NCBI GenBank assembly: GCA_030647775.1
Contig: JAUSJC010000010.1
Span: 6,208-70,207, forward strand
Origin: Candidatus Curtissbacteria bacterium
GTDB taxonomy: Bacteria; Patescibacteriota; Microgenomatia; Curtissbacterales; GWA2-41-24
Length of the DNA stretch: 64,000 nucleotides
Direction: 5' to 3'
Shown: positions 1 to 64,000 of the stretch, in pieces
How positions within the stretch are numbered: the first letter of the stretch is position 1
Layout: the number at the start of each line of letters is the position of its first letter
The notes under the pieces: generated by a model
Databases searched by the model: none
The model's input: only the letters and a program-made list of their open reading frames with translations
Told to the model about the DNA's origin: nothing
Made by a program: the position numbers and the translations under genes

Positions 1-409
1 TTAAAAGCAAACGGAGAAAATCCGCCTCCCTCTTTTTTTGTCTCGGCACATCATACATAACCACCCGCCATTTCCCATCCCAACTCTCCTTAAGCTTCAT
101 CTCTCCAAGTCGAAAATTTAAGACTTTTTTCTTACCTTTTTCGGTAATTTTAACCACTGGACCTTCCGATGTTGATGCAATCTCTACCAACTTCTGTAGT
201 TTCATTCTTGCCAGAAGCGCTCTTAACCTCCATAAATTAAACTTCTTCCACTCCAAATCATCTTCTTCCCTTGACTTTAAGAAAGGTTTGGCAACAAGCG
301 GCAGGACTGGGAATACCAATGAGACGGCAAGAAACGTTCCTGCACCGAGTAAAATCAAAACCTCTTTCACTCTAGGATCTGCTCTTTTGGTCAAATCTGT
401 TTTTTTCAC
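1..409 (-). CDS. Hypothetical protein, C-terminal part truncated by the window edge (reading frame open to position 1). Has an N-terminal hydrophobic segment and a C-terminal 'WDGKWRVVMYDVPRQKKREADFLRLL' motif resembling PaaX-family / Cas2-like folds. Not in the supplied ORF track.
   Basis: Manual reverse-complement translation of 1-478 gives an uninterrupted ~158-codon frame bounded upstream by a stop at 476-478. The only ATG is internal, so candidate starts are GTG 409 or GTG 421. Confidence 0.4.
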   Translation of the reverse strand, partial: MKKTDLTKRADPRVKEVLILLGAGTFLAVSLVFPVLPLVAKPFLKSREEDDLEWKKFNLWRLRALLARMKLQKLVEIASTSEGPVVKITEKGKKKVLNFRLGEMKLKESWDGKWRVVMYDVPRQKKREADFLRLLL

Positions 410-752
410 TACATTAACCACCGAATAAACTACACACGGCCTAAAGGCCGTGGTATTTTGATATTCACTCCTCGCTTATAATAAAGAGTATCACAAATTC
501 CGCCATAGCGAAAATTGTGTTAAGGATATTTATTGATTAAGATCAGGATTCAAAATAGGAATAGAGTAAAAACTACAAAAATACGTCGGGCAAGGATTTT
601 TCTCATGGGAGATTAAGCTCTAGATATTATAACCGACGCAAAGCGTCGGGTATATCAGAGGAGCGCCTTTGGCAGGCGCGAAACGCTGGCAAGGCGACCT
701 GCTGATATAACAATTTAACAATTCATCTCCCCAATGCTACACTGAAATTGAG

Positions 753-1892
753 ATGCTCTTGAAAATTTTCCTGTCAGTAATTCTTGGTCTCTTAACTTTC
801 ACAACTGTAATTCCAAAACCGTCTCTTGCTGCAGAAAGCGATCAATGCTCCTTTGAGACAAATCCCCCGGCAGACACATGGAATTCTGAAATGGATTATA
901 AAAATATATCTATTAGAATTGGCGCCGCTTTAGCACCAAAGACTAAATATTACGTGGTATACCGAAAATACAATGACACGTTTAAAAATATACGCATTGG
1001 TGAAGGCATAGCTAACGATCAAGGAATCATTGATTCATCCGATCCATCATTTAAATCTAATTACGACAAGGGAGTTTTAAGAGACTACATGGTAGCTCCG
1101 GGAACGCACAGTATTGTCATATTTGAAGGCCCTGGTACTAATAGCAAAATAATCTGTAGCAAAACTTATAAAATTCCGTATTTTGAAACATTGAAATGCA
1201 CAATCGAGGCAAATAAAACAGATAAAAGTTATGGACCCGGCGAAAAGGTTAGTTTCAAGGGCAAATTTTCCATTGAGAAATGGGATAAAACACAAATATC
1301 TTACGCAAATAAGAACATTTCGGTTCAACTTTTAAATAAAAAAGGTGACAGAACAGGCGACTATTATGACAACAACATCACAACAGATAGTAATGGTAAT
1401 TTCGAAATAAGCGATTCGGATAAAATTAAAACTCCTGCAATCACCAATAATGATATTGGTTGGTGGAAACTTAAGGCTGACGAAAAAGATGATATAGGCA
1501 AAAATAGAAGCAAAGAGGCCTGTTATGCTGATATCTATGTCTCCAAAAACCCTAACGAGCCGGTTTCCGGTTCCCCTCCAACTGGTGACGGCGGCAAAAA
1601 CCCTTGTATTAGTGGAACATGCCAAACTGCTCTTGGCCCAATCAAAACAGACCCGGCCGAATTCATTAAAACAATTCTTGGGATTGCCATCGGCCTAGCC
1701 GGCGGTATTGCCTTAATCTTTATGGTCATTGGCGCAATCAGAGTATTAATCTCTTCCGGCGACCAGCAAAAACTGACCGGCGGTAAAGACATGATCGTCG
1801 CCGCTGTTTCCGGTCTTCTGTTTTTGATTCTTTCCGTCCTTATATTAAGATTTATTGGAACAGGCCTCCTAGGAGGAGTCCCGGGACTTTAA
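753..1892 (+). CDS. Secreted protein with a large N-terminal extracellular domain fused to a C-terminal VirB2/TrbC-like pilin module (two hydrophobic helices around an 'SSGDQQKLTGGKD' loop).
   Basis: N-terminal signal peptide (MLLKIFLSVILGLLTFTTVIPKPSLAAE). The C-terminal ~90 aa share the TM-loop-TM architecture and 'ISSGD' loop of the five downstream pilin paralogs. Confidence 0.6.
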   Translation: MLLKIFLSVILGLLTFTTVIPKPSLAAESDQCSFETNPPADTWNSEMDYKNISIRIGAALAPKTKYYVVYRKYNDTFKNIRIGEGIANDQGIIDSSDPSFKSNYDKGVLRDYMVAPGTHSIVIFEGPGTNSKIICSKTYKIPYFETLKCTIEANKTDKSYGPGEKVSFKGKFSIEKWDKTQISYANKNISVQLLNKKGDRTGDYYDNNITTDSNGNFEISDSDKIKTPAITNNDIGWWKLKADEKDDIGKNRSKEACYADIYVSKNPNEPVSGSPPTGDGGKNPCISGTCQTALGPIKTDPAEFIKTILGIAIGLAGGIALIFMVIGAIRVLISSGDQQKLTGGKDMIVAAVSGLLFLILSVLILRFIGTGLLGGVPGL

Positions 1893-1893
1893 T

Positions 1894-2247
1894 ATGATCA
1901 ATTTTCAGCTTATTCCAAACGTTTATGCCGCCTGCGAAAGCTTTTCGAAGTGTCTCGAAGGAATTACAGTGCCAGGCTTAAAACCAGAGTTCAAGTCCGA
2001 AGGTCTTGTCGGTCAGCTCATCAGCACAATTCTCCCCATTGCCCTTGGCATCGGCGGCATGCTGACGGTTGTTTTTATAATTATCTCCGGCATCCAGTTT
2101 ATAACTTCCGGCGGCGATCCCAAAGGCGCGGCGTCCGCCAAAGACAGGCTCGTTTACGCCGTTATCGGCTTTATCGTCCTAATACTTGCCTACGCCGCTT
2201 TGCAAATTATAAGTGGGGTATTTTTAGGCAAAATCGGTATAGTTTAA
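1894..2247 (+). CDS. VirB2/TrbC-like T4SS pilin (117 aa).
   Basis: Signal-like N-terminus followed by TM1, an 'ITSGGDPKGAASAKDR' loop and TM2. Tightly packed with neighbours (stop and start 1 nt apart). Confidence 0.6.
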   Translation: MINFQLIPNVYAACESFSKCLEGITVPGLKPEFKSEGLVGQLISTILPIALGIGGMLTVVFIIISGIQFITSGGDPKGAASAKDRLVYAVIGFIVLILAYAALQIISGVFLGKIGIV

Positions 2248-2248
2248 A

Positions 2249-2818
2249 ATGAAGAATTTAATATTTATTATTTTTGCCGCTTTTTTGTTATCACTGTTTT
2301 TACCTGCAAGTTCCTTTGCCGATCAATGTCCTGCCGGATACAAACCAGATGCAGTAGATCTAGAAGGCATAAACACTTCTGTCTGCTCAAAAGATATACC
2401 TCCACCTTGCGATCCGGCCAAAGGAGAAGAAGATTTTTCGTTTACCGGAAGGAACATTTGTGTCGTCTCAACTATTAGCGGCCCGCCTGCACCTGCACCA
2501 CCAGGTCAACCCACCCAAGGCTCAACCAACTCCTTTGATATAAAAACAATCTTCCAACCTGCTAATCTCTTTGGCGATTTCGGCAACCTTTTAAGTTCCA
2601 TCGTCTCAATCCTTATTAGTGCTTCCTTCATAATCACCATTTTCTTTATCATCACAGGCGGCATTAAAATCGTTACCGCTTCCGGCGATATGAAAAAAAT
2701 CCAGGCGGCCCAAGGGACAATCACCTATGCTATTATTGGTTTAGTCGTAACTGTACTGGCTTTTGTCATTTTACAAGTCGTCCAGTACTTTTTCGGCGCC
2801 AATGTCGGAATTCTTTAA
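2249..2818 (+). CDS. VirB2/TrbC-like pilin paralog with an extended Pro-rich N-terminal region (189 aa).
   Basis: Signal peptide. The C-terminal 'ITGGIKIVTASGDMKKIQAAQGTITYAIIGLVV' helix-loop-helix matches its neighbours. Confidence 0.55.
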   Translation: MKNLIFIIFAAFLLSLFLPASSFADQCPAGYKPDAVDLEGINTSVCSKDIPPPCDPAKGEEDFSFTGRNICVVSTISGPPAPAPPGQPTQGSTNSFDIKTIFQPANLFGDFGNLLSSIVSILISASFIITIFFIITGGIKIVTASGDMKKIQAAQGTITYAIIGLVVTVLAFVILQVVQYFFGANVGIL

Positions 2819-3226
2819 ATGAAAAAGTCCGCAATCATTTTTGTTTCACTTTTCACTTTGACTTTGACTCTCAAATCTCCCGCCTTTGCTCAACTCGGCA
2901 CAATCAAACCGCCGGCAGACTTTAAAATCCCAACAGCCGACGCCAATCCTTCCGTGTTTGTCGCTACACTTGTTAGAAACGGCATTACTCTTCTCCTTGT
3001 CGCTTCCTTTGTTATCGCCCTAATCTGGATAATTTTAAACGGCCTGCGTTTTATCCTTGCCCAGGGGGACGAAAAAACTGTCGCCTCTGCCTGGACCCAG
3101 ATTTACTGGACGCTAATTGGTATGGTAATTATCATGGGCTCTTTTGCTATAATCAAAATGGTTGAAACATTTTTTGGTGTGTCAGTGCTATCTGCAGACT
3201 TGAAATTGCCGCATTTACCGCAGTAA
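2819..3226 (+). CDS. VirB2/TrbC-like pilin paralog (135 aa).
   Basis: Signal peptide 'AFA'. 'ILNGLRFILAQGDEKTVASAWTQIYWTLIGMVII' TM-loop-TM. Confidence 0.55.
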   Translation: MKKSAIIFVSLFTLTLTLKSPAFAQLGTIKPPADFKIPTADANPSVFVATLVRNGITLLLVASFVIALIWIILNGLRFILAQGDEKTVASAWTQIYWTLIGMVIIMGSFAIIKMVETFFGVSVLSADLKLPHLPQ

Positions 3227-3238
3227 AGGGGGTGAGAT

Positions 3239-3697
3239 TTGATGATAAAAATAATTAAAAATACTATCCGCTATATGTCACCGGTATTATTACTGCTGAC
3301 GATTCCGGCAATCGTTATGGCTCAAGCTCCCGCAACACTTCCCGGCGGCAATACTACAACCATAACTCAAACAAGTGGATCTATTCCTATCCCGACAGCT
3401 TTATCACAAACAGGTGACATTACTGTCGTCATTGGCGGCATCATTAGGTTTATTCTTGTTACCGCCTTCGTCATTGCCTTTATCATGCTTTTGGTCGGTG
3501 GCATCCGCTGGATCCTGGCAGGAGGAGATGAAAAAGCTGTCGAAAAGGCCAGGAACACAATAACGGCCGCCCTAATTGGTTTGGTAGTTGTCCTTGTTGC
3601 TTTTGCTCTTATCAGGTTAGTAGAGCTGTTTTTTGGCGTAAATATCATTTCCGGCCTGACGGTTCCAAGAATCAGTCCATTGCAAACACCACTGTAG
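3239..3697 (+). CDS. VirB2/TrbC-like pilin paralog (152 aa).
   Basis: Strong RBS (AGGGGGTGA) upstream. 'LVGGIRWILAGGDEKAVEKARNTITAALIGLVVV' TM-loop-TM. Confidence 0.55.
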   Translation: MMIKIIKNTIRYMSPVLLLLTIPAIVMAQAPATLPGGNTTTITQTSGSIPIPTALSQTGDITVVIGGIIRFILVTAFVIAFIMLLVGGIRWILAGGDEKAVEKARNTITAALIGLVVVLVAFALIRLVELFFGVNIISGLTVPRISPLQTPL

Positions 3698-3701
3698 GCC
3701 T

Positions 3702-4049
3702 ATGCCGCTTTTTATACTGATAACACTTTTTGCAGTAGTTTTTGTTGCGCCGGTTTATGCCCAAACACCTGCACCGCCGGCCCAGATTTCGAATATTGTT
3801 AACGTCCTGGAAAATATCATCAAACTTTTAGCTCCCGCGGCCGGCATCGCCTTTTTTATCATGCTTCTTGTCGGCGGCTATAAATTTATCACTTCCGGCG
3901 GCGACCCAAAGGCGGTCGGCTCCGCCCGCTCCACTTTAACTTATGCCGTCATCGGCATCATTTTAGTCGTCGCCTCCTGGCTAATCCTCCAGTTAATTGC
4001 CACCTTCACCGGCGCCGACGTCACAACCGTTACAATTCCTACGAAATAA
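3702..4049 (+). CDS. VirB2/TrbC-like pilin paralog (115 aa).
   Basis: 'LVGGYKFITSGGDPKAVGSARSTLTYAVIGIILVV' is nearly identical in its loop to the 1894 paralog. Confidence 0.6.
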   Translation: MPLFILITLFAVVFVAPVYAQTPAPPAQISNIVNVLENIIKLLAPAAGIAFFIMLLVGGYKFITSGGDPKAVGSARSTLTYAVIGIILVVASWLILQLIATFTGADVTTVTIPTK

Positions 4050-4095
4050 TTATCGGATCTTGGTATACTGATACTAATCAGGTTTCAGTCTGCCG

Positions 4096-6969
4096 ATGAA
4101 AAAACTCGCCGCCGTTTTTCTATTAGTCATCTTCTTTGGCGCTTCGATTATTGCGACCCCTCTCCAGGCAGGCCATAATCTCCCGGGAAGCCCCTACAAA
4201 AATCCAGACCCGGTAAGGGCCCCATATGGTGACCCCCTGTTCACGACCCAACTTACCAAAGTAACTATGAAACCGATTGAGAAGAAGCTCGAGGGTTTTG
4301 GATCAAACGGTCGCTATTCGGAAGCACAACAAGTAACTCTTGCACATACTTTTGATATTCCTGTTAATTTCGCTGAAGTTTCCGCAATATTCGCCAAATC
4401 TAACTCTGATTATCTGGAAGGCAAATTCCAAGACCAGGATCACCAAAACCAAAATCTGGTCAATTCAAACTCACAAAAATTTAATGAATTCTTTGGCCCC
4501 AGCCAAAAGCTTATGCCAAAAATTATGACAGATGAACTCAAGGTTGAATATATCAACTATGTCAAAGATCACGAGAACCTTCCGGAATACAAAACTAAAA
4601 TTACCGATATCGAAGGCAAAAATTCCAAAACCGTTAGTGATCTGGTGTCCCAATTTGGGATACCAGATTCATCAAAAATCGGATCCGATACATGGGGAAA
4701 ATATTGGGCTAAAATTCCGACAGCTTTTTCTCAACCATATTCCGGGTTTATGGTATTTAGAGTTGTTGACGGTAATAAGGAAAATGACCAAATATTAAAA
4801 CAAGGCACTTGCCCTGATAACGAAAACAACGACAGTCGAATGATTGATTTTGTTCTTCCGGAATATTTCCGGACTGCGGCAACCGCCAACGAATTAAATA
4901 AAATAATTCTCCCGAAAGCAGCCCAATCCGCGCAAAAAAACTTTTTAAAGGAGGCCGTTTCCGGTGTTATTAATAACCTCTCGCCGTTCAAAGATTCCGC
5001 TATTTCTAAAACTTTAGAAAAATTCTTAAGAAGAAGCTTCAATAATCTGAACCCTGTCAAAATTGTTTATGCGCAGACATCGGAGGAAGAGTTACCCCCC
5101 GAACTCCCACCAGAACTCCTACCTTACCGGGAACAATGCCATGCGCCAACGGAATTTCAACTAAAAGATAACCCGGGTTCTGGCCCTTTTTACTCTCTCC
5201 CGGAATTATCGGTACTTATCCCTACCCACCCCCCGCAACTCAATCCCCTTGTTTTTACTAAGAGAAAAAATCCCCAGCGCACAAAAGACCCGGTAACCGG
5301 GGAGAGCTGCAACAATATAGATACTCCCCGCAAAATAGACAACGGTAAGTTTGTAAATTGTACTTTTAAAAAAATCTACGAAAGACAGCTTACAATCGCC
5401 ACGCCAGAGGACGCCCAAGCTCTCGGATGGGATTACTGCACAGAAGGTAAAGATTTGGACGGTAATCCAAGTGGTGTTTCTACATGCTACTTAACTGTAA
5501 GAGTTTACCCGATCTTTTACGTTCCATGGCTTTCGTCAATTTGGAACGATACGGTTTACTCGGACAAAAATGATCCGGCTATTATCTCCGGTGCCCAAGA
5601 AACCGGCCGGCCGGGAATCTTCGGTCTATTTACATCCCAAGGGACAGAAAACTTTATATTCCCGGATGGCAAAAATTTGCCTAGCTTAGAAGATGGCTCG
5701 CGCGATATTAAACAACGTTTTATCGGCGCGGTCGATTGCAACAAGGAATTTATCAAAAATTTTGCTCTGTTACCAAAAGCCCTGCAAGGAAATGGCACAA
5801 GCGGGTGCAATCTAAAAACAAGTAATCTGCCCGGAACCCCAGGCGCCTCGGGTACGCTTGATTTCTATGTTAAATATGGCGACACAAGCATTATTCCGAA
5901 AGACCCCGAAGCAATTAAAAAACTCGCCAACAGTTCGTGGCCGGACAACAACACCAACAGATGGGATTATGTTGTGGACAAATGCGCTTCAAATGGTATC
6001 AGCCCCGCTTTCTGCATCGCCATATGGTGGAAAGAAGGTGGTTTTGGCGGCCTGCTCCCGGGAGGAGGCCGCGCCAATAGCGAATTCGGCTGTTTCCCCG
6101 GCGGCAACACCAACCTTAAAGTCAACTTTGAAGATAGTCTAAACTGCTTTGTAAAATTTACCGCCCAGGAACACCCATACAATCCTCAAAACCCTTATGG
6201 CTCATTTTACGATTGGGTTAAATACTTTTGCGGGCCTTTTTCAAAAGGCTTGTGTACACATGACGATGACGTAAGTAAAGAACACCCAAATTTTCTGCCA
6301 GTTTTAGAAAGTGTTTATAATTCTGTTGCGCCCGGCCAAATTATTTTTGTTTCCAACCCCAACCCGGGCAATCCGGGAACCACTCCGGTTCCCATCGCCG
6401 ATGAACTCTTCAACTTCAAAACAGGTGATAAAGACTGGACCGCTCCGGAGAAAGCGGCAATGAGCCAGACCGCAGGGGTTGCGAATAAATCAGCTGTCTG
6501 GAAAACTCTTGTCTTTGCCGCGGGCAAAATCAATCTACGCAGAGGTACCACAGACCCCGAATGCCCGGATACCTGCTCTGGTTTAGCGCAAGATCCAAAC
6601 ACGCTTCTGATTCGCGACCCCTTCTTCGACCACCCGTCAAGAACTCTCTCCGGCCAAGTTTTTATTATGACTCACGAACTCGCCCATATAATTCAATACC
6701 GCAACCCGTCAATCCTCAATCAGTACAAAAGTAGTGAGGCTTACAAAGAGTTCGAAGATAAAGGCGTAATCAGAAGTTATTTCCTCTGTCCCAACGTAAA
6801 ACCCGGACACTTCTGTGCCAACGGGGTGACGGCGGAAAATGAGGACTATGGGGAAATGGCTGGAAATTATGTCGCGGATCGCGATAGCTATCTGGTGGAC
6901 TTCCCCACAGAGTACCCGCAACACTATAAATTCGCCCAAGATGTATTGTTTGGAGGAACAACATTTTAG
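4096..6969 (+). CDS. Large secreted multidomain protein (957 aa) with a C-terminal HEXXH zinc-metallopeptidase-like motif and a possible lysozyme/SLT-like motif.
   Basis: Signal peptide. 'VFIMTHELAHIIQY' (HEXXH) near the C-terminus. 'SPAFCIAIWWKEGGFGG' loosely resembles the SLT catalytic Glu region. Cys-rich. Confidence 0.6.
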   Translation: MKKLAAVFLLVIFFGASIIATPLQAGHNLPGSPYKNPDPVRAPYGDPLFTTQLTKVTMKPIEKKLEGFGSNGRYSEAQQVTLAHTFDIPVNFAEVSAIFAKSNSDYLEGKFQDQDHQNQNLVNSNSQKFNEFFGPSQKLMPKIMTDELKVEYINYVKDHENLPEYKTKITDIEGKNSKTVSDLVSQFGIPDSSKIGSDTWGKYWAKIPTAFSQPYSGFMVFRVVDGNKENDQILKQGTCPDNENNDSRMIDFVLPEYFRTAATANELNKIILPKAAQSAQKNFLKEAVSGVINNLSPFKDSAISKTLEKFLRRSFNNLNPVKIVYAQTSEEELPPELPPELLPYREQCHAPTEFQLKDNPGSGPFYSLPELSVLIPTHPPQLNPLVFTKRKNPQRTKDPVTGESCNNIDTPRKIDNGKFVNCTFKKIYERQLTIATPEDAQALGWDYCTEGKDLDGNPSGVSTCYLTVRVYPIFYVPWLSSIWNDTVYSDKNDPAIISGAQETGRPGIFGLFTSQGTENFIFPDGKNLPSLEDGSRDIKQRFIGAVDCNKEFIKNFALLPKALQGNGTSGCNLKTSNLPGTPGASGTLDFYVKYGDTSIIPKDPEAIKKLANSSWPDNNTNRWDYVVDKCASNGISPAFCIAIWWKEGGFGGLLPGGGRANSEFGCFPGGNTNLKVNFEDSLNCFVKFTAQEHPYNPQNPYGSFYDWVKYFCGPFSKGLCTHDDDVSKEHPNFLPVLESVYNSVAPGQIIFVSNPNPGNPGTTPVPIADELFNFKTGDKDWTAPEKAAMSQTAGVANKSAVWKTLVFAAGKINLRRGTTDPECPDTCSGLAQDPNTLLIRDPFFDHPSRTLSGQVFIMTHELAHIIQYRNPSILNQYKSSEAYKEFEDKGVIRSYFLCPNVKPGHFCANGVTAENEDYGEMAGNYVADRDSYLVDFPTEYPQHYKFAQDVLFGGTTF

Positions 6970-6972
6970 TTT

Positions 6973-7320
6973 ATGGACGAAACAAACCGCCTGCAAGAAT
7001 CCAGAAGAATCGCTCTCCCGCTTGCTATTGTCATTGGAATTATTCTTTTAATCTCAATGGTTATAATCTTCGGGGTCCTAAATAAGAAAAGCCCTCCGCC
7101 GGGCTCTCAAACCCGCGAAAAGGTTATTTTAAACCTGCCCCGTCTTACTGCCGACTATTCGATTGTCTACGGAGAAAGAACAGACCATATTTACATCAAC
7201 CTGATTAACGAACCGTACGACCAAAACTATCAAAAGGCCATCAAATGGCTAAAGGACCAGGGCGCGGATATTGAAGAGCTAAATATCCAGGTTACTCCCG
7301 AACAGGCCCTTGACAACTAA
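6973..7320 (+). CDS. Small bitopic membrane protein, hypothetical.
   Basis: Single N-terminal TM (LPLAIVIGIILLISMVIIFGVL). Start lies 4 nt after the preceding stop. Confidence 0.45.
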   Translation: MDETNRLQESRRIALPLAIVIGIILLISMVIIFGVLNKKSPPPGSQTREKVILNLPRLTADYSIVYGERTDHIYINLINEPYDQNYQKAIKWLKDQGADIEELNIQVTPEQALDN

Positions 7321-7360
7321 CGCGCCAATTTCACGGACTTATCCCTCAAAGCAAGTAGAC

Positions 7361-7450
7361 TGTCATCCTCAACTTGATTGAGGATCAGATTCTCGCAGTT
7401 TACCCTGAAATGGATTCCCGCTTTCGCGGGAATGACAATTGAAGGGCGAG
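7361..7450. repeat. Two adjacent hairpins of the 'GTCATYC-stem-loop-stem-GAATC' REP-like family (family C), in opposite orientations.
   Basis: 'gtcaTCCTCAActtgaTTGAGGAtcagattc' and 'gattcccgctttcgcgggaatgac'. The same frame-and-loop design (loop 'cttga') recurs at 28995. Confidence 0.45.
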
Positions 7451-7701
7451 AATGACACTTGTTGTGAAAGGATAAATACCGATTTCACCATCTTGCTCCC
7501 GGTATCTCCCAATGTTAATCTAAATCTACATTCTTAAGCTCCGAAGTCTGTGACTCGCCCTTCCGTAACTTTACGTGAAGGAGGGAATTCAGACACTGTA
7601 CCGCAACCGTCATAGTCGGGTCGAAGGCTTAAGAAGTAAAAATCAGTCCTCGTGTTAAGGACATGCTTTGGCAAACCTTCTCGAGGCGAGGAGGTTTTTT
7701 G

Positions 7702-8838
7702 ATGGCCGAGCGAACCGCAGTTTTAGATAGACATATACCACCATTCGAAGGATCGCCGATCCCCGAAGCACAGCTTGGCTATAACATCCGCTTTGACCGC
7801 CAGGATTATCAAACCCTCGCATCCCAAAGGCCATATCTTTCTCCCCAAGAATTCCAAAGACGCTCCGATCAGCTAGATCTTCGAACCACACACAACCTCC
7901 AAACAATGCTTGGCGAACGTTTCACCGTCGAAATTTCCAAAGTTGAGTATCATCTTATCTCGGGGCAGCTACAAAACCCAGACCACGACGAACCGTTTTT
8001 AGAAATTATCAAACGCGGCCAAAAATTCCGCCAAGAACATGGCTCAAAAGAAATACCCCGTGAAGCGGCGGAAGCCGAAGGTTTTGCTAAGGTTCAAGAA
8101 ATACTAAATACCAGATATACAGAGCCATGCGATCCTAAAGGGCCTAACCAGATACCAGATATTAAAGTCATCGTTGTCTCCCCGCGCGGCCCGAAAGGCT
8201 CAATTTACCAGCACAATTTTTATGACGTTTACTCCCGAAGTTATGATGGCGCAATTACTATGTCCCGCTATACGTCAAAACTTTCTTACGAAGAATTTTA
8301 TCAATCTGCCCGATCAATCGACCCATTATTGAACCTATCCCAAAACCCTACCGACGCCGAATTTTTGGCAAATCCGCTAATCACCTATCAGTCTTTGGAC
8401 CAAATCCAGAAAATCTTTTGCCCACAAGAAAAAGTGATGACGCAAAAAGAATATCAAATGCTGCTCGAAACGTGCGGGTTTTTATTTACAACCTACATAA
8501 ACTGTCTTATAAATGGCTCACCGTTGGCAGAAATCCAAAAAGTCTATAACACCCTATTAAACTTTGCGGATGTTTGGCCAAATACCGTACCAATGCAAAA
8601 CACGGATCAGATTATTTCTCATTACGGAATACTACCGGTTCGCGTTGTCGCCGCCGGCTGCGGTATTCAAAGCGGCTCGGACTCACAAAATTACTCTTCC
8701 TGGTCTGTCGCCGAATTTGGCAAATGGTTTACGTGTCCTAAATGCAACTACGAAGCAACGGGCCCTGTTGGCAATACTTGCCCTGGCTGTGGATTGACAA
8801 AAGAAGAATTTGCCAAAGAATCCCTCGTTTGCGCCTAA
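7702..8838 (+). CDS. Hypothetical protein with a C-terminal zinc ribbon (CPKCN...CPGCG).
   Basis: ATG at 7702 is preceded by GAGGAGG at optimal spacing; the track's upstream start at 7663 lacks an RBS. C-terminal CxxC-x17-CxxC. Confidence 0.55.
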   Translation: MAERTAVLDRHIPPFEGSPIPEAQLGYNIRFDRQDYQTLASQRPYLSPQEFQRRSDQLDLRTTHNLQTMLGERFTVEISKVEYHLISGQLQNPDHDEPFLEIIKRGQKFRQEHGSKEIPREAAEAEGFAKVQEILNTRYTEPCDPKGPNQIPDIKVIVVSPRGPKGSIYQHNFYDVYSRSYDGAITMSRYTSKLSYEEFYQSARSIDPLLNLSQNPTDAEFLANPLITYQSLDQIQKIFCPQEKVMTQKEYQMLLETCGFLFTTYINCLINGSPLAEIQKVYNTLLNFADVWPNTVPMQNTDQIISHYGILPVRVVAAGCGIQSGSDSQNYSSWSVAEFGKWFTCPKCNYEATGPVGNTCPGCGLTKEEFAKESLVCA

Positions 8839-8880
8839 TTTGACGCCAGCCAACTTTCCCCCTAATATGGAATTAGCTGT

Positions 8881-8962
8881 CGGGTTATTGGGCTGTTGGG
8901 ACATTAGGCTATTAGGAAGAGAGCACCTACCTAATCACCCACTAACCTAAAAACCTAATCGG
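8881..8962. repeat. Imperfect palindromic intergenic element, family A (TTGGG/TTAGG half then CCTAA half).
   Basis: 'ttattgggctgttgggacattaggctattagg ... cctaatcacccactaacctaaaaacctaatc'. Related copies at 14841, 15250, 27436 and 29630. Confidence 0.45.
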
Positions 8963-8968
8963 TCTGCA

Positions 8969-10465
8969 ATGAAAACTGTCCTTATAAAAATATCTTCAAT
9001 TCTTTTTATCTTTTTGTTCCTGACAATCGCATTTACTCCTCTCGCTCAAGCTCAAACATCGAAATGCACCCCGTCTGCAGATCTCAAAAATAACACCATT
9101 GACGCTATTAACCAATGCGCCATTGAAAGCGGTGCTTTTGATGATAAAATTTTTAATCTCAACCAAATTGCCGGCACAGTCGATAGCTTAAGTACTCTAT
9201 TAACCGGCCAATCTCAACTCCACCCGGCAACAAACAGCATCACCGCAGACGCCGGAGCGCTCACGGCTTCCGGAAAACTTATTGCCAGCCTTTATTCCAT
9301 TCCTCCCGTCTCCGGAGTCCAATATTTTGCACAACAAATTCAAAAATTTAACCCTGTCCAACCAGCTTATGCCCAAACATCTGCCGGAATCGGTTTTAAC
9401 GCACTATCACCGGTTCAAGATGTCTGGGCCGCTTTCAGGAATTTCTCTTACGTCGGCTTCGTCCTTGTCTTTATCGTCATCGGTTTTATGATTATGTTTC
9501 GCTCTAAAATTTCTCCGCAGGCCGTCGCCACCATCCAAGATTCACTGCCAAGAATTGTTGTCGCCCTCATCCTTGTCACCTTCAGCTACGCTATCGTCGG
9601 GTTGATGATTGATTTAATGTTCGTCCTCTTAAACGTTACAATTAACGCTTTAGGTGCTGCTGGCCTTACAACCGCCAATGCAGAAAAAGTAACCAACTCA
9701 AATGTCTTTAGCGTTGTCATGGGTTCACAAAAAGACATTTTTGGTGCGGTATTTGAAGCCGTTTCCGGCATTATTAAAAATGTATTTGATAATAATTGGT
9801 TAACTAAAATAATCGGGGTTCTCGGAGGATCAATTTTTGGGGTCATAGCAGGAATTGCCATGCTCTTTGTGATGTTCCGAATCTTTATAATGCTTTTGAT
9901 GTCCTACATAAGTATCATCATACTGACTATATTTGCTCCTTTTATATTACTTTTCCATGCCCTGCCCGGCAATAACGGCGCTAAAGAATGGTTCAAACAA
10001 GTAGGAGCCAACGTCGCCGTTTTCCCGACAGTTGCCTTAATGTTTATTTTGGCAGGGATGTTAAGCGGTATAGCATCACTCGGAGGCACAGCTGGCAGCC
10101 AGTTTAGTTCTGGTAACGTGGGGCAATTCCCTCTCCTTTCCGGGGGATTAGGACTTACAAATATCGGCAGTCTCATTGGTTTGGGTATTTTATTCATGAC
10201 ACCCGGAGCAGCAAAGATGGTTAAAGAAAGATTGGGAGTTAAAGAGGGTGCAATCGGAGCAGGCGGAGCCATGGCCGGTGCAGCTCTTGGCGCCGGAGCC
10301 GGCGCACTTGGCAGACCATTTGGTGCCGCTATCAACCCTGTCAGGCAATCACTCTCCTATCAATATGGGGCTGGAATGGCACAAAGAATCGGCAGATTTA
10401 CTGGTAAAACCGATAAAACCTCAACACCAAGCGAAGCAGAAGTAGAAGCAACCCAACGTTCTTAA
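8969..10465 (+). CDS. Polytopic membrane protein, VirB6/TrbL-like candidate (498 aa).
   Basis: Signal peptide, ~150-aa exported domain, at least five TM segments, and a Gly/Ala-rich hydrophilic tail, as in VirB6/TrbL. Lies within the T4SS-like locus. Confidence 0.5.
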   Translation: MKTVLIKISSILFIFLFLTIAFTPLAQAQTSKCTPSADLKNNTIDAINQCAIESGAFDDKIFNLNQIAGTVDSLSTLLTGQSQLHPATNSITADAGALTASGKLIASLYSIPPVSGVQYFAQQIQKFNPVQPAYAQTSAGIGFNALSPVQDVWAAFRNFSYVGFVLVFIVIGFMIMFRSKISPQAVATIQDSLPRIVVALILVTFSYAIVGLMIDLMFVLLNVTINALGAAGLTTANAEKVTNSNVFSVVMGSQKDIFGAVFEAVSGIIKNVFDNNWLTKIIGVLGGSIFGVIAGIAMLFVMFRIFIMLLMSYISIIILTIFAPFILLFHALPGNNGAKEWFKQVGANVAVFPTVALMFILAGMLSGIASLGGTAGSQFSSGNVGQFPLLSGGLGLTNIGSLIGLGILFMTPGAAKMVKERLGVKEGAIGAGGAMAGAALGAGAGALGRPFGAAINPVRQSLSYQYGAGMAQRIGRFTGKTDKTSTPSEAEVEATQRS

Positions 10466-10473
10466 AACCGGGA

Positions 10474-13400
10474 CTATTTCCCTGAAACCTGCGCGCTGGA
10501 TTGGCTAAAGACCCCTTTAAATAGCGCCCATAAGAAAACTAAAAAGAAAGGCATCAAGTTGCTCGGCTTTTTTAGTTCACTCCCCATCACCCGGATCATT
10601 TCCAGATATTCCTTCAAAGTCCTGATCGGTACTATACCGGGAATCCCAGCAAGCTTTAAATATTTCTCTTTCATTCTCTCCGCGTCCTTGTGGTCTAACC
10701 GGTTTGTAGCGGCAGACACATCAAGTATCTGTTCAATTTCCGCCGAAGGCATATTATATTCACGTCCCCACCAGTCTTTCCAATGCTTGCCCATCTCCTG
10801 ATGCATTGGAACCAGTAACTTCATCCACGGATGCATTCTTATCTCACGGGTTGAATAGAACATCTTACGGTTATTAATGCCCATAAAAGTTTTGGTATCG
10901 GGACTGTTTAAATACGTCTGGCAAGCGTCTGCCGCGAAATACTTCTTCGTTTCTTTTCTGTCTGTCCACCAGTCTCCCATATTGTATTTAATAATATTTG
11001 TTTTCTCATTACTAAAAACCTCGCTCCAGCTAATATTTTGAAAAGTTAACTCCCCGTCATCTACTAACTCCTCGAGTGCAACTCCCCTTACCCAACCCCT
11101 ATCATTGGAATCACCACCCTCCCAGTTATTATCTAAGCTTTTACCGCCATTCCACTTTCCAATGTCGAGCTTACGCCCGTTATCGATATTCTTCATCCTG
11201 TCTGCAACTACATTCGCAAAACGTCTACTGGGGATACCAGGCCTTGCAACAACCAGCTTGTTTGCAATACCAGCATCAACATCATCATCCATTCGCAGCT
11301 TGTCATTGATAAGTTTAATAAGTAAGCGGTTATTGCCCAGTATTCCGCGCCTTCTGCCAAGCATATGTTTCGTTAATATGTAGTTGGCGTCCCTTGGCCT
11401 GCCTCTTACCTCATTTTGTAAAAATTCACCATAATGGTCTACCATCCTGCCAAACCAAACATCCGAATAATTGTTAAAAACAAAAGCCCCAAGCTTTTTT
11501 CTGCTCCTGCCATTATCATCCTTAAACCATTCTCCCTTTTTTTTGTCTCTATCCCATATCCTTATGCCGTCATAATCGGAAAACCCTCCCAATGTCCAAG
11601 TTACGTTGTAACCGTTATTAATAACCTGATCCAAAAGCCCCGCCTGAAGAAATTCGTCAATCTTATCACCCGATAAGCCCATTCCACCCAATCTGGTTTT
11701 AAGCGCATCAAGCAGGTCTTTCTTTCTCGTCCTTAAATAATGATAATCAGGGTCTGTTTCCTTATAACCGTGAGCACCCAGTAAAGTAGTCTCTCGATAC
11801 CAATCCAAAACAACTTTTTCCGCATTGCTAGGTTTAGCCCAGTATTCATTTATTGCATCATCGCTGGCGCCAACCCCAATTTTTTTCTTTACATAACCCT
11901 TTATCTCATCCCTTAATCGATTAAGTTCACCACGATCGACTACTGCCGATTTATCAAAAAGGTTCTTAATCTCTTCCGGCACGGTAACAAAATCTGTAGT
12001 TATATCTACTAAAGTCAGGCCTTCGACAAGATTCATCTGTGCCCTTTCCTTTGAAAACCGCTCAAAATAAACCTTCATCGCAACATCCAGTAAGTTAAAC
12101 TTTTCCGTCTCGTAAACCGGATTTCCACTGGCATCAACAATAGGATTACCAGCGGCATCTTTTTTCTGAATTCGGGAAACGAAATCATCCCCGTTATGAT
12201 CTTGAAAAAACCTGTCGAAAAAGATTTTAAAAGTATCATCCTTCCATAAGTTATTGCCAGCAATCGCTTCAAGCACTTTATCCGGATCCATCGCGTGCCC
12301 CTCCATAGTCAGGCGCAGAGAATAAATCGCAATAACCGCGTCTCTTAATTCATCTATTTTCATTTTCAGCTCCATCGCCTCCTTCTTTTCCTTTCCTGTT
12401 AAAGTTTCAACGGGTATCGCGTCAGAAATTTGGGTGATTACTTGTCTCACCCGACTAACTTCTTCCTGCGTCGAATTACCCGATTCCAACCGCCTGAAAT
12501 TGTTTTGCACATTCTTCATTGAGTCTTGCCAGTCTTTTGGGATACCGTATTCTGACTCTCTAACAATATTCAATCTGACACCCTCAAAAGTCGTCGAGGC
12601 TCTCCATTCCAGAAGCCCTTCAGCCCCCGCCACAGCTGGACGGCTTTTTGCGTACTCATAAAGCTGATAGTCAAAATCAGGCAGATGAATATTACCGATA
12701 CTAAGAGACCCCTCCAACTCTTTAATTTTGATGTCAAGAGGGTTAAAAAGACGCGCCCTTACCCCCGGCCCCAAAGCCTGAGCCCTCCCTCGAAGGGCCT
12801 CATCCATCTCTTTGGATAACTTTTTAAGATCATCTCTTCTAGCTTTGGGTACAATGCTGTCCAAAATTGCTTGTCTCGGGGTCCCTTTTGCTAAAATCTC
12901 ATGAGTTTCAATAGCATTCCCCAAGTTCTTTACAAAACGGTACCCGTCACCTCCAACCGTAGCTAGCCTTCTTGCTTCGATAAATTGGAAATCGAGAACC
13001 TCCCTCCGTGCATCAACAGCATCCACCTGAATTATCGTCAGGGGCCCAATAAGTGAAGTCTTAACGAGTAATTCCTGTATTATCTTCTCCGTAGAACCCA
13101 GCTTGACTAAACGAGCCATAATTCTCCCTTTAGCAACTCCAAACTCAGCATCAAATGCAACAGTGTCAGCCATTATCCTTTGTATGGATTTCAATGTCTC
13201 TAGCTGTAAAAGGTTGTAATCAACCAAGGAGTCCCTGTAGCTTTCATAGTCCATACGTCTCATCTCCATCATGTCTCCCAAACGCTTCTCATAATCTGAA
13301 TAAAAATCTTCAAATTTCCGAAATATTTCAGGCCTATCATCGCTCGAGCCTAACGCTCCACGCATCTCCATATCATCTAATATTCCAAGCCTCCTATGAA

Positions 13401-14598
13401 GCTCTTCAACTTGGTCTGGACCCAAAGCAGCTGTTGTTGCACCGAATACTGTACCCCCTCCGGCAATTGCTGGAACAATCCGCATACCATTCTCCTCCGC
13501 CCAAGCTAACCGCTCATTCCTGCCCATCCCACCCCAAATATCCGGTGTCTCCAAACGCTTATCGACCCCTGCCCCCTTAAAAAATCTATTGATGTCACCA
13601 ACAACATCTTCGCTTTTATAAAGTGGATAATTGACAGCAACATATTTTCCACCTTCTGTTTCGTAAACTTCAGCGTTTGTATTAGGATCAATAAATCTCA
13701 ATTTAAAATCAGGATCAACCTCACCTGCAGGAAAAGCGGTCGTGTTGGATATTCCGCGACTGTTTAATAAATCCATCTTTTTGACTGGATCATCCCTGTC
13801 CCACGTATCGGGAAGTTTTACATTGACCCCTTGCGCTGTCAAGGCCGCCTCCGCAAGCTCCCTGGGCATATTCCATAGATGAGGATACGTTCCGACAATC
13901 TTCGGCCTTTCTCCGGTGGTATCTTCCTCCTTCGCTACTTTTCTTCCCCTATGTATCTCTTCCGCCTCGACGGCACCAACCACAACTCTTTTCCCAACTT
14001 TCTCCCTTGTCAAAGTCTCTTCTTCAAGATCTCTGGCTTTCTCGATCTTCAAACGGGCTAAGTCCTCTTCAACTTTTCTTTCTTTTGTTCCGGCACGGGC
14101 TTCGAAATCCTCATTCGCTGGTTCGGCAATATCCACATCCTCTTCACGCATAACCCCCTGGGCTTCAACCACAATATCGGCAGAGGACATCTTATCGACT
14201 TCTTCAAGCATATATCCCCTTTCCAAAAGAATGTCCTTAAGCCGCTTAAATTTCTCGTAAGGAACCGCAACTTGCCCATCGCCATCCCTCAACTCTGCTA
14301 GAATTTCTGCAGCCGCTTTTGCATCTTTAAACGGTAATTTTACTGGTTGTTTGTTTGGGGTTGGCTTTTCGTCCGACTTATAAGTTGCCGGTTTGGATTC
14401 TCCCCCCTGTCGACTTTTTTCTTCTTCGCTTTGCCTAGGAGATTTTTTGGCTCCCTTTTTATCGGCCTCCTTTTTGCCCTCATCTGTTCTCCTTTTCTTC
14501 TCGTTATCCAAACGGCGCTGCTCTCTTTTTTGTTCCTCGTCTCTTCCTGGGGTTTCTTCTGGCATATTCATATTATATCCAAAACTTGCTTCCGACAT
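10474..14598 (-). CDS. Giant orphan protein (~1374 aa) with a Lys/Glu/Arg-rich low-complexity N-terminus and a hydrophobic C-terminal tail. No recognisable catalytic motif.
   Basis: Single uninterrupted frame. ATG at 14598 is preceded by AAGGAAG; the track start at 14631 is a GTG. No Walker A or relaxase HxH motifs seen. Confidence 0.6.
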   Translation of the reverse strand: MSEASFGYNMNMPEETPGRDEEQKREQRRLDNEKKRRTDEGKKEADKKGAKKSPRQSEEEKSRQGGESKPATYKSDEKPTPNKQPVKLPFKDAKAAAEILAELRDGDGQVAVPYEKFKRLKDILLERGYMLEEVDKMSSADIVVEAQGVMREEDVDIAEPANEDFEARAGTKERKVEEDLARLKIEKARDLEEETLTREKVGKRVVVGAVEAEEIHRGRKVAKEEDTTGERPKIVGTYPHLWNMPRELAEAALTAQGVNVKLPDTWDRDDPVKKMDLLNSRGISNTTAFPAGEVDPDFKLRFIDPNTNAEVYETEGGKYVAVNYPLYKSEDVVGDINRFFKGAGVDKRLETPDIWGGMGRNERLAWAEENGMRIVPAIAGGGTVFGATTAALGPDQVEELHRRLGILDDMEMRGALGSSDDRPEIFRKFEDFYSDYEKRLGDMMEMRRMDYESYRDSLVDYNLLQLETLKSIQRIMADTVAFDAEFGVAKGRIMARLVKLGSTEKIIQELLVKTSLIGPLTIIQVDAVDARREVLDFQFIEARRLATVGGDGYRFVKNLGNAIETHEILAKGTPRQAILDSIVPKARRDDLKKLSKEMDEALRGRAQALGPGVRARLFNPLDIKIKELEGSLSIGNIHLPDFDYQLYEYAKSRPAVAGAEGLLEWRASTTFEGVRLNIVRESEYGIPKDWQDSMKNVQNNFRRLESGNSTQEEVSRVRQVITQISDAIPVETLTGKEKKEAMELKMKIDELRDAVIAIYSLRLTMEGHAMDPDKVLEAIAGNNLWKDDTFKIFFDRFFQDHNGDDFVSRIQKKDAAGNPIVDASGNPVYETEKFNLLDVAMKVYFERFSKERAQMNLVEGLTLVDITTDFVTVPEEIKNLFDKSAVVDRGELNRLRDEIKGYVKKKIGVGASDDAINEYWAKPSNAEKVVLDWYRETTLLGAHGYKETDPDYHYLRTRKKDLLDALKTRLGGMGLSGDKIDEFLQAGLLDQVINNGYNVTWTLGGFSDYDGIRIWDRDKKKGEWFKDDNGRSRKKLGAFVFNNYSDVWFGRMVDHYGEFLQNEVRGRPRDANYILTKHMLGRRRGILGNNRLLIKLINDKLRMDDDVDAGIANKLVVARPGIPSRRFANVVADRMKNIDNGRKLDIGKWNGGKSLDNNWEGGDSNDRGWVRGVALEELVDDGELTFQNISWSEVFSNEKTNIIKYNMGDWWTDRKETKKYFAADACQTYLNSPDTKTFMGINNRKMFYSTREIRMHPWMKLLVPMHQEMGKHWKDWWGREYNMPSAEIEQILDVSAATNRLDHKDAERMKEKYLKLAGIPGIVPIRTLKEYLEMIRVMGSELKKPSNLMPFFLVFLWALFKGVFSQSSAQVSGK

Positions 14599-14840
14599 AC
14601 AATCTTCCTTTCTATCGCCAATTATAATCACCTACCCTATAGTTGCTTGACTTTAACCTGACAGCCAATCTGACAATTTTGTCAGACGCTAAAAGCTAAA
14701 CGACAAACGACTAAGACAAGATAAAAATCAGTATTAATTTTCATGGTCAGTGTGAAAATCTGGGCCTATTTTGAGGCTAGATATTTCCACTTCTCTGCTC
14801 TTGTTTCATATGTTATGGTAACTTTGGTGACAAAGTTACC

Positions 14841-14913
14841 AGGCTATTGGGTACTTAGGTAATTAGGTTATTGGGAGACTAACCAAACAACCCAAAGACC
14901 TAAAAGCCTAATC
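14841..14913. repeat. Family A palindromic element immediately upstream of the four-helix-bundle gene.
   Basis: 'ggctattgggtacttaggtaattaggttattggg agact aaccaaacaacccaaagacctaaaagcctaatcgcc'. Confidence 0.45.
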
Positions 14914-14925
14914 GCCATTTCAAAA

Positions 14926-15318
14926 ATGGGTGATTTTACAAAACTTATTATTTGGCAAAAAGCTCACGATCTAACAATTAAGGTCTACGCTTTAACAAAA
15001 AAGCTACCTAAAACCGAAGATTATAGCTTGAAATCGCAATTGAGACGAGCTGCAGTCTCCTGTGAGTCAAACATTGCCGAAGGAGAAACCAGATACACTG
15101 ACGCAGCAAAAATCAACTTCTTTGTAGATTCAAGGTCATCCGGTGCAGAAGTTCAAAGTCAGTTGATGATTATGCGTGACGTTTATCCAGAATTATCAGA
15201 AGAATCCGAAGCATTACGTTTGGAATACGAAGATTTTTGCAAACAAACCAACAGCCTAATTTCGTTTAGAAGAAAATCTAACCTAATATCCCAAAATCCA
15301 AAAAACCTAACAGCCTAA
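14926..15318 (+). CDS. Four-helix-bundle protein (family formerly called 23S rRNA intervening-sequence protein).
   Basis: 'IWQKAHDLTIKVYALTKKLPKTEDYSLKSQLRRAAVSCESNIAEGE' matches the TIGR02436-type signature. Its 3' end is built from a family-A CCTAA half-repeat. Confidence 0.75.
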   Translation: MGDFTKLIIWQKAHDLTIKVYALTKKLPKTEDYSLKSQLRRAAVSCESNIAEGETRYTDAAKINFFVDSRSSGAEVQSQLMIMRDVYPELSEESEALRLEYEDFCKQTNSLISFRRKSNLISQNPKNLTA

Positions 15319-16826
15319 TGAACCAACACCCTGTCCCGCAGCATATCGCCTCTTTCGAATTTAAGCTTTTTGGCAACCTTACCATCCGCCAATTTGTCGC
15401 TCTTTCCATTCCAATGTCTGTTGCCGCCCTTATTTTCTTTTCCCCGGGCCCAACCATCATCCGCTTTCCATTTTCCATCTTCTTCGCCGGCCTCGGCCTG
15501 TTTGCCGCTCTTGTCCCGGTCCAGGGACGCCCTTTTGATAAATGGGTCGTTGCCTTCACGAGGGCCATCCTTTCACCAACCCAAAGGGTTTGGGTTAAAG
15601 AAGCCAAAATCCCGCAGTTTTTAAATATCATCATAAACCAGCCCAAACACCCCAATGAGCCCCCCCAACCCATTACCTTTCAGGACCGCCAAAGGCTTTC
15701 CCAGTACTTGAGATCACTCCCCAAATCCACAGTTTCGCCTCTGGATGTTAGAGAACAGCAGGCCATCGAAAAGCTCGGCCTCGTTCCTCCGGTGCAGGGC
15801 TTGCCCTCCGAAGCTTTAGCGAAGGAGGGCAAACTTCCCCCTTCAATCCTTTGGACAACTGCCGGCCCCAAGACCAAACAGGCGTTCGTCCAAACTACCG
15901 AACCGATCTTGGAAGAACGGTTCCAGGGAATTATGCCCCAAGCCTTACCCCAAATAACTCCGCTTGGAAAACCGGCAACCGCCGTTAGAATCAGCCCCCA
16001 CGCTAAACCGTATGCCCTGCCCGGCCTGGAAAAAAGGCTCGCCGAAAAACAAATTCTCGTTTCCCCCACGCTTCAGCTGGCTTCAAACACCAACTTTTCT
16101 ATTGAAAACATCATTCCTATCCCCGGCAAACATGTCAGGCTTCTGCACGGTCTTACCAAAAGCCGCACGCGAAAACTCCATTTTGCCCCGCCGAAGAATT
16201 TCAATCTTGCCAATCTGCCGGTGCGCGGCGAAGCAAGATTCGAAGTCTCCGAAGAATTGAAAAAACGCTTCCAATTTAATGAACCGGCACTCCAGCCTAT
16301 ACCCCAAGCCCAAGAAACCCCGGTGCAAACACCGAAAATCGAAGTTGAACCGCAACGCGCGTCCGCTCACCAGGCGCCAAGGCCGCCGAAACAAAATCAA
16401 TTTGTTCCCAGACCGCAAACAGCTCACTTCACTGCCCAAAACGCCACGCTAAAACAGGAAGAATCCGAACGTGCAGATTCGCAAATGACCATTCGGGGCC
16501 AAAAGGTTGACGGCACCAAATCTGCTTCTATTTTAGAAAGGGCCCGTATTATCCCTTTAACAAACACCCCCAATGTTCTCTCCGGCTTGGTTTCCGATGC
16601 CGCCGGTATTCCTCTTGAAGGCGCAATCATTACTGTCCGCGACCAAAGCGGCATACCGGTTCGCGCCTTAAAAACCAATAAGCTTGGCCAGTTTCTTTCA
16701 ACAACTCCTCTTATAAGCGGCGTTTATTCTTTGGAAATTGAGCACACAAACGCCCGTTTTGAACCAATCACCATTAATCTTATCGGCAACATTGTGGTAC
16801 CACTGGAGATTAAAGCCAAAGGATGA
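15318..16826 (+). CDS. PrgI-like (VirB3-analogous) T4SS membrane protein with a ~380-aa C-terminal extension.
   Basis: N-terminal 'FEFKLFGNLTIRQFVALSIPMSVAALIFF ... FFAGLGLFAALVPVQGRPFDKWV' gives two TM helices typical of the PrgI family. Lies just upstream of virB4. Confidence 0.5.
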   Translation: MNQHPVPQHIASFEFKLFGNLTIRQFVALSIPMSVAALIFFSPGPTIIRFPFSIFFAGLGLFAALVPVQGRPFDKWVVAFTRAILSPTQRVWVKEAKIPQFLNIIINQPKHPNEPPQPITFQDRQRLSQYLRSLPKSTVSPLDVREQQAIEKLGLVPPVQGLPSEALAKEGKLPPSILWTTAGPKTKQAFVQTTEPILEERFQGIMPQALPQITPLGKPATAVRISPHAKPYALPGLEKRLAEKQILVSPTLQLASNTNFSIENIIPIPGKHVRLLHGLTKSRTRKLHFAPPKNFNLANLPVRGEARFEVSEELKKRFQFNEPALQPIPQAQETPVQTPKIEVEPQRASAHQAPRPPKQNQFVPRPQTAHFTAQNATLKQEESERADSQMTIRGQKVDGTKSASILERARIIPLTNTPNVLSGLVSDAAGIPLEGAIITVRDQSGIPVRALKTNKLGQFLSTTPLISGVYSLEIEHTNARFEPITINLIGNIVVPLEIKAKG

Positions 16827-17803
16827 AAATCATGTCACAAACTCCTAAAACTAAAGCTTCAACCCAACAGCACCTTGATGTCGAAGATATCACCGAAGAC
16901 TTGGTCATTTTAAAAACCGGCTGGGTGGCCATGGTCATGTCGACAACTGCCATCAATTTCGACCTTCTTTCTGAAGCCGAACAAGACGCTACAATCTATG
17001 CTTTCGGCGCCTTTTTGAATTCGCTCACTTTCCCGCTTGAAGTATTAATTAGAAGTAAAAAAGCCGACATTACCTCTTACTTCCAAAGCCTTGAGGAAGC
17101 CCAGCGCATTCAGCCTAACCCTGATCTTAAAAGGCAAATCCAAAAATATCAGGAGTTTATTCAGGCAACCGTCCAGCAAAAAACAGTTTTGGATAAAAGG
17201 TTCTATTTAATCATTAATTATTCCCCGCTTGGGCCCGAGTTTAAAGGCTTCGGCAAAAATAGCCAAAACCCAAAGAGTAAGGCCCAGCTTATCCAAACTG
17301 CCAAAAGCGCTCTTTCCCCGAAGCGCGACCATGTTATCAAACAAACCGCCAGGCTTGGTATTAATACCCGCCAGCTCATGTCGCAGGAATTGATCGAACT
17401 TTTTTATGATATTTATAACCCGGCCCCAACCGGCACTCAAAGGGTTATTTTGGATGCCGCCTCGTACACTACCCCGCTGGTAGAACCGGCAATCGCCAAC
17501 CCCACGCCGGCATCAGGGCCGGCTGTCGAACAGGAACTTACCAATATTAATAGACCGCAAGCAGGTGAAATAGTAACTCAGCAGGAAACAAATCTGCGAC
17601 CCGTACCGCCAGCCTCGACGCCCGCTTCGACGCGAGGCGAGCTAGGCGGGTCAGCCTCGGCTCAAGGCGGGCCGCCTCCGACGCAGGCTCCACCTGTACC
17701 CCAGCCGGCACAATATGTCACCGCTGCACCGACCCAAGCCGAGCCGCAAGCCGTGGCCCCAAACCCTAACCCAATTCAGGAAACTGGAGGTAACAACCAA
17801 TGA
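16823..17803 (+). CDS. Hypothetical T4SS-associated protein with a Pro/Ala-rich C-terminus, translationally coupled to virB4.
   Basis: ATGA overlaps at both ends. No TM segment. Sits between the PrgI-like gene and virB4. Confidence 0.5.
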   Translation: MKIMSQTPKTKASTQQHLDVEDITEDLVILKTGWVAMVMSTTAINFDLLSEAEQDATIYAFGAFLNSLTFPLEVLIRSKKADITSYFQSLEEAQRIQPNPDLKRQIQKYQEFIQATVQQKTVLDKRFYLIINYSPLGPEFKGFGKNSQNPKSKAQLIQTAKSALSPKRDHVIKQTARLGINTRQLMSQELIELFYDIYNPAPTGTQRVILDAASYTTPLVEPAIANPTPASGPAVEQELTNINRPQAGEIVTQQETNLRPVPPASTPASTRGELGGSASAQGGPPPTQAPPVPQPAQYVTAAPTQAEPQAVAPNPNPIQETGGNNQ

Positions 17804-19620
17804 AGTTTTTCCCTGATATCTTTGGTAAAAAACCGCAAGCCGCCGCCAATCTTTCCGATCAGGAAAGCGGCTGGGCCCAAACGCTGGCAACCGGATCGGT
17901 TTCAGTCCAGGATATCATCGCCCCTCCGGCCATAGAAGTTGATTTCGATTTCATTAAAATCGGCGCCTATTATTACCGCACCCTTTTTGTCATCGGCTAC
18001 CCCCGGTTTGTCGAGGCAAACTGGCTCTCCCCCTTAATTAACTTTGAGCACACATTGGAAATTGCTCTCTACTCTTATCCGGTCGAGGCCAAAGGCGTCC
18101 TTGACGACTTAAAGCGCAAAATGACCGAAATGGAGGCAACCATTGCTACCGATATCCAGCACGGGCACCTAATCGACCCGGCTGTCCAGGCTGCGCTAGA
18201 AGATGCCCAGATGCTTCAGGAAGAACTGGTCAAAGGCGCCGAAAGGTTCTTTCAGTTTGGCCTTTATGTCACTGTCCCGGCACAATCCAAAGAAGAACTC
18301 GATGAAGTCACCAAGCAAGTCGAATCAACGCTTGGCTCCCTGCTTCTTGTCCCAAAACACGCCTCACTGCAGCAGGAAGATGCTTTTAAAACCACCCTCC
18401 CGCAAGGTACCGACCACATTTATATCACCAGGAATATGGATACCACTTCCCTGGCCACAACTTTCCCTTTTGTCTCCTCATCGCTAACCTCCAATTCCGG
18501 CATCATGTACGGCATCAATGAGCATAACGGCTCATTGGTAATTTTCGACCGTTTTAGCCAGGAAAACGCCAATTCCGTAATCTTTGCCAAATCCGGCGCC
18601 GGCAAATCTTATCTGGTTAAACTCGAAGCCCTCCGTTCCCTCATGTTTGGCACCGAAGTCATTGTCATCGACCCCGAAGAAGAATATAAAACCCTTTGCC
18701 AGGCAATCGGCGGCGAGTTAATCAGCTTTAACTTCTCATCTGAAGCCAAAATCAACCCTTTCGACCTTTCCGGAATCTATGAAGAAGGCGAAAACGAACT
18801 GGGCTTAAAAATCCTTTCCCTCCACGGGCTTTTTAAAATAATCATGGGCAATCTTACCCCTTCGGAAGATGCCCTCCTTGACCGTGCGCTGGTTGCCACC
18901 TATAAAGCCAAAGGCATCACCCCCGATCCGGCTACCCAGCAAAACGAACCGCCTTTGATGGAAGACCTCTATAAAGTTTTAATTGGTATGGAAGAGTCAA
19001 CCGCCAAGGGCCTTGCCGACAGGATTGAAAGATTCGTTAAGGGCTCACTAGTTGGCATCTTCAACCAGCAAAGCAATATCGATATCAAAAATACCTTCAC
19101 CGTTTTTTCGATTAAAGACCTGGAAAACGAACTTCGCCCCATTGCTATGTACTTAATTTTGGATTTCATCTGGACCAAGGTCAAAAATGATATCAGGAAA
19201 CGGCTTCTAATAGTCGACGAGGCCTGGTACTTAATGCAGTATCCGGACAGCGCTTCATTTATGTACGGCATCGCCAAACGCGCCAGAAAGTATTACCTTG
19301 GCTTAACGACAATCACCCAGGATGTCGAAGATTTTCTAACCACCGACTACGGCCGCGCTATCGTTACCAACTCAAGTATCCAGATTCTTCTTAAACAATC
19401 CCCGGCGGCCATCGACCAGGTCGCCGATACTTTTTACCTTTCCGAGGGCGAAAAGCATCTTCTCCTTTCTGCCGATATTGGGGAAGGCATCTTTTTTGCC
19501 GGCCCCAACCATGTTGCCATCAGGATTGTGGCTTCAGACGATGAGCATGCCCTCGTAACCACTAATCCAAAGGAACTCCAGGAGATGGCCAAAGCCCAAG
19601 AACTCCAAAAGCAATTTTAA
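17800..19620 (+). CDS. virB4: VirB4/TrbE-family T4SS ATPase (606 aa, short Gram-positive/CPR type).
   Basis: Walker A 'IFAKSGAGKSYLV' and Walker B 'RLLIVDEAWYLM'. N-terminal 'IEVDFDFIKIGAYYYRTLFVIGYPRFVEANWL' resembles the VirB4 N-domain. Confidence 0.8.
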   Translation: MKFFPDIFGKKPQAAANLSDQESGWAQTLATGSVSVQDIIAPPAIEVDFDFIKIGAYYYRTLFVIGYPRFVEANWLSPLINFEHTLEIALYSYPVEAKGVLDDLKRKMTEMEATIATDIQHGHLIDPAVQAALEDAQMLQEELVKGAERFFQFGLYVTVPAQSKEELDEVTKQVESTLGSLLLVPKHASLQQEDAFKTTLPQGTDHIYITRNMDTTSLATTFPFVSSSLTSNSGIMYGINEHNGSLVIFDRFSQENANSVIFAKSGAGKSYLVKLEALRSLMFGTEVIVIDPEEEYKTLCQAIGGELISFNFSSEAKINPFDLSGIYEEGENELGLKILSLHGLFKIIMGNLTPSEDALLDRALVATYKAKGITPDPATQQNEPPLMEDLYKVLIGMEESTAKGLADRIERFVKGSLVGIFNQQSNIDIKNTFTVFSIKDLENELRPIAMYLILDFIWTKVKNDIRKRLLIVDEAWYLMQYPDSASFMYGIAKRARKYYLGLTTITQDVEDFLTTDYGRAIVTNSSIQILLKQSPAAIDQVADTFYLSEGEKHLLLSADIGEGIFFAGPNHVAIRIVASDDEHALVTTNPKELQEMAKAQELQKQF

Positions 19621-19624
19621 AATC

Positions 19625-19715
19625 GCTAAACGCTAATCGACTAAAGACTAACGCAAACATTAACCCTTCGTCGTTAGTCGTTCGCCTGCCTTGCCGGCAG
19701 GCAGGTCGTTCGTCA
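19625..19715. repeat. Family B element: GACTAAAGACTAACG arms around a 'gcctgccttgccggcaggcagg' palindrome.
   Basis: A 36-nt core is identical to 40943-40978. Related arms at 53644 and 57843. Confidence 0.5.
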
Positions 19716-19737
19716 AATGTTATATTGGTATTAACCC

Positions 19738-22734
19738 ATGCCTGTATCTGCGCCACCAAAAAACAAACCCGGCGGCCTTGCCGTCTTGGCCGAAATCGAA
19801 GTCATCGAGCCGGAGTTAAAAAGACACCGCCGGGAATTTAGCCGGCAATTTTCATCCAGCCTTAGCCCAAAAATCCCCGCAATCCTTTCCGCCGTCGGTA
19901 TAGAAAATCCGCCTTCACCACAAGTATCATCAAATCTTGTTACCCAAACAGTACACCAATCACTTGAAAATGTCGGCAAAATCCAGTCCACGGCACAATT
20001 GCAGCAAGTAGTTACCGATGCTCTCACTCAAAGCGTCATCAGCCAAGAAGGAATATCCGGAGGAAAAGCGGCAGACCAAGTCTATGAAAAAATGCAGGAA
20101 CCGGCGGCGGAAGTTGTTGCCGAAAATCAAAAAGGATTGGAAGAAGAAGCCGTGCTTGCCAATATTGCCCAGATTGCCAGCCTCCAAAAGCCAAACTCCG
20201 AAACAACCGCAATCATCAGAGACGAAGTCGAATCGGTAGTTGAATCCGAGGATCCTCTCATGCCCCCCCAAGAACTCGACCAGCTAATATCAAGTGTCGA
20301 AACTTATTTGGAAAGAGGCAGAAAAAATTTAAATACGGAGCTTGCCAGTGTCACGGAGGAAAATCTCCCATCACTAGAAAAGTTTCAGGAAATCAAAAAC
20401 AAAGCCCACGACCAAACCATCTCGCAGCTTGGCGATACCCAAATCGGGAACGTCAATCTAAAAGAACTTGCTTCGGACATTGGGGCAGAACTGGGGCTCA
20501 AACCTCTCAACGGGAACCAGGCCGACAAATTCGGTTTGGGTTTTGCCGAACCTACCTCAAATACTTTTAAAACCCGAAGCCTCGAGGGCCAAAGCATGGG
20601 GCTGAGACTTGCCTCAAGCACAAAAAATCAGGAAAAAGCCATTCTAGCGCTGACTGCCCATGACGGCCAAAAGATGGGGGAGGCCCAGAGAAATCCAAGG
20701 CTGCGGGAATTTAGTTTTTTCAAAAAGGCTAAAAGTTTTCCCTCGAAAAAATCAGGTGAGATGGCAAAATACGCTAACCACTTTCAGGGGTTCCCGGGCG
20801 GGCTCAACAGGGCTTCCCAAACCGCCTGGCGTTCGATCTTTGCCTATTTAAACCGCTACCCCGGTATTTTTGTACCCCAAAGTATTTTAAATGACCGCGT
20901 CCTTGTTTCTGGAGGTATCGGCGCGCTTTCTCGAGGATCCGGCAGCTTTTCGTTTGGTAATGTTGTCTCCGGCACCCGGGGCCTGACTTCCGGTTTAAAA
21001 AGCGCTATTGGGTTCGGAAAAGGGGCAAAAGGAGTAGTTATGGCCGGCAAACTTGCCTTTGGGGCTTCCAACCCCGCCGGCTGGGCCATGCTTGCCGCCC
21101 AAGCCCTGCCATTTTTGAAAAAACATGCCGCAAAGATTATTGCCGGCGCAATCGGTCTGGGAATGCTTCTGCTTCTAATGCTCTTAAAATTACTTGCAAA
21201 GCTGGCGGCTATCGCCGCCGGCGCGGCAACCGGTGCGGTAATTGGAGCCGTTCTAGGTTTTGGCCTACCCGGGGCCATCATCGGTGCAATTATTGGCGCC
21301 GGCGTCGGCTGGATAGTTAGTAACTGGGCCGTACCCGTAGCTAATTTCGTCGGCTCGGTTTTCTCCGGCTTGGGAAGCGCCGCTTCTTCGGTAGGGCTGG
21401 CGATCAATTCCCTCGGCTCGGCTATTGTTTCCGGCGCCGGCTCCGTTTTAAGCGGCGCACTAGGAGTTCTCGGTGGTTCCGCTAACTTTGTCATGAGCCT
21501 CGGCAGTCTTTCCATCCCCGCCGGTGCCGTCTTTGCCCCTCTTGCAATCGGAATCGGTGCGGTTGGTATTGGCGGAATTCTCGTTGGCACCATCACCGCC
21601 ACCAGCTTTTTCAATTCAACAAATGAGGGGGCTGTTACTGTCCCGCCTCCCGGCGCGTCAATCGGCAACTGGCCGACTGATGGATTAGTCACCCAAGGAC
21701 CCCAAGGGTCAGCCTCTCATAAGAACATTTTTGACGGGTCAAAAGCAGAGGCAATGGATATAGCTAACGTCGCTTCCCCCCCAGTCTTTTCCACAATTAA
21801 CGGCCTTGTCAAAACCATCTTTTTCTGTTCGAAAAATAACAGTTGCAACAGTGGGTATGGAAATTATGTAGAAGTCGCCGACAGCGCAAAATCTTTCAGC
21901 ATCCTCTACGGTCATCTAAGCTCAATCGACGTGTCTCAAGGAGCCCCGATTACCCCTAATTCAAAATTGGGGATAATGGGTAATAATGGAAACTCAACCG
22001 CTACCCATCTTCATTGGGAATTTCGCGGCATTGGTTTGGCCCCTCCAAATATTCCCCAGACTATCACTCCGCCAAACTGCGATACGCCATCAATTCCCTG
22101 CAACCCCGCCTATGTCACCCGCGACCCCAACTTCAAAGGATCGCCATACTGGTTTCTCTTGGATAGGCTAAACAAAAAAGAATACCTATATCAAGGCGTC
22201 CCCGGCGACAAAGGTAAAAGCCAGCTCGTCAAAACCTTTGCTGTAAATCCGATGAAGGTTAACCCGGGAATTCCTGGCGGGATTGAAGATACAATAATAA
22301 AACCCGGGGAACCCGGATATCTTCAGCGCTGGGGACACCCTACCCCCCTGCCTCAAAAAGTCGGCAGAGAGTATTGGACATTTACCGGTGTAAACCCAAA
22401 TGATCCCGGTATTCCGGGAGGTAAATTTTTAATTCTGGACGTCCCTCCCAGCGGAACAGGCTGCACTAACCCTGACCCAAACAATAAGGAGTGTGGTGGT
22501 CCGGTACCCTATATCGAGTGCGGACCAAATAGAGACGAGCAGTGTAACTGGGGAGGCAAAAGTGGGCAGTTCGGCCTCCACGGAGTAGATGCCACCCATA
22601 CCCTGGAAGACACAGGCAGTCAGGGATGCGTTAGACATAGCACGGAGGATATGGATTTCCTTTGGAATTTACTACATGACGAAATTCCCAAAAACCGGGG
22701 ACAAATCCGTTACTATATTCAAGATGGGGTCTAA
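19738..22734 (+). CDS. Cell-wall hydrolase candidate (998 aa): soluble N-domain, then a Gly/Ala-rich polytopic membrane region, then a C-terminal M23/LytM metallopeptidase domain.
   Basis: 'GYGNYVEVADS...YGHLSSIDVSQGAPI...GIMGNNGNSTATHLHWEF' is the M23 signature. The central ~140 aa are hydrophobic and Gly-rich. Start codon is uncertain. Confidence 0.7.
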   Translation: MPVSAPPKNKPGGLAVLAEIEVIEPELKRHRREFSRQFSSSLSPKIPAILSAVGIENPPSPQVSSNLVTQTVHQSLENVGKIQSTAQLQQVVTDALTQSVISQEGISGGKAADQVYEKMQEPAAEVVAENQKGLEEEAVLANIAQIASLQKPNSETTAIIRDEVESVVESEDPLMPPQELDQLISSVETYLERGRKNLNTELASVTEENLPSLEKFQEIKNKAHDQTISQLGDTQIGNVNLKELASDIGAELGLKPLNGNQADKFGLGFAEPTSNTFKTRSLEGQSMGLRLASSTKNQEKAILALTAHDGQKMGEAQRNPRLREFSFFKKAKSFPSKKSGEMAKYANHFQGFPGGLNRASQTAWRSIFAYLNRYPGIFVPQSILNDRVLVSGGIGALSRGSGSFSFGNVVSGTRGLTSGLKSAIGFGKGAKGVVMAGKLAFGASNPAGWAMLAAQALPFLKKHAAKIIAGAIGLGMLLLLMLLKLLAKLAAIAAGAATGAVIGAVLGFGLPGAIIGAIIGAGVGWIVSNWAVPVANFVGSVFSGLGSAASSVGLAINSLGSAIVSGAGSVLSGALGVLGGSANFVMSLGSLSIPAGAVFAPLAIGIGAVGIGGILVGTITATSFFNSTNEGAVTVPPPGASIGNWPTDGLVTQGPQGSASHKNIFDGSKAEAMDIANVASPPVFSTINGLVKTIFFCSKNNSCNSGYGNYVEVADSAKSFSILYGHLSSIDVSQGAPITPNSKLGIMGNNGNSTATHLHWEFRGIGLAPPNIPQTITPPNCDTPSIPCNPAYVTRDPNFKGSPYWFLLDRLNKKEYLYQGVPGDKGKSQLVKTFAVNPMKVNPGIPGGIEDTIIKPGEPGYLQRWGHPTPLPQKVGREYWTFTGVNPNDPGIPGGKFLILDVPPSGTGCTNPDPNNKECGGPVPYIECGPNRDEQCNWGGKSGQFGLHGVDATHTLEDTGSQGCVRHSTEDMDFLWNLLHDEIPKNRGQIRYYIQDGV

Positions 22735-23790
22735 ATGAAATTATCAGATTTTTCGCCAACACCTAAAAAGATTCTGGCTACCTTGGCCACTATTCTGCTT
22801 CTCATTGGCCTGACCATTCTAATATTTTTAAGATACCAGTCCTCCAATAAAGAGACTCCTCCGGTAGTTATCCCCGGGCCGACTATCGTTCTGCCGCCGG
22901 ATGTTGCCAAACCGAAAATCGCCAACATTTCTTTTCAGTTTAAAGACCCCAGCCTTCCGGATAAGGTTAACGTCTACAAAGTGAACTACACGCTTGATGG
23001 CAAATTTGCAAATCAAGTTGCCGCAACTTTTTCGTTTCAAAATCAGCCAGAAACAACCAATGACGCACAAGGGAATACCACCATGACTTGGGAAAACCCC
23101 GGCGGCAGTGAAAGATTAAGTATTACTCTCGAAAACGGACTCGTACAGTACACTGCTTCTCCCACACATGGCAAGCCAGACATCGGCCAGCCGCCGCTGC
23201 CAACCATTACCTCAAAGGAACAAGCGGCTATTTTAGCCAACAGTTTTTTAAGAAACCATAACTTGCTTGCTCCGGGCCTATCCCCATCGACAGTTCTCCC
23301 GTTCATATCTTCAGAGGGTAAATACATAAATCTGGTAGCTGACCTGTCCAAGGCAAAACTTTTTCAGGTTAATTTTTCTGCCACCCTGGGGAACAATAGG
23401 ATTTACTACCAATTTGCAAACGACGCACCTGTTAGCGTCTGGCTTGATAATTTCCAATCGCCAACCAAAGTTGTCTACCAATACCCAATCCCGCTTACCG
23501 AAAAACCAACACAGAAACCAATTATTACAATCGATCAAGCAAAAAGTAAATTAGAACAAGGGGAAGGAACAATTGTCAATTTCGAACCAGGAATCCCCGA
23601 CCCGAAAAGCACGGAAGCAATGCAGTCGGCAACTTTAACAGACGCCCAGCTAGCCTACTTTGATGATAGTAGATCCGGTTTTCTCCAGCCGATTTTGGTA
23701 TTTAAGGGCGAAGCAATCTATCCAAAAGCAGGTAAACTACCAATTACTATTTATTTGCCAGCGCAGACAACTCAACCAACAAATAACTAA
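22735..23790 (+). CDS. Membrane-anchored exported protein, hypothetical; last gene of the plus-strand block.
   Basis: N-terminal TM (ILATLATILLLIGLTILIFL). Start lies 1 nt after the preceding stop. Confidence 0.5.
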   Translation: MKLSDFSPTPKKILATLATILLLIGLTILIFLRYQSSNKETPPVVIPGPTIVLPPDVAKPKIANISFQFKDPSLPDKVNVYKVNYTLDGKFANQVAATFSFQNQPETTNDAQGNTTMTWENPGGSERLSITLENGLVQYTASPTHGKPDIGQPPLPTITSKEQAAILANSFLRNHNLLAPGLSPSTVLPFISSEGKYINLVADLSKAKLFQVNFSATLGNNRIYYQFANDAPVSVWLDNFQSPTKVVYQYPIPLTEKPTQKPIITIDQAKSKLEQGEGTIVNFEPGIPDPKSTEAMQSATLTDAQLAYFDDSRSGFLQPILVFKGEAIYPKAGKLPITIYLPAQTTQPTNN

Positions 23791-24086
23791 TAATTCCTAA
23801 ACTTTATTTTAAAAACAACTCTCCCCCCGAGGGCTTTATTAATGTCCTTTATCAGCCCGCCAGCGCGCATTAAAAGTTCTGTCCGCGCCAGTCCCTGCAC
23901 CTTTACGGTTAACTCCCCATTTTTGAAACTGGTTGCCTTGGCGCTCTCTATTGCCTCTTTCGGCAAATCGGGAGTCGCCAAAAGCACATCACCAAAAGCT
24001 CTCCTTACAAAAAGTGCGAACATTGCCTCACTCGTTTTTGAATGGCGCGGTAGATTTCTGATTAATTTATCAATAGAGGTGAACAC
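23787..24086 (-). CDS. DUF721/DciA-like small protein next to dnaN.
   Basis: 99 aa. 'FKNGELTVKVQGLARTELLMRAGGLIKDINKALGGRVVFKIKF' fits the DUF721 pattern. Conserved dnaA-dnaN neighbourhood. Confidence 0.45.
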   Translation of the reverse strand: MFTSIDKLIRNLPRHSKTSEAMFALFVRRAFGDVLLATPDLPKEAIESAKATSFKNGELTVKVQGLARTELLMRAGGLIKDINKALGGRVVFKIKFRNY

Positions 24087-24159
24087 ACCCCTAGTATAGG
24101 GGAATAAATACCAATTTCAAATGTCAAATTTCAAATAATTGGATATTGGAAATTAGAAA

Positions 24160-24182
24160 TTGGAAATTCCAGAGCTTTAGCT
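24160..24182 (-). terminator. Hairpin overlapping the dnaN stop, followed on the minus strand by tandem AATTTCC heptamers.
   Basis: 'tccagagctttagctctgga'. No canonical U-tract, so weak. Confidence 0.3.
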
Positions 24183-25364
24183 CTGGAGTCTAACCGGCAT
24201 GATGATGTGGAAAAACTTTTCTTCTGGCAAAACTCCGGTTAATTTCCCGGGGTTTAAACTTTCAACCATCTCAAAATTAACTTCCTCGTCTTCAATAACC
24301 CCCAAGGCTTCCAGCAAATAACGGTAATTAAAAGCTATTTCTCCGCCGGCACCGGAAAGTTCAATCCCTATTTGCCCATTTCCGGAACCAACCTGGGCCG
24401 CCCCCGCTGAAACATTAAGTGATTGGGCTTTGGCGCCTCCGCCGGCTGGCGGATTCCCCGCCTGCCTGCCGGCAGGCATGGCTTCAAATTTTAAGCGCAA
24501 AATGCTTCCGGAATCTCTTGCAAAAATTGAGGCAATACGAACCACCTTAATAAACTCTTCTTTATTCACCCTTGCATGGCTCACAAAACTGGCCGGTATT
24601 ACTTTTTGCCAGTTGGGGAATTCTCCCTCAATAAGCCTCGATGTAAACTCAACTTCCCCCATCTTAAAACTTATTTGATTCAACCCTTCCGCCACCACAA
24701 TATCGATTACTCCTTCTTTGGCTCCTTCACCCCCAAGTTCACCACCAATTTTGGCAGCTTCCAAAATTGCCCTTGCCGGTACCACAATCTTGATACCCAA
24801 AGGGGGCGCCTCCAAAACCTTAACTTCATCAAAGCTCAACCTGTACCCGTCCGTTGCCACCATTGCCACTTTCCCTCCGCTAAATTCACACAAAACTCCG
24901 GTCAAAATTGGCCTTCCTTCGTCCTGTGCGGCCGCAAAAGCGACACGTGCTGCGGCTTTCGAAAAAACATCGGCCCCTATTTTTATTTTGTGCCCCCCCT
25001 CAATTTTGGGTATCGCCGGGAATTCCTCTGCCGCGATGGTTGCAAACCTTGCCTCGTATCCTTTTGTTAAAATCTGCACCTCTTCCCCTAATTTTTCAAA
25101 AACCACATCCCCCTCTTGCGGCAATTGGGAAATAAATTCCTGAAGCATCTTCCCCGAAAGGGTTACTTTCCCCTCGGCTTCCACCTCTCCCGCTATCGTG
25201 ACCTTCGTCGCTGTTTCCAAATTCGTCGAAAGGACCTCTATTTTACTTTTTGTTGCACTTATCAGGAGATTGGAAAGAATTGGTAAATTTGCCTTCACTA
25301 GGAGAGATTTGCCCGCAAGGAGCAGGGCGAGAGACATGTCTTTTTGTGAAACCGTGAACTTCAT
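24177..25364 (-). CDS. dnaN: DNA polymerase III beta sliding clamp.
   Basis: 'MKFTVSQKDMSLALLLAGKSL', 'ATDGYRLS'. Contains a ~25-aa Gly-rich insertion (PAGRQAGNPPAGGGAKAQ...). Confidence 0.85.
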   Translation of the reverse strand: MKFTVSQKDMSLALLLAGKSLLVKANLPILSNLLISATKSKIEVLSTNLETATKVTIAGEVEAEGKVTLSGKMLQEFISQLPQEGDVVFEKLGEEVQILTKGYEARFATIAAEEFPAIPKIEGGHKIKIGADVFSKAAARVAFAAAQDEGRPILTGVLCEFSGGKVAMVATDGYRLSFDEVKVLEAPPLGIKIVVPARAILEAAKIGGELGGEGAKEGVIDIVVAEGLNQISFKMGEVEFTSRLIEGEFPNWQKVIPASFVSHARVNKEEFIKVVRIASIFARDSGSILRLKFEAMPAGRQAGNPPAGGGAKAQSLNVSAGAAQVGSGNGQIGIELSGAGGEIAFNYRYLLEALGVIEDEEVNFEMVESLNPGKLTGVLPEEKFFHIIMPVRLQS

Positions 25365-25399
25365 TTATGTGGGGACAGATTAAAAAGAAGATCGCAAGC

Positions 25400-25659
25400 T
25401 CTACCAGTTAATTGTGATTATAATCTCAATCCTCACTTATGTCTACCAGTTATCCCCAATTCTAAAAGAAAAATTAAATACTTTAATTACTATTCAAATA
25501 AGTAGTAGTAATTATAAAAGGGTTGTTATGTTGAAAGACAGCCATTTGCCAAAGGCAAATTGTTGTGTATTTCATATGTTTAAAACCGGCCCAAAATAGT
25601 TAATAAAAAAATTAAATTGTGGACAAGCCATTAAAATTAGTGGATAAATTATTAGTAAA
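25400..25659. promoter_or_regulatory. AT-rich dnaN-dnaA intergenic region with DnaA-box-like 9-mers (oriC half / DUE candidate).
   Basis: 'ttatcccca' (25450-25458), 'tgtggacaa' (25617-25625), 'agtggataa' (25640-25648). Strongly AT-rich. Confidence 0.45.
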
Positions 25660-27012
25660 TTAGTTGGAAGAAATCGCAGTTGTTAGTCTTAAAATTTCAT
25701 CGTTTTTAATTTGGTTGAGGCAAAGATTTTCAACCCTTTCGATCCCATGGATAATAGTGGAATGATCCCTGCCGCCCAAAATGTCACCAATTGTCGACAA
25801 AGGCAAACCCAGTTGCTTTCTAAGGAGATACATTAAAGTTTGTCTTGCCTCAACAAGCCGGGATTTTCGGGAGGGACCGCACAAATCATCGCTTGAAACC
25901 TTAAAATGCCGGGAAACGATATCCATAATTTTCCCGGGAGTTACGATGGGGGAATTAAGGTTGGTATCTCGGCCGATAGCCGCCCTTACTTCTTCAAGGT
26001 CAACCCTGCCGCCCGAAAGTTTGGAAAGTGCTAAAACGGAAACAAGAGAACCCTCAAGCTCTCTTGCACCTCCCCGGCAGCGTTCGGCCAGATAATGGAT
26101 GATTGAAGAGTCCAAAGAAATTCCCTTCTCCTTAGATTTGGAGGTAAGTATTGCCGTTTTCATCTCTAAATCAGGAAAAGTTATCCCGCACGCCATACCG
26201 CCCAAAAACCTAGAAACTAATCTGTCCTTAAGCCTGGCAATTTCTTTGGGATGGCGGTCGGATGCCAGAACTATTTGTTTGCCCGAAAGATGAAGTTCAT
26301 CAAAGGTATAGAAAAATTCATCCTGAGTACTTTCTTTACCGGCGAAAAATTGAATATCGTCGACCAAAAGCACATCGGCGCTTCTGTATTTGGATCTAAA
26401 AGCCTGTTGGGTTTTGTTATTCAAAGATTCAATATAGTCGTTGGTAAACCTTTCGGCCGAAACATAAAGGATCTTTGCATTGACGGTTTTTACTAGCACT
26501 TCGTTGCCGATTGCCTGTAGGAGATGCGTCTTCCCCACACCGGTTGGGCCGTGGATTAAAAGAGGGTTGTAAAGTGAACCAAGGCTGGTAGTCGCCTGGG
26601 TTGCCGCCAAATATGCCAAATTGTTAGAACCGCCGACAACAAAATTTTCAAACGTGTGGGATATTGAAAGCGTGTCCGGGCTTTTTGATTTAGTAATGAA
26701 ATCAAGCGGCCTGCCGGAGAATAAAGGACCATTCTTGGTCGGTGGAGTCTTTTCTTTCTGGCTGACGACAAAAATAACCGAGAGTTTTTTGTAGTTTAAG
26801 GTTTTGGCGCTTTTCAAAATAACTTCCCTGTACCGGTTTTCTATCTGTTCCCTGACAAAGCTATTCCTCACCCCGACAACCAACAGGTCGCGTCCCTCCT
26901 CGCTTTTTAAATCCAGAACAAAAGTTCCCGAAAACCACGTTTTAAAAGTAGACGTTGAGACTTGAGTTTTAAAGTTGGAAAGAATGTTGTTCCAGATTTT
27001 TTGGCCTGACAC
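25660..27012 (-). CDS. dnaA: Chromosomal replication initiator DnaA.
   Basis: Walker A 'GPTGVGKTHLL', 'LLVDDIQFFAGKESTQDEFF', C-terminal 'DHSTIIHGIERV' DNA-binding signature. Confidence 0.9.
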   Translation of the reverse strand: MSGQKIWNNILSNFKTQVSTSTFKTWFSGTFVLDLKSEEGRDLLVVGVRNSFVREQIENRYREVILKSAKTLNYKKLSVIFVVSQKEKTPPTKNGPLFSGRPLDFITKSKSPDTLSISHTFENFVVGGSNNLAYLAATQATTSLGSLYNPLLIHGPTGVGKTHLLQAIGNEVLVKTVNAKILYVSAERFTNDYIESLNNKTQQAFRSKYRSADVLLVDDIQFFAGKESTQDEFFYTFDELHLSGKQIVLASDRHPKEIARLKDRLVSRFLGGMACGITFPDLEMKTAILTSKSKEKGISLDSSIIHYLAERCRGGARELEGSLVSVLALSKLSGGRVDLEEVRAAIGRDTNLNSPIVTPGKIMDIVSRHFKVSSDDLCGPSRKSRLVEARQTLMYLLRKQLGLPLSTIGDILGGRDHSTIIHGIERVENLCLNQIKNDEILRLTTAISSN

Positions 27013-27552
27013 GATAATAGTACCTTTCTAAAAAGTATTGTGCAGGCTGTAAGTCCTAGTCTGTCGGCAGGCAGAGTAGGATTGAAAATCCTGGTCCGTG
27101 GCAGACGGAGAAGGGCGAAAGTCCTAAGTGCAGTCAAAGGGCTTGCCGGGGGCTGAATCCGGGTAGAGCGAAGATCTAATTCACCCCGCTTAGCGGGGCG
27201 AGGGATCAATTTTTCGAGAACTTGAAAATAAGCTCTCTTCTTTTTGGCTCGCAAACTATATTTGCAAAACTTTTCCACAATTGTCAAGCAGTCAAAAATT
27301 TTGTTGAAAACTAAATATTTTACTGCGCAGACCCCGTCAATTCGCTCCTTGAGCCGTGTATGAATAATACTGAAAAGGCGAAAGGTAAGAATGAGTGGGG
27401 TCAAGGACGCAAAATTATTGTGGATAACCCTCTTTGGGCTATTAGGAATTTAGGCAGTTGGGTTATTAAGGATGAAACTAAATCTTGCTAAAATCCCCGG
27501 TTTCCTGATATCCTAATGGCCTAATAACCCAAAAACCTAATAACCTAATCAT
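27013..27552. promoter_or_regulatory. dnaA upstream / rpmH upstream region with DnaA boxes (oriC candidate) and a GC-rich structured segment.
   Basis: Perfect box TGTGGATAA (27419-27427, reverse complement of TTATCCACA). One-mismatch 'ttttccaca' (27271-27279). Followed by a family-A element (27436-27550). Confidence 0.5.
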
Positions 27553-27690
27553 ATGCCGAAACGAACTTATCAACCGAAAAAAAGAAAAAGGGCAAAAACT
27601 CACGGTTTTCGAGTCAGGATGCGCACGACTGACGGCAGGTCAGTGTTAAAACGCCGAAGAGCCAAAAAACGTGTAAAACTTACAGTTTAA
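27553..27690 (+). CDS. rpmH: 50S ribosomal protein L34.
   Basis: Manual translation gives [45 protein letters not shown]. Below the ORF-track size cutoff. Confidence 0.85.
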
Positions 27691-27694
27691 ACCA

Positions 27695-27958
27695 TTGGAA
27701 CAAAAAGCTTTAAAAATTCCGGGTGAAGATTTCACCTTGATAATCAAAAAAGGGGTACCAAAAACAGTAATCGTCATAAGCAAAAAAGTTGCCAAATTAG
27801 CAGTAGATAGAAATAGGATCAGACGGCTTTTCAAAGAGGCTCTAAGGAGTTTGAATTTTAAGGGTCAGACAACGGTTATAGTCAAAAAAAATATCGCCCA
27901 GTACAAAAAAGAACAAGTACAAAAAGCTTTAGAAAAATTGCTCACCAAATATGTCTAA
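27695..27958 (+). CDS. rnpA: Ribonuclease P protein component (short form).
   Basis: Position directly after rpmH. 'RNRIRRLFKEA' motif. 87 aa, basic. Confidence 0.65.
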   Translation: MEQKALKIPGEDFTLIIKKGVPKTVIVISKKVAKLAVDRNRIRRLFKEALRSLNFKGQTTVIVKKNIAQYKKEQVQKALEKLLTKYV

Positions 27959-28160
27959 AAAAATCGCCAGAATCATCTTCTTCATCTACCAAGGTGTAAC
28001 TAGATCAAACACCAGATCTTGCCGCTTTACACCGACCTGCTCGAAGTACGCTCTTGACGCCATCGAGAAGTATGGAGGAGTCCATGGATCATACCTTGCC
28101 ATAAGAAGGGTTCTCGCCTGTCATCCATTTTCCAGGCGTCCCTTTTATGACCCAGCCTAA
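27951..28160 (+). CDS. yidD: Membrane protein insertion efficiency factor YidD.
   Basis: 'CRFTPTCSKYALDAIEKYG...LAIRRVLACHPFS'. Confidence 0.85.
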   Translation: MSKKIARIIFFIYQGVTRSNTRSCRFTPTCSKYALDAIEKYGGVHGSYLAIRRVLACHPFSRRPFYDPA

Positions 28161-28165
28161 AACCC

Positions 28166-28987
28166 ATGAACCCATACGATACTTTCTTATTCAACCCGAT
28201 CCTTAATCTCTTAATAGCAATCTATACTTTTTTGCACGCGCTTTCGATTCCAGGAGCACTTGGGCTATCAATAATTATTCTCTCCGCTGGAATCAGGCTT
28301 GTCCTTTGGCCGTTAACATCAGTGCAGCTTAGAAGCACCCAAAAAATGGCAGCTCTCAAACCGCATCTGGACAGGATTAAAATCGATCATGGCCACGATA
28401 AAGTGCGTCACCAGCAGGAGGTTAGCAAGCTTTACAAAGAACACGGCGTTAATCCTTTGGCTGGTTGTTTGCCTCTTCTTGTACAAATGCCGTTTTTTAT
28501 TGGGCTCTACAATGTTTTGGATAAGGCCTTGCAGTTTAATAATGCCAACTTTATAGGTTCGATAAACAGCCATCTTTATTCAACCTCCCTTTACCTTACC
28601 ACCAAACCAGACACTTCCTTTTTGGGTATCTCCCTCTCTACCCGCCCCAACGAATGGGCGCATGTAGGTTTTATCATTTTAGCTATCCCCCTTATCACGG
28701 GACTGCTCCAATTTGTCCAGTCAAAGATGCTTACACCGCAGGTGTCGCCCACCGCTATCAAAAAGAGCGGCGATAAAAAAGCCAGCACGGAAGACACCAT
28801 GTCCCAAGTCCAGTCCCAAATGACTTATCTTATGCCGGTTATGATTGCTTTCTTTTCATATGGTTTTGCCGTTGGCCTCTCCCTCTACTGGAATACATTC
28901 ACCATTATTGGTATCATCCAGCAATATATAATCTCCGGTCCCGGAGCCTTGAATAAATATCTGCCGAAGAGATTACAGAAAATTTAA
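28166..28987 (+). CDS. yidC: Membrane protein insertase YidC (short Gram-positive type).
   Basis: 'LWPLT...MAALKP...LYKEHGVNPLAGCLPLLVQMPFFIGLY'. Confidence 0.85.
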   Translation: MNPYDTFLFNPILNLLIAIYTFLHALSIPGALGLSIIILSAGIRLVLWPLTSVQLRSTQKMAALKPHLDRIKIDHGHDKVRHQQEVSKLYKEHGVNPLAGCLPLLVQMPFFIGLYNVLDKALQFNNANFIGSINSHLYSTSLYLTTKPDTSFLGISLSTRPNEWAHVGFIILAIPLITGLLQFVQSKMLTPQVSPTAIKKSGDKKASTEDTMSQVQSQMTYLMPVMIAFFSYGFAVGLSLYWNTFTIIGIIQQYIISGPGALNKYLPKRLQKI

Positions 28988-28994
28988 GATGCTA

Positions 28995-29062
28995 CCTCTG
29001 TCATTCCGGACTTGATCCGGAATCTATACGTTTGGCAAGATCCTGAACCAAGCCTTCGAGGC
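28995..29062. repeat. Family C hairpin element downstream of yidC.
   Basis: 'tgtcaTTCCGGActtgaTCCGGAAtc' plus a second GC-rich stem 'ggccgtgagccctcaggcc'. Confidence 0.4.
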
Positions 29063-29063
29063 C

Positions 29064-29627
29064 GTGAGCCCTCAGGCCGAATCGGTTCAGGATGACGGTG
29101 AGAAGAAGTGTCAAAATAAAGTTATGACAAAACTAAAGTTGGACGAAAATTTCGTAGCGGAAAACGTCAGGCAAATCATCGAAATGCTCGGCGTTTCGGC
29201 AACCGCCGAAGTTTCTAAAGAAGAAGACACTTTAGGCCCGCAGTCCGAAGGACGAGGACCGCATGGCCCTGTATACGTCGTGGATATTAGCTCCGAAGAC
29301 TCATCTCTTCTAATAGGCAAACACGGTGCCAACCTCGAAAGCCTGCAGTTTATTCTTGCCGTCCGCCTCAAAACTTTAACCGGTCAGGACGATTTTGAAA
29401 TTTTTGTTGACGTGGACAATTTTCGCAGGCAAAAAGAAGACCGTTTAGAAAAAATGGCCCGCCAGATCGCCGAAAAAGTCGGCCAAACCGGCAATCCGGA
29501 GCCCCTCTATGATTTATCTCCGTCAGAACGCCGCCTCATCCACACAATTCTTACCGATAATCCGCAAGTCACCACGATTTCTGAAGGCGAAGGCATTGAC
29601 CGTCACCTAATCATAAAACCTAAGTAA
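29064..29627 (+). CDS. jag: Jag/KhpB-like RNA-binding protein (KH + R3H domains).
   Basis: 'IGKHGANLESLQFILAV' (KH). C-terminal 'LSPSERRLIHTILTDNPQVTTISEGEG' (R3H). Start is either GTG 29064 or ATG 29124. Confidence 0.7.
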   Translation: MSPQAESVQDDGEKKCQNKVMTKLKLDENFVAENVRQIIEMLGVSATAEVSKEEDTLGPQSEGRGPHGPVYVVDISSEDSSLLIGKHGANLESLQFILAVRLKTLTGQDDFEIFVDVDNFRRQKEDRLEKMARQIAEKVGQTGNPEPLYDLSPSERRLIHTILTDNPQVTTISEGEGIDRHLIIKPK

Positions 29628-29629
29628 TT

Positions 29630-29700
29630 AGGTATTAGCACTTAGAGCTTAGTAATCCGCAAACTAACCTCTAACCTCTAATAGCTAATGGCTTAAAAAC
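29630..29700. repeat. Degenerate family-A-like element (TTAGG/CTAACCTCTAAC).
   Basis: 'cctaagtaattaggtattagcacttag ... ctaacctctaacctctaatagctaatgg'. The 'ctaacctctaacc' part is also found inside tsaD at ~44230. Confidence 0.3.
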
Positions 29701-29702
29701 TT

Positions 29703-30938
29703 ATGGCCAAATCAGATTTTCTCTTTTTGCTAGTTTTAGCAAGTATTCCTATCCAGCTCGGCCGCCACTTTTTCTTCCCCTACTCGTACGTTCTTGGCTT
29801 GCCTATCGATTACCGCGCCCTCACAATTTATGTTTCCGATATTTTTGTAATTTTGTATCTGGCTGCGTTCTTTTGGGAGAACCGAACCAAGATAAAATCA
29901 ATCTACAAGAGTTACAAAACCATTATCAATATAATTGCCGCCTTTAACGCTTATCTTTTTATAAGTTCACTATTATTTTCCCTTTCGGGACAAGCTTCGC
30001 TGGTTTTTGTTGCGAAGATAATCATTTTCAGTTTGCTGGGAATTGCGTCGGCCGTAAGCTTCTCGCGAAAAACCACGCTTAAGCCGGGCATTTTAATCCT
30101 CAAAATCGCCATGGTTCTGGAATCGCTAGTCCTCTTGGCGCAGTTCATCCTCCAGCGGTCAATCGGTTTAGGAATTTTAGGTGAACGGACTTTCGATACA
30201 ACAACACCATCAATAGCTCATGTTGAACTTTTTGGTAACCAGCTCCTTCGTCCCTACGGCACTTTTCCGCACCCTAATGTTGCCGCCGCCTTTTTGGTTT
30301 TCGGATTAATATTGCTTTTGGGGTCAAATCGAATCAAAAAACCAAAATTAGACCAAATGGCGCTTCTCTTTGCCGCCGCCGGACTCATCGCAACTTTTTC
30401 CAAATCAGCCTTCGCGGCAATCGCCGTTGCTCTTGGGATAATCTTTGCCAAGAAAAAAGTATTTTTGATTTTAGTCCTCGCCCTTTTGGCCATAGGAATT
30501 TTAATTCTCAAAAATACTTCCGATTCTTCTCTCCCGACCATTTCCGAACGCATGGTTCTCATCCAAAAAAGCCTGGATATCTCTCTCCTCAACCCGGCCT
30601 TCGGTGTCGGGGCCAATAATTTTATTTTGGAGCTTTCGAAGGCGAACCTATTTTCCGTTAGCCAAATCCGCCTGCTCCAGCCGGTCCACAATATATTTTT
30701 CTTAATCCTGGCCGAAAACGGCATCATCGGCCTCCTGCTTTTTACGGCGCTTTTGTTTGTTGTCTTAAAATCCGTCAATACCAAAACCAAACTTGCCCTT
30801 TTCGTATCGATCCTAATCTTCGGCAGTGTCGACCATTTTCTCTGGACGCTCCAGCAGGGCCAGCTCCTCCTCTGGCTCTCAATCGGCTATATCCTCAGTT
30901 CTTCTCCTTTCATCGCGAGGAGCGAAGCGACGAAGTGA
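29703..30938 (+). CDS. O-antigen ligase (Wzy_C)-like polytopic membrane protein.
   Basis: ~10 TM segments with a central large loop. Neighbours are a Wzx flippase and a Wzz-like protein. Confidence 0.5.
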   Translation: MAKSDFLFLLVLASIPIQLGRHFFFPYSYVLGLPIDYRALTIYVSDIFVILYLAAFFWENRTKIKSIYKSYKTIINIIAAFNAYLFISSLLFSLSGQASLVFVAKIIIFSLLGIASAVSFSRKTTLKPGILILKIAMVLESLVLLAQFILQRSIGLGILGERTFDTTTPSIAHVELFGNQLLRPYGTFPHPNVAAAFLVFGLILLLGSNRIKKPKLDQMALLFAAAGLIATFSKSAFAAIAVALGIIFAKKKVFLILVLALLAIGILILKNTSDSSLPTISERMVLIQKSLDISLLNPAFGVGANNFILELSKANLFSVSQIRLLQPVHNIFFLILAENGIIGLLLFTALLFVVLKSVNTKTKLALFVSILIFGSVDHFLWTLQQGQLLLWLSIGYILSSSPFIARSEATK

Positions 30939-30939
30939 T

Positions 30940-31015
30940 CTAAAACACGTCATTCTGGGGAGTGGAACGACTCCAGAATCCCTCACAGCAGATTCTGGAC
31001 CCGACATCACTAAAG
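30940..31015. repeat. Family C hairpin element, copy 1 of the 'gtcattctggggagtgRaacgactccagaatc...cagattctggac' element.
   Basis: Near-identical copy at 33103-33170. Confidence 0.5.
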
Positions 31016-31159
31016 TTAAGACGGGCAGGCAAGCTCGAACAATAAAATCCTCTATTCTTCGAACGAAGTGAGAAGTTCTCCTGTAACAATGTAGCAATTT
31101 AACAGATGAAGCGAATTTTGAGCGAAGATCAAAGAACCACGGTCTTTAGGGGCGGATAT

Positions 31160-31399
31160 CTATTGCCAGTTAAAAACCGGTACTCTAATAATAGTTTGGG
31201 CTTTGACTTTTTCCGCCGCTTGTTTTTTTACAAGAGTGTCAAGCTTTTTGGAAATTTCGGCACTATAGTATCTTTCACCACATTGACTGCAGACTTCGAT
31301 CGGGACATTCTTGACCACAAAAAGTTTATCCCCCCACCTGAAGTCCACATCAACGATTTTAATTTCAGTTTTTCCTTTACAAAAATAACAACTAGACAC
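31160..31399 (-). CDS. YgiT-type (MqsA-like) zinc-finger antitoxin candidate.
   Basis: 'CYFCKGK...CSQCGERYY' double CxxC. Overlaps the upstream DUF4258 gene by 8 nt. Confidence 0.6.
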   Translation of the reverse strand: MSSCYFCKGKTEIKIVDVDFRWGDKLFVVKNVPIEVCSQCGERYYSAEISKKLDTLVKKQAAEKVKAQTIIRVPVFNWQ

Positions 31400-31712
31400 G
31401 GTTTTTCAACTCCTTTGCTCTTTTCTTAAAATTTATCCAAGTAGGCGGTTTCGGTCTATAGACAGTAACAAGCAGCAATCTGCTGTTTCTTTTACCGCAA
31501 ACTACGTGGAGCGGTTTATCGCCAAGCTTGCCTGCTACAAGACAACTTTCGCCTCTGGGGTCGCTTGGATACTCTTCTATTATACTACCTTCGAGAAGAC
31601 ACTGTTCTATTTCAGCTACAGTGATTTGCTCTTCCTGCCTTTCTCTATGGGCATGACTTGAAAGATCATATTCCTGATTCAAAACCTTCTTCCTTATGAA
31701 GGAAATTTTCAT
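31392..31712 (-). CDS. DUF4258-family toxin candidate.
   Basis: 'SIIEEYPSDPRGESCLVAGKLGDKPLHVVCGKRNSRLLLVTVYRPKPPTW' matches the DUF4258 consensus. Confidence 0.65.
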   Translation of the reverse strand: MKISFIRKKVLNQEYDLSSHAHRERQEEQITVAEIEQCLLEGSIIEEYPSDPRGESCLVAGKLGDKPLHVVCGKRNSRLLLVTVYRPKPPTWINFKKRAKELKNRV

Positions 31713-31757
31713 ATTGGCATTTTAGCAGAAAATTCATCTTCCAGGTTTTTGGTAGCA

Positions 31758-31831
31758 TCGACCATTTTCTCTGGACGCTCCAGCAGGGCCAGCTCCTCCT
31801 CTGGTTCTCGCTAGGTTATATTTTAAGTTCG
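31758..31831. repeat. Duplicated 3' fragment of the O-antigen-ligase-like gene; direct repeat of 30828-30901.
   Basis: 52 nt identical ('cgaccattttctctggacgctccagcagggccagctcctcctctgg'), then diverged. Confidence 0.65.
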
Positions 31832-31864
31832 CAAAAATCCCATCCAAGCTGATATATTAACCTC

Positions 31865-33208
31865 GTGGTCAAAAAGGTTTTTTATAACGTAGCCTCACAG
31901 GTTTTTGGCAAAGGCTTAACAGCTTCAGCGACTTTCATCGTTACCATCTTAATTTCCCGTGCTCTTGGTGAAACCGGCTACGGTGATTTTACAAAAATTG
32001 CTGTTTTCGTCGGCTATTTTTATACTCTCGCCGATTTCGGCCTCAACTCAATCTATATAAAAATTGCCGACGACAAGAACCAAATCAGCCTTTTAAAAAC
32101 CCTGCTTGGCACACGTCTTTTGATGGCGGTAAGTCTGGCAACCATTGCAAGTGCCATCGGCTTTTTAGTTCCCTATAATCCGGCAACCGCCACCGGTTTC
32201 TCTCCGCTGGTCAAAATCGGCATTGCCATAGCGTCTCTTACTATCATCACTCAAGCCGCTTACACCACTTCAAATGCCCTTTTCCAGAAAAAGCTGCGCT
32301 ATGATCTTTCGACAATTGCCGTTGCCACGGGAGCGATCGCTGTTCTTATCGGCACACTTTTGGTAACGGTTATGGGCGGCGGCGTTCTTGCCTACACTGC
32401 AATTTATGTAATCCAGGGCATCGTCAATGTGATAGTTGCCTACTTTTTTATCCGCAAACTAACCGGGCTGAAAGTTGTGCCAAAGTTTTTAAAAGAGGAC
32501 GCTAAAAAAATAATTTCAGGCGCCTGGCCGGTTGGTATTGCCTTAATCTTAAACCTCATTTATTTTAGAATCGACGTTTTTATTCTTTCCAATTTCAGAT
32601 CAAGCGCCGAAGTCGGGGTCTACGGCCTTGCCTACCAGTTTTTCGAAGCGGCGCTGACAGTTCCCATCTTTTTTGCCAACAGCATCTATCCGCCGCTGTC
32701 CCAGCTTGCCTCAAAAAACTACGGGGAATTTAAGTCGAAAGTTAATTTCTGGCTTTTGACGTTAACAGGGATATCTATCCTGCTCGTGATATTTTTGGAG
32801 GTCATCGCCAATTTTATCCCGTTCATTTATCAAGGCCGTTTTATGGGCTCGGTCCTCTCTCTTAAGATTCTTGCCCTCGGCATGCCCTTTTTCTTTGCCT
32901 CCGCCCTTCTTTGGCACACGCTCATAATTTTTGGCAGGCAAAAATTTCTAATTTTAATTTATGGCATTGGTGCCGCCTTTAATTTAATTGCCAACTTAAT
33001 TTTTATACCTCAATATGGCTACATGGCTGCAACCGTCATCACGGTTATATCCGAAGCCCTCGTTCTTGCTCTTCTTGCCGTTGCGTACAGGTATTTCTCT
33101 AATAAGAAACCTGTCATTCTGGGGAGTGAAACGACTCCAGAATCCACAAGAAAACAGATTCTGGACAAGTCTTTCGACCCCGAGCTCAAGACCGAGGGGC
33201 CAGAATGA
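31865..33208 (+). CDS. Polysaccharide biosynthesis protein / Wzx-type oligosaccharide flippase.
   Basis: 'MVKKVFYNVASQVFGKGLTASATFIVTILISRALG'. ~12 TM segments. The C-terminal 30 aa are encoded by a family-C repeat copy. Confidence 0.6.
   Translation: MVKKVFYNVASQVFGKGLTASATFIVTILISRALGETGYGDFTKIAVFVGYFYTLADFGLNSIYIKIADDKNQISLLKTLLGTRLLMAVSLATIASAIGFLVPYNPATATGFSPLVKIGIAIASLTIITQAAYTTSNALFQKKLRYDLSTIAVATGAIAVLIGTLLVTVMGGGVLAYTAIYVIQGIVNVIVAYFFIRKLTGLKVVPKFLKEDAKKIISGAWPVGIALILNLIYFRIDVFILSNFRSSAEVGVYGLAYQFFEAALTVPIFFANSIYPPLSQLASKNYGEFKSKVNFWLLTLTGISILLVIFLEVIANFIPFIYQGRFMGSVLSLKILALGMPFFFASALLWHTLIIFGRQKFLILIYGIGAAFNLIANLIFIPQYGYMAATVITVISEALVLALLAVAYRYFSNKKPVILGSETTPESTRKQILDKSFDPELKTEGPE
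33103..33170. repeat. Family C hairpin element, copy 2, embedded in frame at the 3' end of the flippase CDS.
   Basis: 'cctgtcattctggggagtgaaacgactccagaatcc...cagattctggac'. Confidence 0.5.
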
Positions 33209-33642
33209 CAAGTGGTAAACGATCAACAATGAACGATGAACCAATAACTATTTTTACCGACGGCGGTTCCCGCGGTAATCCCGGCCAAGCTGCTTATGGC
33301 TTTGTCGTCAAGACAGGTGGTAAAAACGTCAAAGAGGCCGGCGGCATACTCGGCGTTGCAACCAACAACTTTGCCGAGTATACTGCCGTCATTCGCGCCC
33401 TTGAATACGCTAAAGAGAAATTTGCGGGTCGCGACATCAAGTTTTATATGGATTCGAACCTTGTCGCTTCCCAGCTTTCCGGCCTTTTCAAAATCAAAAA
33501 TGCCGTCATTCGCGAACTCGTCTTTAAAGTCCGCCAGCTCGAATCAAGCTTCGGTCAGATCACCTACACCCATGTGCCCAGAGAAAAAAATAAAGAGGCC
33601 GATGCCCAGGTGAACCTTGCCCTTGATCAGGACTTAAGATAA
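33205..33642 (+). CDS. rnhA: Ribonuclease HI.
   Basis: 'ITIFTDGGSRGNPGQAAYGFVV', 'FAEYTAVIRALEYA', 'YMDSNLV', 'HVPREKNKEADAQVNLAL'. Confidence 0.8.
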   Translation: MTSGKRSTMNDEPITIFTDGGSRGNPGQAAYGFVVKTGGKNVKEAGGILGVATNNFAEYTAVIRALEYAKEKFAGRDIKFYMDSNLVASQLSGLFKIKNAVIRELVFKVRQLESSFGQITYTHVPREKNKEADAQVNLALDQDLR

Positions 33643-33647
33643 AACCA

Positions 33648-34232
33648 ATGGAACTACGCCAGTACATCGCAGTAATCAAAAAAAATATTCTGATTAGCGT
33701 CGTCGCTACGGTTTTGGGTGCTGTTGTTGCTTTCTATTTCTCTCTAAATTTCCAAGCAGGCTATAAATTTGAGCAAACATTTTTTCTTTCGAGTTTACGA
33801 GAAACAAGCACTCTTATATCGCCGCAAGAAACATCGGCAGATACCCCTCAAAACAGCTATTATAGCCTCGAAAAGGCCCGCGACTTTACAGATTCCGCCG
33901 TGGCTATTTTGCAAAGCCCCGATTTCACAGGCAGCCTGGACACCAAAGGGTCAGTGGCCGCGAGAAAACTTGCCCCCCAAGTTATTAAAATCACGACCAT
34001 AGAGGGAGATCGCCAGTCGGCAAAAAGCGCAATGGGGAAAGTCGCAAGTTCTTTCAACGCGAAAATTAAAGAGCTTCAGCCAAGCTCAACTCTCCAGATA
34101 AATACGATCGGCAAAGTTCCCGATCCCGAGCCGGCAGGACCATCTTCCAAAATCGTCTTGGCTTTCGGCGCGGCTTTCGGTTTTGTCGTTTCACTGATAG
34201 CGATCGGTCTCAAAACATACTTCAGGCTTTAA
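33648..34232 (+). CDS. Wzz/polysaccharide co-polymerase-like protein (N- and C-terminal TM segments).
   Basis: TM at residues ~15-35 and ~165-185, with a soluble middle. Confidence 0.4.
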   Translation: MELRQYIAVIKKNILISVVATVLGAVVAFYFSLNFQAGYKFEQTFFLSSLRETSTLISPQETSADTPQNSYYSLEKARDFTDSAVAILQSPDFTGSLDTKGSVAARKLAPQVIKITTIEGDRQSAKSAMGKVASSFNAKIKELQPSSTLQINTIGKVPDPEPAGPSSKIVLAFGAAFGFVVSLIAIGLKTYFRL

Positions 34233-34236
34233 ACCC

Positions 34237-34335
34237 CAAGCCAATCCTGTCATTCCGAGGGAGCGAAAGAATCTCATCGATAGATTGCGGAGCTTGTCCT
34301 GAGCGGAGCGAAGGATCTCTTCTCGCAATGACATA
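34237..34335. repeat. Family C-related hairpins ('gtcattccgagggagcgaaagaatctc ... gagcggagcgaaggatctc ... gcaatgacat').
   Basis: Shares the GTCATTC/GAATC frame and the recurrent 'gagcgaag' core. Confidence 0.35.
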
Positions 34336-34394
34336 GAGACGACCGATTGCCCTTAAAGTGACATCATTGTAAGATTTATGCAGCCGTTTCTAAC

Positions 34395-37304
34395 ATGGAA
34401 AATTCTGCCACCCAAAAAGTTCAAGTATTAATTACCGATGTCGGTAACTATCTTGGCCACCAACTGGCGAAATCCTTGCTTTCTTCCGGCGCGCAGGTGT
34501 TTGGCCTTGCAAAGAGCCACACCCAAGAAGAACTTTTGGGTCAAAAAGATTTTACCCTCTTGGAGCTTGATCTCGCCCAGCCTCTCCCGGCCCACCTTCC
34601 AAAATTTGACCTTGCCTTTTTTATTTCTCACGACCAGAGTCCATTTACGCCCGGCCTTTCGGCTATGCCGCATTTTTCAACTGCCCTTTCCAACATTCTT
34701 ACACTCTCCCATCTAAACCAAATCAAGGTCATACTTACCCTCCCGATCACAACAGACCCGGAAATTTATGATTATTTGGCCAAAACAGAGGAGGAAAGGC
34801 AAAAGCTTACGGTTTTCTTGCTCGGCGATGTTTACGGTCCGGGTTTGGATTTAAAATCTTCCGAAAAGCTGGCCAACCTGATTTCCCAGGCCGTTTATTC
34901 CAACAAGGTAATTTTAGAAAATGAAGGCCTCGATACGATTTACCCCGCTTACATTTCCGATATTATTTCGGCTCTCGCCAAATTTGCCACAAGCGAAAGT
35001 TATGATTCCCGAAAAGTCCATATCGTCTCCGGCGGTCCAATGACAACGCTTTCTGTGGGCTACGAAATCCAAAAAGCGGCAAGACTTATTCTAGGTAAAG
35101 AAGTGGATCTCTTTTTCGCGGGCCTTGGCCCATCTTCTCCAACACCCCAGCAAATTATTAAATCTTATGACCAGAGCTTCCTTCCGATAGTCGGTCTGGC
35201 TGAAGGGTTAGCGCAAACTTTTGACTATTTTGCCAAAGAGAAAAGACCGGCGCTCCATCACTTCGTGCATCACCCGCCAAGCCAACCGGTTCAAGTGGCG
35301 CCAGAAAAACCTCGAGGCATCCTAAAAGATATTACTGCAAAAATCCCCCACCACGGCATAAAAAGAACCTCAAAACCAAATCGCAAAAAAATCGGCATGG
35401 TTTTGGGGGCGATTATTCTCCTTTTCATAGCCAAAACCGGCCTCGATGTTTTCTTGGGAATTTCCCGTCTCGAATCTGCCGGAAGTGCGATAGCGTCCGG
35501 TGATTTTAAAAAAGCCCAAAACAGCTCTGCCGCTGCCGCCGGTTCTTTCAAAAACGCCCGCGGAGAAATCGGCTTAATTTTGTCACCTTTTTCCCTTATC
35601 TTCCCCCAAAAAACTCAAAGTATTGATCTCACCTTCGACGCAATAGAAAATTCCTCCACTGCCCTGTCTCATTTGGCCGAAGGGGCTTCCCAGCTTGGCA
35701 TGAACCTTTCGATCGTTTCCCAAAAAGACGCCCGCCCGCCAACGACTGATGCCCCGCCTGACTTCGAGTTGACGAAGTCAAGTCGGGCAGGCGTAGGCAA
35801 TGTCGGGCAGGTTAAAGCCGACGGGTTGGATCTTGAGTCTCCGCAGGTAGATTTTAGGTCTGCATTTTTTGCATCCTCCCGCGCCCAGGAGCTGGCAAAA
35901 AAAGCCAAAGCCGCGAGCCCTTTTCCCTCAAAAATTGAAGCGATCAGGCAAGCGGCGGCAGATTTGAACAGCGTAAGCCAATCGGCCTTTGACCTTTCTA
36001 ATTTGATTGTTGATTTAGTAGGCCAAGCAGGGCCTAAATCTTATTTACTTCTTCTGGAAAATAATACCGAACTGCGCCCGGGCGGCGGTTTTATTGGCAA
36101 TATCGGCACGATCGACTTCGAGGCTGGCCGCCTGAAAAATATTTCGGTGGACGATGTCTATAACGTCGATGGCCAATTGAAAGAAAAAATTACTCCACCC
36201 GTGCAAATCAAAGAAAAACTGGGGGCAGACCGATTTTATCTTCGCGATTCCGGCTGGAGTCCGGATTTTCAGCTGAATTCCCAAATTGCCCGTGATTTTT
36301 TCAAAAAAGAAACCGGTAAAAACGTTGACGGAGTAATTAGTTTAGACTTGACCTTTATGCAAAAAATTTTGGGGAAAACCGGCCCCGTCAAACTTTCCGA
36401 TTTCAACGAAGAAATTTCAGCCGCAAATCTCTTTGAGCGGGGCGAGTACTACAGCGAAGTTGGTTTTTTCCCGGGTTCGACCCAAAAACGTGATTTTTTT
36501 GGTGCCCTTGCGCGGACTCTTATAAATCGCACCCTGTCGAGTTTAAATGCCAAAGACCAGACCAAAGATAAAATTTCGATGCTCTCATTAATTGAAGTTT
36601 TCAAAGAAGGTCTTGCTCAAAAGCACGTTATGTTTACTTTCGATAGCCCCGGTCTTGCCGCTTATGTTCGCACCCACGGCTGGAATCGGCCAATTCCTCC
36701 CGCAACTTTTAACCCCGGTGACGATACCGGGCAAACGCGCGATTTTCTGGCGCTTTCCGAAGCCAACCTTGGTGCCAACAAAGCTAATCGCTTCATCGAC
36801 CGCAAAATTTCCTACGAGATGACAATCGGCCGCGACGCCGATTTGGTTGCCAACCTTAAAATCATCTATACCAATAATTCCCAGGCCGATACCTGGCCTG
36901 CCGGCAAATACGTTAACTTTCTTAGGGTCTATACTCCGGGCCTAATTACCCTGCTTTCTGTCAACGGATCCGACAAAATTGATCCGAAAGCTGTCCAGGT
37001 GAGTACGCTTGGCAACCTCTCATCAATTTCAACTTATGTCGAAGTTCCCATTAAATCGACGAAAGAGATAACTTTCTCTTACCGCCTCCCCAAAAGCATA
37101 AAATTAGAAACTGCGCCCGTTTATAATCTCTACGTCCAAAAGCAGCCCGGTACGTTAGAGGATCCGTTTGAATTTAAATTCAACCTCCCCGGCTATCTTG
37201 TTACCAAATCGGTAAATGGTCAGGATCAAAACACTCAAAACCTAAACATCAAAACCAATCTGCTGGTAGACCGTGAGTTCAAAGTAGAAGTCGCGAAGAA
37301 ATAA
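34395..37304 (+). CDS. Fusion protein: degenerate NAD-dependent epimerase/dehydratase-like N-domain, TM segment, then a DUF4012-like exported domain.
   Basis: Rossmann-like 'VLITDVGNYLGHQLAKSLLSSGAQVFGL'. TM 'IGMVLGAIILLFIA'. 'LLLLENNTELRPGGGFIGNIG' is the DUF4012 hallmark. Confidence 0.5.
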   Translation: MENSATQKVQVLITDVGNYLGHQLAKSLLSSGAQVFGLAKSHTQEELLGQKDFTLLELDLAQPLPAHLPKFDLAFFISHDQSPFTPGLSAMPHFSTALSNILTLSHLNQIKVILTLPITTDPEIYDYLAKTEEERQKLTVFLLGDVYGPGLDLKSSEKLANLISQAVYSNKVILENEGLDTIYPAYISDIISALAKFATSESYDSRKVHIVSGGPMTTLSVGYEIQKAARLILGKEVDLFFAGLGPSSPTPQQIIKSYDQSFLPIVGLAEGLAQTFDYFAKEKRPALHHFVHHPPSQPVQVAPEKPRGILKDITAKIPHHGIKRTSKPNRKKIGMVLGAIILLFIAKTGLDVFLGISRLESAGSAIASGDFKKAQNSSAAAAGSFKNARGEIGLILSPFSLIFPQKTQSIDLTFDAIENSSTALSHLAEGASQLGMNLSIVSQKDARPPTTDAPPDFELTKSSRAGVGNVGQVKADGLDLESPQVDFRSAFFASSRAQELAKKAKAASPFPSKIEAIRQAAADLNSVSQSAFDLSNLIVDLVGQAGPKSYLLLLENNTELRPGGGFIGNIGTIDFEAGRLKNISVDDVYNVDGQLKEKITPPVQIKEKLGADRFYLRDSGWSPDFQLNSQIARDFFKKETGKNVDGVISLDLTFMQKILGKTGPVKLSDFNEEISAANLFERGEYYSEVGFFPGSTQKRDFFGALARTLINRTLSSLNAKDQTKDKISMLSLIEVFKEGLAQKHVMFTFDSPGLAAYVRTHGWNRPIPPATFNPGDDTGQTRDFLALSEANLGANKANRFIDRKISYEMTIGRDADLVANLKIIYTNNSQADTWPAGKYVNFLRVYTPGLITLLSVNGSDKIDPKAVQVSTLGNLSSISTYVEVPIKSTKEITFSYRLPKSIKLETAPVYNLYVQKQPGTLEDPFEFKFNLPGYLVTKSVNGQDQNTQNLNIKTNLLVDREFKVEVAKK

Positions 37305-39158
37305 TTAACGGTTTTCTGTGGTTATCGATTTGATGGATTGGGACGCTATCGACCCGAAAAGCATCAAAAGAAGCAATAAGATACCTTTACCGCCTAATTT
37401 ACTCAAAAGCTCTTTGGTATCTTTGGCACCCATTTCTTCCTTCCGTTCATTAATTTCTGCTTTAATATCCGGCTTCTTTTCAGCCTCTGCCAATATGGCA
37501 TTTGCTCCCCACTCACTCCCCGCAATAATTTCTGCCTCATCCTCGGTAATTCCCTCGGTGTTAGTTTTTGCCCGTATCAATTCCCCGACAACTTTCGGCC
37601 CTAGCTGGGCGACCGATTCGGGATTGGCAACTACTCCTTCGATTTCTTCGTCGGTTAAAATTCTCTCACCTGTTGCCGGGTCAGTGGCTTTATTTAGCGC
37701 ACTTTTAACAAGCGGACCCATTTTTTCTGATTGCGCCAGACCAACAAAATCCTTATGGATTCCTTCGCTGTCATATTTTCCCGGCACCAACTTTTCCCCG
37801 CCAAAGTAGCCTGCAAATAAACCTTCTGGTACCCCTGCCGCATTGTCACCACCCCTAAAAATACCATGAACTTTTCTCGCCGGCCCTCGTTCATATTTTT
37901 TCTTAATTCCGGCAAGTAGAGCCTTCTGTATTTTATCCTGGCTGTTTGCAATCCCTTCCTCAAGCATCTTGCTCCAAGTCTGTTCTGCCAAATTAATTTT
38001 TCCCGAAAGATAATTGTAAGTAGCGTCTGTGATTATATTTTGCAAACCATCTACGAACTGTTCTTCCGCTTGTTTTCTGCCGACTAAAGTAATTTCCAAC
38101 TCGCTTGCAGCCAAAGAAAAATCCCTTATCGCATCATCGAGGCCCCCTTGTAAATCAATCCGCTTAGCTTCTATTTGGCCTTTTCTCTCATAAAGATGCG
38201 CCTTTTCTCTTTCTAAAACCTCTTTTTTTGCTAGCTTACTCCTTGTGGAAGCGAGTTCTCTACGATAGCGATCCGCCTCTTGTCTTTTTTGGGCAAGCTG
38301 CTCCGTTATCTGCGTTGCGTCCTTACCCTTTATAAGCATTCCTAGTTGTAAATTTTCCAGATTTTTTACGTCAGTCCTTGCTTCCTCATACATTACTTGC
38401 GTTTCGTCAAGACTTGCCTGCAAGGCTGGGGCTTCTGCTTCGAGATTTCTAAGCTCCGTTAGCTTCGCACCCACTTTTCCGTTGCGGTCTTCAAACTGCT
38501 CTATTTGAATGTCAACACTTTCTCTTTCTCCGCTAGCCCTCGCCACCTCTGCTTCAGCACTCTCCCTCTTCGTCTTCGCATTTTTCGATTTTTCGCGGGC
38601 ATCCCCGGCGTTAACATTGATCAATCGATCCTTACTGGTCGCCTCTGCGTGACTATCGCGGACTTGGGACAAAAAGTCCGGATCTTTCATTAGCAGCGAA
38701 ACCTCGCTGTTTATTTCTTGATCGTTCAGGCTTTCCCATCTCGATTTCAATTCCGGCACAGCTTCCACCAACCCCCGGACAGATTGGACTGCAACTCTCC
38801 TCTGGTCAGTAGTCAAACCATCAACACCTTTTTCTATTAGTGCCTCTGCTAGATCGTTAAATTTTTTCGCCTCGTCAAACTTTCTTTGTTGCTCGGTACT
38901 TCTCTGAACCGAGCCATCCTCATTTAGCTCTCCCGAAATATTTTTATCTATTATTTTTTGGGAATCGGCTTTATTGACCGGGCGAGTCTGCTCGAGGGAC
39001 TGTAAAATTGTATGAGGATCTTCGTTAGCCATTCGCTCTCGTAGGGCTTTAGCTTGCTTTACTTCGGCAGATTCTTGCCCTTGAGCATTTTCCGTTTTGC
39101 GGATAACCGCTTCCGCAATCACCGGTTTTGCTTCAGCTAGGCTTGGAGGGGTAGGCAT
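37305..39158 (-). CDS. Long coiled-coil protein with a C-terminal tail anchor.
   Basis: Glu/Lys/Gln-rich heptad-like sequence throughout. C-terminal 'GILLLLLMLFGSIAS'. Confidence 0.5.
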   Translation of the reverse strand: MPTPPSLAEAKPVIAEAVIRKTENAQGQESAEVKQAKALRERMANEDPHTILQSLEQTRPVNKADSQKIIDKNISGELNEDGSVQRSTEQQRKFDEAKKFNDLAEALIEKGVDGLTTDQRRVAVQSVRGLVEAVPELKSRWESLNDQEINSEVSLLMKDPDFLSQVRDSHAEATSKDRLINVNAGDAREKSKNAKTKRESAEAEVARASGERESVDIQIEQFEDRNGKVGAKLTELRNLEAEAPALQASLDETQVMYEEARTDVKNLENLQLGMLIKGKDATQITEQLAQKRQEADRYRRELASTRSKLAKKEVLEREKAHLYERKGQIEAKRIDLQGGLDDAIRDFSLAASELEITLVGRKQAEEQFVDGLQNIITDATYNYLSGKINLAEQTWSKMLEEGIANSQDKIQKALLAGIKKKYERGPARKVHGIFRGGDNAAGVPEGLFAGYFGGEKLVPGKYDSEGIHKDFVGLAQSEKMGPLVKSALNKATDPATGERILTDEEIEGVVANPESVAQLGPKVVGELIRAKTNTEGITEDEAEIIAGSEWGANAILAEAEKKPDIKAEINERKEEMGAKDTKELLSKLGGKGILLLLLMLFGSIASQSIKSITTENR

Positions 39159-39159
39159 T

Positions 39160-39498
39160 TTAGGATTTAGTAACTGTTTTCGCTAGGCTGATTGCTTCTT
39201 CCACATTGCCGCTTTTGGCAAGATTCAAAACTTGTTCTTCTATTTTATCTTCATGCGCTTCTTGTACCTCTCCCTTTTCAAGGAGCGCCAAATTCTGGAA
39301 AATTGGCCATTTGGAAGAAAGATCAGTCAAAAATTTCATCACTTGTTCGTGGGTCATAACGTTCTCGAGTCCCGAGAGCACAAAACCGGCTATCGTCGGC
39401 AACTCGTCGCTCGTAAGTTTGTTGTCTTCAAGGCCGTCGATTATTTGCTCAAGAATTTTTCTCTCTAACTCTTTCTTGTGCTGGTCGTTTATATCCAT
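39160..39498 (-). CDS. Small acidic hypothetical protein.
   Basis: ORF only. Start lies 2 nt after the upstream stop. Confidence 0.4.
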   Translation of the reverse strand: MDINDQHKKELERKILEQIIDGLEDNKLTSDELPTIAGFVLSGLENVMTHEQVMKFLTDLSSKWPIFQNLALLEKGEVQEAHEDKIEEQVLNLAKSGNVEEAISLAKTVTKS

Positions 39499-39580
39499 AT
39501 ATCCATTTTTAACGTTTAAAGGTTTAAAGTCAATTTAAACTGTTTGACCGAGGGTAATAAAATTTGTTACCATTCCCTTC

Positions 39581-40354
39581 ATGGAACAAGTTCCGCTTAC
39601 AGCTCAAAAAAGGACAGTCCTCGGCCGCAAGGTTAAAACCCTTCGTAAAGAAGGCATAATTCCTGCTCACGTCTTCGGCCACAAAATTCCCACCGAGCAT
39701 ATCCAAATTAAAGCTGTCGATTTTTCCAAAGTTTTTGAAAAAGTCGGGGAAACCGGTATTATCGATCTAGCCGTCGATGGCGCCAAAAAACCGGTTATGG
39801 TCAAAGGCGTCCAGATCCACCCGGTAACAGACCAGATCCTCCACGTTGATTTTTACCAAGTTAATCTTGCGGAAAAAGTTAAAGTTAACGTTCCGCTGGA
39901 AATAGTAAGCGAAGCCCCGGCCATCGAAAAGAAACTCGGGCTTCTTCTTACACCAATTACCGAAATTGAGGTCGAAGCCCTTCCGGCAGATATCCCGGAA
40001 AGCATTGAAGTTGATATTTCTAATTTGGCGGCAGTCGGCGACGAAATTAAAGTCAAAGACCTTAAAGTCGACCGTGCCAAAGTCGAAATTATTACGGACG
40101 AGGAACTTATTGTCGTCCAGATCGGTGAACTGGTCACCAAAGAGATGGAAGCAGTCGAAGCCGAAATGGAAGCGGAAGCCGCCGCAACCGTAGAGACGGC
40201 AGAAGGTGCTGAAGTACCAGCCGAAGGCACCCAAGCCCCTGAAGGGGGAACCGCCGAAGGTGAATCCAAAGAAAAGCCGGAAGCTGTGGGCCCGCAGGAA
40301 ACTCCAAAGGTCGAAGACCCTGAGCGAAGTCGAAGGGAAGAAAAGAAAGACTAG
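39581..40354 (+). CDS. rplY: 50S ribosomal protein L25 / general stress protein Ctc form, with an acidic C-terminal extension.
   Basis: 'LTAQKRTVLGRKVKTLRKEGIIPAHVFG...IHPVTDQILHVDFYQV'. Confidence 0.85.
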   Translation: MEQVPLTAQKRTVLGRKVKTLRKEGIIPAHVFGHKIPTEHIQIKAVDFSKVFEKVGETGIIDLAVDGAKKPVMVKGVQIHPVTDQILHVDFYQVNLAEKVKVNVPLEIVSEAPAIEKKLGLLLTPITEIEVEALPADIPESIEVDISNLAAVGDEIKVKDLKVDRAKVEIITDEELIVVQIGELVTKEMEAVEAEMEAEAAATVETAEGAEVPAEGTQAPEGGTAEGESKEKPEAVGPQETPKVEDPERSRREEKKD

Positions 40355-40356
40355 AC

Positions 40357-40887
40357 TTAGAGCTTTTTGGCAAGTTCACTTGCCTTTTGTCTGGCGTCAT
40401 TCGCCAAATTAGTTTCCCCTTGATATTCATAAAGAGTCGCAAGCTCTGCCCACGCTTTTTGGTAGTCGGGTCTTACCGCCAAAATCTCCCGTAGTTTCGC
40501 TATTTCCTCTCCAAGATTACTTGATTTTGCCCCAAGCGCGCCGTAAAAGCTCAAAGCATAGGCATTTGTCGGGTCGAAATTTAGTACTGTTAAAAGCTGC
40601 TTCCTCGCCTCCTCTATTTGATTTTTATTTTCCAGCTCCCCCACGTATTGAAGTCTTAAATTAACATCCTGTGGTACTTTCTCGACCATCTTCGAAAGCG
40701 ATAAAGCCCTAGGGGCAGGTTTCGGTCCGTTCACTGCAAAGGCAATAGACGCTCCAAGAATCAAAAGTATTAAAACTATGCGGGCCAGCCCGCTAATAAT
40801 TGCACCTTGAGGCGTCTTTGGATAGAAGAGAAAGCCGAAAGGCAAAATATTGCGGGGAATGTTGCGGTAAATTTGCGTGAATTGCAT
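40357..40887 (-). CDS. TPR-repeat protein with an N-terminal TM segment.
   Basis: TM 'IVLILLILGASIAFAV'. TPR-like 'AYALSFYGALGAKSSNLGEEIAKL...AWAELATLYEYQGE'. Confidence 0.5.
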   Translation of the reverse strand: MQFTQIYRNIPRNILPFGFLFYPKTPQGAIISGLARIVLILLILGASIAFAVNGPKPAPRALSLSKMVEKVPQDVNLRLQYVGELENKNQIEEARKQLLTVLNFDPTNAYALSFYGALGAKSSNLGEEIAKLREILAVRPDYQKAWAELATLYEYQGETNLANDARQKASELAKKL

Positions 40888-40892
40888 GCCAA

Positions 40893-40988
40893 AAGACTAA
40901 AGTCTAACGACTAACGTCGAAAATTATTATAACAACAACATTAGTCTTTAGTCGTTCGCCTGCCTTGCCGGCAGGCAGGTCGTTAGTC
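40893..40988. repeat. Family B element (GACTAAAGTCTAACGACTAACG ... palindrome 'gcctgccttgccggcaggcagg').
   Basis: Core identical to 19684-19705. Sits between a convergent/divergent gene pair. Confidence 0.5.
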
Positions 40989-40991
40989 ATC

Positions 40992-43139
40992 TTACGCGGG
41001 CCACTCCTCCAACATAATCGACTCTTTCTTCACATCAAACTTTTGATATATTTCCTCCGTCACAAACGGCATGAATGGGTGCAACATAATGAGAAGCTGC
41101 TTTAAGATATGCTCCAAAATCGGCTGGGCCTCTTCTCTTCTTGCTTTACTTTTTTCAATATAAATATCGGCAAATTTATGCCAGGTAAATTCGTACAGCG
41201 CCTCGACTGCCAAATGCAGTTCGAGATTGTCTAAGTGTTTGGTAACCGCTTTTATTAGGTCTTGAAGCTCCTTTTCAATAAGCGCATCTTCCTCGTGTGA
41301 TAAATTTTTAGTTTGCTTTGAATTTGCGGGCTTTAACTCCAATATAAATTTAGTTACATTCCGAAGCTTCGTCCCAAAATTACGGTAATTCTTGCCGCGC
41401 TCGTCTAAAATCGCCTTAGAAACACGGCCGTCTCTCCCGGGCACGCTGTATGTGTAAAGCGCCATTCTTGTTGCGTCCACTCCCCATTTCTCAATCAGAT
41501 ACATCGGTTCAATCCCATTGCCAAGAGATTTGGAAAATTTTCTTCCCTCTAGATCTCTTAGCATTCCATGGAAAAACATGGTTTTAAAAGGAATCTGGTC
41601 GGTGAAGTGCACGGAAAGCATGATCATTCTGGCAATCCACAAAAATTTAATTTCCGGCGCGCTGATTTCAAAATCCCACGGATAATATTTGACCAGCTCT
41701 GGATCAAATCCAGCTTTTTGATCGTGGGGTTTACCATCCGAAGCCTTGGCGAAGGATGGCCACCCCAAAGTTGACATCGGCCAAAGCCCCGAAGAAAACC
41801 ACGTGTCCAAAACTTGCTCGTCCTGCACCCAATCTTCCCCGGGCGAATCTAAACTCACTTTTATCTCATCCCCGCGGTACCAAACCGGAATTCTGTGCCC
41901 CCACCAGAGGCTTCTGGAAATACACCAATCGTGGATATTTTCCAGCCACCCGCTTAAAATCTTTGCATAATTTTTTGGCAAGAACCTGATTTCGTTTGCC
42001 TTGATAGTTTTAATGGCTTCTTTGGCAAGATTCCCCACTTTCACAAACCATTCTTCCGAAATCAAAGGTTCCACAACACTTCTGCACCTTTCACAAACAG
42101 CAACAGAATGCTTGTAGTCCTCTTCCTTAACCAGGCTCCCATTTTTCCTTAACTCTAAAAGCACTTGTTGTCGGGCCTCGTCAACTTTTAAGTCAAACAA
42201 GGGCGCCGCAAGCATAGTGGTTTTACCATCCTTCCCAATAACTTGAAGAACCTCCAGGTCATGATCTTTACCAATTGCGTAATCTAATAAATCATGTCCC
42301 GGGGTAATCTTTAATGCGCCGGTCCCAAGCTCTTTTTCTACTCGACTATCCTCAATAATTGGAATTGATCTGGGCCCCGACAGAGATAAAATAGAAATAG
42401 GGGTTAAAGCTTTTTTCCCGACATACTTTTTGTATTTTGGATGGCCTGGATAGATTGCAATTGCAGTGTCCGCAAAAATAGTTTCTGGTCTTGTCGTAGC
42501 GATTTCTATATACTCATTTTTTGTTCCTTCTACTAAGTACTTAACAAAATAGAGCTTTTCTTTTCTTTCCTCATACTCTACCTCCGCATTTTCTATCGCA
42601 GTCCTATCTTTAGGACACCACTGGACGATATACGGCCCTTTATAAATGAGGCCTTTGTCGTAGAAAGTTTTGAACTCTTCAAAAACAGCTTGCCTTGGAC
42701 CGTCGTCTAGTGTAAATACTTCCCTCTTCCAGTCGGCCGAAAGCCCCATCATCCGCCAACTGCGCCAGACCGATTTATAAATTTCTTCTTTAAATTCCCA
42801 AGCTTTTTCCAACCACTTTTCCCGTCCCAACTTTTGTTTGGAAAGGTCATCTTTTTGCAGCTTTTTTTCAAACGTCGCTTCAAACTGGATGCCGGCATGA
42901 TCCACTCCGGGCAAAAGTAAAACATCAAATCCCTGAAACCTTTTAAACCTGGCAATTGCATCTAAAATCGAATGCTGCATCACGTGGCCCAGGTGAAGTT
43001 CGCCGGTTAAATTTGGCGGCGGTATTAAAAGAGAGAAACTTTTTTTTGAAGAAGTTGGATCTGCAGAAAAATATTTTTTCTTTTCCCAAAAGTCGTAGAT
43101 TTCTTTTTCGTTTTTAAAATTATTTTTTATAGTTTTCAT
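40992..43139 (-). CDS. valS: Valyl-tRNA synthetase (reduced size).
   Basis: 'PPPNLTGELHLGHVMQH' (HIGH). 'GVDHAGI'. 'KFSKSLGN' (KMSKS). ATG start at 43139 chosen. Confidence 0.8.
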   Translation of the reverse strand: MKTIKNNFKNEKEIYDFWEKKKYFSADPTSSKKSFSLLIPPPNLTGELHLGHVMQHSILDAIARFKRFQGFDVLLLPGVDHAGIQFEATFEKKLQKDDLSKQKLGREKWLEKAWEFKEEIYKSVWRSWRMMGLSADWKREVFTLDDGPRQAVFEEFKTFYDKGLIYKGPYIVQWCPKDRTAIENAEVEYEERKEKLYFVKYLVEGTKNEYIEIATTRPETIFADTAIAIYPGHPKYKKYVGKKALTPISILSLSGPRSIPIIEDSRVEKELGTGALKITPGHDLLDYAIGKDHDLEVLQVIGKDGKTTMLAAPLFDLKVDEARQQVLLELRKNGSLVKEEDYKHSVAVCERCRSVVEPLISEEWFVKVGNLAKEAIKTIKANEIRFLPKNYAKILSGWLENIHDWCISRSLWWGHRIPVWYRGDEIKVSLDSPGEDWVQDEQVLDTWFSSGLWPMSTLGWPSFAKASDGKPHDQKAGFDPELVKYYPWDFEISAPEIKFLWIARMIMLSVHFTDQIPFKTMFFHGMLRDLEGRKFSKSLGNGIEPMYLIEKWGVDATRMALYTYSVPGRDGRVSKAILDERGKNYRNFGTKLRNVTKFILELKPANSKQTKNLSHEEDALIEKELQDLIKAVTKHLDNLELHLAVEALYEFTWHKFADIYIEKSKARREEAQPILEHILKQLLIMLHPFMPFVTEEIYQKFDVKKESIMLEEWPA

Positions 43140-43414
43140 AGTTGCACACACTACTGTCTACTTTTCCTTTCACGTGTTGGCAATTCATTACTCGTGCCCC
43201 CACGTGCAAAGATTTTGTCAAAATCAGAGTCGGGCTTGCCCCGTTAAAAGTTTGGTGTTTTTAGCTCACTATTCTTCGAGTTTTTTTAAAACCCGATCTT
43301 TCAGAGTAGCCATTTTCCCCAATTCTTTTGACGGGGTGGATAACTTAATTATCACCAAGACTTAGTTTCAATTATGTCAGAAAAATTAGTAGATGTTAAA
43401 TGTCGCGGTGGTTT

Positions 43415-43759
43415 CTAAATGATTCCAGATGATTCTAGAAATCTTTTTGAAGAATCAAAAGAGATACGTCCCGTTTCGTCCATCTCCCTGACCACGCCCA
43501 AAGCTTCATTGATACCAGGCCTTGTGTCAACTATCACCGAAGAATCAATGATAAATTCGGCAGCTTGCAGAACCATCAGATCAAATCTTTCTCTGATAGT
43601 TTTCGCGCAACCTTCAACAAGACCTGGGGGAATTATTCTTCCTAAAACTAACGTCCCGATCCTTTCCGTTTCGCAGCTGAGCCCGAATAACCGTTGACGG
43701 AATTCAGTAACAAAAGGGTCAGTATTAACGTTTCTTTCTACGCTTGCCATGTCCAACAA
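43415..43759 (-). CDS. Hypothetical protein.
   Basis: ORF only. Sits between valS and tsaD. Confidence 0.35.
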   Translation of the reverse strand: MLDMASVERNVNTDPFVTEFRQRLFGLSCETERIGTLVLGRIIPPGLVEGCAKTIRERFDLMVLQAAEFIIDSSVIVDTRPGINEALGVVREMDETGRISFDSSKRFLESSGII

Positions 43760-43822
43760 AAAACGGGAGCTGATCCCGATGCAGGTAAATTAAATCCCAA
43801 AACAATATCCTTGTCAAATTTT

Positions 43823-44905
43823 TTAGAAATGAAGCCCCGGATTTGCACGAAGTGTTAACGGATCAACCAAATTTTTTTCATAGAAACCAGCCGCGGCAAT
43901 CATGGCTCCGTTATCAATAGACAATGATTTAGGTGGAAAGAAAATCTTGATACGATTTTTCTTTCCCGCTTCCTCCATTTTTTCGCGAAGGACACTATTT
44001 GCCGCGACGCCGCCGCCAACGACTATTGACTGCGCAGAAAATTGCTTGGCCGCAGCCAAAGTTTTCTTTACTAGAATATCCGTCACTGCCTCCTGAAACT
44101 CGTACGCAATCGCTCCAACCTTTACCCTTTCCCCTTCATCCTTTACCCTATTTACGACCGCCGTCTTTATCCCGGAAAATGAAAAATCAAAATCACCTGA
44201 TCCTGCCATCGGCCTCGGTAATTTAAACTTACTAACCTCTAACCCCTGATGGCTAGTGGCTAATAGTTCTATCTCCGGTCCTCCGGGATATCCTAGCCCA
44301 AGCATTCTTGCCACTTTATCAAACGCTTCTCCGGCCGAATCATCTCTTGTCCCGCCGAGCCATTTGAAGTCGCCACGTTTTTCCATCAAGATCAAGTCAG
44401 TGTGGCCGCCGGAAACAACAAGAGCAATCAATGGGAACTTAGGTAAATTTGGAATTTGCCTGCCCGCCAGTGCCAAGCTTTGGCAGGCGGGGAATTTGGA
44501 ATTGAGACGTTTTTGTTCCAAAAAAGGAGTTTCAACTGGCATCAGCCAATTGGCATAGATGTGTCCGACTAAGTGGTTAACCCCAATCAAAGGTTTATTC
44601 CATGCAAGCGCCAACGCTCTTGCCGTTTCTGTTCCAATCAAAAGTGAACCGATCAGCCCCGGGCCGTAAGCAATGGCGATTGCGTCAAGCTCTTGACACC
44701 TGACACCTGACACCTGACACGCTTCACCGATCATTGGAATGATTACTTTAATCTGTTCCCTCGCGGCTACTTCGGGCACAATACCGCCATATTTTTCGTG
44801 CATTGCGGCAGACGAAGCAACAATATTAGAAAGGATCTTTCTTCCATCCTCCACTATTGCTGCGCTTGTTTCATCACAAGTCGATTCAATGCCTAAAATT
44901 AACAT
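43823..44905 (-). CDS. tsaD: tRNA N6-threonylcarbamoyladenosine synthase TsaD (Kae1/Gcp).
   Basis: 'LGIESTCDETSAAIV', 'HLVGHIYANWL', 'VSGGHT'. Carries an in-frame 7-mer tandem repeat and an A-like repeat insertion. Confidence 0.85.
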   Translation of the reverse strand: MLILGIESTCDETSAAIVEDGRKILSNIVASSAAMHEKYGGIVPEVAAREQIKVIIPMIGEACQVSGVRCQELDAIAIAYGPGLIGSLLIGTETARALALAWNKPLIGVNHLVGHIYANWLMPVETPFLEQKRLNSKFPACQSLALAGRQIPNLPKFPLIALVVSGGHTDLILMEKRGDFKWLGGTRDDSAGEAFDKVARMLGLGYPGGPEIELLATSHQGLEVSKFKLPRPMAGSGDFDFSFSGIKTAVVNRVKDEGERVKVGAIAYEFQEAVTDILVKKTLAAAKQFSAQSIVVGGGVAANSVLREKMEEAGKKNRIKIFFPPKSLSIDNGAMIAAAGFYEKNLVDPLTLRANPGLHF

Positions 44906-45414
44906 CAGAGCTCAAAGTTTACACTATCACCGATTTGGAGATTATTGGCGTTGGTAATTCCGGCATTGAGTTCTAGAACGTATTTAGAATTACCACTGGG
45001 CCGATATACCGTTAGCTGGCTGTCCTTTTTACCTGGTTCCGGCAGGGCGCTTTGGACTATATAAACTACCTTCTTATTCTCATCTATCCAAATAATATCG
45101 ATTGGGAATTTCATATCCTTCATCCATATTGCCCAACTGCCGCTGTCGTCAAACACAAAAAGCGTACCCCTGCTTATTTCCAGTCCGTCCCTTCCCGCTA
45201 AACCCTTTTTCCTTTGGTCGGCATTTTTGGCAATATCAGCTTCTATGTTTAAGCCTTTAATACTTACTGTAGTTGTTTTCTTCTGGGTTTGGGAACTTGC
45301 ACTTGAAGTGGCTTGGCCGCGGAAAAGGCTAGAAGTTGAAAATGAACCTCCAAAGACCAAAAGGCCGACGACAAGCAAGAAAAGTCCCAGGATTATGGCT
45401 AGATCTTTCTTCAT
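44905..45414 (-). CDS. DUF192 domain protein.
   Basis: 'RGTLFVFDDSGSWAIWMKDMKFPIDIIWIDENKKVVYI'. ATG at 45414 is preceded by AGGAA. Confidence 0.65.
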   Translation of the reverse strand: MKKDLAIILGLFLLVVGLLVFGGSFSTSSLFRGQATSSASSQTQKKTTTVSIKGLNIEADIAKNADQRKKGLAGRDGLEISRGTLFVFDDSGSWAIWMKDMKFPIDIIWIDENKKVVYIVQSALPEPGKKDSQLTVYRPSGNSKYVLELNAGITNANNLQIGDSVNFEL

Positions 45415-47252
45415 GTTCCTACTAAGTATACCGCCTGCCAAGGGCGGTAATACGACTTAAATACATCGTCCGAGATTAGCTTATCATCTTTGTAAACCTT
45501 CCGGGTAAAAAGCGAATCTGCTCCCTGTGCGGAAAAATCTACTTGTTTTATAACGCCTTTTGGCAAAGTTGGATCATCCTGATACTTATCTTCCGGTGCA
45601 GGTTTTATATTCGTTATGACAGGATCTGAAACGTCAACTTTCCTCCCGTCGAGAGTTCCGTAAATATCAATTTCCAGCTTTGAGTTGGCCGGATCCATCA
45701 CCGCCTGCACTAAAATATAATGGCTGGTGTCATTTTTAAAAGCAAAATCCACACCGGGAGACCAAACCGTTGCGTCCAGCCCCGGCTTAAATCCTCCCTG
45801 TTCATAATACCCAACCCGATAAGCATGGGCAGTTCTTGAAACAATCGGCAAACCCGAATTTAAAGCCGCCCTAAAAAGAGTCGTCGAAACCTGGCAAATT
45901 CCACCGCCGTCATCAAGCACCGTTCTACCGCCGGAGATTATATACGCTTGCCGGAAGCCGGTTGCGGCCGAAACCTCACCGACAGTCTTATTGAATGAAA
46001 AAATATCTCCCGGCGCCACGATTGTTCCTGACACACGGGATGCACCCAGCCCGATATTGTTAACACGGTTGGCAATTGAACCGGCAAAATACGATATTCC
46101 CCTGCCGATCAGTTCACGGATGCCGTAGGAGTTTATCTCGCTGCTATCGGTTCGCGCGCGAGTTACAGCCACCGGAAGCGGAATTTGAATATCGCCTTCA
46201 CTATTCAAATCATCGACAGAAACCTTAGAAAGAATCAGCTTACGTGTCGCTTCAACATTAACTTTTTGGCCGTCAATAGCCGGTGAGAACTCACTCACCT
46301 TTCCATTGGCAAACTTAAGGGTCGCGTCTACCGTCGGCCTATCAACATCAGCCGTGATTTTCCCCAAAAATCCGTCAAGCATTTTTTCGTCGACAACCAC
46401 GTTAAGAATCGGTGCATCTGAATCTACCAGGCTTATATCGGAAAACGTAATTTTATTGCCCCCAAACTTCACTTCCTCGACATAGCCTTTTTCGTGGCCC
46501 AAAGGATAAAACCTTAAAATTTTAAGAAGGTCGCTGTCCCCCAGTCTCCACGCGCCGTACCCATAAGTTAGGGTAATTTTTGAATTGACAAGCACTTGGA
46601 CTTTGGAAAAAGCCTTCGAAGCCGCTTGAGCATCGATTTTAGGCGAAGCATCAATAAGCATTACTTCAATGGGTGAGCTTTGCAAACTCTCAACCCTTTG
46701 CACGATATCGGCAGTTAGTTTCCCCCGGTCGACGACGGTTCCCGTCTGCTGGGGTAAAATTGCCAAATGACCGTCTTGATATGCAATTGTTGCGTCTCGG
46801 GGCTGTTTTTCAATCTCGGAAAACTTAGAGTCTAGGAAATTAGCAAATTGGTTGAAATCTAGCCTATAATATGGAGTGAGTTGTGTTTTTAAGAATATTG
46901 CCCCGATTTTTTGTTTTAAGTTTTCGTAAAAATCCGCGGTTCTTCCTCCGTTATAAACCGAATTTAAAGTTTTTTCGGAATCTAGACTAATCCCGACTTC
47001 GGCAGGTTTTACTTCCAGCGTCTTGCCGTTTATTTCAAAGATAATAGGGGAGTTATCAAAATCATCCAAGCTCTTTGAAATTAAACCGAAGGCAGATACC
47101 CTATCTTTTCCGCCTAGGTTTTGTGTACCGATGTATGTATTGGGAAGAATTTTGTCTAAATAAGTGAAGTTATAAATAAAAAAGACCGCAAGCCCAAGTA
47201 AAGCAAAAAACGTACTTTTTCGTTGTTTTAATCCAAGCTTTGCCACATCCAA
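45411..47252 (-). CDS. VanW-family protein with an N-terminal TM segment.
   Basis: 'GGGICQVSTTLFRAALNSGLPIVSRTAHAY'. Confidence 0.7.
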   Translation of the reverse strand: MDVAKLGLKQRKSTFFALLGLAVFFIYNFTYLDKILPNTYIGTQNLGGKDRVSAFGLISKSLDDFDNSPIIFEINGKTLEVKPAEVGISLDSEKTLNSVYNGGRTADFYENLKQKIGAIFLKTQLTPYYRLDFNQFANFLDSKFSEIEKQPRDATIAYQDGHLAILPQQTGTVVDRGKLTADIVQRVESLQSSPIEVMLIDASPKIDAQAASKAFSKVQVLVNSKITLTYGYGAWRLGDSDLLKILRFYPLGHEKGYVEEVKFGGNKITFSDISLVDSDAPILNVVVDEKMLDGFLGKITADVDRPTVDATLKFANGKVSEFSPAIDGQKVNVEATRKLILSKVSVDDLNSEGDIQIPLPVAVTRARTDSSEINSYGIRELIGRGISYFAGSIANRVNNIGLGASRVSGTIVAPGDIFSFNKTVGEVSAATGFRQAYIISGGRTVLDDGGGICQVSTTLFRAALNSGLPIVSRTAHAYRVGYYEQGGFKPGLDATVWSPGVDFAFKNDTSHYILVQAVMDPANSKLEIDIYGTLDGRKVDVSDPVITNIKPAPEDKYQDDPTLPKGVIKQVDFSAQGADSLFTRKVYKDDKLISDDVFKSYYRPWQAVYLVGT

Positions 47253-47316
47253 GATATGATATCATAGAGCTTGAGATAGGGCGCTATAAAACGCCTCTTG
47301 TTCGCGTACAAAAAGC

Positions 47317-48636
47317 TTGGTACAACTAAACATGCCCATGTTAAAACGAATCTTCGCTTCTGCACTAATTATCGCAGTCCCTTTGGTGCTTTCTGCCTGC
47401 TCGCTTTTACCGGGCGGAGGCGCAACCAAAGCAGTAACCATCAAAGTCTGGGGTCTCTGGGAATCTTCAACGACCATGAGCAGAATAATCAGCGATTACA
47501 AGAAAGTTAAACCCGATGTCACTATTATCTACGAGAAAAAAGCGCCCCAGCAATATCGCGAAAGTTTACAAAACCAGATTCAATCCGCTAAAGGCCCCGA
47601 CGTCTTCATTTTCCATAATACTTGGACCCCAATGCTCTCTGGGGAATTGGCGCCTGTGCCGTCAAGTGTTATCACGGGTTCTGATTTTTCCAAAAATTAC
47701 TACCCCACAGCCAGTACTGATCTTAAGAGTCCGGCCAAAAAACTTGTTGGCATTCCCATGGAAATCGATGGTCTTGCCCTTTACTATAATGCGGACATTT
47801 TTAATGCCGCCGGCATAACCTCGGCACCCACAACCTGGCCCGAGTTAGCCCAGGATGCAGCCAAAGTTACGGTTAAAGATACCGCAGGCAATATTAAAAC
47901 CGCGGGTGTTGCTATTGGTACCGCCTCAAATATCGATCATTTCTCCGATATTTTGGGGATGATGGTTTTGCAAAATAGGGGAGACCTCAAAAACCCAACC
48001 GAAAAAGCATCGGCCGACGCGCTTGATTACTATGTCAATTTTGCCAAGGGTCCAAACCGCGTTTGGGATGAAATGATGCCTGCTTCAACTGTTGCTTTTG
48101 CCGGCGGCAATCTGGCTATGTATTTTGCCCCCAGCTGGCGCGCCATCGAAATCAAAAACGCCAACCCGCTTTTAAACTTTAAAGTTGCACCGGTGCCGCA
48201 GCTCAAACTGGATGAGAAAAAAGTAGGCTGGGCCAGCTACTGGGCTGTTGGCGTCTCCGCTAAAAGCCCAAACCAATCTGAAGCCTGGAATTTTGTGAAA
48301 TACCTAACCCAGGAGCAGACGCTTATTACACTTTACAACCAGGCAGCCCAAACCCCCGGCCGAATTTTCGGTGAGCCCTACCCACGGGTTTCAATGGGGC
48401 CAAAACTCGCCTCCGACCCTATACTCGGAGCCTATATTGAGAGCGCCCCTTCGATGCGCTCATTCCCGATGGCCTCATTTACTTGGGATAATGGGCTGAA
48501 TGATCAAATAATCAAGGCGTATGAAGATGCTATTAATGCCACGATAGGCGGAACACCGGCATCAACTGCCTTGCAGACTACCGCCAAAAACGTCCAAAAC
48601 ATTTTAAGTCGGTACTCGACCCCTGCCCCAAAATAA
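47317..48636 (+). CDS. ABC transporter extracellular solute-binding lipoprotein (sugar-type).
   Basis: Lipobox 'VLSACSL'. Family-1 SBP-like sequence. Confidence 0.65.
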   Translation: MVQLNMPMLKRIFASALIIAVPLVLSACSLLPGGGATKAVTIKVWGLWESSTTMSRIISDYKKVKPDVTIIYEKKAPQQYRESLQNQIQSAKGPDVFIFHNTWTPMLSGELAPVPSSVITGSDFSKNYYPTASTDLKSPAKKLVGIPMEIDGLALYYNADIFNAAGITSAPTTWPELAQDAAKVTVKDTAGNIKTAGVAIGTASNIDHFSDILGMMVLQNRGDLKNPTEKASADALDYYVNFAKGPNRVWDEMMPASTVAFAGGNLAMYFAPSWRAIEIKNANPLLNFKVAPVPQLKLDEKKVGWASYWAVGVSAKSPNQSEAWNFVKYLTQEQTLITLYNQAAQTPGRIFGEPYPRVSMGPKLASDPILGAYIESAPSMRSFPMASFTWDNGLNDQIIKAYEDAINATIGGTPASTALQTTAKNVQNILSRYSTPAPK

Positions 48637-48643
48637 CTACCAG

Positions 48644-49429
48644 TCAGTTAGGGAGAGGTCGCAAAGCGCCGGAAAACCCGAATCTAGAAAAATGCTCATC
48701 TCTAAGATTTTCCAGTTTGTCAAACGGCGAAGTCAGTTTATAGAAATCACCCGCAAAATATAAAGCTACCAAGTTTTTCCCCATGTTGTGATAGTACCCT
48801 TCAGCATTAAGGGCTTCAAGCGCACTTCTGTGAAGAAATGTTTCGCCTCCGCTTAACCTGCGGCGGATATTATCTAAGAAAGAAATGGAAGGAACTATTC
48901 TAGGAATAGTAGGGTGAAGCAAGGCAAAAGACGAGTCTGGCTGCCAAAGCGTTGCTGAGTATCCAATCGCAGGCTCTTTCATACTGACCGCAAGTACCAT
49001 ACCATTGAGCCTATTTGGAATCTCTTTCCCCCAAAACTCGTAATTGCCGCCAGTTATAAGAGGATTAGGGAAATGGTCAGAAGAGCCGTCACTATTTAAT
49101 TGGGTCGGGAAAGATTGCCAGTTAGGGTGAGTATGAAAGGATATAAAGGGGTAATGATAACCATTCAGAGCACTTCTGATTGGGTTTTCAAAATCCGCAT
49201 CAATGGAGTCAGAATCACCTCTGCTTACTTTAGTTAAAGCATAAGAATCGTGGCCAATGGTTTTAAAAACCACAAAACCTGCCTCGCGACCTGTGAGCTT
49301 AGTAATCTTTATCGCTGTCGCCACTCTCCGCCTATATTCATAAGACTCCAGTAAAGAACGAAAAGTTGCGCCGTCAACGACCTCTCTTATCTCTTGGGAT
49401 TCTAAAATAGAGCTCGACTCTTTGCCCAT
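48644..49429 (-). CDS. Hypothetical protein.
   Basis: ORF only. 'SFHTHPNW' is a near-JAMM motif but incomplete. Confidence 0.4.
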   Translation of the reverse strand: MGKESSSILESQEIREVVDGATFRSLLESYEYRRRVATAIKITKLTGREAGFVVFKTIGHDSYALTKVSRGDSDSIDADFENPIRSALNGYHYPFISFHTHPNWQSFPTQLNSDGSSDHFPNPLITGGNYEFWGKEIPNRLNGMVLAVSMKEPAIGYSATLWQPDSSFALLHPTIPRIVPSISFLDNIRRRLSGGETFLHRSALEALNAEGYYHNMGKNLVALYFAGDFYKLTSPFDKLENLRDEHFSRFGFSGALRPLPN

Positions 49430-49487
49430 TATTTAGCTTTTATTTTAAACGGTGTATAGTCTATCATAATCGCGTTGCAATCTAGCC

Positions 49488-50396
49488 ATGAGCTTAGAGA
49501 AAGCTGTTTTATCGACCCTAACATACCACGGTATCTTTGATTATCCCCTGACAAAAGAAGAAATCTACAAGTATCAAATAGGAGAGACTGCAAGCCGTAA
49601 AAAAATTGAAAAAGCTATCCACAGTTTAGTAGAAAATAAAAAAATCGCTACTAAAAACAATCTTTACTATTTAAAAGGTAGGGGAAAGATAGTTAACCTA
49701 CGCACCAGAAGAAAAAAGTATTCTTTCTTAAAACTTAAAAAAGCCCGCTTCTTTGCCAATATCTTAAAACTTATCCCGACTGTTAAACTGGTCGCCGTCT
49801 CCGGCGCCCTTGCCATGGAAAACGCCCAGAAAAACGATGATATTGATCTGGTCATTATTACAGCCAGAAACACTCTATGGAGTACACGGCTTTTGGCAAA
49901 TATTCTCCTCCAGCCTTTCCGACGCAAAGCGGGCTGGCCCCATATAAAAAATAAAGCTTGCCTAAATTTATTTATCGAGCAGTCTAGCCTCAAAATCCGG
50001 ACTCAGAATTTATATACTGCCCACGAAGTTGCCCAAATGCGGCCTTTGTGGCAAAGGCAAAATGCTTACACCAGCTTCCTAAAAGCCAACTCTTGGGTAA
50101 AAACTTTCCTTCCTAATTGGGAACCACCCTCCGCCGACTCAACTTTTACTTTTCCACATTTCCTGCCGCCTGTCTTGCCCCTCGAAGCTTTAGCGAAGTG
50201 GGGCCAGCTTGCATATATGAAGAAAAAAGTCACCACCGAAAAAATAGGGAAGTATCAGTTATTTTTTCATCCCCGAAACACGGAGGAATTGGTATTAAAG
50301 GAATATATCAAGAGGCTCAATATGCTAGACAATCGGTATTCACGAAAGGGAACTTCCCTGCAATCCTCGTCGAGTAAAACTCGACTGCGGGTCTAA
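49488..50396 (+). CDS. Nucleotidyltransferase-fold protein candidate.
   Basis: 'VAVSGALAMENAQKNDDIDLVII' resembles the Pol-beta NTase GS...D.D motif. Confidence 0.4.
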   Translation: MSLEKAVLSTLTYHGIFDYPLTKEEIYKYQIGETASRKKIEKAIHSLVENKKIATKNNLYYLKGRGKIVNLRTRRKKYSFLKLKKARFFANILKLIPTVKLVAVSGALAMENAQKNDDIDLVIITARNTLWSTRLLANILLQPFRRKAGWPHIKNKACLNLFIEQSSLKIRTQNLYTAHEVAQMRPLWQRQNAYTSFLKANSWVKTFLPNWEPPSADSTFTFPHFLPPVLPLEALAKWGQLAYMKKKVTTEKIGKYQLFFHPRNTEELVLKEYIKRLNMLDNRYSRKGTSLQSSSSKTRLRV

Positions 50397-50602
50397 TGGG
50401 GAACATCAGCTCTTCTTCCACCCCAAAGACACCCAAGAATGGGTTTTGAAAACTTATGTAAAAAATTGTCAAAAATTACTTAATTGACATCTGTATCAAG
50501 TTTTTGAGATAATTCTGGCGGGCACCCCATGTGGGTGCATGTCCTCCGAAGCTTTTAGCGAAGGAGGATTTTTTAGATCAACCCCATAAACTGTCCAAAT
50601 TT

Positions 50603-52228
50603 ATGGCGCGAACAAAAGTTATATTTGTGTCTGGCGGCGTAATTTCCGGAATCGGGAAGGGGATTGCCGCCTCTTCTATCGCCCTCCTTCTAAAATCCCG
50701 CGGCTTCTCGGTTACCATCATCAAGGCTGATCCCTACCTGAACCACGACGCCGGCACCCTAAACCCCATCGAGCACGGTGAAGTTTTTGTTTTGGATGAC
50801 GGCATGGAATGCGACCAGGACCTGGGCAATTACGAGCGCTTTTTAGACCAAAGCCTCAATGCCACCAACTACATGACCACCGGCCAAATCTTCAAGACCA
50901 TAATCGACCGGGAACGCGCTCTGGGCTATGGCGGCAAAACCGTCGAATTTTTCCAGCACCCGCCGGAGGAGATCATCGACCGCATTTTTGCCTGTGCCAA
51001 GAAAAACCGCGCCGAAATTGTCGTTTTCGAAGTCGGCGGCACAGTCGGGGAATATCAAAACATGCTTTACTTGGAGGCCAACAGGCTTCTCAAACTCAAA
51101 CACCCGCGTGACATTTTGCACGTTCACTTAACTTACTTGCCGATTCCGTCGTCTTTGGGCGAAATGAAGTCGAAACCCGCCCAGATGTCTATTCAGCAGC
51201 TGGCTTCTTCCGGTATCATTGCCGATTTTGTCCTGGCCCGCGCGCAAGTAGCTGTGGACGAGCGCCGCAAGGAAAAAATTGCTATCGCCTGCGGCCTTTC
51301 CCCCGAAGATATCATTTCGGCTCCGGACGTTGAAAATATTTATCAAGTGCCTTTAAATTTTGAAAACCAGGGCCTTTCCGACAAAATTCTCAAGAAGCTG
51401 AACACTAAACCCAGGAGAAGCGACCTTTCCGAATGGAAAGTAATGGTCAACCGCGCGCTGACTGCGCCCAAAACAGCCAAAATTGCCATGGTCGGCAAAT
51501 ATTTCTCGACCGGCGATTTTACCCTTTCCGATGCCTATCTTTCCGTCATCGAATCCATAAAGCACGCCGCGGCCATGCACGATATCAAACCCAGAATGGT
51601 TTGGATCGACAGCGCCCAAATCGAAGAAGAAGGCGCTAAAATGCTGGCGGGCTACGACGGCATTGTTGTCCCCGGCGGCTACGGGTCGCGCGCCGTTGAA
51701 GGCATTGTCCAGGCGATTAAATTCGCCCGCGAAAATAATATCCCGTATTTTGGCCTCTGCTACGGCATGCAGCAGGCCGCCGTTGAATTTGCCAGAAACG
51801 TTTTAGGCTTCAAAGATGCCAATACCACGGAAATTGACCCTAAAACCAAACATCCGATAATCCACGTCATGGAATCGCAAAAGGATAAAGTTGAAAACAA
51901 ACACTTCGGCGGCACCCAGCGTCTGGGTGCCTGGGAATGGAAAGGGAAGGCCGGCACCAAATATGCCAAAGCCTATGGGAAGTTGACCGGTTCCGAACGC
52001 CACCGCCACCGCTATGAATTCAACAACAGCTACCGCGACATTTTTGAAAAAAACGGCATGCAAATCGCCGCAACGACCAAAGACAACAAACTTGTCGAAG
52101 CATTGGAGCTCAAAAACCACCCCTTCTTCATCGGTACCCAGTTCCATCCCGAACTTAAATCCCGCCCGCTCCACCCTCATCCTCTCTACATGGCTTTCAT
52201 GAAAGCGGTAAGTAAGGCTAAGAATTGA
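50603..52228 (+). CDS. pyrG: CTP synthase.
   Basis: 'KVIFVSGGVISGIGKGIAASSIALLL', 'DPYLNHDAGTLNP', GATase 'GLCYGMQ'. ATG at 50603 chosen; the track's 5' extension includes a repeat element. Confidence 0.9.
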   Translation: MARTKVIFVSGGVISGIGKGIAASSIALLLKSRGFSVTIIKADPYLNHDAGTLNPIEHGEVFVLDDGMECDQDLGNYERFLDQSLNATNYMTTGQIFKTIIDRERALGYGGKTVEFFQHPPEEIIDRIFACAKKNRAEIVVFEVGGTVGEYQNMLYLEANRLLKLKHPRDILHVHLTYLPIPSSLGEMKSKPAQMSIQQLASSGIIADFVLARAQVAVDERRKEKIAIACGLSPEDIISAPDVENIYQVPLNFENQGLSDKILKKLNTKPRRSDLSEWKVMVNRALTAPKTAKIAMVGKYFSTGDFTLSDAYLSVIESIKHAAAMHDIKPRMVWIDSAQIEEEGAKMLAGYDGIVVPGGYGSRAVEGIVQAIKFARENNIPYFGLCYGMQQAAVEFARNVLGFKDANTTEIDPKTKHPIIHVMESQKDKVENKHFGGTQRLGAWEWKGKAGTKYAKAYGKLTGSERHRHRYEFNNSYRDIFEKNGMQIAATTKDNKLVEALELKNHPFFIGTQFHPELKSRPLHPHPLYMAFMKAVSKAKN

Positions 52229-52251
52229 CTTTTTAGTTCTAAGAGAGTTTA

Positions 52252-52560
52252 ATGCCAACAATGGAAAGATTTAGGCTTGTTGGAGAGGATGGTTGGCCGG
52301 GTGAGATTAAACGTACATCTGACGAAATTAAAAGAAGCCTTTTTAATGGCACCATCCGTACAGGCTCATTGGCAGCAGGAGCAGTATCGCTAAGTGTTCT
52401 TGAAGCCCCGCCACTTATTTCGTGGGGAATGGTCGCAGCTGGTGTTGTTACCGCTCTATATATGGAGGTCAAACTTAAGTATCTTGAGGATCTTCGCGAA
52501 GACCTGATAGAAATAAATAGAGAAACGAGATTGCCAATGGGCGTTCGAGCTCATCGCTAA
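52252..52560 (+). CDS. Hypothetical protein.
   Basis: ORF only. Confidence 0.3.
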   Translation: MPTMERFRLVGEDGWPGEIKRTSDEIKRSLFNGTIRTGSLAAGAVSLSVLEAPPLISWGMVAAGVVTALYMEVKLKYLEDLREDLIEINRETRLPMGVRAHR

Positions 52561-52651
52561 ACCCTTGACAACAGTTAAATTTTTGCAAACTTCATTAACA
52601 AAATAGCCTCATACCGTTGACAACTGTATATTTTTAGAATATACTTCAAAA

Positions 52652-52960
52652 GTGAAGATATTATCGGAGCCAATCACATTTGACTGGGATAAAAGTAATA
52701 TCGACAAAAACTTAATAAAACATGGTGTAACTTATCAGGAGACTGAAGAAGTATTTGGCAATCAACCATTATTACTAAATGTTGACAGCAAACATTCAGA
52801 CTTGGAAATTAGATATCAAGTACTCGGAAAAACAAGCAAAAATAGGCTATTATTTGTATCTTTTACAATAAGAAATCAAAAAGTCAGACCAATATCCTTT
52901 AGAGATATGAGTAAAAAAGAAAGGAGGGTATATGAAAAAAAGACTAAAAACAGTTCCTAA
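52652..52960 (+). CDS. brnT: BrnT-family (DUF497) toxin.
   Basis: 'ITFDWDKSNIDKNLIKHGVTYQETEEVF...HSDLEIRYQVLGKT...RPISFRDMSKKERRVY'. Confidence 0.65.
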   Translation: MKILSEPITFDWDKSNIDKNLIKHGVTYQETEEVFGNQPLLLNVDSKHSDLEIRYQVLGKTSKNRLLFVSFTIRNQKVRPISFRDMSKKERRVYEKKTKNSS

Positions 52961-53207
52961 ATTTAAAAATGAAGATGAAGAAAGGGAGTTTTGGGCGAAT
53001 GCTGATTCTACGGAATACTTTGACTGGTCTAAAGCACAGGAAGTAATCTTTCCCAATCTCAAGCCTTCAACTGAGTCGATCTCTCTAAGATTACCAGAGT
53101 ATCTTTTAGCGAGAATTAAAGAATTAGCCAACAAAAAAGATGTACCGTACCAATCCTTAATGAAAATCTTTTTGGCCGAAAGGGTAGGGCAGGAACTAAA
53201 AAAATAA
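52932..53207 (+). CDS. brnA: BrnA-family antitoxin.
   Basis: Overlaps brnT. 'ISLRLPEYLLARIKELANKKDVPYQSLMKIFLAERV'. Confidence 0.6.
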   Translation: MKKRLKTVPKFKNEDEEREFWANADSTEYFDWSKAQEVIFPNLKPSTESISLRLPEYLLARIKELANKKDVPYQSLMKIFLAERVGQELKK

Positions 53208-53358
53208 ACCTGCACCCTTCGGGCTTGACAAAGCCTAAATTTTTGTTATTATACTAGCAGTCGTAAGCAACAAGTGCTTGCGTTTTTTAAAAGAATTGCT
53301 TATAATCCTGCTCTAACCAATCTAACAATTTAACAATATAGCAATATAACAATTTACG

Positions 53359-53643
53359 ATGTTAAAACCACTCGCCGGATACGTCCTTATAGAACCTGCT
53401 CCCAAAGAAACTAAAACCGCCTCCGGCATTTATTTACCGGAATCTGCCGACGAAAAACCTCAAGAAGGCAAAGTCATTGCCACGGGCGATGCAATCTACG
53501 ATCACGGCAAAGAAGTCACCTCACCTGTCAAAGTAGGGGACAAAGTCGTCTACAAAAAATGGGGCGGCAATGAAGTTAAAGTCGAAGGCCGCGAAATGCT
53601 GCTTATCAAATTCGAAGACTTAATGGCCGTCGTAACGAAATGA
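53359..53643 (+). CDS. groES: Co-chaperonin GroES.
   Basis: 'LKPLAGYVLIEPAPKETKTASGIYLPESA...GKVIATG'. Confidence 0.9.
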   Translation: MLKPLAGYVLIEPAPKETKTASGIYLPESADEKPQEGKVIATGDAIYDHGKEVTSPVKVGDKVVYKKWGGNEVKVEGREMLLIKFEDLMAVVTK

Positions 53644-53700
53644 CTAAAGACGAAAGACTAACGTCTAAAGCTTTAGTCGATAGTCATTAGACAAAACAAA
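53644..53700. repeat. Family B arm copy between groES and groEL.
   Basis: 'tgactaaagacgaaagactaacgtctaaagctttagtcgatagtca'. Confidence 0.4.
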
Positions 53701-53704
53701 GAAA

Positions 53705-55336
53705 ATGGCAAAGCAGATTATATACGCAGAAGAAGCAAGAACCAAACTAAAGGCCGGCGTCGATAAACTCGCCGCCGCCGTAGCAACTACTCTGGGCCCC
53801 AAAGGTAGAAATGTCGCCTTAGACAAGAAATGGGGGGCTCCAAGCGTTATCCATGACGGCGTCACCGTTGCCAAAGAAATCGAACTCGAAGACCCGTTTG
53901 AAAACATGGGCGCTTCCTTAGTTAAAGAAGCAGCCTCCAAAACCAGCGATGTTGCCGGCGACGGTACAACTACGGCCACTGTTCTCGCCCAGGCCATTGT
54001 CGAAGAAGGCCTCAAGAATATTACAGCCGGTGCCAACCCTATGATTCTCCGCTACGGCGTTGAAAAAGCAACAGATGCAGTTGTGCAAGAGCTCAAAAAG
54101 ATGGCCAAAAAAGTTGCCGACCAGGGTGAAATTGAAAAAATCGCCACCATTTCGGCAGCCTCTTCGGAAATTGGCAAATTAATTGCCGATGCTCTCCATA
54201 AAGTTGGCTCCGATGGTGTAATCACCGTCGAAGAAGGCAAGGGTCTTGATCTTTCAGTCGAATACAAAGAAGGCATGGAATTTGACCGTGGTTTTGCTTC
54301 TGCTTACTTTGTTACCGATCCGGACAAAATGCAGTCTGTCATAGAAGACGCCCACATTCTAATCACCGACCAAAAAGTCGCTTCAATGAGTGATTTGGTT
54401 GAGTTCTTAAATAATTTCGTCAAAGTTTCCAAAAACCTAGTCATTATTGCCGACGAAGTTGAAGGTGAAGCTTTGGCAACACTGGTTGTTAACAAACTGC
54501 GCGGAGCCATCAACATTCTGGCCGTCAAAGCTCCCGGTTTTGGCGACAGACGCAAGGAAATGCTCGAGGATATCGCCATTTTGACAGGTGGTACGGTTAT
54601 TTCCGAAGACATGGGCCGCAAACTCGAATCAGTTACCGTTGACGACCTTGGGAAAGCAGACAGAATCGTTGCCGACAAAGACAATACCATTATAGTTGGC
54701 GGTAAAGGTTCAAGAGCGGCTCTTGATGCCCGCATCAAACAAATTAGAAACGAAATTTCATCTACCGACAGCGATTTTGACCGCGAAAAGGCAGAGGAAC
54801 GTTTAGCCAAACTTTCCGGCGGAGTAGCCGTTATTAATGTCGGTGCCGCCACCGAAGTCGAGATGAAAGACAAAAAAGAAAGGGTCGATGATGCTGTCCA
54901 CGCCACCAAAGCTGCTGTCGAAGAGGGCTATGTTGTTGGAGGGGGAGTTGCCCTAATTCGTGCCGCAAAAGCCCTGGAAAAGATGATCCAGGCCGCAGCT
55001 CAAACAGACGAAAAAATCGGTATGGAAATAGTCCGCCAGGCCTTGGGAAAACCTTTGGCCATGATTGCTAAAAATGCCGGAGTCGATGCCGGCTGGGCCG
55101 TTAAAGAAGTTGAAAAGGCCACAGGCAATATCGGCCTCAATGCTCTAACAGGTAAATTTGAAGATTTAGTCGTTGCCGGAGTAATCGATCCGGTCAAAGT
55201 AACCCGCTCTGCAATCCAAAACGCCGCCTCCGTCGCCATGATGATCTTAACTACAGAAGCCTTAGTTACCGATCTCCCGGAAAAGACCCCTCCGTCAGCT
55301 GGTGGAATGCCCTCCGGCGGCATGGGTGAATATTAA
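53705..55336 (+). CDS. groEL: Chaperonin GroEL.
   Basis: '[36 protein letters not shown]', C-terminal '[11 protein letters not shown]'. Confidence 0.95.
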
Positions 55337-55584
55337 TCCTCGTCTGCGATAATCCTCGAAAGTTGATAAGTGATAAATACAGCCAAAAGTGTAATCAGAA
55401 GTGCGTAGAGTAGCTTGGACACAACACCTGCGCCTGAAGGCAAATATCTATCCACATATTCGCGAACTATTGCCTGTATCGCCTCGTTCCATGCCAAAGC
55501 TGCCACCAGCCCAAACCCGGAAGTCGAAAGGGTAATCATCTGTCTTAATAATTCGCGAGTTAGCTTTTTGTTCTTTTTAGCCAT
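55333..55584 (-). CDS. Small membrane protein, hypothetical.
   Basis: 83 aa, two hydrophobic helices. Convergent with groEL. Confidence 0.45.
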
Positions 55585-55590
55585 TTTTGG

Positions 55591-56217
55591 TTATTTCAAA
55601 ACGATTTTGATCCTGCCGGTACTGACATTGGCAGACCAGTCGGTTATATCCGTTTTAGCTTGAATAATGTATGTATTTTGTCCCGGATCTAAACTGACGC
55701 CTGGAGAAACCAAAAGTATGCCGGTTCCGGAAGTGGTCGCCAGTTCGCTATTCCAGACCGGATGGCCGCCTGTCTTGTTATAAAGCTGTACATAAGCCTT
55801 ACCATTACCTCCTGTCACTGAAACATTAGCCTCAAAATTAACACTTTGGATCCCCGCGTACTTCGAAGAATCAATAGTAACTTCCGCTCCGGGTATATTG
55901 GCATAAGTGCGGCTATTGGTTGACCCACTGCCGACCGGTATAAAAATTTCCTTCTGGGCAGTCTGCACAATTGTTTGCTGGCCAGCGTTATTAGCCGGAG
56001 GAGTAGATGAAACTTGGGAACCGGTAGTTTGAGGGCTTGGTAGCGGAGAAGGCGTAGGCGCTGGTGTCGGTTTGAGGTCAACCGTCCTTGCCTCTTGCTT
56101 TGCACCCTCATTTTTAAACGTTAAATAATTTAGGTAGACAAGGTCAAAAAGCGCTACCGCCAAAATAGCAATGCCGATTTTTGCCAAAATTTTTGAAAGC
56201 AGTGAAGAATTATCCAT
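55591..56217 (-). CDS. Exported protein with an N-terminal TM segment and a Pro/Thr-rich linker, hypothetical.
   Basis: 'IAILAVALFDLVYL' TM, then 'PTPAPTPSPLPSP'. Confidence 0.5.
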   Translation of the reverse strand: MDNSSLLSKILAKIGIAILAVALFDLVYLNYLTFKNEGAKQEARTVDLKPTPAPTPSPLPSPQTTGSQVSSTPPANNAGQQTIVQTAQKEIFIPVGSGSTNSRTYANIPGAEVTIDSSKYAGIQSVNFEANVSVTGGNGKAYVQLYNKTGGHPVWNSELATTSGTGILLVSPGVSLDPGQNTYIIQAKTDITDWSANVSTGRIKIVLK

Positions 56218-56353
56218 ACTTTCTCATATTATCAAAGTTTACATCATATTCTTCGAGCGAAGCGAGAAGTAAGTTCTCACATACGTTCGAACAATACTTG
56301 GGTTAAGTCCTATGTTAAACTAGGGCTAACAATCAACAATCATCAATTACTCC

Positions 56354-56851
56354 ATGAATATCAAACCACCCTCCGCTAGCCAAAGGAAAAGGCTGGCCAA
56401 ACTTTTAGGCAGTGGGGAAGAAGTAATCTATGTTACTTCGATTGGTACCCGCTACTTCTGGATAAAAGTTCTCACAACCTTACCGTTGGCTTTTCTTATC
56501 ATCGGCCTCCCAAAGCTTGGCAATATTATAAGGATGCGCCAATCATATACTTATGCCATCACCAACAGGCGTTTTTTGATAATCAGGGGTATACTTACCA
56601 GGAAAATCGTCACCGCTCCACTAGGCGCCATCACCCACATTACGGTCGAACAATCTTTTATTCAGCGTCTTTTTTACAATACCGGCCATTTGGTAATAAT
56701 CACCGCCGGCTTTGACCAAAGGGAAATTGTAATCGAACATATTGCCGACCCCGTCAGATTCAAAATTCTAATAGAGGATTTAACCGCAAAATTGGATAAC
56801 CAAAAAGATGAAGAGGAACCCCAAACAAAGCTTCGCGCTCTTTCGCTCTAG
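56354..56851 (+). CDS. Bacterial PH-domain (bPH_2, YdbS/YdbT-like) membrane protein.
   Basis: 'YFWIKVLTTLPLAFLIIGL...YAITNRRFLIIRGILTRKIVTAPLGAITHITVEQSF'. Confidence 0.55.
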   Translation: MNIKPPSASQRKRLAKLLGSGEEVIYVTSIGTRYFWIKVLTTLPLAFLIIGLPKLGNIIRMRQSYTYAITNRRFLIIRGILTRKIVTAPLGAITHITVEQSFIQRLFYNTGHLVIITAGFDQREIVIEHIADPVRFKILIEDLTAKLDNQKDEEEPQTKLRALSL

Positions 56852-56868
56852 TTTAAATCTTAGTCCGT

Positions 56869-57558
56869 TTACTTAGGTAATATCCCCGAAGGGTCAACAT
56901 AAATATCGTTATCAATAATTTCCATGTGGACGTGGGCACCGGTTGTTCTGCCTGTTAAGCCGACTGTACCGATTTGGGTTTTGCCGTCAACCTTATTGCC
57001 GACGCCGACATCAATTCTACCCATGTGGGAATAAGTACTCTTTAAGCCGTCACCGTGGTCAATAATAACCATATTCCCGTGGCCGTCGTAAACCATGCCT
57101 GCAAAGACAACCGTTCCCTCACCAATTGAGTGGATTGGAGTTCCAAGCGGCGCGGCAATGTCATTGGCCCTGTGGTAAAAGCTAAATCCTTGAGAGATAT
57201 ACCCGTCAGCCGGTTTATAGAATTCAAATGGGGATTTATGGGCCGAAATTTCCTGGTCAATATCAATTTGGGGTACAGGACTGTCGAGAGCCTGGGCGAC
57301 TAAAATCTTCTGGCCGCCGATGACAACATCCGCTCGCCTCGCATTAAGATAGTCGGCAGCCGGCGAAGCAACCGCAAACAAAAGAGCCAAAACGACAATT
57401 AATTTGGCGAATAGTCTGGCCCTTGGCCTGATCTTAATCTGTGTATGGGTAAATAAAAGGCCAAGTCGAACCGTCTCGCGGGCCTCCATGCGTTGGACCT
57501 TTTTGAAATTCCTTTTAAGTTTTCTCAGTTGTCTGATCATGTATTTGTATCTCCCCAC
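56869..57558 (-). CDS. M23-family peptidase.
   Basis: 'YHRANDIAAPLGTPIHSIGEGTVVFAGM...GNMVIIDHGDGLKSTYSHMG...GLTGRTTGAHVHMEI'. Confidence 0.8.
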   Translation of the reverse strand: MGRYKYMIRQLRKLKRNFKKVQRMEARETVRLGLLFTHTQIKIRPRARLFAKLIVVLALLFAVASPAADYLNARRADVVIGGQKILVAQALDSPVPQIDIDQEISAHKSPFEFYKPADGYISQGFSFYHRANDIAAPLGTPIHSIGEGTVVFAGMVYDGHGNMVIIDHGDGLKSTYSHMGRIDVGVGNKVDGKTQIGTVGLTGRTTGAHVHMEIIDNDIYVDPSGILPK

Positions 57559-57827
57559 TAAAAGTCCCTATAAATTTTTCTGGGGGACTAGGGTCAAAAG
57601 ACCCATAGTGGAGAATTACAAGTGGGAAGTATAGCAAAAATATAAGTGAAAGTCAAGTTATAACGCCAACTAGAATAAGACCCATAGTTTATGAGCGGTC
57701 TATCAATTTTGATCTGTTCTTGCGCCAAACGAAGTCGAAATGTTACCTTTAGATAACGAAACGCTATTTAAACATCGATTTAAATAGTGTGTAGTTATCG
57801 CAAGGAAGCGTTACTTCCTTAAAGCCA

Positions 57828-58700
57828 ATGCCTCTTAAAGCGCTTAACGCTGAACGACTAAAGACTAAAGCCAAAGCTAGCCTAAAAACTCTTGCGTTTG
57901 TCGTTAGTCTTTCGTCCTTAGTCATACTTTTATCCGGCTGTAGTGCTGTCGGCTTCAATAAACCGGCCGCCTTGCAAATAACTTCAAAGCCGGAAGCCTC
58001 GGTTTTTCTGGACGGCAAGCATGTCGGTAAAACCCCGTTTTTCTCCGATCAGCTCAAAAGCGGTAAACACAGCCTTAAAATTACCGTATCCGAAGCCAGC
58101 TTTGTAGATGAGGTCAATCTCACTTCAGGCACGCTGACCGTGGTTAACCGTGATCTTGCACCAAGTTTCTTGGCTCAAGCCGGCGAAACCCTCTATCTCT
58201 TGCCTGGCAAGCACGGCCTTTTCATAACCTCAATGCCCCCGGAAGCAGATGCTACAGTCGACGGTAAGCTTGTTGGCCGTACACCGGTTCTTATGAGCAA
58301 TATCGGAGAGGGTGACCATAAAGTACTTATAACCAAAGATGGCTACATCAGCCGTGAATTTGCCATAAAAACCACCTCCCAATATCAACTCTCGGCTCAA
58401 GTAACCCTAGCTTCGCAGGAAGCTAAGAATATTGCCGAAGGTAATGTTCCGTCACCCCAGCCTCAAATAGCCAGAGTCGAGATTACCGATACGCCTCAGG
58501 GGTTTCTGAGGGTCAGGCAGGATGCATCGATAGATTCGGCGGAGATAGGCCGGGTCAAAACAGGCGATCAGCTTGATATTGTCCGGGAAACAGCGGATTG
58601 GATCAAGGTCAAGTTCCCTGCCCGCAATGCTTCGCAAAGCGATGCAGGCGGGCAAGGGAAACAAGGCTGGATTTCCGCCCAGTACACAAAGAAGATTTAA
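57828..58700 (+). CDS. Lipoprotein with two PEGA domains and a C-terminal SH3b-like domain.
   Basis: Lipobox 'LLSGCSA'. 'VFLDGKHVGKTPF' and 'ATVDGKLVGRTPV'. The 5' end overlaps a family-B repeat copy. Confidence 0.55.
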   Translation: MPLKALNAERLKTKAKASLKTLAFVVSLSSLVILLSGCSAVGFNKPAALQITSKPEASVFLDGKHVGKTPFFSDQLKSGKHSLKITVSEASFVDEVNLTSGTLTVVNRDLAPSFLAQAGETLYLLPGKHGLFITSMPPEADATVDGKLVGRTPVLMSNIGEGDHKVLITKDGYISREFAIKTTSQYQLSAQVTLASQEAKNIAEGNVPSPQPQIARVEITDTPQGFLRVRQDASIDSAEIGRVKTGDQLDIVRETADWIKVKFPARNASQSDAGGQGKQGWISAQYTKKI

Positions 58701-58864
58701 ATTGAAAATTGTAAATTTAAAATTGAAAATTTATATCAGCCTTGCTGAAAACTTCGACATTCATGTCGAAGATGAAAGCAAAGGATGATACATACTTCTC
58801 AATAGGCGGTTTTCAGCAATCTGATGTAAACTGGTTTTAAGCATGAGAAGTTTATAGTTAACCT

Positions 58865-59404
58865 ATGGTTACTAAATCTATATCTAAGCTAATTGACCAA
58901 GCCATTTTACCGACGGCCATACTAATTATCGGTAAAATGGGCGGCCTTTTCTTAACCGTCTATTTCCTGCGTCTTGATTTCATCGTCCGGCCGGCAAGCT
59001 TCCTAAAAATCCTTCCAACAGTCCACTTTCCGGATCCCCAGTCATACATCTTGGCGGAAAACTATTCGAATTTAGCCATGTTCACCCTAGCCTCTCTAGG
59101 CACGATTTTTGTTATCACCCGTGCCCATTTCCTGCACGAAAGCCACATCTCGCCCACGCTTCAGGCGAAACTGGCCAGGCTTAATTTGGAAGTCTTGATC
59201 GCTTCCAGTTACAAGCTTTATCACCAGGCGGCTATTTGGTTAACGTTTCTTTGGCTTTCAACGGCCTTTTTAGTGCTCTCGACCATACTAAATATTACTT
59301 ATCCCCAAATTTCGATTATTGCCTTCATAGTCGCGGCTAATTTTTCCTGGGTTTTTGCCCTTGATGTTGAAAAGGAACTGGAGATCCAAAGAGGCCAAAT
59401 ATGA
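58865..59404 (+). CDS. Polytopic membrane protein, hypothetical.
   Basis: Four hydrophobic segments. Confidence 0.45.
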   Translation: MVTKSISKLIDQAILPTAILIIGKMGGLFLTVYFLRLDFIVRPASFLKILPTVHFPDPQSYILAENYSNLAMFTLASLGTIFVITRAHFLHESHISPTLQAKLARLNLEVLIASSYKLYHQAAIWLTFLWLSTAFLVLSTILNITYPQISIIAFIVAANFSWVFALDVEKELEIQRGQI

Positions 59405-59931
59405 AAGCGCGTCACCTGCTTTTTGCCCCCGCTAATTTTTTCGCCGTACTGGTTTTGGCAGCGCTTATCATAAGCCCCTTTTACTTCGCCAAAAATTTCG
59501 CCAAGGTCGAAGATCCTGAGCAAGCTACAGCCCTGAGCTCGTCGAAGGGTCGAAGGGCCGAAGGTATTGAGCGCAGTCGAAATATCGCCGGAGTCCAAAC
59601 TGTTGCCCCGCTCAAGCTGGAGTTTAGGACGGAAAATTTCCCCAATCTCGCCTTCTCTCAAAACAAGGACAAATACCAAGTGTCCTTTACAAAAGTTGGT
59701 CCAACCCAGGCGTATTTAGGCATAGGGGTTTTGACAAATCAGACCGACACTAAACGCATTTATGAGATAGAAACCCAAAGCCGGACAAAAGTTTTCTTCG
59801 GCCAAAATATTGAAGAGCAAAAAGATCAAATATCACTTGGTGCCGGTGCGTCAACAGCCGTAAGCATCTTTTCGCCGCAAGAAGCTTCAGCCTCGAGCCA
59901 AACGGTAGAATTTAAGATCCAAACACCATAA
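59401..59931 (+). CDS. Exported protein with an N-terminal TM segment, hypothetical.
   Basis: ATGA overlap with the upstream gene. Confidence 0.45.
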   Translation: MKARHLLFAPANFFAVLVLAALIISPFYFAKNFAKVEDPEQATALSSSKGRRAEGIERSRNIAGVQTVAPLKLEFRTENFPNLAFSQNKDKYQVSFTKVGPTQAYLGIGVLTNQTDTKRIYEIETQSRTKVFFGQNIEEQKDQISLGAGASTAVSIFSPQEASASSQTVEFKIQTP

Positions 59932-59988
59932 ACAAAAAATCAGGCTTGACATTATTTAATGTTGTAACGCATTGTGTTACAATAAAGT

Positions 59989-60276
59989 GTGATCAGTATC
60001 CACAAACTTGTCTGGGACTGGTGGAATATAGCCCATATTGCCAGACACAGTGTTACTGCGGAAGAAGTAGAACAAGTTTGTCATATTGATCCAGTTGTAC
60101 AAAAAGGCAAAAAAGGCAGGCTGCTTGTTTTTGGCCCAACGGAAACCGGCAGAATTCTAGCAGTGATTCTTGACCAGGAAGAAGAAAAAGGAGTGTACTA
60201 TCCAATAACAGCGTATAAAGCGAGTAAAAAACTAGAAAAAGTATATTTAAATCAAAAAGGAGGTGATGACAAATGA
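59989..60276 (+). CDS. BrnT-like (DUF497) toxin, second copy, diverged.
   Basis: 'LVWDWWNIAHIARHSVTAEEVEQV...KGRLLVFGPTETGRILAVIL'. Paired with a downstream RHH antitoxin. Confidence 0.5.
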   Translation: MISIHKLVWDWWNIAHIARHSVTAEEVEQVCHIDPVVQKGKKGRLLVFGPTETGRILAVILDQEEEKGVYYPITAYKASKKLEKVYLNQKGGDDK

Positions 60277-60539
60277 CCCAAAAGAAAAAAACAATACCTA
60301 ATTTTAAAAGCCGTGAAGAAGAAGCAAAATTCTTTGACACCCATGACATGGCCGATTATCAACACGAATTTAAAACTGTGAAGGTAAAATTTGCCAAAAA
60401 TCTCTCGGAAGGTATTACAATTCGATTCGATAAACCTACCTTAGAAAAACTTCGGGAACTCGCCCATGAGAAAGGCTTAGGGCCAACAACGCTAGCTAGG
60501 ATGTGGTTACTGGAGAAACTCCAAGCGCATAGAGCTTAA
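60273..60539 (+). CDS. BrnA-like antitoxin, second copy.
   Basis: 'ITIRFDKPTLEKLRELAHEKGLGPTTLARMWLLEKL'. ATGA overlap with the toxin gene. Confidence 0.55.
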   Translation: MTQKKKTIPNFKSREEEAKFFDTHDMADYQHEFKTVKVKFAKNLSEGITIRFDKPTLEKLRELAHEKGLGPTTLARMWLLEKLQAHRA

Positions 60540-60663
60540 AATCCAACCACAATAGAAAAAAAGGTTTCCTGCTCGCAGCTGCTCCCAGGATCTTCGGCAA
60601 CGTTTCGCCTCGACCTCGACTTTTCGCGCAATTCAAATTGAAAGTGCTAGAATTAGCCCGCTT

Positions 60664-61365
60664 ATGAATCTCATCCGCGACGATATTTTAAGCTACCGCG
60701 AAATGTGTGACGCGGAAAACGTCCAAACTTTGCAAAGGGGAATGAACTTTAGGCTAAACCCAAAATATTCCGTTATTTTAATGTCTCAAAGAACAAACGC
60801 GCCTTATAAAGACAAAATTTATTCTGACGGAATAACTATCGAATACGAAGGTCACGATGTTTCAAAAAGGAGCTACGATCATTTTCCAAAACTAGAAGAC
60901 CAACCGGAAAAACTTCCGTCCGGCAAATTAACCCAAAATGGCCTATTCATCAAATCAGTCATAGACTTTAAAAACAATGACAAGGGCCCTGAGATTATAA
61001 AAGTTTACGAAAAAATAATGCCAGGCGTTTGGTCTTTAAAAGGTTTTTTCGACTTAATTGATTACAAAATTTTGCACGACGGGGAAAGAAATGTATACAG
61101 ATTCATTCTAAGATTAAAAAATAATGTCGATTTTGAGACTAACTATCAAATCATAGAACTGCAACATAACAGAATTATTCCTTCGGAAGTTAAAAAGGAA
61201 GTTTGGAAAAGAGACGGGGGAAAGTGTGTAATTTGTAAGGAAACAAAAAACCTTCACTTTGACCACGAACTACCATTTTCCAAAGGCGGAACAAGTCTAA
61301 CGGCAAAAAACGTCCGGCTGCTTTGCATGAAACACAACCTCCAAAAATCCGCAAAAATTGAATAA
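60664..61365 (+). CDS. HNH endonuclease with an unassigned ~170-aa N-terminal domain (architecture resembling modification-dependent type IV restriction or defence nucleases).
   Basis: C-terminal 'EVWKRDGGKCVICKETKNLHFDHELPFSKGGTSLTAKNVRLLCMKHNLQKS' (HNH). AT-rich island. Confidence 0.7.
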   Translation: MNLIRDDILSYREMCDAENVQTLQRGMNFRLNPKYSVILMSQRTNAPYKDKIYSDGITIEYEGHDVSKRSYDHFPKLEDQPEKLPSGKLTQNGLFIKSVIDFKNNDKGPEIIKVYEKIMPGVWSLKGFFDLIDYKILHDGERNVYRFILRLKNNVDFETNYQIIELQHNRIIPSEVKKEVWKRDGGKCVICKETKNLHFDHELPFSKGGTSLTAKNVRLLCMKHNLQKSAKIE

Positions 61366-61492
61366 ATAATTGACGTCCGAGTTTTCTTTGGGTATATTAA
61401 ATTTATTGCCCTACCTTTTGGTCTGGGCTTTTTTTTGAAATTTGTTATGAATAAACGAATAAAAAAGAAAATAAACTGTAAATGAAATACTC

Positions 61493-62869
61493 ATGATAAA
61501 ACTTGTTGACGATCTCGAATCCTTCAAGGATACATTTCCAAAAAATTTCTGGCTCAAAATAAGCAATCAATATCTTAAAATTCCCGAAAAACGAAATTAT
61601 AAAAAGATTATTGAGGAGGTGTATAAATCATTGAACAATCAAAATTATTATCCATCAAAGCCGTGTTATTACATTGATAAAAATAAGGGAAACGGGGTAC
61701 TCAGAAGAATACCTGTCTTGGAACTTAAAGACTATCTAGTTTATTTTTATTGTTTGAAAAAATTAGAAAGCAAACTAGCCATGAACCGCGTACCAAATAC
61801 ATATGGTGGTTGGTCGCTGGGCGGTTTAATTAGACAATCCGAAAAAGAAGAACTTAAACCTCTAACTGGAAATTTAACTTTAGATTGGTCCAATAATTCA
61901 TCTATTCCTACATTTAGTTACAACGAACGTGCATGGGTTCAGTATTATGGCGATTTCCAAAAAAATTTATATGCCCATCTAAATGAGATGCTAAGAAAAA
62001 ATGGCACCAAGTTTTTGATGGTAGTTAAGTTTGATATAGAAAAATTTTATGACTCTATCAGGTTGAATTTACTAGAAAAAAATATAAGGGCTATTTGTGA
62101 CACAAACCACACACCTATAGTTGATTTACTAATACATTTCTTAAAATACTGGAATAGAGACATCAACGGATATGATTCACAACAGACAGGCTTACCGCAA
62201 GATGCACTCGCTGACTGCTCAAGAATCCTTGCTAATTTCTACTTGCAAACGTATGACCAACAAATTTACGATTATACAAATAAAAATAAATCGCACTTCT
62301 TTAGGTATTCAGATGACCAAATTATCATAACTCAAAACTACCAGGAAGCGGAAAATTCACTACATAAAGCATCTATCGAACTCTCTAAGGTGGGTCTAAA
62401 TATTAATAAGGCAAAAGTATCGTACTTTACTCTGCAAGAATTAATTGATCACTTCTCTTTTAAAGAATTTAAGGCCCTTTCTGAGAATAAAAATAACTCT
62501 AAAACCTTACAAGAGGTAGCTGAAAGCTATCTAAATGCTGGGGAACTCACAAAAAAGGAACCGTTGCTTTACAAAATCTTGGATCAAGATTTATCAATTT
62601 TAAGACATGATTTACGAACTCGTTTACTCTCCGATTCTTATGAAAAAAAATTCATTACTATTTATTCGAACTCACATACTTTTTTTAGAATTTACAAGAA
62701 TCTAAAGGGTGAAGAAAAAGTAAGTTTTATTAAATACTTAGATGGTCTTTGTCAAGAAAATGAATTTACAGGTTTTCATTTTGAATTGTTAAACTTCTAT
62801 AGAGAAATCAAAAAGAATACACAGAAAGTCGAGAAAAGAATTAAGGGGTTGCAAGAAAAATGGAGTTAA
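61493..62869 (+). CDS. Reverse transcriptase (458 aa) with a ~150-aa helical C-terminal extension; candidate defence-associated or retron-like RT.
   Basis: RT motifs 1-2 'VLRRIPVLELKDYLVYFYCLKKL', A 'LMVVKFDIEKFYDSI', B' 'GLPQDALADCSRILANFYL', C 'FFRYSDDQII', D 'SKVGLNINKAK'. Confidence 0.8.
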   Translation: MIKLVDDLESFKDTFPKNFWLKISNQYLKIPEKRNYKKIIEEVYKSLNNQNYYPSKPCYYIDKNKGNGVLRRIPVLELKDYLVYFYCLKKLESKLAMNRVPNTYGGWSLGGLIRQSEKEELKPLTGNLTLDWSNNSSIPTFSYNERAWVQYYGDFQKNLYAHLNEMLRKNGTKFLMVVKFDIEKFYDSIRLNLLEKNIRAICDTNHTPIVDLLIHFLKYWNRDINGYDSQQTGLPQDALADCSRILANFYLQTYDQQIYDYTNKNKSHFFRYSDDQIIITQNYQEAENSLHKASIELSKVGLNINKAKVSYFTLQELIDHFSFKEFKALSENKNNSKTLQEVAESYLNAGELTKKEPLLYKILDQDLSILRHDLRTRLLSDSYEKKFITIYSNSHTFFRIYKNLKGEEKVSFIKYLDGLCQENEFTGFHFELLNFYREIKKNTQKVEKRIKGLQEKWS

Positions 62870-63039
62870 CTTGTTAACCAAATATACAAAACACCGCAAA
62901 CAATTCCAGCCGAGCAAAGAAAATGAATTCAGAATTTTGTATTATGGTTTGGCTGCAGTAGTAGATTCCGGAATTACTGTCGGGTTAAACACTTGCACTT
63001 CGGCAATATCTGTCACCTTAATAACATTGGCGGACCGGA

Positions 63040-64000
63040 TTACTGCAATAAACGCAGAAGTTTAGCCGGCAGAAATTGGCTGCCATAAATTATTACAAAA
63101 AGTAAAACTATCCAGCAAATTACCGTTATCAGAAGCGGCTTATCCGAAAGCAATACCCTTTCCGGCGATTCGCCCTCTTTTTTCTCATGAATCACATATA
63201 GATATCTCATTACCCCGTAAATTACAAAAGGCACCGTAGCCATCAGCCACTTGGAAGCTAAAAAGGTTCTTGGCAAATCGCCAAATAAAACCAAAACTTG
63301 CGGCCCCGCGGAGGGTGTTGGTTGGAAAAAGGTAAACATAGTGTAGGAAAACCAGGCGGTTGTCGCAAACATCACAGTCAGTGAATCCAAAAGCGACTCC
63401 GGATAATGCATCAAAATCGATCTGGTCCCCAGTGTTTTTCCTGACGCCAAAAGCAGGGTCCGTTCCGACCTTCTTTTACCAACCGCCAAAAATAAGGCCA
63501 GGGAAGCTACCGTCAGAATGAACCAGATGGTGACATGAGCGTCGATGAGAACCGCTCCCGCAAAAACCCTAAGTAAAAATCCGGACGCAATCGCCATCAC
63601 ATCCAGAAGGATTACCGATCTTAAAAATAGGGAATAGAATATTTGCAAAGTTGCGTAGGCAACCATTGCGACCGTAAAAAACACCGAAATTTTGCTGGCA
63701 ATTAAAACGGCAGCTCCTAAAAGTACAAAAGCGGCAAAAATCGCCACAGCGGGCTTGATTTTCCCGGCCGCGATCGGCCTTTTGCTTTTAAAGGGATGGG
63801 CTCTGTCTTTTTCAATATCGATGACGTCGTTAATTAAGTAGATCGCTGAAGTGACCACGCAAAAAATGCCAAAACCAAAAACAACAAGCCAAAATTTACC
63901 CGGGTTAAAAAATTCCCCTTCAAAAACCAGAGGGGCAAAAAGCGCTATATTTTTAAGCCATTGTCTTGGCCTTGCGGAGATAAAAAGCCATAGAGGGACG
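63040..64000 (-). CDS. UbiA-family prenyltransferase (decaprenyl-phosphate phosphoribosyltransferase-like); N-terminal part runs off the window (continues beyond 64000).
   Basis: 'YLINDVIDIEKDRAHPFKSKRPIAAG' (NDxxDxxxD). Manual upstream translation continues 'RPRQWLKNIALFAPLVFEG...' with no stop before the window end. Confidence 0.7.
   Translation of the reverse strand, partial: VPLWLFISARPRQWLKNIALFAPLVFEGEFFNPGKFWLVVFGFGIFCVVTSAIYLINDVIDIEKDRAHPFKSKRPIAAGKIKPAVAIFAAFVLLGAAVLIASKISVFFTVAMVAYATLQIFYSLFLRSVILLDVMAIASGFLLRVFAGAVLIDAHVTIWFILTVASLALFLAVGKRRSERTLLLASGKTLGTRSILMHYPESLLDSLTVMFATTAWFSYTMFTFFQPTPSAGPQVLVLFGDLPRTFLASKWLMATVPFVIYGVMRYLYVIHEKKEGESPERVLLSDKPLLITVICWIVLLFVIIYGSQFLPAKLLRLLQ

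Follow-up and report, generated by a model that had tools for sequence, protein, structure and literature searches.

In a stretch of 64,000 nucleotides (64 kb) from Candidatus Curtissbacteria (CPR), the whole of which is referred to here as the window, we identified four ORF-less hairpin repeats that form a discrete set, named Family A, and found that the same kind of arms also surrounds a PF05635 gene. Since the same arms bracket this gene, which is the architecture of the IVS elements of 23S rRNA, Family A could be taken as the gene-less siblings of an IVS-like cassette. We lean towards the explanation that these are fast-turnover, selfish or near-neutral palindromic repeats, representing the ORF-less form of such cassettes.

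Family A is part of a wider class: imperfect palindromes with arms composed of tandem units of about 8 nt, each with a 5-nt pairing core and an unpaired, A-rich spacer of 2-3 nt. In each Family A copy, the left arm consists of four ~8-nt units of NNN-TT(A/G)GG and the right arm of 4-5 units of CC(T/C)AA-NNN, in agreement with the TT(A/G)GG-type left and CC(T/C)AA-type right pentamers that had been proposed in a sequence-only reading of the same DNA. Palindromes A1 and A2 were located exactly where that reading had placed them (Table 1), and the other two were recovered with slightly shifted borders, A3 at 27434-27550 with a 53-nt spacer (previously 27436-27550, ~50 nt) and A4 at 29621-29697 (previously 29630-29700). 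Long imperfect hairpins had also been anticipated, and each copy folds into 22-31 bp with a dG of -24 to -35 kcal/mol (z-scores of -1.65, -4.07, -3.26, and -4.43 for A1, A2, A3, and A4). The location immediately upstream of gene starts held as well, with right arms stopping 6, 12, 2, and 5 nt before start codons, and the DnaA box reported beside A3 is present (TGTGGATAA, 27419-27427). Copies A1, A3, and A4 contain no ORF, and A4 fills an intra-operonic gap between a stop codon and the following start codon.

Table 1. Positions of Family A hairpins, the PF05635 cassette and related features in the window.
Feature	Position	Strand	Context
Promoter-like TTGACG-17-TAATAT	8840-8868		just upstream of A1
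A1, full hairpin (4 TTGGG/TTAGG units, 13-nt loop, 4 CCTAA/CCCA units)	8881-8962	+	6 nt before ATG at 8969
Small perfect hairpin GGTAACTTTGGTGACAAAGTTACC, with TGTTATGGT upstream	14817-14840	+	precedes A2 left arm
A2 (left arm 14841-14877, proximal right arm R' 14878-14913)	14841-14913	+	12 nt before ATG of PF05635 gene
Gene for PF05635 (23S_rRNA_IVP) four-helix-bundle protein	14926-15318	+	enclosed by arms
Distal right arm	15279-15318	+	last unit overlaps ATG of PrgI-family gene (CCTAATG)
Hairpin of another unit family, like architecture (CTAA-type left arm, TTAGTC-type right arm, nested CCTGCCTTGCCGGCAGGCAGG mini-palindrome)	19621-19720	.	
Analogous hairpins	24106-24168, 40888-40991, 57853-57919		
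A3 left arm	27434-27470	+	between DnaA box (27419-27427) and promoter-like spacer
A3 spacer with CTTGCTA-N18-TATCCT	27471-27511	+	resembles rpmH promoter motif of relatives
A3 right arm, 5 units	27512-27550	+	2 nt before rpmH ATG at 27553
A4, TTAG-N variant units	29621-29697	+	from last codons and stop of jag/R3H to 5 nt before Wzy_C ATG
Analogous hairpin	53644-53692		groES-groEL junction

The pentamer bias might have been a property of background composition, an objection that was checked by shuffling. Runs of at least three TTAGG/TTGGG with a spacing of 6-11 nt were observed 3 times, compared to 0.01 in 200 dinucleotide shuffles, and pairs of left and right arrays gave the same figures (3 observed, 0.01 expected). 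An ungapped inverted-repeat finder missed gapped copies, and a covariance model was used in its place. This model, a check that had been suggested along with the original description, matched only the four Family A loci when run on the 64-kb window, scoring 81 bits for A1, 84 bits for A2, and 41 bits for A4; a model built without A3 recovered A3 at 55-63 bits, and the next-best match beyond the four loci reached 15 bits (E about 0.1-0.2). According to the covariance model, no Family A copy was inserted in coding sequence in the window, and the stretch of tsaD (44215-44265) that had been read as A-like gave no match. That stretch was rejected as a Family A copy after residue-by-residue alignment with solved TsaD proteins, in which it showed 2+2 extra residues only, and it is ordinary coding sequence. 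Rfam 15 gave 0 matches at gathering score in the window, rRNA included. Mean column identity was 60% for 7 aligned copies. Pairing cores were unchanged from unit to unit and spacers varied; this pattern and the per-position unit entropy are descriptive only, because the cores were set by the search pattern. Sense and antisense strands of the hairpins folded equally well, without G-U strand asymmetry, and therefore provided no evidence here for a structure acting in RNA; the comparison of G-U and A-C asymmetry, meant to separate RNA-level from DNA-level selection, was uninformative for the same reason.

The ORF that follows A2 matches PF05635 with an E of 1.1e-28, is annotated as 'four helix bundle protein' of Candidatus Curtissbacteria, and is the only PF05635 gene detected in the window. 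What had been listed as a half copy at 15250-15318 does contain a real right arm (15279-15318), but rather than a half element that has decayed, this is the distal right arm, pairing with the A2 left arm across the whole ORF. The energy of this pairing is -26.2 kcal/mol, compared to -13.5 +/- 3.1 kcal/mol for shuffled arms, and the left arm can pair with either the distal right arm or R' (-28.5 kcal/mol). In the related PF05635/PrgI loci that were compared by eye, an equivalent motif and small hairpin also lie ahead of the left arm. The gene sits between two copies listed in the sequence-only reading, in which its link to the repeats was overlooked. We take PF05635 four-helix-bundle proteins to be relatives of the DGR accessory protein Avd; a DGR role for this gene was considered and rejected, as the sole reverse transcriptase of the window lies 46 kb away and there is no template/variable repeat pair.

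Approximately 20 PF05635 loci from CPR lineages, one Gemmatimonadaceae MAG, and cyanobacterial plasmids were inspected, and most of them showed tandem 7-8 nt units upstream of the gene and complementary units downstream. The upstream array is G-rich and the downstream array C-rich; the unit sequence is locus-specific and the arms remain complementary, with units such as TTAGG/CCTAA, TCAGG/CCTGA, GGATAG/CTATCC, GTGGGT/ACCCAC, and GGAGCCG/CGGCTC, together with AGTCAGG/CCTGACT and GGAGATA/TATCTCC in cyanobacteria. Complementarity of arms from the same locus exceeded cross-locus complementarity in a duplex-energy matrix (permutation p <= 0.001), although the signal was only moderate because all G-rich and C-rich arrays cross-pair. 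A table of units per locus was more telling than this matrix. Between two of the loci, L003 and L004, the arms carry coordinated changes (GGT:ACC vs GGC:GCC), and orthologous arms differ in unit number. Complementarity of the cassette arms is kept among lineages with 50-76% identical proteins, and this could reflect selection for function rather than selfishness. No description of periodic arms around PF05635 genes was found in the literature searched.

ORF-carrying IVSs of 23S rRNA, such as those of Leptospira and Coxiella, have a PF05635 ORF and a 28-bp terminal stem and are cleaved by RNase III; ORF-less versions also exist, and their patchy, sporadic distribution suggests a selfish element (PMC4990558). 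The window cassette resembles them in having a PF05635 ORF between inverted repeats whose stem measures about 28 bp or more, with its terminal arms pairing as they do in most of the other ~20 loci. Unlike IVSs, which occupy rRNA helices 9, 25, or 45, the cassette and its ORF-less siblings reside in 5′ leaders and protein-coding operons, and their arms consist of tandem 8-nt units interrupted by periodic internal loops, whereas the IVS stem is near-perfect. The architecture is that of the IVS, placed in mRNA operons. Cyanobacterial short tandemly repeated repetitive (STRR) heptamer arrays, reportedly described by Mazel et al. in 1990, are tandem 7-nt units in intergenic DNA, often in inverted arrays. 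They are similar to Family A in their tandem 7-8 nt units, intergenic location, and frequent inverted arrangement, and differ in period (7 nt vs 8 nt), unit sequences, and host, which is CPR for Family A. On Nostoc plasmids, arrays of the STRR kind were found to bracket PF05635 genes and also to occur without an ORF, a link for which no description was found in the literature searched.

Three other groups of palindromic repeats show partial similarity. Correia/NEMIS elements of Neisseria, which are co-transcribed and fold into hairpins bound or cleaved by RNase III (PMC2649163), are likewise dispersed inverted-repeat elements of roughly 100 bp adjoining gene starts, but their terminal inverted repeats are conserved, their target duplication is TA, and near-identical copies are numerous, whereas Family A shows none of these features. 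Rickettsia palindromic elements (RPE) lie in frame inside protein-coding genes (reviewed in PMC10969869), as do palindromic inserts in atpG of the relatives L005 and L014, but RPEs are longer, are not made of 8-nt units, and have no PF05635 partner. Family A resembles REP/REPIN sequences (PMC3116915) as a set of short extragenic palindromes that lack target duplications, and both suggest that a protein encoded in the genome might act as partner; unlike those 20-40 bp palindromes, which have a conserved GTAG/CGTC head and an associated gene for the RAYT transposase, Family A units have no such heads, and no RAYT or IS200-type gene was found among the window ORFs scanned.

Orthologous junctions of related genomes held no hairpin, an unrelated palindrome in its place, or a solo arm only. 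In L027 and L028, the closest relatives, the A4 hairpin is missing from the jag-wzy junction, where the gap is <=15 nt in most other distinct junctions, closest relatives included, and where three unrelated inserts, all palindromic, occur in lineages whose proteins are 80-83% identical. A PF05635 cassette occupies the cytidylate-kinase/NAD-kinase junction of L019 and L020, and L005 has no PF05635 gene there, only a solo array of CCCACTATCC units shared with the L019/L020 cassette. In L005 and L014, in-frame hairpins were found within atpG, with the unit type of the adjacent PF05635 cassette, a match seen in two to three lineages only, and a single atpG site holds three different inserts in three lineages. 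Some of the solo arms are perfect tandem repeats (ATCCAACC x3 in L014 atpG; also in L045). Hairpins are missing in close relatives that retain the promoter motifs; by eye, the rpmH promoter motif CTTGATA/CTTGCAA ... TAnnCT/TATAAT recurs in most relatives, and a strict sigma-70 scan found nothing in the A3 spacer. From these comparisons, the turnover of Family A looks too fast for conserved regulators.

In the explanation that we favor, the PF05635 ORF would sit in the loop of a long stem formed by the bracketing arms, and the hairpins would turn over quickly through gain, loss, expansion by whole units, and replacement, being tolerated where they may be least harmful, in stop-to-start gaps, 5′ leaders, and, in relatives, protein surface loops. 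They would be part of mRNA transcripts, folding there into long imperfect duplexes that RNase III may cut or bind, as it does with IVS stems and the Correia elements of Neisseria; by this analogy, RNase III-type processing of Family A is plausible. Spread and growth would take place at the DNA level, by unit slippage with hairpin-templated correction or with the help of a trans-acting factor. Against this explanation, column identity among the copies is about 60%, the two strands fold alike, and the rpmH mRNA may include no more than the right arm of A3. The suggestion of a MITE-like element was the nearest of three made in the sequence-only reading, because Family A is made up of discrete, palindromic, non-coding copies that are dispersed and differ in presence between orthologous sites. 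However, a comparison of the filled site in the window with the empty sites of L027 and L028 gave no duplicated flank, there are no near-identical copies, and none of the roughly 40 window ORFs scanned was a transposase; thus mobility in the strict sense is not established.

As a further step, which we consider doubtful, PF05635 four-helix-bundle proteins might be the trans-acting partners of periodic hairpins. The ORF cassette would then be the 'autonomous' and Family A the 'non-autonomous' form of one class across CPR, cyanobacteria, and other phyla, with 23S rRNA IVSs as its rRNA-resident members, and the protein would bind repeat units, as hairpin RNA or DNA, promoting their maintenance, homogenisation, or spread. 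This candidate four-helix-bundle partner is not known to have catalytic activity.

Alternatively, the hairpins might be functional RNA stem-loops under selection, acting in 5′ leaders and between cistrons as RNase III processing or stability sites, or masking the downstream start codon until the upstream ribosome or a cleavage opens the stem (translational coupling). Such roles would fit left arms that begin at the upstream stop codon or just past a promoter-like site, right arms that end 0-12 nt ahead of the start codon, arms that covary between loci, junctions that repeatedly hold some hairpin of unrelated sequence, and the known action of RNase III on IVS stems and Correia elements (PMC4990558; PMC2649163); the constancy of pairing cores points the same way only as a description. 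We nevertheless regard this as unlikely, for the same junctions lack a hairpin in the closest relatives and in most other lineages, hairpins of this kind lie within atpG coding sequence, where a cut would do harm, and the two strands show no asymmetry. In addition, the A3 left arm is probably outside the rpmH transcript, since the promoter-like sequence in the A3 spacer means that rpmH mRNA may carry the right arm only.

It is less probable still that the hairpins are mutational by-products with neither mobility nor function, in which replication slippage makes tandem 8-nt arrays in DNA that is non-coding or tolerant and intramolecular template switching copies them inverted. Solo and perfectly repeated arms, the different unit numbers in L003 and L004, the absence of target duplications, and an A3 right arm that looks like an expansion of the native GGCCTA seen in L027 would be accounted for by this process, but within the 64 kb one unit family is found at four to five separate loci and nowhere else, the PF05635 association recurs in CPR lineages, cyanobacteria, and the Gemmatimonadaceae MAG, and spacers within an array differ, unlike those of simple recent slippage. 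Sites acting at the DNA level, either regulator-bound arrays or a cruciform around a promoter or origin region, seem very improbable to us, and the earlier suggestion of promoter-associated protein-binding arrays is not supported as a general reading. A3 does flank a promoter-like sequence and adjoin the DnaA box, and promoter-like motifs closely precede A1 and A2 (by eye for A2), whereas the 8-bp period mismatches the DNA helical repeat, the intra-operonic A4 and the groES-groEL, atpA-atpG, and atpG-internal hairpins are away from promoters, and close relatives keep the promoter motifs without hairpins. Transcription attenuators or intrinsic terminators, also proposed earlier for these long hairpins upstream of genes, are effectively refuted by the hairpin anatomy, as no T-run follows any copy, the right arm runs directly into the start codon, and zero terminator-like sites were found in the three regions scanned.

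What the IVS-encoded protein does, and how IVSs arose, are questions that date from the early 1990s. Should rRNA IVSs be only one habitat of a much broader class, in which PF05635 genes lie in tandem-unit stems and ORF-less siblings occur across operons and even inside essential genes, the IVS question would become testable by comparative genomics and by binding and cleavage assays. A large share of the non-coding sequence of a streamlined CPR genome can be put down to periodic hairpins, which also give proteins such as AtpG hypervariable in-frame inserts and are likely to mislead CRISPR-array finders and gene callers. Repeat arms are also translated, as in an extension of AtpA and in the C-terminal tail of the window PF05635 protein, NLISQNPKNLTA, which is the translated distal right arm.

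The four full copies of Family A, the hairpin repeats with TTAGG/TTGGG units in the left arm and CCTAA/CCCAA units in the right, and the half copy were recovered where the sequence-only reading had placed them. The left arm consists of four units NNN-TT(A/G)GG and the right arm of four or five units CC(T/C)AA-NNN, both with a period of ~8 nt, and the copies fold into hairpins, as had been proposed. These contain 22-31 pairs, in helices of 5-6 bp separated by 1x1 or 2x2 internal loops that the A-rich spacers form. Three left-pentamer clusters and three left/right pentamer pairs were observed in the window, compared to 0.01 expected for each according to 200 dinucleotide shuffles. A covariance model trained on seven copies, three of them in the window and four in relatives, matched exactly four window loci, including the 27.4-kb copy left out of the training set, with no fifth match above 16 bits. 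Thus, Family A is a discrete element in the window and not a general compositional bias. The stretch in tsaD that had been called A-like is no copy. The copies had also been likened to MITEs; no target-site duplications were found at them, nor any near-identical copies or transposase in the window, and an Rfam search of the window returned no family match.

Coordinates of features in the window and in comparison loci (L-numbers) from other genomes or metagenomes
Feature	Location	Description
A1	8881-8962	after promoter-like motif
A2	14841-14913	after promoter-like motif
A2 left arm	14841-14877	
A3	27434-27550	upstream of rpmH
A4	29621-29697	77 nt, jag stop codon to wzy start codon
PF05635 ORF	14926-15318	
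Half copy	15279-15318	distal right arm
Motif and hairpin	14817-14840; L002, L003, L004, L015, L023	TGnTATGGT-like motif and small perfect hairpin before left arm
Logan match	13861-15829	identical in independent assembly
tsaD	43823-44905	minus strand
tsaD insertion	44440-44520	in frame, ~27 residues
tsaD tandem repeats	44692-44728	N-terminal part; ~3 8-nt repeats, GTGTCAGG on coding (minus) strand
Mini-palindrome	19685-19705, 40959-40979, 24461-24476; L005 5580-5599; L017 2883-2900	~20 nt, CCTGCC(T)TGCCGGCAGGCAGG
Low-GC island	59989-62869	36-38% GC
atpA/atpG inserts	L005 1856-1993, 2299-2385, 2626-2704; L014 97-183; L011 (atpG 3' part)	TCAGG/CCTGA hairpins and other inserts
L025 arrays	2360-2400, 2852-2920	GGCGTAA(A/C) tandem units on both sides of PF05635 gene
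pNPUN02 arrays	19937-20136	inverted heptamer arrays without ORF

The window carries dnaN-dnaA on the minus strand followed by rpmH-rnpA-yidC-jag-wzy, a PrgI/TraG-type secretion cluster, and groES-groEL, tsaD, leuS and pyrG. Since the stretch matching the Logan assembly includes one hairpin, misassembly of this contig does not account for the palindromes. Periodic arrays are a wider habit of this genome, of which Family A represents a single sequence family: the window holds 35 periodic 7-9 nt arrays with at least 4 units (~12 in shuffles), and its ~10% non-coding DNA accounts for about half of the 35. Palindromes of this build with other units, among them GACTAA/TTAGTC and AAATTTCA/TGGAAATT, occur in at least five more intergenic regions. 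The tsaD insertion, which solved TsaD proteins lack, is a GC-rich palindrome (CCGCCTGCC...GGCGGGCAGGC) between direct repeats AATTCCAAATT; the tsaD tandem repeats, a solo periodic array in coding sequence, show no gap relative to homologues.

Between A2 and the half copy lies an ORF for a four-helix-bundle protein of the PF05635 family (23S_rRNA_IVP). An identical GenBank protein comes from a 527-kb contig of a Candidatus Curtissbacteria MAG (CPR/Microgenomates). The C-terminal 12 residues of the window protein are the translated distal arm. Pairing of the left arm with the adjacent right arm was computed at -28.5 kcal/mol, and alternative pairing with the distal arm at -26.2 kcal/mol, compared to -13.5 +/- 3.1 for shuffled sequences. 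The predicted fold of the entire 496-nt stretch pairs the outermost left unit with the distal arm, enclosing the ORF. In the related loci examined, the TGnTATGGT-like motif and small hairpin sit upstream of the PF05635/prgI operon, whose promoter and transcript 5' end they may indicate.

About 20 distinct PF05635 loci were gathered from metagenome and Logan contigs, GTDB genomes and cyanobacterial plasmids. Most have a G-rich tandem array upstream, ending a few nt before the ATG, and a complementary C-rich array at or just past the stop codon, often reaching the start codon of the next gene; the exceptions are L025 (Bacteroidales) and L084 and L087 (cyanobacterial plasmids). The unit varies by locus and the two sides remain complementary (TTAGG/CCTAA, TCAGG/CCTGA, GGATAG/CTATCC, GTGGGT/ACCCAC, GGAGCCG/CGGCTC, AGTCAGG/CCTGACT in Nostoc, and GGAGATA/TATCTCC in Picosynechococcus, between cas10 and cmr3). 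According to permutation tests, arms are more complementary to their own partners than across loci, and between the close pair L003 and L004 several units differ in concert on both arms (GGT:ACC versus GGC:GCC). The L025 units lie in direct, not inverted, orientation, an exception to the stem rule. Four loci on Nostoc and Picosynechococcus plasmids (L085, L086, L088, L089) have PF05635 genes between inverted heptamer arrays, the left with Shine-Dalgarno-like GGAG and the right with CTCC or CCTCC. The bracketed loci share the architecture of the Coxiella and Leptospira 23S rRNA intervening sequences (IVSs), in which a PF05635 ORF lies within a stem of terminal inverted repeats excised by RNase III (PMC4990558). 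Unlike those rRNA-borne elements, the cassettes here are part of mRNA operons: one position precedes prgI, another separates atpG from atpD, and a third follows a cytidylate-kinase gene. An earlier paper reports PF05635 genes lodged among cas genes and makes no mention of arms (PMC3936711), and our literature search found no published description of periodic arms around PF05635 genes.

Outside the window, the covariance model matches L005 at three sites and L014 at one orthologous site. One L005 match spans the atpA 3' end up to the atpG start codon, and the other two are in frame inside atpG, at two points where the best-matching solved gamma subunit lacks ~15 residues. The hairpin at the atpA 3' end forms a C-terminal extension of atpA in this related CPR lineage. 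The units of these hairpins match the arms of the PF05635 cassette directly downstream. At one of these atpG sites the insert differs among three lineages: one has a full hairpin, one a solo ATCCAACC array, and one an unrelated palindrome. In this behaviour the in-gene hairpins resemble Rickettsia palindromic elements.

Turnover was seen among 57 retrieved loci that share the dnaA-rpmH-rnpA-yidC-jag-wzy gene order. Between jag and wzy, the two closest relatives have only 3-8 nt, without a hairpin; a different TTAGG/TTGGG hairpin is present in one lineage, a miniature of one to two units in another, ~140-nt hairpins of opposite polarity in two, and a right arm alone in one; most other distinct junctions have a gap of 15 nt or less. 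Three lineages with flanking proteins 80-83% identical carry three unrelated palindromic inserts. The cytidylate-kinase/NAD-kinase junction holds a PF05635 cassette in L019 and L020; in L005 the gene is absent, and a solo array of the same CCCACTATCC units adjoins an unrelated ORF-less hairpin.

A promoter-like motif is common to most relatives ahead of rpmH. It stops just 7-10 nt short of the ATG, a spacing that suggests rpmH mRNAs with little or no leader. In most of L027-L083 (160 nt upstream of rpmH) the motif reads CTTGATA/CTTGCAA, 17 nt, TAnnCT/TATAAT; by eye, a Shine-Dalgarno sequence is missing from most operon-first genes in the window. In several relatives, the stretch from the -10 element to the ATG has acquired periodic hairpins or solo arms. 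The A3 arms flank a sequence resembling, by eye, this promoter, so the rpmH mRNA may carry the right arm only, which itself looks like an expansion of native GGCCTA. A4 and other unit families lie inside operons and, together with the motifs before A1 and A2, this indicates that most copies should be transcribed and able to fold.

We favour the reading that Family A is the IVS-like cassette in its ORF-less form, made up of palindromic repeats that are selfish or near-neutral. Whole units would be gained and lost, with arm complementarity maintained via structural constraint or hairpin-templated correction. RNase III-type processing would probably follow as a secondary effect, by analogy with IVSs and Correia elements (PMC4990558, PMC2649163). 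Selection as RNA processing or coupling elements is unlikely. The hairpins inside genes fit poorly with a role dedicated to promoters or processing. We find it more doubtful still that the repeats are pure by-products of slippage and template-switch, and equally so that the PF05635 protein is a partner of the hairpins. DNA-binding arrays or cruciforms are very improbable. Folding showed no strand asymmetry, so that RNA and DNA levels of action cannot be told apart from sequence. T-tracts were absent after the copies at the sites scanned, so they are not terminators, and attenuators, also offered by the sequence-only reading, can practically be dismissed. Dispersed palindromic repeats, STRR arrays and IVSs were known already. 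Three features seem to be undescribed: a build with 8-nt periodicity in a CPR genome; covarying arms of tandem units that systematically bracket PF05635 genes outside rRNA in several phyla; and ORF-less siblings whose unit type matches, among them in-frame copies in relatives' atpG.

The low-GC island contains a weak BrnT-like ORF (E 1.5e-4, under the Pfam cut-off) beside a CopG-antitoxin ORF. Another ORF there matches HNH_5 weakly, and a reverse transcriptase of 458 aa (RVT_1) is also present; it is probably not a DGR because no template/variable repeat pair was found for it. The mini-palindrome is nested within arms of larger periodic hairpins, and at 19685 and in L017 the host unit is clearly duplicated on its flanks (8 and at least 12 nt). 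It has the look of a tiny mobile element that duplicates its target, and it recalls the SDR elements reportedly found in Nostoc by Elhai et al. in 2008.

What the first reader, a model, noticed from the sequence alone, without database searches (positions are those of the whole stretch)
10474..14598. 1374-aa orphan giant protein encoded antisense in the middle of the pilus locus
It is the only large minus-strand gene inside the plus-strand block and has a good RBS. The N-terminal ~230 aa are Lys/Glu/Arg-rich low complexity, there is no signal peptide, the body is largely helical, and the last ~30 aa are hydrophobic. I could find no Walker A, relaxase, helicase or methylase motifs. Its size and position are reminiscent of T4SS substrates/effectors or large primase/anti-restriction proteins on conjugative elements, but nothing identifies it. 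It is bracketed by a family-B partial repeat (14690) and family-A repeat (14841).
Basis: partly seen in the sequence, partly recalled or inferred. Interest (0 to 1): 0.6.

Follow-up and report, generated by a model that had tools for sequence, protein, structure and literature searches.

The report
Hypervariable giant protein of Patescibacterial T4SS
The 1,374-residue "orphan" belongs to an undescribed protein family, with no fold match among solved structures, that sits at a fixed place in the type IV secretion gene cluster of Curtissbacteria (ultra-small, presumably host-dependent bacteria) and diverges far faster than the secretion motor, so it is a candidate cargo or cargo-adaptor of a machine whose substrate is unknown.

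Summary
The ORF is real: 10474-14598, minus strand, 1,374 aa, under purifying selection (dN/dS 0.23).

It is not an orphan. An exhaustive phmmer search found 90 cluster representatives, mostly 1,000-1,400 aa. In every context recovered with enough flank, the gene lies in the same chromosomal, dnaA-proximal T4SS locus of Candidatus Curtissbacteria. It sits tail-to-tail with a VirB6-like gene and next to PrgI / TraC-like / VirB4.

The gene is hypervariable. Between genomes whose VirB4 is 97% identical, this protein is about 19-25% identical. Its divergence does not correlate with VirB4 divergence (153 pairs, rho -0.09). In lineages with VirB4 at or below 76% identity, the same slot holds mostly undetectable or unrelated cytoplasmic ORFs.

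Best reading, inferred and not shown: a T4SS-dedicated cytoplasmic protein with a disordered N-terminus, a conserved C-terminal core and an amphipathic tail. It is most likely the system's translocated substrate. The alternative is a non-ATPase substrate-docking scaffold.

The primase, relaxase, anti-restriction and coupling-ATPase ideas are not supported.

The parts
10474..14598 (-). CDS of the 1,374-aa protein (stop codon 10474-10476). Member of an undescribed family of about 1,000-1,400-aa proteins.
   Evidence: ORF. (90 homologous cluster representatives). (dN/dS 0.23 against the 68%-identical orthologue). (single copy in the window).
14317..14598 (-). aa 1-94: a short conserved N-terminal peptide followed by a K/E/R-rich, presumably disordered stretch.
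   Evidence: 46% charged residues. (the same feature in most family members). (weak conservation here even against the 68% homologue).
13909..14316 (-). aa 95-230: charged but well-conserved segment. It was not modelled.
   Evidence: high identity to P0001 over this stretch.
13459..13908 (-). aa 231-380: small alpha/beta modules (helix-loop-helix-strand units packed on a small sheet). This is part of the variable N-terminal half.
   Evidence: secondary structure of model residues 1-150, pLDDT about 70-94. (low family conservation).
12199..13419 (-). aa 394-800: long all-helical, solenoid-like region. Family conservation starts at about aa 600.
10477..12231 (-). aa 790-1374: conserved C-terminal core with mixed alpha+beta structure. 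Family-invariant residues are N835, E1063, G1066, D1209, D1213 and R1251. Motifs include RF..D..G, ER..MN.vE, WY...TL.GA, DH..EF...E.RGR, D...DR and FYS.R..R..PWM.
10486..10566 (-). aa 1345-1371: C-terminal hydrophobic/amphipathic helix, followed by the conserved ...AQ.xGK end. It is a possible tail anchor, peripheral membrane helix or docking/secretion tail.
   Evidence: hydropathy. (tail conserved across the family). (only 20% of members are TM-like; the median uncharged run is 12 aa). (helix 1115-1141, lower pLDDT).
14605..14611 (-). Shine-Dalgarno sequence AAGGAAG, 6 nt upstream of the ATG.
   Evidence: sequence read directly.
14618..14676 (-). Conserved upstream, promoter-like element: TTGTCAGATTGGCTGTCAGGTTAAAGTCAAGCAAyTATAGGGT...TATAAT.
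   Evidence: 83% nt identity to L004 here, although the coding region itself is unalignable. (conserved in window, L001 and L004). (unique in the window). Function as a promoter is inferred.
8969..10465 (+). VirB6-like polytopic membrane protein (signal peptide plus about 6 TM helices). It is convergent with the big gene, with only 8 nt between the stop codons.
   Evidence: weak NCBIfam hits to Mycoplasma ICE VirB6-type proteins. (TM topology). (the same tail-to-tail partner, 3-11 nt apart or overlapping, in all loci).
14926..15318 (+). Four-helix-bundle protein (TIGR02436 / 23S_rRNA_IVP, Avd-like) between the big gene and PrgI.
   Evidence: A homologous gene lies next to the big gene in L002, L004 and L006-L008.
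15318..19620 (+). Conserved T4SS core: PrgI/VirB3-like fusion (15318-16826), TraC-like/TrsD (16823-17803) and VirB4 ATPase (17800-19620).
   Evidence: (VirB4 = MDO8487148.1, Candidatus Curtissbacteria). (83.6% nt identity to L004 over the whole block).

Best explanation
SHOWN:
- The gene encodes a real protein under purifying selection. It founds or belongs to an undescribed family confined, as far as sequence can detect, to Candidatus Curtissbacteria (Microgenomatia, Patescibacteria).
- The family is a fixed single-copy element of the chromosomal, oriC-proximal T4SS locus.
- It has a confidently predicted architecture with no match among solved structures.
- It evolves by rapid divergence and allele replacement, decoupled from the nearly invariant VirB4 / PrgI / TraC-like motor.

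INFERRED MECHANISM:
- The protein is made in the cytoplasm, since it has no signal peptide.
- It associates with the membrane or the T4SS base through its conserved C-terminal core and moderately hydrophobic, positively ended C-terminal helix.
- It is the dedicated substrate that the pilus-bearing T4SS delivers to the host cell. This would parallel the way CagA is the single giant island-encoded effector of the Helicobacter cag T4SS.
- The variable N-terminal half (disordered charged region, alpha/beta modules, helical solenoid) would carry the host-specific activity. The conserved C-terminal about 600-770 aa would carry recognition, translocation and any shared activity.
For: Locus fidelity:
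- In 8 independent family members looked up, the gene is always between the VirB6-like gene and PrgI/TraC-like/VirB4.
- In the reverse direction, 13 of 13 metagenome loci with VirB4 at or above 79% identity and full 10-kb flanks contain it.

It is a real gene:
- dN/dS is 0.23, against 0.037 for VirB4.
- Six residues are invariant across 69 sequences.
- AlphaFold pLDDT is 91.2 and 92.6.

Host-interface-like evolution:
- Against L004, VirB4 is 97%, PrgI 82% and TraC 78-81% identical, but this protein is 25% identical over 397 aa, or 19% globally.
- There is no DNA similarity across 10301-14606, although the flanks are about 83% identical.
- Identity of this protein is uncorrelated with VirB4 identity over 153 pairs (Spearman -0.09).
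- The other unalignable islands encode a signal-peptide protein and a peptidoglycan hydrolase with predicted TM segments, together with a predicted cytoplasmic 391-aa protein.
- In lineages with VirB4 at or below 76% identity, the slot holds cytoplasmic ORFs of 555-1,208 aa that are mostly unrelated by BLAST and hhalign. Several of these have basic or amphipathic C-termini.

Other points:
- The protein is cytoplasmic and has a family-wide conserved C-terminal tail of intermediate hydrophobicity.
- No T4CP or relaxase is encoded among the window ORFs scanned. The published surveys likewise report that the cargo of this T4SS type is unknown (PMC12102498, PMC10633639).
Against: - There is no direct evidence of translocation.
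- A strictly single-copy gene at a fixed position, with a 600-770-aa conserved core, is also what a structural or adaptor subunit would look like.
- dN/dS between close alleles (0.23) is close to that of the VirB6-like membrane subunit (0.18), so pervasive positive selection is not shown.
- A compactly folded helical protein of more than 1,000 aa would have to be unfolded for transport.
- No recognised toxin or enzyme domain occurs in any of 67 members scanned.
- The C-terminal tail could simply be a membrane anchor.
- VirB4 identity saturates at about 81-87% in this clade, which weakens the correlation test. The high-identity pairs remain discordant.
Confidence: 0.4

Rival explanations
1. It is a machine subunit: a non-ATPase cytoplasmic docking or coupling scaffold. 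It would be tethered to the membrane by its C-terminal helix beside VirB6-like, PrgI and VirB4, and would replace the missing VirD4-type coupling protein in recruiting substrates or gating the channel.
For: - One copy per locus, at a fixed position tail-to-tail with the VirB6-like gene, in all lineages.
- No T4CP among the window ORFs scanned. T4CP genes are rarely near virB4 in Patescibacteria and are non-essential in S. epibionticum (PMC12102498).
- Long helical-repeat region of the kind used as an interaction scaffold.
- Purifying selection similar to that on VirB6-like.
- In Saccharimonadia the VirB6-type proteins themselves carry large ARM-like hydrophilic domains (supplement of PMC10633639).
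Against: - It would have to contact partners that are 82-97% conserved while itself being 19-25% identical.
- Its phylogeny is decoupled from that of VirB4.
- The slot is filled by unrelated ORFs of very different sizes in neighbouring lineages.
- There is no P-loop and no fold resemblance to VirD4, TcpA or DotL-complex proteins.
Confidence: 0.3
2. It is a self/non-self or exclusion/immunity determinant. Its discrete, exchangeable alleles would prevent T4SS attack or docking between sibling or competing epibionts, comparable to the TraG-Eex exclusion specificity of F-like/SXT elements.
For: - Deeply divergent alleles occur in otherwise near-identical loci, and allele sharing is decoupled from VirB4.
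- The gene is adjacent to the VirB6-like gene, whose neighbouring 3' part is also diverged.
Against: - Known exclusion and immunity proteins are small membrane or periplasmic proteins, not cytoplasmic proteins of more than 1,000 aa (general knowledge).
- The 600-770-aa conserved core with invariant polar residues is unexplained by this reading.
- No cognate variable partner was identified. The 391-aa neighbour varies independently.
Confidence: 0.1
3. It has a housekeeping or cell-biological role unrelated to secretion (for example a cytoskeletal, envelope or chromosome-associated protein). It would be merely syntenic with the T4SS because both lie next to oriC.
For: - The locus lies about 10 kb from dnaN/dnaA.
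- The K/R/E-rich disordered N-terminus could bind nucleic acid.
Against: - The gene is embedded inside the T4SS block, not beside it, and keeps that position when the block is rearranged. In L003, L035 and L036 it lies directly downstream of VirB4.
- Housekeeping proteins do not show 19% identity between genomes whose DnaA proteins fall in one 90% cluster.
Confidence: 0.07
4. It is the hypervariable target of a diversity-generating retroelement. This was suggested by the adjacent Avd-like four-helix-bundle gene and the reverse transcriptase gene at 61493-62869.
For: - Avd-like gene at 14926-15318.
- RVT_1 protein in the window.
- The gene is hypervariable.
Against: - No template/variable repeat pair involves the gene anywhere in the 64 kb.
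- Divergence is spread over the whole gene and is greatest in the N-terminal half, not in a C-terminal variable region.
- The four-helix-bundle protein scores as TIGR02436 (E 2e-28). Against the DGR Avd model it scores 21 bits, with a cutoff of 80.
Confidence: 0.01

Closest known systems
CagA of the Helicobacter pylori cag T4SS (functional analogy only; from general knowledge)
   Same: - A single very large (about 1,200 aa) protein encoded inside the T4SS gene cluster.
- No homologues outside its own clade, and a fold without precedent.
- A long intrinsically disordered region plus a structured helical body.
- Membrane association.
- Marked allelic variation between strains that carry almost identical secretion machinery.
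   Different: - No sequence or structural similarity.
- CagA's disordered region is C-terminal, whereas here it is N-terminal.
- The cag system has a coupling ATPase (Cag-beta) and a chaperone (CagF).
- Translocation here is not demonstrated.
Type IV coupling proteins (VirD4 / TcpA families)
   Same: - Cytoplasmic-face, membrane-tethered partner of VirB4/VirB6 that would select substrates.
- Its absence from the locus leaves a functional gap that this protein could fill.
   Different: - No conserved Walker A/B.
- No Pfam or NCBIfam hit.
- The anchor is C-terminal rather than N-terminal.
Extended VirB6 proteins: F TraG, and S. epibionticum SEML1_0011/0013 with ARM-like hydrophilic domains
   Same: - A large helical hydrophilic mass genetically coupled to VirB6.
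- In Saccharimonadia this mass is fused to the polytopic VirB6-type protein and is essential (PMC10633639, PMC12857230).
   Different: - Here it is a separate polypeptide on the opposite strand, without polytopic TM segments.
Xanthomonas-type T4SS effectors (X-Tfe) with a conserved C-terminal XVIPCD recognition domain (from general knowledge)
   Same: Modular logic: a variable N-terminal part joined to a family-conserved C-terminal part that could serve recognition by the machine.
   Different: - The conserved part here is 600-770 aa rather than about 120 aa.
- There is one copy per genome, not a repertoire.
- There is no adjacent immunity gene and no identifiable toxin domain.
The Patescibacteria MPF-FATA-like T4SS as described by Quinonero-Coronel et al. 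2025 and Wang et al. 2023
   Same: The surrounding locus matches that description: VirB4, TrsD/TraC-like, PrgI, a VirB2-like pilin array, an M23 hydrolase, proximity to dnaA/dnaN, and no relaxase or T4CP nearby.
   Different: Neither paper's main text describes a conserved large cytoplasmic protein in Microgenomatia loci.

Membership tests
New family defined here (Curtissbacteria T4SS-locus giant protein) | Significant full-length sequence similarity and shared C-terminal motifs (D...DR, FYS.R..R..PWM, DH..EF...E.RGR). | tested here: met
   (best E-value 4e-200; 43 hits at E<=1e-30). (motifs and invariant residues).
New family defined here (Curtissbacteria T4SS-locus giant protein) | Location inside the T4SS locus, tail-to-tail with the VirB6-like gene. 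| tested here: met
   (window). (all related loci with enough flank).
Type IV coupling protein (VirD4/TcpA) | Conserved P-loop NTPase (Walker A/B) and a match to a VirD4/TraG-D family model. | tested here: not met
   (no model hit). (the only Walker-A-like string is in a non-conserved insertion). (no ATPase fold match).
Type IV coupling protein (VirD4/TcpA) | N-terminal transmembrane anchor. | tested here: not met
   the N-terminus is highly charged, and the only hydrophobic segment is C-terminal.
Conjugative relaxase / primase / anti-restriction (ArdC, Sog/TraC primase, methylase-helicase) proteins | HUH or other catalytic motifs and a match to a family model; occurrence on plasmids or ICEs. 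| tested here: not met
   (no HUH, DEAD/H, methylase or HExxH motif). (no Pfam, NCBIfam, PHROG or PADLOC hit). (no tblastn match in plasmid or phage collections). (chromosomal context).
VirB6 / extended VirB6 | Five or more transmembrane helices. | tested here: not met
   no internal TM segments. The true VirB6-like protein is the neighbour at 8969-10465.
T4SS translocated effector | C-terminal translocation signal recognised by the machine. | tested here: inconclusive
   the C-terminal helix and basic end are conserved family-wide. No signal consensus exists for MPF-FATA or Patescibacteria systems to compare against.
T4SS translocated effector | T4SS-dependent delivery into a target cell. | not testable with these tools
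   This needs a cultivated Microgenomatia-host pair or a heterologous reporter assay.
DGR variable protein | Template/variable repeat pair with adenine-specific mismatches, and an RT nearby. | tested here: not met
   (no such repeat). The RT at 61493-62869 is 47 kb away.
Bcl-2-like / pore-forming helical bundle (tail-anchored) | Fold match covering the domain with a significant score. | tested here: inconclusive

The most novel reading that the evidence does not exclude
This family, together with the unrelated occupants of the same slot in neighbouring lineages, is the long-sought cargo of the Patescibacterial T4SS, which is essential in the one species tested. On this reading it is a giant, host-specific protein that is injected through, or mounted on, the VirB2-like pilus apparatus. 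It inserts via its moderately hydrophobic tail into the host membrane and diversifies by allele exchange in an arms race with hosts. It would define a new effector class with a new fold, and a 'variable cargo slot' architecture for epibiont T4SS loci.
Probability: 0.3. Interest if true: 0.85.

Novelty: new variant of a known kind. Interest (0 to 1): 0.62.

Why it matters
Patescibacteria make up a large share of bacterial diversity and those cultivated so far live attached to host cells. Their MPF-FATA-like T4SS is essential for epibiotic growth in the one species tested. It lacks a relaxase and a nearby coupling protein, and nobody knows what it transports (PMC10633639, PMC12102498, PMC12857230).

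A conserved, locus-embedded, cytoplasmic giant protein that diverges independently of the motor is a concrete candidate for the missing substrate or substrate receptor. That turns an open question into testable experiments on localisation, translocation and interaction. It also offers a confidently predicted architecture without a match among solved structures. Finally, it shows that these T4SS loci are mosaics of an ultra-conserved motor and hypervariable islands.

Tried and rejected
- Word-indexed homology search (search for homologous proteins), run three times: with the single protein, the 69-sequence alignment and the C-terminal-core alignment. It returned only P0001 or nothing. The index does not reach this divergent, partly low-complexity family. 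The exhaustive phmmer search was what worked.
- Model libraries: Pfam, NCBIfam, PHROGs and PADLOC on the protein, and Pfam on 67 family members. The protein itself had no hits. Among the members there were only scattered single-member hits at E>0.003, treated as chance.
- PDB by sequence and by profile: only designed helical repeats at E>=0.01.
- Foldseek against the PDB: best E 9.5e-3, TM about 0.1.
- The afdb50 library was unavailable, so fold novelty is relative to the PDB only.
- The search for related loci with family alignments failed because no stretch was conserved enough. It was replaced by a hand-made degenerate DNA pattern, which gave 9 true hits and 1 chance hit.
- DGR hypothesis: rejected.
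- Conjugative-element, plasmid or phage origin: rejected.
- Coupling ATPase, relaxase, primase or methylase identity: rejected.
- Palindromic operator CTGACAATTTTGTCAG at 14670-14685: unique to this genome and not conserved in 100 loci, so no weight was put on it.

Full report
OBSERVATION

The ORF exists as described. The ORF listing gives 10474..14631 (-) from a GTG. The ATG at 14598 is preceded by AAGGAAG at a 6-nt spacing and yields 1,374 aa. An N-terminal peptide conserved across homologues (M.E..[FV].A.G....Y....G..MP[ED]) supports this start. It is the only long minus-strand ORF in a plus-strand block running from 753 to 23790.

The first 200 residues are about 46% K/R/E/D. There is no signal peptide and only one cysteine. 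The sole hydrophobic segment is aa 1346-1366.

A formal Walker-A string (GKWNGGKS, aa 1147-1154) lies in an insertion that the 68%-identical homologue lacks. I treat it as chance. No HUH, DEAD/H, methylase or HExxH motif is present.

WHERE THE WINDOW COMES FROM

DnaA, GroEL and VirB4 of the window are exact matches to proteins of a Candidatus Curtissbacteria MAG on a 526,960-bp contig. VirB4 is MDO8487148.1 and DnaA is MDO8487153.1. dnaN, dnaA, yidC, leuS and groEL are in the window. The locus is therefore chromosomal and next to the replication origin, as published for Patescibacteria T4SS loci (PMC12102498).

The locus contains:
- six VirB2-like pilin genes (753-4049);
- a 957-aa secreted protein;
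- a 391-aa cytoplasmic protein;
- a VirB6-like polytopic protein (8969-10465);
- the gene under study;
- a four-helix-bundle gene (14926-15318);
- a PrgI/VirB3-like fusion, a TraC-like/TrsD protein and VirB4;
- a 998-aa M23+YkuD hydrolase;
- a bitopic 351-aa protein.

No coupling protein or relaxase was found among the window ORFs scanned.

NOT AN ORPHAN

The word-indexed search found a single 68%-identical homologue (P0001, groundwater metagenome).

An exhaustive phmmer of residues 231-1374 against 1.84 billion cluster representatives found 90 proteins at E<=1e-3, 74 at E<=1e-10 and 43 at E<=1e-30. Nearly all are 1,000-1,400 aa.

Conservation is concentrated in the C-terminal about 770 residues. 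Six columns are invariant in 69 sequences: N835, E1063, G1066, D1209, D1213 and R1251. Strong motifs are shared. The N-terminal half varies in sequence and length.

Most members begin with a charged, presumably disordered stretch of about 100 aa. They end in a conserved amphipathic or hydrophobic helix followed by ...AQLxGK. Only 20% of the tails reach a TM-like hydropathy, and the median uncharged run is 12 residues. Family-wide, then, this is not a canonical tail anchor.

A degenerate-DNA scan of 185,579 species genomes gave 9 true members. Three of them are titled Candidatus Curtissbacteria. One member is OGE03234.1 / A0A1F5HGI0, annotated as hypothetical.

CONTEXT

For eight diverse members the encoding contigs all show the same arrangement. 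The gene is tail-to-tail with a VirB6-like gene of about 500-540 aa, with stop codons 3-11 nt apart or overlapping. On the other side lie PrgI, TraC-like and VirB4, usually with a 23S_rRNA_IVP-type four-helix-bundle gene in between. It is usually on the opposite strand to the rest. In L003, L035 and L036 it lies directly downstream of VirB4 on the same strand.

The reverse test gave the same answer. Among 80 metagenome loci retrieved with VirB4, all 13 with VirB4 at or above 79% identity and full 10-kb flanks contain a family member. Four shorter ones do too. The nine misses all have less than 6.5 kb of upstream sequence. L023, and possibly L038, are exceptions where the gene is not within about 6 kb upstream.

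Among 54 loci with VirB4 at 65-76% identity, only L048 has a detectable relative (HMM E 2e-18; hhalign probability 97.6% over the C-terminal 287 columns). Several of the 12 such loci inspected still carry a cytoplasmic ORF on the opposite strand, convergent with a VirB6-like gene. These ORFs are 555-1,208 aa, mostly unrelated to the family and to each other, and several have amphipathic or arginine-rich C-termini.

EVOLUTION

Against the 68% homologue, dN/dS is 0.23 for this gene. The comparison values are 0.037 for VirB4, 0.11 for PrgI, 0.13 for TraC-like and 0.18 for VirB6-like. No 100-codon window exceeds 0.43. This is a functional gene under purifying selection, and its constraint is relaxed relative to the motor.

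Across genomes the pattern is mosaic. The window and L004 share 83-84% nucleotide identity over PrgI-TraC-VirB4 and dnaN, and 74-81% over the pilins. Nothing is alignable over 4104-8835, 10301-14606 (this gene) or 19619-23796 (hydrolase plus the 351-aa gene). The 70 nt just upstream of the gene are 83% identical.

At the protein level, W, L001 and L004 form a tight clade for VirB4 (95-97%), TraC-like (79-84%) and PrgI (74-82%). For this protein, however, W-L001 is 70% and W-L004 is 19%, or 25% over 397 aa by BLAST. Over 153 locus pairs, identity of this protein does not correlate with VirB4 identity (Spearman -0.09, p 0.25). Examples are L028-L032 (VirB4 93%, this protein 18%) and L027-L040 (VirB4 82%, this protein 54%).

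I read this as allele replacement by recombination on top of fast divergence. GC content does not mark the gene as foreign.

STRUCTURE AND HOMOLOGY

Pfam, NCBIfam, PHROGs and PADLOC gave no hit for the protein. Pfam gave nothing consistent for 67 members. PDB sequence and profile searches gave nothing.

AlphaFold2 with the 69-sequence alignment gives pLDDT 91.2 and pTM 0.77 for residues 231-1374. The model shows small alpha/beta modules, a long helical region and a mixed alpha+beta C-terminal part. The core alone, residues 790-1374, gives pLDDT 92.6 and pTM 0.90.

The AlphaFold database library was not available. The fold is therefore unmatched among solved structures only. There are no tblastn matches in the plasmid or phage collections.

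LITERATURE

The phylum-wide survey (PMC12102498) compared virB4 neighbours only with known MPF profiles and does not describe this protein. Neither do the S. epibionticum Tn-seq paper (PMC10633639) or the 2025 T4SS review (PMC12857230).

In S. epibionticum the locus has two VirB6-type proteins of about 1,000 aa with ARM-like hydrophilic domains, and both are essential.

No paper in the library combines Curtissbacteria with type IV secretion.

INTERPRETATION

Shown: this is a real, conserved, T4SS-locus-specific, cytoplasmically synthesised protein family. Its architecture has no match in the PDB, and its evolution is decoupled from the motor.

Inferred: the combination of features fits a dedicated translocated substrate best. 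Those features are the lack of a signal peptide, the position inside a secretion locus that lacks a known substrate and coupling protein, the conserved C-terminal module and tail, the variable N-terminal half, the allele exchange, and a 'slot' filled by unrelated proteins in sister lineages. CagA is the nearest analogy. I give this reading 0.40.

The main rival is a non-ATPase docking or coupling scaffold beside VirB6-like and VirB4 (0.30). It explains the strict one-per-locus position but not the extreme divergence next to 97%-conserved partners.

The remaining readings are an exclusion or self-recognition determinant (0.10), an unrelated housekeeping role (0.07) and a DGR target (0.01, refuted).

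VERDICT

The 'orphan' label is wrong, and the primase, anti-restriction and conjugative-element ideas are unsupported. The T4SS link is strongly supported.

This is an undescribed accessory family of a known system type, and it is a concrete candidate for the unknown cargo or cargo receptor of the Patescibacterial T4SS. Interest 0.62.

Noticed in passing
window 4104-8835, 10301-14606, 19619-23796 (compared with L004): The T4SS locus is a mosaic. The motor genes and pilins are 74-84% identical at DNA level to a related genome, but three islands are unalignable. The islands are: the 957-aa secreted protein plus the 115-aa and 391-aa genes; the giant gene; and the M23/YkuD hydrolase plus the 351-aa gene.
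   Followed up: partly
window 10465-10474; also L001-L010: The giant gene and the VirB6-like gene are convergent, with only 3-11 nt between the stop codons (overlapping by 4 nt in L006). This holds in every lineage, which leaves no room for a terminator and implies overlapping antisense transcripts.
   Followed up: no
window 14926-15318 (+): A four-helix-bundle protein (TIGR02436 / 23S_rRNA_IVP, Avd-like) is conserved next to the giant gene in several lineages. L006 has two copies in its T4SS locus. Its role is unknown.
   Followed up: partly
window 14618-14676 and 14802-14848 (-): Upstream elements are conserved across genomes. One is promoter-like, with a TGTCAG direct repeat and a TATAAT. 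The other is a perfect hairpin, GGTAACTTTG/CAAAGTTACC, followed by ATAACATATGAAACA. Both are unique in the window.
   Followed up: partly
window 8930-8959, 14872-14920, 15279-15327, 27501-27557: A CCTAAT/CCCAAA-rich repeat with 8-nt phasing occurs in several intergenic regions, including just upstream of dnaA (a possible oriC region).
   Followed up: no
window 61493-62869 (+): A reverse transcriptase gene (RVT_1, E 2e-13) lies in the low-GC (36-38%) end of the window. Its type (group II intron, retron or DGR) was not determined. No repeat links it to the T4SS locus.
   Followed up: partly
window 19667-19715 and 40941-40989: A 49-nt repeat (94% identical) contains the GC-rich palindrome GCCTGCCTTGCCGGCAGGCAGG. 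One copy lies between VirB4 and the hydrolase gene, the other next to leuS. It could be a REP-like or terminator element.
   Followed up: no
window 30819-30901 and 31748-31830: An 83-nt direct repeat (86% identical) lies at the 3' end of the Wzy_C-type gene and upstream of the polysaccharide-synthesis gene.
   Followed up: no
window 7663-8838 (+): The 391-aa predicted cytoplasmic protein in the T4SS locus ends in a CPGCG...C motif. It is also hypervariable: there is no BLAST match to the 346-aa gene at the corresponding position in L001, and 28-36% identity to L004 and L006.
   Followed up: no
L012, L014, L016-L018 (genome contigs): Several 'binchicken' MAG contigs carry clear family members but are titled uncultured Gammaproteobacteria or Saccharibacteria. 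The record titles are probably taxonomically unreliable.
   Followed up: no

Follow-up and report, generated by a model that had tools for sequence, protein, structure and literature searches.

Intervening sequences (IVSs) that carry an open reading frame (ORF) for an S23p/four-helix-bundle (4HB) protein are present in the 23S rRNA of Leptospira, Coxiella burnetii, Brucella and Xanthomonas. The related Avd protein of diversity-generating retroelements (DGRs) acts as a pentamer that binds both RNA and a reverse transcriptase (RT). To our knowledge, the S23p/4HB family, which is very large, has been without an assigned function since 1993, no nuclease or recombinase chemistry has been described for any 4HB protein, and cleavage by RNase III is known only for the rRNA IVSs. 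We likewise know of no explanation for the hairpins of heptamer or octamer repeats found in bacterial genomes. In the Coxiella IVS, tandem heptamers precede the S23p ATG, the terminal stem is cut by RNase III and the Shine-Dalgarno (SD) sequence is poor; the S23 structure 2GSC is a pentamer (PMC4990558). Insertions in the rRNA of CPR bacteria encode 22 PF05635 ORFs (PMC11270868, Table S4), and in Xanthomonas 70-75 convergent (inverted) pairs of 7-nt-unit arrays have been reported (PMC4692102).

Here we analysed a 64-kb stretch of Candidatus Curtissbacteria DNA (the window), in which tblastn finds a single 4HB gene at 14926-15318 on the + strand. Its 130-aa product had been assigned, from the letters alone, to the 23S-IVS-type four-helix-bundle family, and profile matches and predicted fold all agree: the ORF matches PF05635 (23S_rRNA_IVP; E 1.1e-28, 99.9 bits against a cut-off of 33.8) and TIGR02436 ("four helix bundle protein"; 1.8e-28, 98.9 bits against a cut-off of 24), the AlphaFold (AF2) monomer model contains four helices at a pLDDT of 87 and a C-terminal tail at 46, and the best Foldseek structures are those of the S23 family (2GSC, TM 0.82/0.91; 2RLD, TM 0.74/0.88), with a phmmer value of 3.6e-12 for 2GSC against the window protein. 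The protein is a member of the pentameric S23p/Avd-like family and is near-neutral rather than basic (pI 7.7; 6.6 for the core); for the S23p/4HB family, a search with a single query gave 12,673 clusters at 50% identity. Purifying selection acts on the ORF, with dN/dS at about 0.1 and values of 0.08-0.11 in orthologue pairs whose dS is unsaturated. PADLOC returned no defence-system family (0 matches) for the protein, and a phage database search found no match.

The gene is flanked by three arms built from short tandem units. The L arm (14841-14875, +) consists of 8-nt units, roughly 4.5 in number (AGGCTATT GGGTACTT AGGTAATT AGGTTATT GGG); R1 (14883-14913, +; CCAAACAA CCCAAAGA CCTAAAAG CCTAATCG) pairs locally with inner L to give a hairpin; and R2 (15278-15319, +; CTAACCTAATATCCCAAAATCCAAAAAACCTAACAGCCTAAT) is made up of five CCYAA units coding for the C-terminal tail of the 4HB protein (residues ~118-130) and its stop, the final unit supplying a TAA that overlaps the ATG of the next gene, prgI (TAATG). 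All arms of the window cassette share the 8-nt unit forms nnTTRGGn / nCCYAAnn, which we call family A. The full family-A palindrome that had been described directly before the gene is borne out by L and R1, which are 71% complementary over 34 nt around a 7-nt loop and fold as RNA at -28 kcal/mol (z=-5.1 against shuffles) into helices of 6-7 bp that a 2x2 internal loop interrupts at 8-nt intervals. R2 shares 76% identity with R1, and its complementarity to L is 73% over 37 nt. The initial annotation had placed a 3' half-repeat at 15250-15318; this is correct for 15278-15319 and not for 15250-15277, which is conserved helix-4 coding sequence, so that its start lay ~28 nt too early. Folded as a whole, the cassette reaches -128 kcal/mol (z -4.3) with a closing stem of outer L and R2, the first 11 nt of L pairing with the last 11 nt of R2 in the minimum-free-energy structure. 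Allowing at most one mismatch, we counted 14 instances of the unit pair TTAGGNNATTAGG in the window for an expectation of 1.3; 0 of 100 shuffles reached 14, and all matches are confined to 8882-8959, 14841-15319 and 27434-27549.

Three other accounts of the arms were tried and rejected. A G-quadruplex role for the G-rich L arm is at odds with other cassettes, whose units have no G runs (GTTCACAG, GACTAAC, TAATTG, AATTTCC); DGR-like adenine mutagenesis does not explain the variable unit positions, which cannot be assigned to A on a single strand in a consistent way; and rapid variation in arm copy number is not seen, identical ORFs from different samples having identical arms. The sense strand was the more stable in 7 of 15 hairpins and the antisense strand in 8, giving no G-U asymmetry that would favour selection on RNA over DNA; long-range duplex energies, also compared between strands, are confounded by R1 and by large loops.

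The cassette lies in the leader of a secretion-system operon. A promoter-like block at 14751-14819 (+; TGTGAAAA ... TTTTGAGGCT ... TTGTTTCATATGTTATGGT) belongs to this host operon and stands outside the cassette; it has invariant columns in seven orthologous loci, among them the empty site L051, and a consensus sigma-70 scan did not call it. It may act as a promoter. At the start of the leader, ahead of the cassette, a small perfect hairpin (14816-14841, +; TGGTAACTTTG / CAAAGTTACCA) has 11-nt arms that are 100% complementary, and its structure is kept with a changed sequence in the orthologues L002, L004, L011, L014, L028, L053 and L054. On the 3' side, a PrgI-family gene (15318-16826, +) is the first host gene of this T4SS-like operon; a TraC-like gene (16823-17803) and a VirB4-like gene (17800-19620) come next, in synteny with L002, L004, L011, L014, L028 and L051-L057. 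The cassette site is the mRNA leader between the promoter-like block and the prgI start, not a 23S/16S rRNA helix, and Rfam finds no rRNA in the window.

Close relatives differ at this site. Against L051, which with L055 is the closest relative (VirB4 97.2% identical to that of the window), the window differs by a clean indel, 14841-15317, which opens at the outer end of L and closes at the base that precedes the prgI ATG (boundaries 14840/14841 on the left and 15317/15318 on the right). Only 20 nt separate TATGGT from the prgI ATG in L051, where the window has the small hairpin and L-R1-ORF-R2, and the empty site retains no residual hairpin. L053 and L054 (VirB4 94-97%) carry at the prgI site a 4HB gene that is only 34-39% identical and has GACNAAC 7-nt arms. 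More distant relatives (VirB4 81-84%) have there a 4HB gene of the window's subfamily at 72-73% identity with synonymous sites saturated; with orthologues at synonymous saturation, the residence of the cassette at the prgI site is old and vertical. We found no target-site duplication around the prgI cassette (TTACC, cassette, ATG) and no clear one at the three family-A indels, and no integrase or recombinase adjoins any cassette examined. No RT, RNase III (rnc), integrase or transposase is present among the 40 window ORFs scanned, where the one RT-related match comes from an RNase H / RVT_3 domain (33205-33642). The initial annotation had taken repeat, 4HB gene and repeat as one small mobile unit. 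The unit stands, since the indel edges coincide with the arm ends and the arms are partner-specific, and "mobile" holds in the sense of evolutionary gain, loss and replacement but not as a mechanism, no transposase or target duplication having been seen.

Matching flanking arms accompany 4HB genes well beyond this locus, and they were present in 22/22 of the non-identical 4HB relatives analysed in CPR bacteria. The best complementarity of 24-nt start and stop flanks had a median of 18.5 at these 22 4HB loci, compared with a mean of 14.7 for 148 control ORFs (Mann-Whitney p=4e-12). A locus's own R arm was its best partner in 19/32 loci, including 13/13 outside the window's subfamily, and the match between own partners holds by permutation (p<1e-4) within that subfamily too. 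Arm type tracks 4HB subfamily, not site or genome. Further insertion contexts are the atpG-atpD and dnaN-dciA spacers, positions after def and after a tRNA, and the inside of cas operons, and a scan of the genome collection with a narrow alignment gave 8 loci. 4HB genes with flanking arms also occur on cyanobacterial, Bacteroidota and Gemmatimonadota plasmids; in a Nostoc plasmid (L043) the arms are GTCAGGA/TCCTGAC arrays, one plasmid copy (L046) has direct-oriented arrays only, and another (L041) runs in the direction opposite to both of its neighbours.

These data bear on whether generic REP-like elements, such as terminators or mRNA stabilisers, merely happen to flank an ordinary 4HB gene. 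Short-period hairpins or arrays occupy at least eight loci in the window's spacers, of which one has a 4HB gene, and 6/148 control genes reach at least 18/24; by these counts, a chance neighbourhood might be entertained. The initial annotation had held that 4HB copies lacking the repeat, and cargo-less repeats of similar frequency, would speak for chance. Hairpins without cargo are in fact the more numerous kind in the window, yet the association is far from chance, with arrays at every non-identical 4HB locus examined and the same pattern in other phyla and in rRNA. A chance arrangement, which we regard as highly improbable, is already contradicted by the control comparison, by indel boundaries that are the arm ends and by the specificity with which arms match one another.

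The cargo-less hairpins themselves are also indels between close relatives. A family-A hairpin at 8882-8959 (+; L 8882-8916, R 8930-8959), upstream of ORF 8969, is missing in L055, L056 and L057 from the orthologous spacer, which measures 53 nt in L055 and 130 nt in the window, and a second at 27434-27549 (+; 32-nt loop, z -5.1), with a DnaA-box-like site on one side and the rpmH ATG (27553) on the other, corresponds to unrelated sequence in L055. In the dnaN-dciA spacer, the window has a hairpin of 7-nt units (24105-24170, - strand; GGAATTT CCAATTT ... / TTTGAAA ...); this site holds a cargo-less hairpin in L002 as well, arms with a 116-aa 4HB gene in L004 (2760-3165) and a 19-nt spacer in L055. 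A GACTAAC-type hairpin of 7-nt units 3' of the virB4-like gene (19621-19700, +) has the unit type of the L053/L054 cassette arms at the prgI site, and further hairpins of this type lie at 40894-40961 and 57845-57927. No 4HB ORF remnants are recognisable in the loops of cargo-less hairpins (for example 27472-27503).

Family-A repeats thus both flank the gene and stand dispersed in the genome without cargo, as would be expected if the 4HB protein were a trans-acting factor, like a RAYT with its REPINs, that recognises, maintains or spreads hairpins of its own unit family. The family-A-flanked gene would then be the "master", and the hairpins at 8882-8959 and 27434-27549 its non-autonomous derivatives. 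The tracking of 4HB subfamily by arm type fits such a role, as does the homologue Avd, an RNA-binding partner in the DGR ribonucleoprotein (Foldseek 4DWL, 8UB7); moreover, three close relatives without a family-A 4HB gene also have no family-A hairpins in 14-21 kb of syntenic DNA, a co-absence that sets one genome against three. We nevertheless judge a REPIN/RAYT-like relationship unlikely. Nuclease or recombinase chemistry is not known for any 4HB protein, the one in the window is near-neutral instead of basic, Avd models score under their cut-off (21 bits against 80), and at least four other hairpin unit families occur in the 64 kb with no matching 4HB gene there.

The basic anatomy of the cassettes is L-ORF-R, seen in this simple form at about half of the loci, and the window's L-R1-ORF-R2 is a recurrent variant with an extra inner right arm, found in CPR bacteria, Cyanobacteria and Gemmatimonadota. 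This recurrence could reflect an integron-like, Campbell-type event in which a circular ORF+R recombines into the R arm of an existing L-R hairpin, so that excision between R1 and R2 would restore the bare hairpin. Occupied and unoccupied hairpins at the orthologous dnaN-dciA site, and different cassettes at one site (L053/L054 against the window), are what such exchange would produce, and in 6/8 loci R1 resembles R2 as closely as, or more closely than, either arm resembles L. This excess is small, however (18-21 against 16-20 of 24), and the many plain L-ORF-R loci, the empty L051 site with no hairpin left and the lack of an integrase or recombinase near any cassette make this route distinctly improbable.

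The two arrangements also differ at the ribosome-binding region. In L-ORF-R loci, the L arm ends 0-15 nt 5' of the ATG and nothing but its last AGG resembles an SD, whereas in L-R1-ORF-R2 loci, the window included, R1 precedes the ATG and there is no SD. The former configuration would suit autoregulation, with the arms serving as operator or RNA sites bound by a 4HB oligomer over its own ribosome-binding region and perhaps setting the translation of the downstream host gene, whose ATG the 4HB stop overlaps; repeated units would suit an oligomeric binder (2GSC pentamer; PMC4990558). The SD-less R1 of the second arrangement, the near-neutral pI of the protein and the finding that arms are sometimes translated or lie inside neighbouring genes (for example the atpD N-terminus) count against it. 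We give autoregulation little credence, while noting that it is compatible with the cassette model set out below and not exclusive of it.

We consider it probable that 14841-15317 is an IVS-type cassette in the leader of the prgI/T4SS-like operon, with arms that form a closing stem and with processing and movement that we infer. The 4HB gene would occupy the loop of one long, imperfect hairpin, the arms of which are inverted arrays of short tandem units. Placed 3' of the promoter-like block of the operon and read in its direction, the cassette would be co-transcribed with the prgI/T4SS-like genes. In the transcript, outer L would pair with R2, closing the cassette, and inner L with R1. The resulting stem would resemble, by analogy, the RNase III substrate of rRNA IVSs; with a duplex of that kind, the insertion would fold or be cut away and thereby leave the host RNA working. 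Counting against the cassette model, the stem is made of 6-7 bp blocks with 2x2 loops and is ~70-76% complementary, far below IVS stems. Over evolutionary time, cassettes are gained, lost and replaced at given sites, and loss of the ORF or independent spread of the arms would leave cargo-less hairpins with a matching unit family. The 4HB protein might act in maintaining or spreading the element, or might have a host function: strong purifying selection together with long vertical residence is as compatible with a gene useful to the host as with a selfish element.

The locus and its comparators show that IVS architecture is not confined to rRNA but is the general packaging of 4HB genes in mRNA leaders and spacers across phyla. 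Near relatives offer occupied, differently occupied and empty states, and bare hairpins with matching units accompany the cassette. Two descriptive puzzles, the 4HB family and the repeat hairpins, thereby become one testable system. In the literature covered, which is a partial sample, no paper ties genes of the 4HB/S23p family, outside rRNA, to tandem-repeat hairpins at their flanks. A more speculative extension, to which we assign a low probability, is that the S23p/4HB family may be the protein partner of short-period tandem-repeat hairpins (STRR, GGGAATC, TAACTGA, CPR octamers), each subfamily specifying and propagating its own units, with rRNA IVSs as the first-noticed landing sites. Such a partnership could take the form of a REPIN/RAYT-like symbiosis or of an Avd-like ribonucleoprotein working with a reverse transcriptase of the host. 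The "23S rRNA IVP" label likely scores as CRISPR-associated in large screens because cassettes lie inside cas operons, where their arrays may resemble CRISPR arrays.

Among the closest known systems are the rRNA IVSs, and the parallel proposed in the initial annotation is upheld by a genuine 23S rRNA IVS on the Azospirillum lipoferum plasmid AZO_p2 (L049; Rfam LSU 1029 bits), whose 4HB ORF is closed by inverted heptamer arrays in a ~35-bp closing stem, as well as by the comparable Coxiella IVS. Common to both are the protein family; an ORF in the loop of a terminal-inverted-repeat stem, reading in the direction of the host RNA and preceded by an SD that is weak or missing; short tandem units that stand directly 5' of the ATG and make up the arms (heptamers GACAGAT / GACGGAT in rRNA IVSs, 8-nt units at 14841-14913 in the window); and presence/absence polymorphism. 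They differ in the host RNA, which is an mRNA leader or intergenic spacer for the cassettes and helix 25/45 of 23S for the rRNA IVSs; in the stem, which is more mismatched in the window cassette with its 8-nt periodic 2x2 loops; in the extra inner arm R1, which rRNA IVSs do not have; and in the ORF, which is under clear purifying selection in the window and reported to be decaying in Coxiella.

Avd shares the fold (Foldseek 4DWL and 8UB7, TM 0.6-0.8) and is distantly related in sequence (PHROG Avd 1.8e-5), but the window has neither an RT nor a TR/VR repeat pair, and its protein is not basic. REP/REPIN elements with their RAYTs are alike in having a single gene within inverted repeats that are also dispersed without cargo, and in hairpins that are indels between close relatives. 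A RAYT, however, is a Y1 (IS200/IS605-like) transposase rather than a 4HB protein, REPs are 20-40-bp sequences with a GTAG/CGTC head rather than arrays of 7-8-nt tandem units, and, unlike in REP/RAYT systems, a single genome can contain several 4HB paralogues, every one of them with a unit type of its own. MITEs and integron cassettes resemble the present cassette as small, non-autonomous-looking, inverted-repeat-bounded elements that are exchangeable at one site and have an imperfect palindrome at the end; they differ from it in that it has no target-site duplication, transposase, IntI or attI/attC core sites, and its arms are tandem-unit arrays. Finally, heptamer and octamer arrays (cyanobacterial STRR, Xanthomonas GGGAATC, Nostoc GGGGAYT, Beggiatoaceae TAACTGA) are intergenic and often in inverted pairs, as here; the tandem-repeat papers treat them as G-quadruplex or regulatory sequences with no mention of S23/4HB, whereas the arrays of the present locus serve as arms of a gene cassette.

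The four-helix-bundle (4HB) ORF at 14926-15318 (plus strand) encodes a 130-aa protein matching PF05635 (23S_rRNA_IVP, 1.1e-28) and TIGR02436 (four helix bundle protein, 1.8e-28), with weak scores, below cut-offs, for the DGR Avd models in a profile search. The AlphaFold model, built with 16 relatives as input (pLDDT 87), has four helices (8-24, 35-55, 59-86 and 88-122), and among solved structures it most resembles 2GSC (XCC0516) and 2RLD (BT_0352), with Avd next. The family is very large: one query yielded 12,673 clusters at the 50% identity level. Directly 3' of the ORF lies a PrgI-family gene, prgI, whose start overlaps the 4HB stop by one base (TAATG), followed by TraC-like and then VirB4-like genes.

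The palindromic repeats that the initial annotation had described around this gene are borne out. A left arm (L, 14841-14875) and an inner right arm (R1, 14883-14913), separated by a 7-nt loop, form an imperfect palindrome 5' of the ORF, while an outer right arm (R2, 15278-15319) makes up the ORF's end, so that the protein's tail (NLISQNPKNLTA; pLDDT 46 in the AlphaFold model) is translated repeat. Each of these arms repeats an 8-nt unit (family A), which reads nnTTRGGn in L and, as the complement, nCCYAAnn in R1 and R2. The 3' half-repeat had been placed at 15250-15318, which holds for 15278-15319; the first ~28 nt of that interval (15250-15277) are instead conserved sequence coding for helix 4. 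RNA folding of the L/R1 hairpin (-28 kcal/mol, z -5.1) predicts 6-7-bp helices interrupted at 8-nt intervals by 2x2 internal loops. For the whole cassette (14812-15335), the predicted fold (-128 kcal/mol, z -4.3) joins the outermost 11 nt of L to the outermost 11 nt of R2, with inner L paired to R1.

Arms were present at each 4HB gene that we analysed among relatives. In a sample of 22 non-identical loci from Microgenomates-type genomes, collected by protein and locus searches, all 22 had an array of 7-8-nt units that ended 0-15 nt 5' of the start codon or was followed by an extra right arm, together with a complementary array at the stop codon or shortly 3' of it, giving two recurrent layouts, L-ORF-R and, as in the window, L-R1-ORF-R2. 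Complementarity between start and stop flanks (best 24 nt) had a median of 18.5 in 4HB loci versus 14.7 in 148 other ORFs from the same loci (p=4e-12). The units vary among cassettes (TTAGG, TCAGG, CTAGG, GTGGG, GGATAGT, GTTCACAG, GACTAAC, TAATTG), and a cassette's own R arm was the best match for its L arm in 19/32 loci (permutation p<1e-4, also inside the window's subfamily). Since four loci (L004, L013, L014 and L016) come from genomes with two 4HB subfamilies whose arms differ, and the same holds at one site when the window is set against L053/L054, the arms travel with the ORF rather than with the site or genome. They are features of the nucleic acid, because the right arm can be read as the end of the 4HB protein or as extra N-terminal residues of the following gene's product (AtpD), and the left arm can, in L053/L054, encode the 4HB N-terminus. 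The AtpD extension (MAKTKSKKPDSPKAPKPDHL...) is seen in the atpG/atpD cassettes of L005 (6353-6420), L013, L022, L025 and L038. A decayed cassette after def in L019 (5001-5300) has a broken 4HB frame (70 aa, then out of frame) and keeps its arms (TTAGG units / AAACCCAA x4).

Searching with PrgI gave far closer relatives than searching with the 4HB protein: VirB4 (first 500 residues) is 97.2% identical to the window's in L051/L055, 96.6% in L054/L057 and 94.4% in L053/L056, each pair of loci coming from the same close relative, as against just 81-84% in genomes with the window's 4HB subfamily. The window and all close relatives share a promoter-like block (TGTGAAAA...TTTTGAGGCT...TTGTTTCATATGTTATGGT) and the prgI start (alignments A3 and A4). 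Between the two, the window has a small hairpin and then L-R1-4HB-R2, whereas L051 lacks a cassette and has 20 nt; the indel (14841-15317) is bounded by the outer ends of L and R2 and nearly equals the interval first proposed as a single repeat-4HB-repeat unit. At the same site L053 and L054 carry a 4HB gene 34-39% identical to the window's, with 7-nt GACNAAC arms, and in L051/L055 a third kind, with TAATTG-type arms, lies upstream on the opposite strand, within the divergent gene's leader. In the window this divergent ORF (10474-14631, minus strand; 1385 aa, N-terminal region highly charged, no Pfam match) is conserved in all close relatives (1077-1125 aa), always divergent from the prgI operon. 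In more distant genomes the window's subfamily is found at the prgI site (72-73% identity, synonymous sites saturated), and its dN/dS is 0.08-0.11 in pairs with measurable dS, which together indicate that the cassette is old at this site and that selection acts on its protein. The most parsimonious history would be an ancestral cassette that one near lineage lost and another replaced; re-acquisition at the site is a possible alternative.

Bare hairpins behave like cassettes at orthologous sites. In the dnaN/dciA spacer, L004 has arms and a 116-aa 4HB gene. Hairpins without a gene occur there in L002, with almost the same unit (GTTAAC vs GTTCAC), and in the window, with 7-nt units (24105-24170); the L055 spacer is 19 nt long. 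The family-A unit pair is 10-fold over-represented within the window and confined to three loci, and is absent from three close relatives (14-21 kb of syntenic DNA) except for one chance hit. The family-A palindromes at 8882-8959 and 27434-27549 have no gene; the former is inserted sequence when compared with L055, L056 and L057, and the latter, 5' of rpmH, faces unrelated sequence in L055. Immediately 5' of the rpmH hairpin is a DnaA-box-like TTGTGGATAAC, so this hairpin borders a probable replication origin. At least eight hairpins of short period occur in the window; they belong to about four unit families, and a single one of them encloses a gene. The initial annotation had named repeats occurring without cargo at similar frequency as a sign of chance association, and most of these hairpins do lack a 4HB gene, yet every 4HB gene analysed has arms and the association is far from chance.

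Several further features were observed. The dnaA(-)/rpmH(+) spacer (27013-27430) contains a GC-rich block (~27040-27230) that looks conserved and matched nothing in Rfam, even with a cut-off of E<=1. Tandem 7-8-nt arrays with no obvious inverted partner lie at 44687-44728 (TGACACC x4, inside the 5' part of a tsaD-like ORF), 53315-53357 (8-nt units, just 5' of groES at 53359) and 58698-58733 (AAATTGA units, after ORF 57828-58700). Adjacent tandem arrays (AGCGTTA, then CCCTTATTGCTTAT units) lie at L055 4516-4574, inside the 5' end of called ORF 4489-6078; in the window the bare family-A hairpin lies just upstream of the corresponding site. The motif GTTTCAGTCTGCC and its variants, a possible common signal for translation or regulation, occur a few bases 5' of start codons of several T4SS-like cluster genes (window 4083-4095 and 8960-8968; L055 578-591 and 4476-4488; spacers of L056 and L057). 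An AdoCbl (B12) riboswitch-like match (RF01482; 7518-7668, plus strand; 29.8 bits, E 0.0011, below the gathering score of 50) sits 5' of hypothetical ORF 7663-8838 and is conserved at L055 2935-3160 and L056 3148-3365. A palindrome (gtcatcctc...gaggatc ... cccgctttcgcgggaatgacaa) at 7330-7450, of a family unrelated to the short-period hairpins, resembles one at L004 5735-5790, 5' of the 4HB promoter region.

If it acts as in rRNA intervening sequences (IVSs), the closing stem would make the cassette, folded away or cut by RNase III, tolerable to the host transcript; we found no sense versus antisense bias in hairpin stability. As to movement, no transposase, integrase or reverse transcriptase was found near the cassette among the window ORFs scanned, and no target duplication was seen at it. 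Campbell-type integration into a hairpin arm, a rival or complementary explanation, would account for R1/R2. The 4HB protein might likewise have a REPIN/RAYT-like role or bind autoregulatorily, and its near-neutral pI is mild evidence against a nucleic-acid-binding role.

The 4HB family and its association with IVSs are already known. In the literature we covered, which was incomplete, we found nothing on non-rRNA 4HB genes as hairpin-framed cassettes, on their turnover at orthologous sites, or on ties between 4HB genes and bare repeat hairpins. Heptamer arrays, including inverted pairs, have been described in Xanthomonas, Nostoc and Beggiatoaceae, in papers that make no mention of S23/4HB genes (PMC4692102, PMC4679880).

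A plasmid tblastn search for 4HB genes gave 34 records, 10 of which were read in detail. Inverted 7-8-nt arrays flank the genes in Picosynechococcus, Nostoc, Geminocystis, Leptolyngbya, Calothrix and Riemerella, the L-R1-ORF-R2 layout recurs in Pseudanabaena and Gemmatirosa, and one Nostoc copy has direct arrays only. Cassettes with long heptamer arrays lie between cas10 and cmr3 (Picosynechococcus, L042) and between cas6 and cas4 (Pseudanabaena, L044). The listing of '23S rRNA IVP' as CRISPR-associated in PMC10910872 may reflect such cassettes in cas operons, or arrays being annotated as CRISPRs.

The parallel with rRNA IVSs drawn in the initial annotation gains support from an Azospirillum plasmid 4HB gene inside 23S rRNA (Rfam LSU, 1029 bits), a genuine IVS in which a ~35-bp closing stem of heptamers (GACGGAT GACAGAG ... 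/ ... TCTGTCA TCCGTCT) encloses the ORF. In the Coxiella IVS, RNase III cuts the terminal stem, two or three GACAGAT heptamers lie directly 5' of the S23p ATG with a poor SD, and a role of the ORF in mobility is an old suggestion (PMC4990558); CPR 16S and 23S insertions include 22 PF05635 ORFs (PMC11270868, Table S4). The window element therefore shares the architecture of rRNA IVSs, which supports its interpretation as an IVS-type element in an mRNA context; it differs from them in its host, an mRNA leader, and in stems that are more mismatched.
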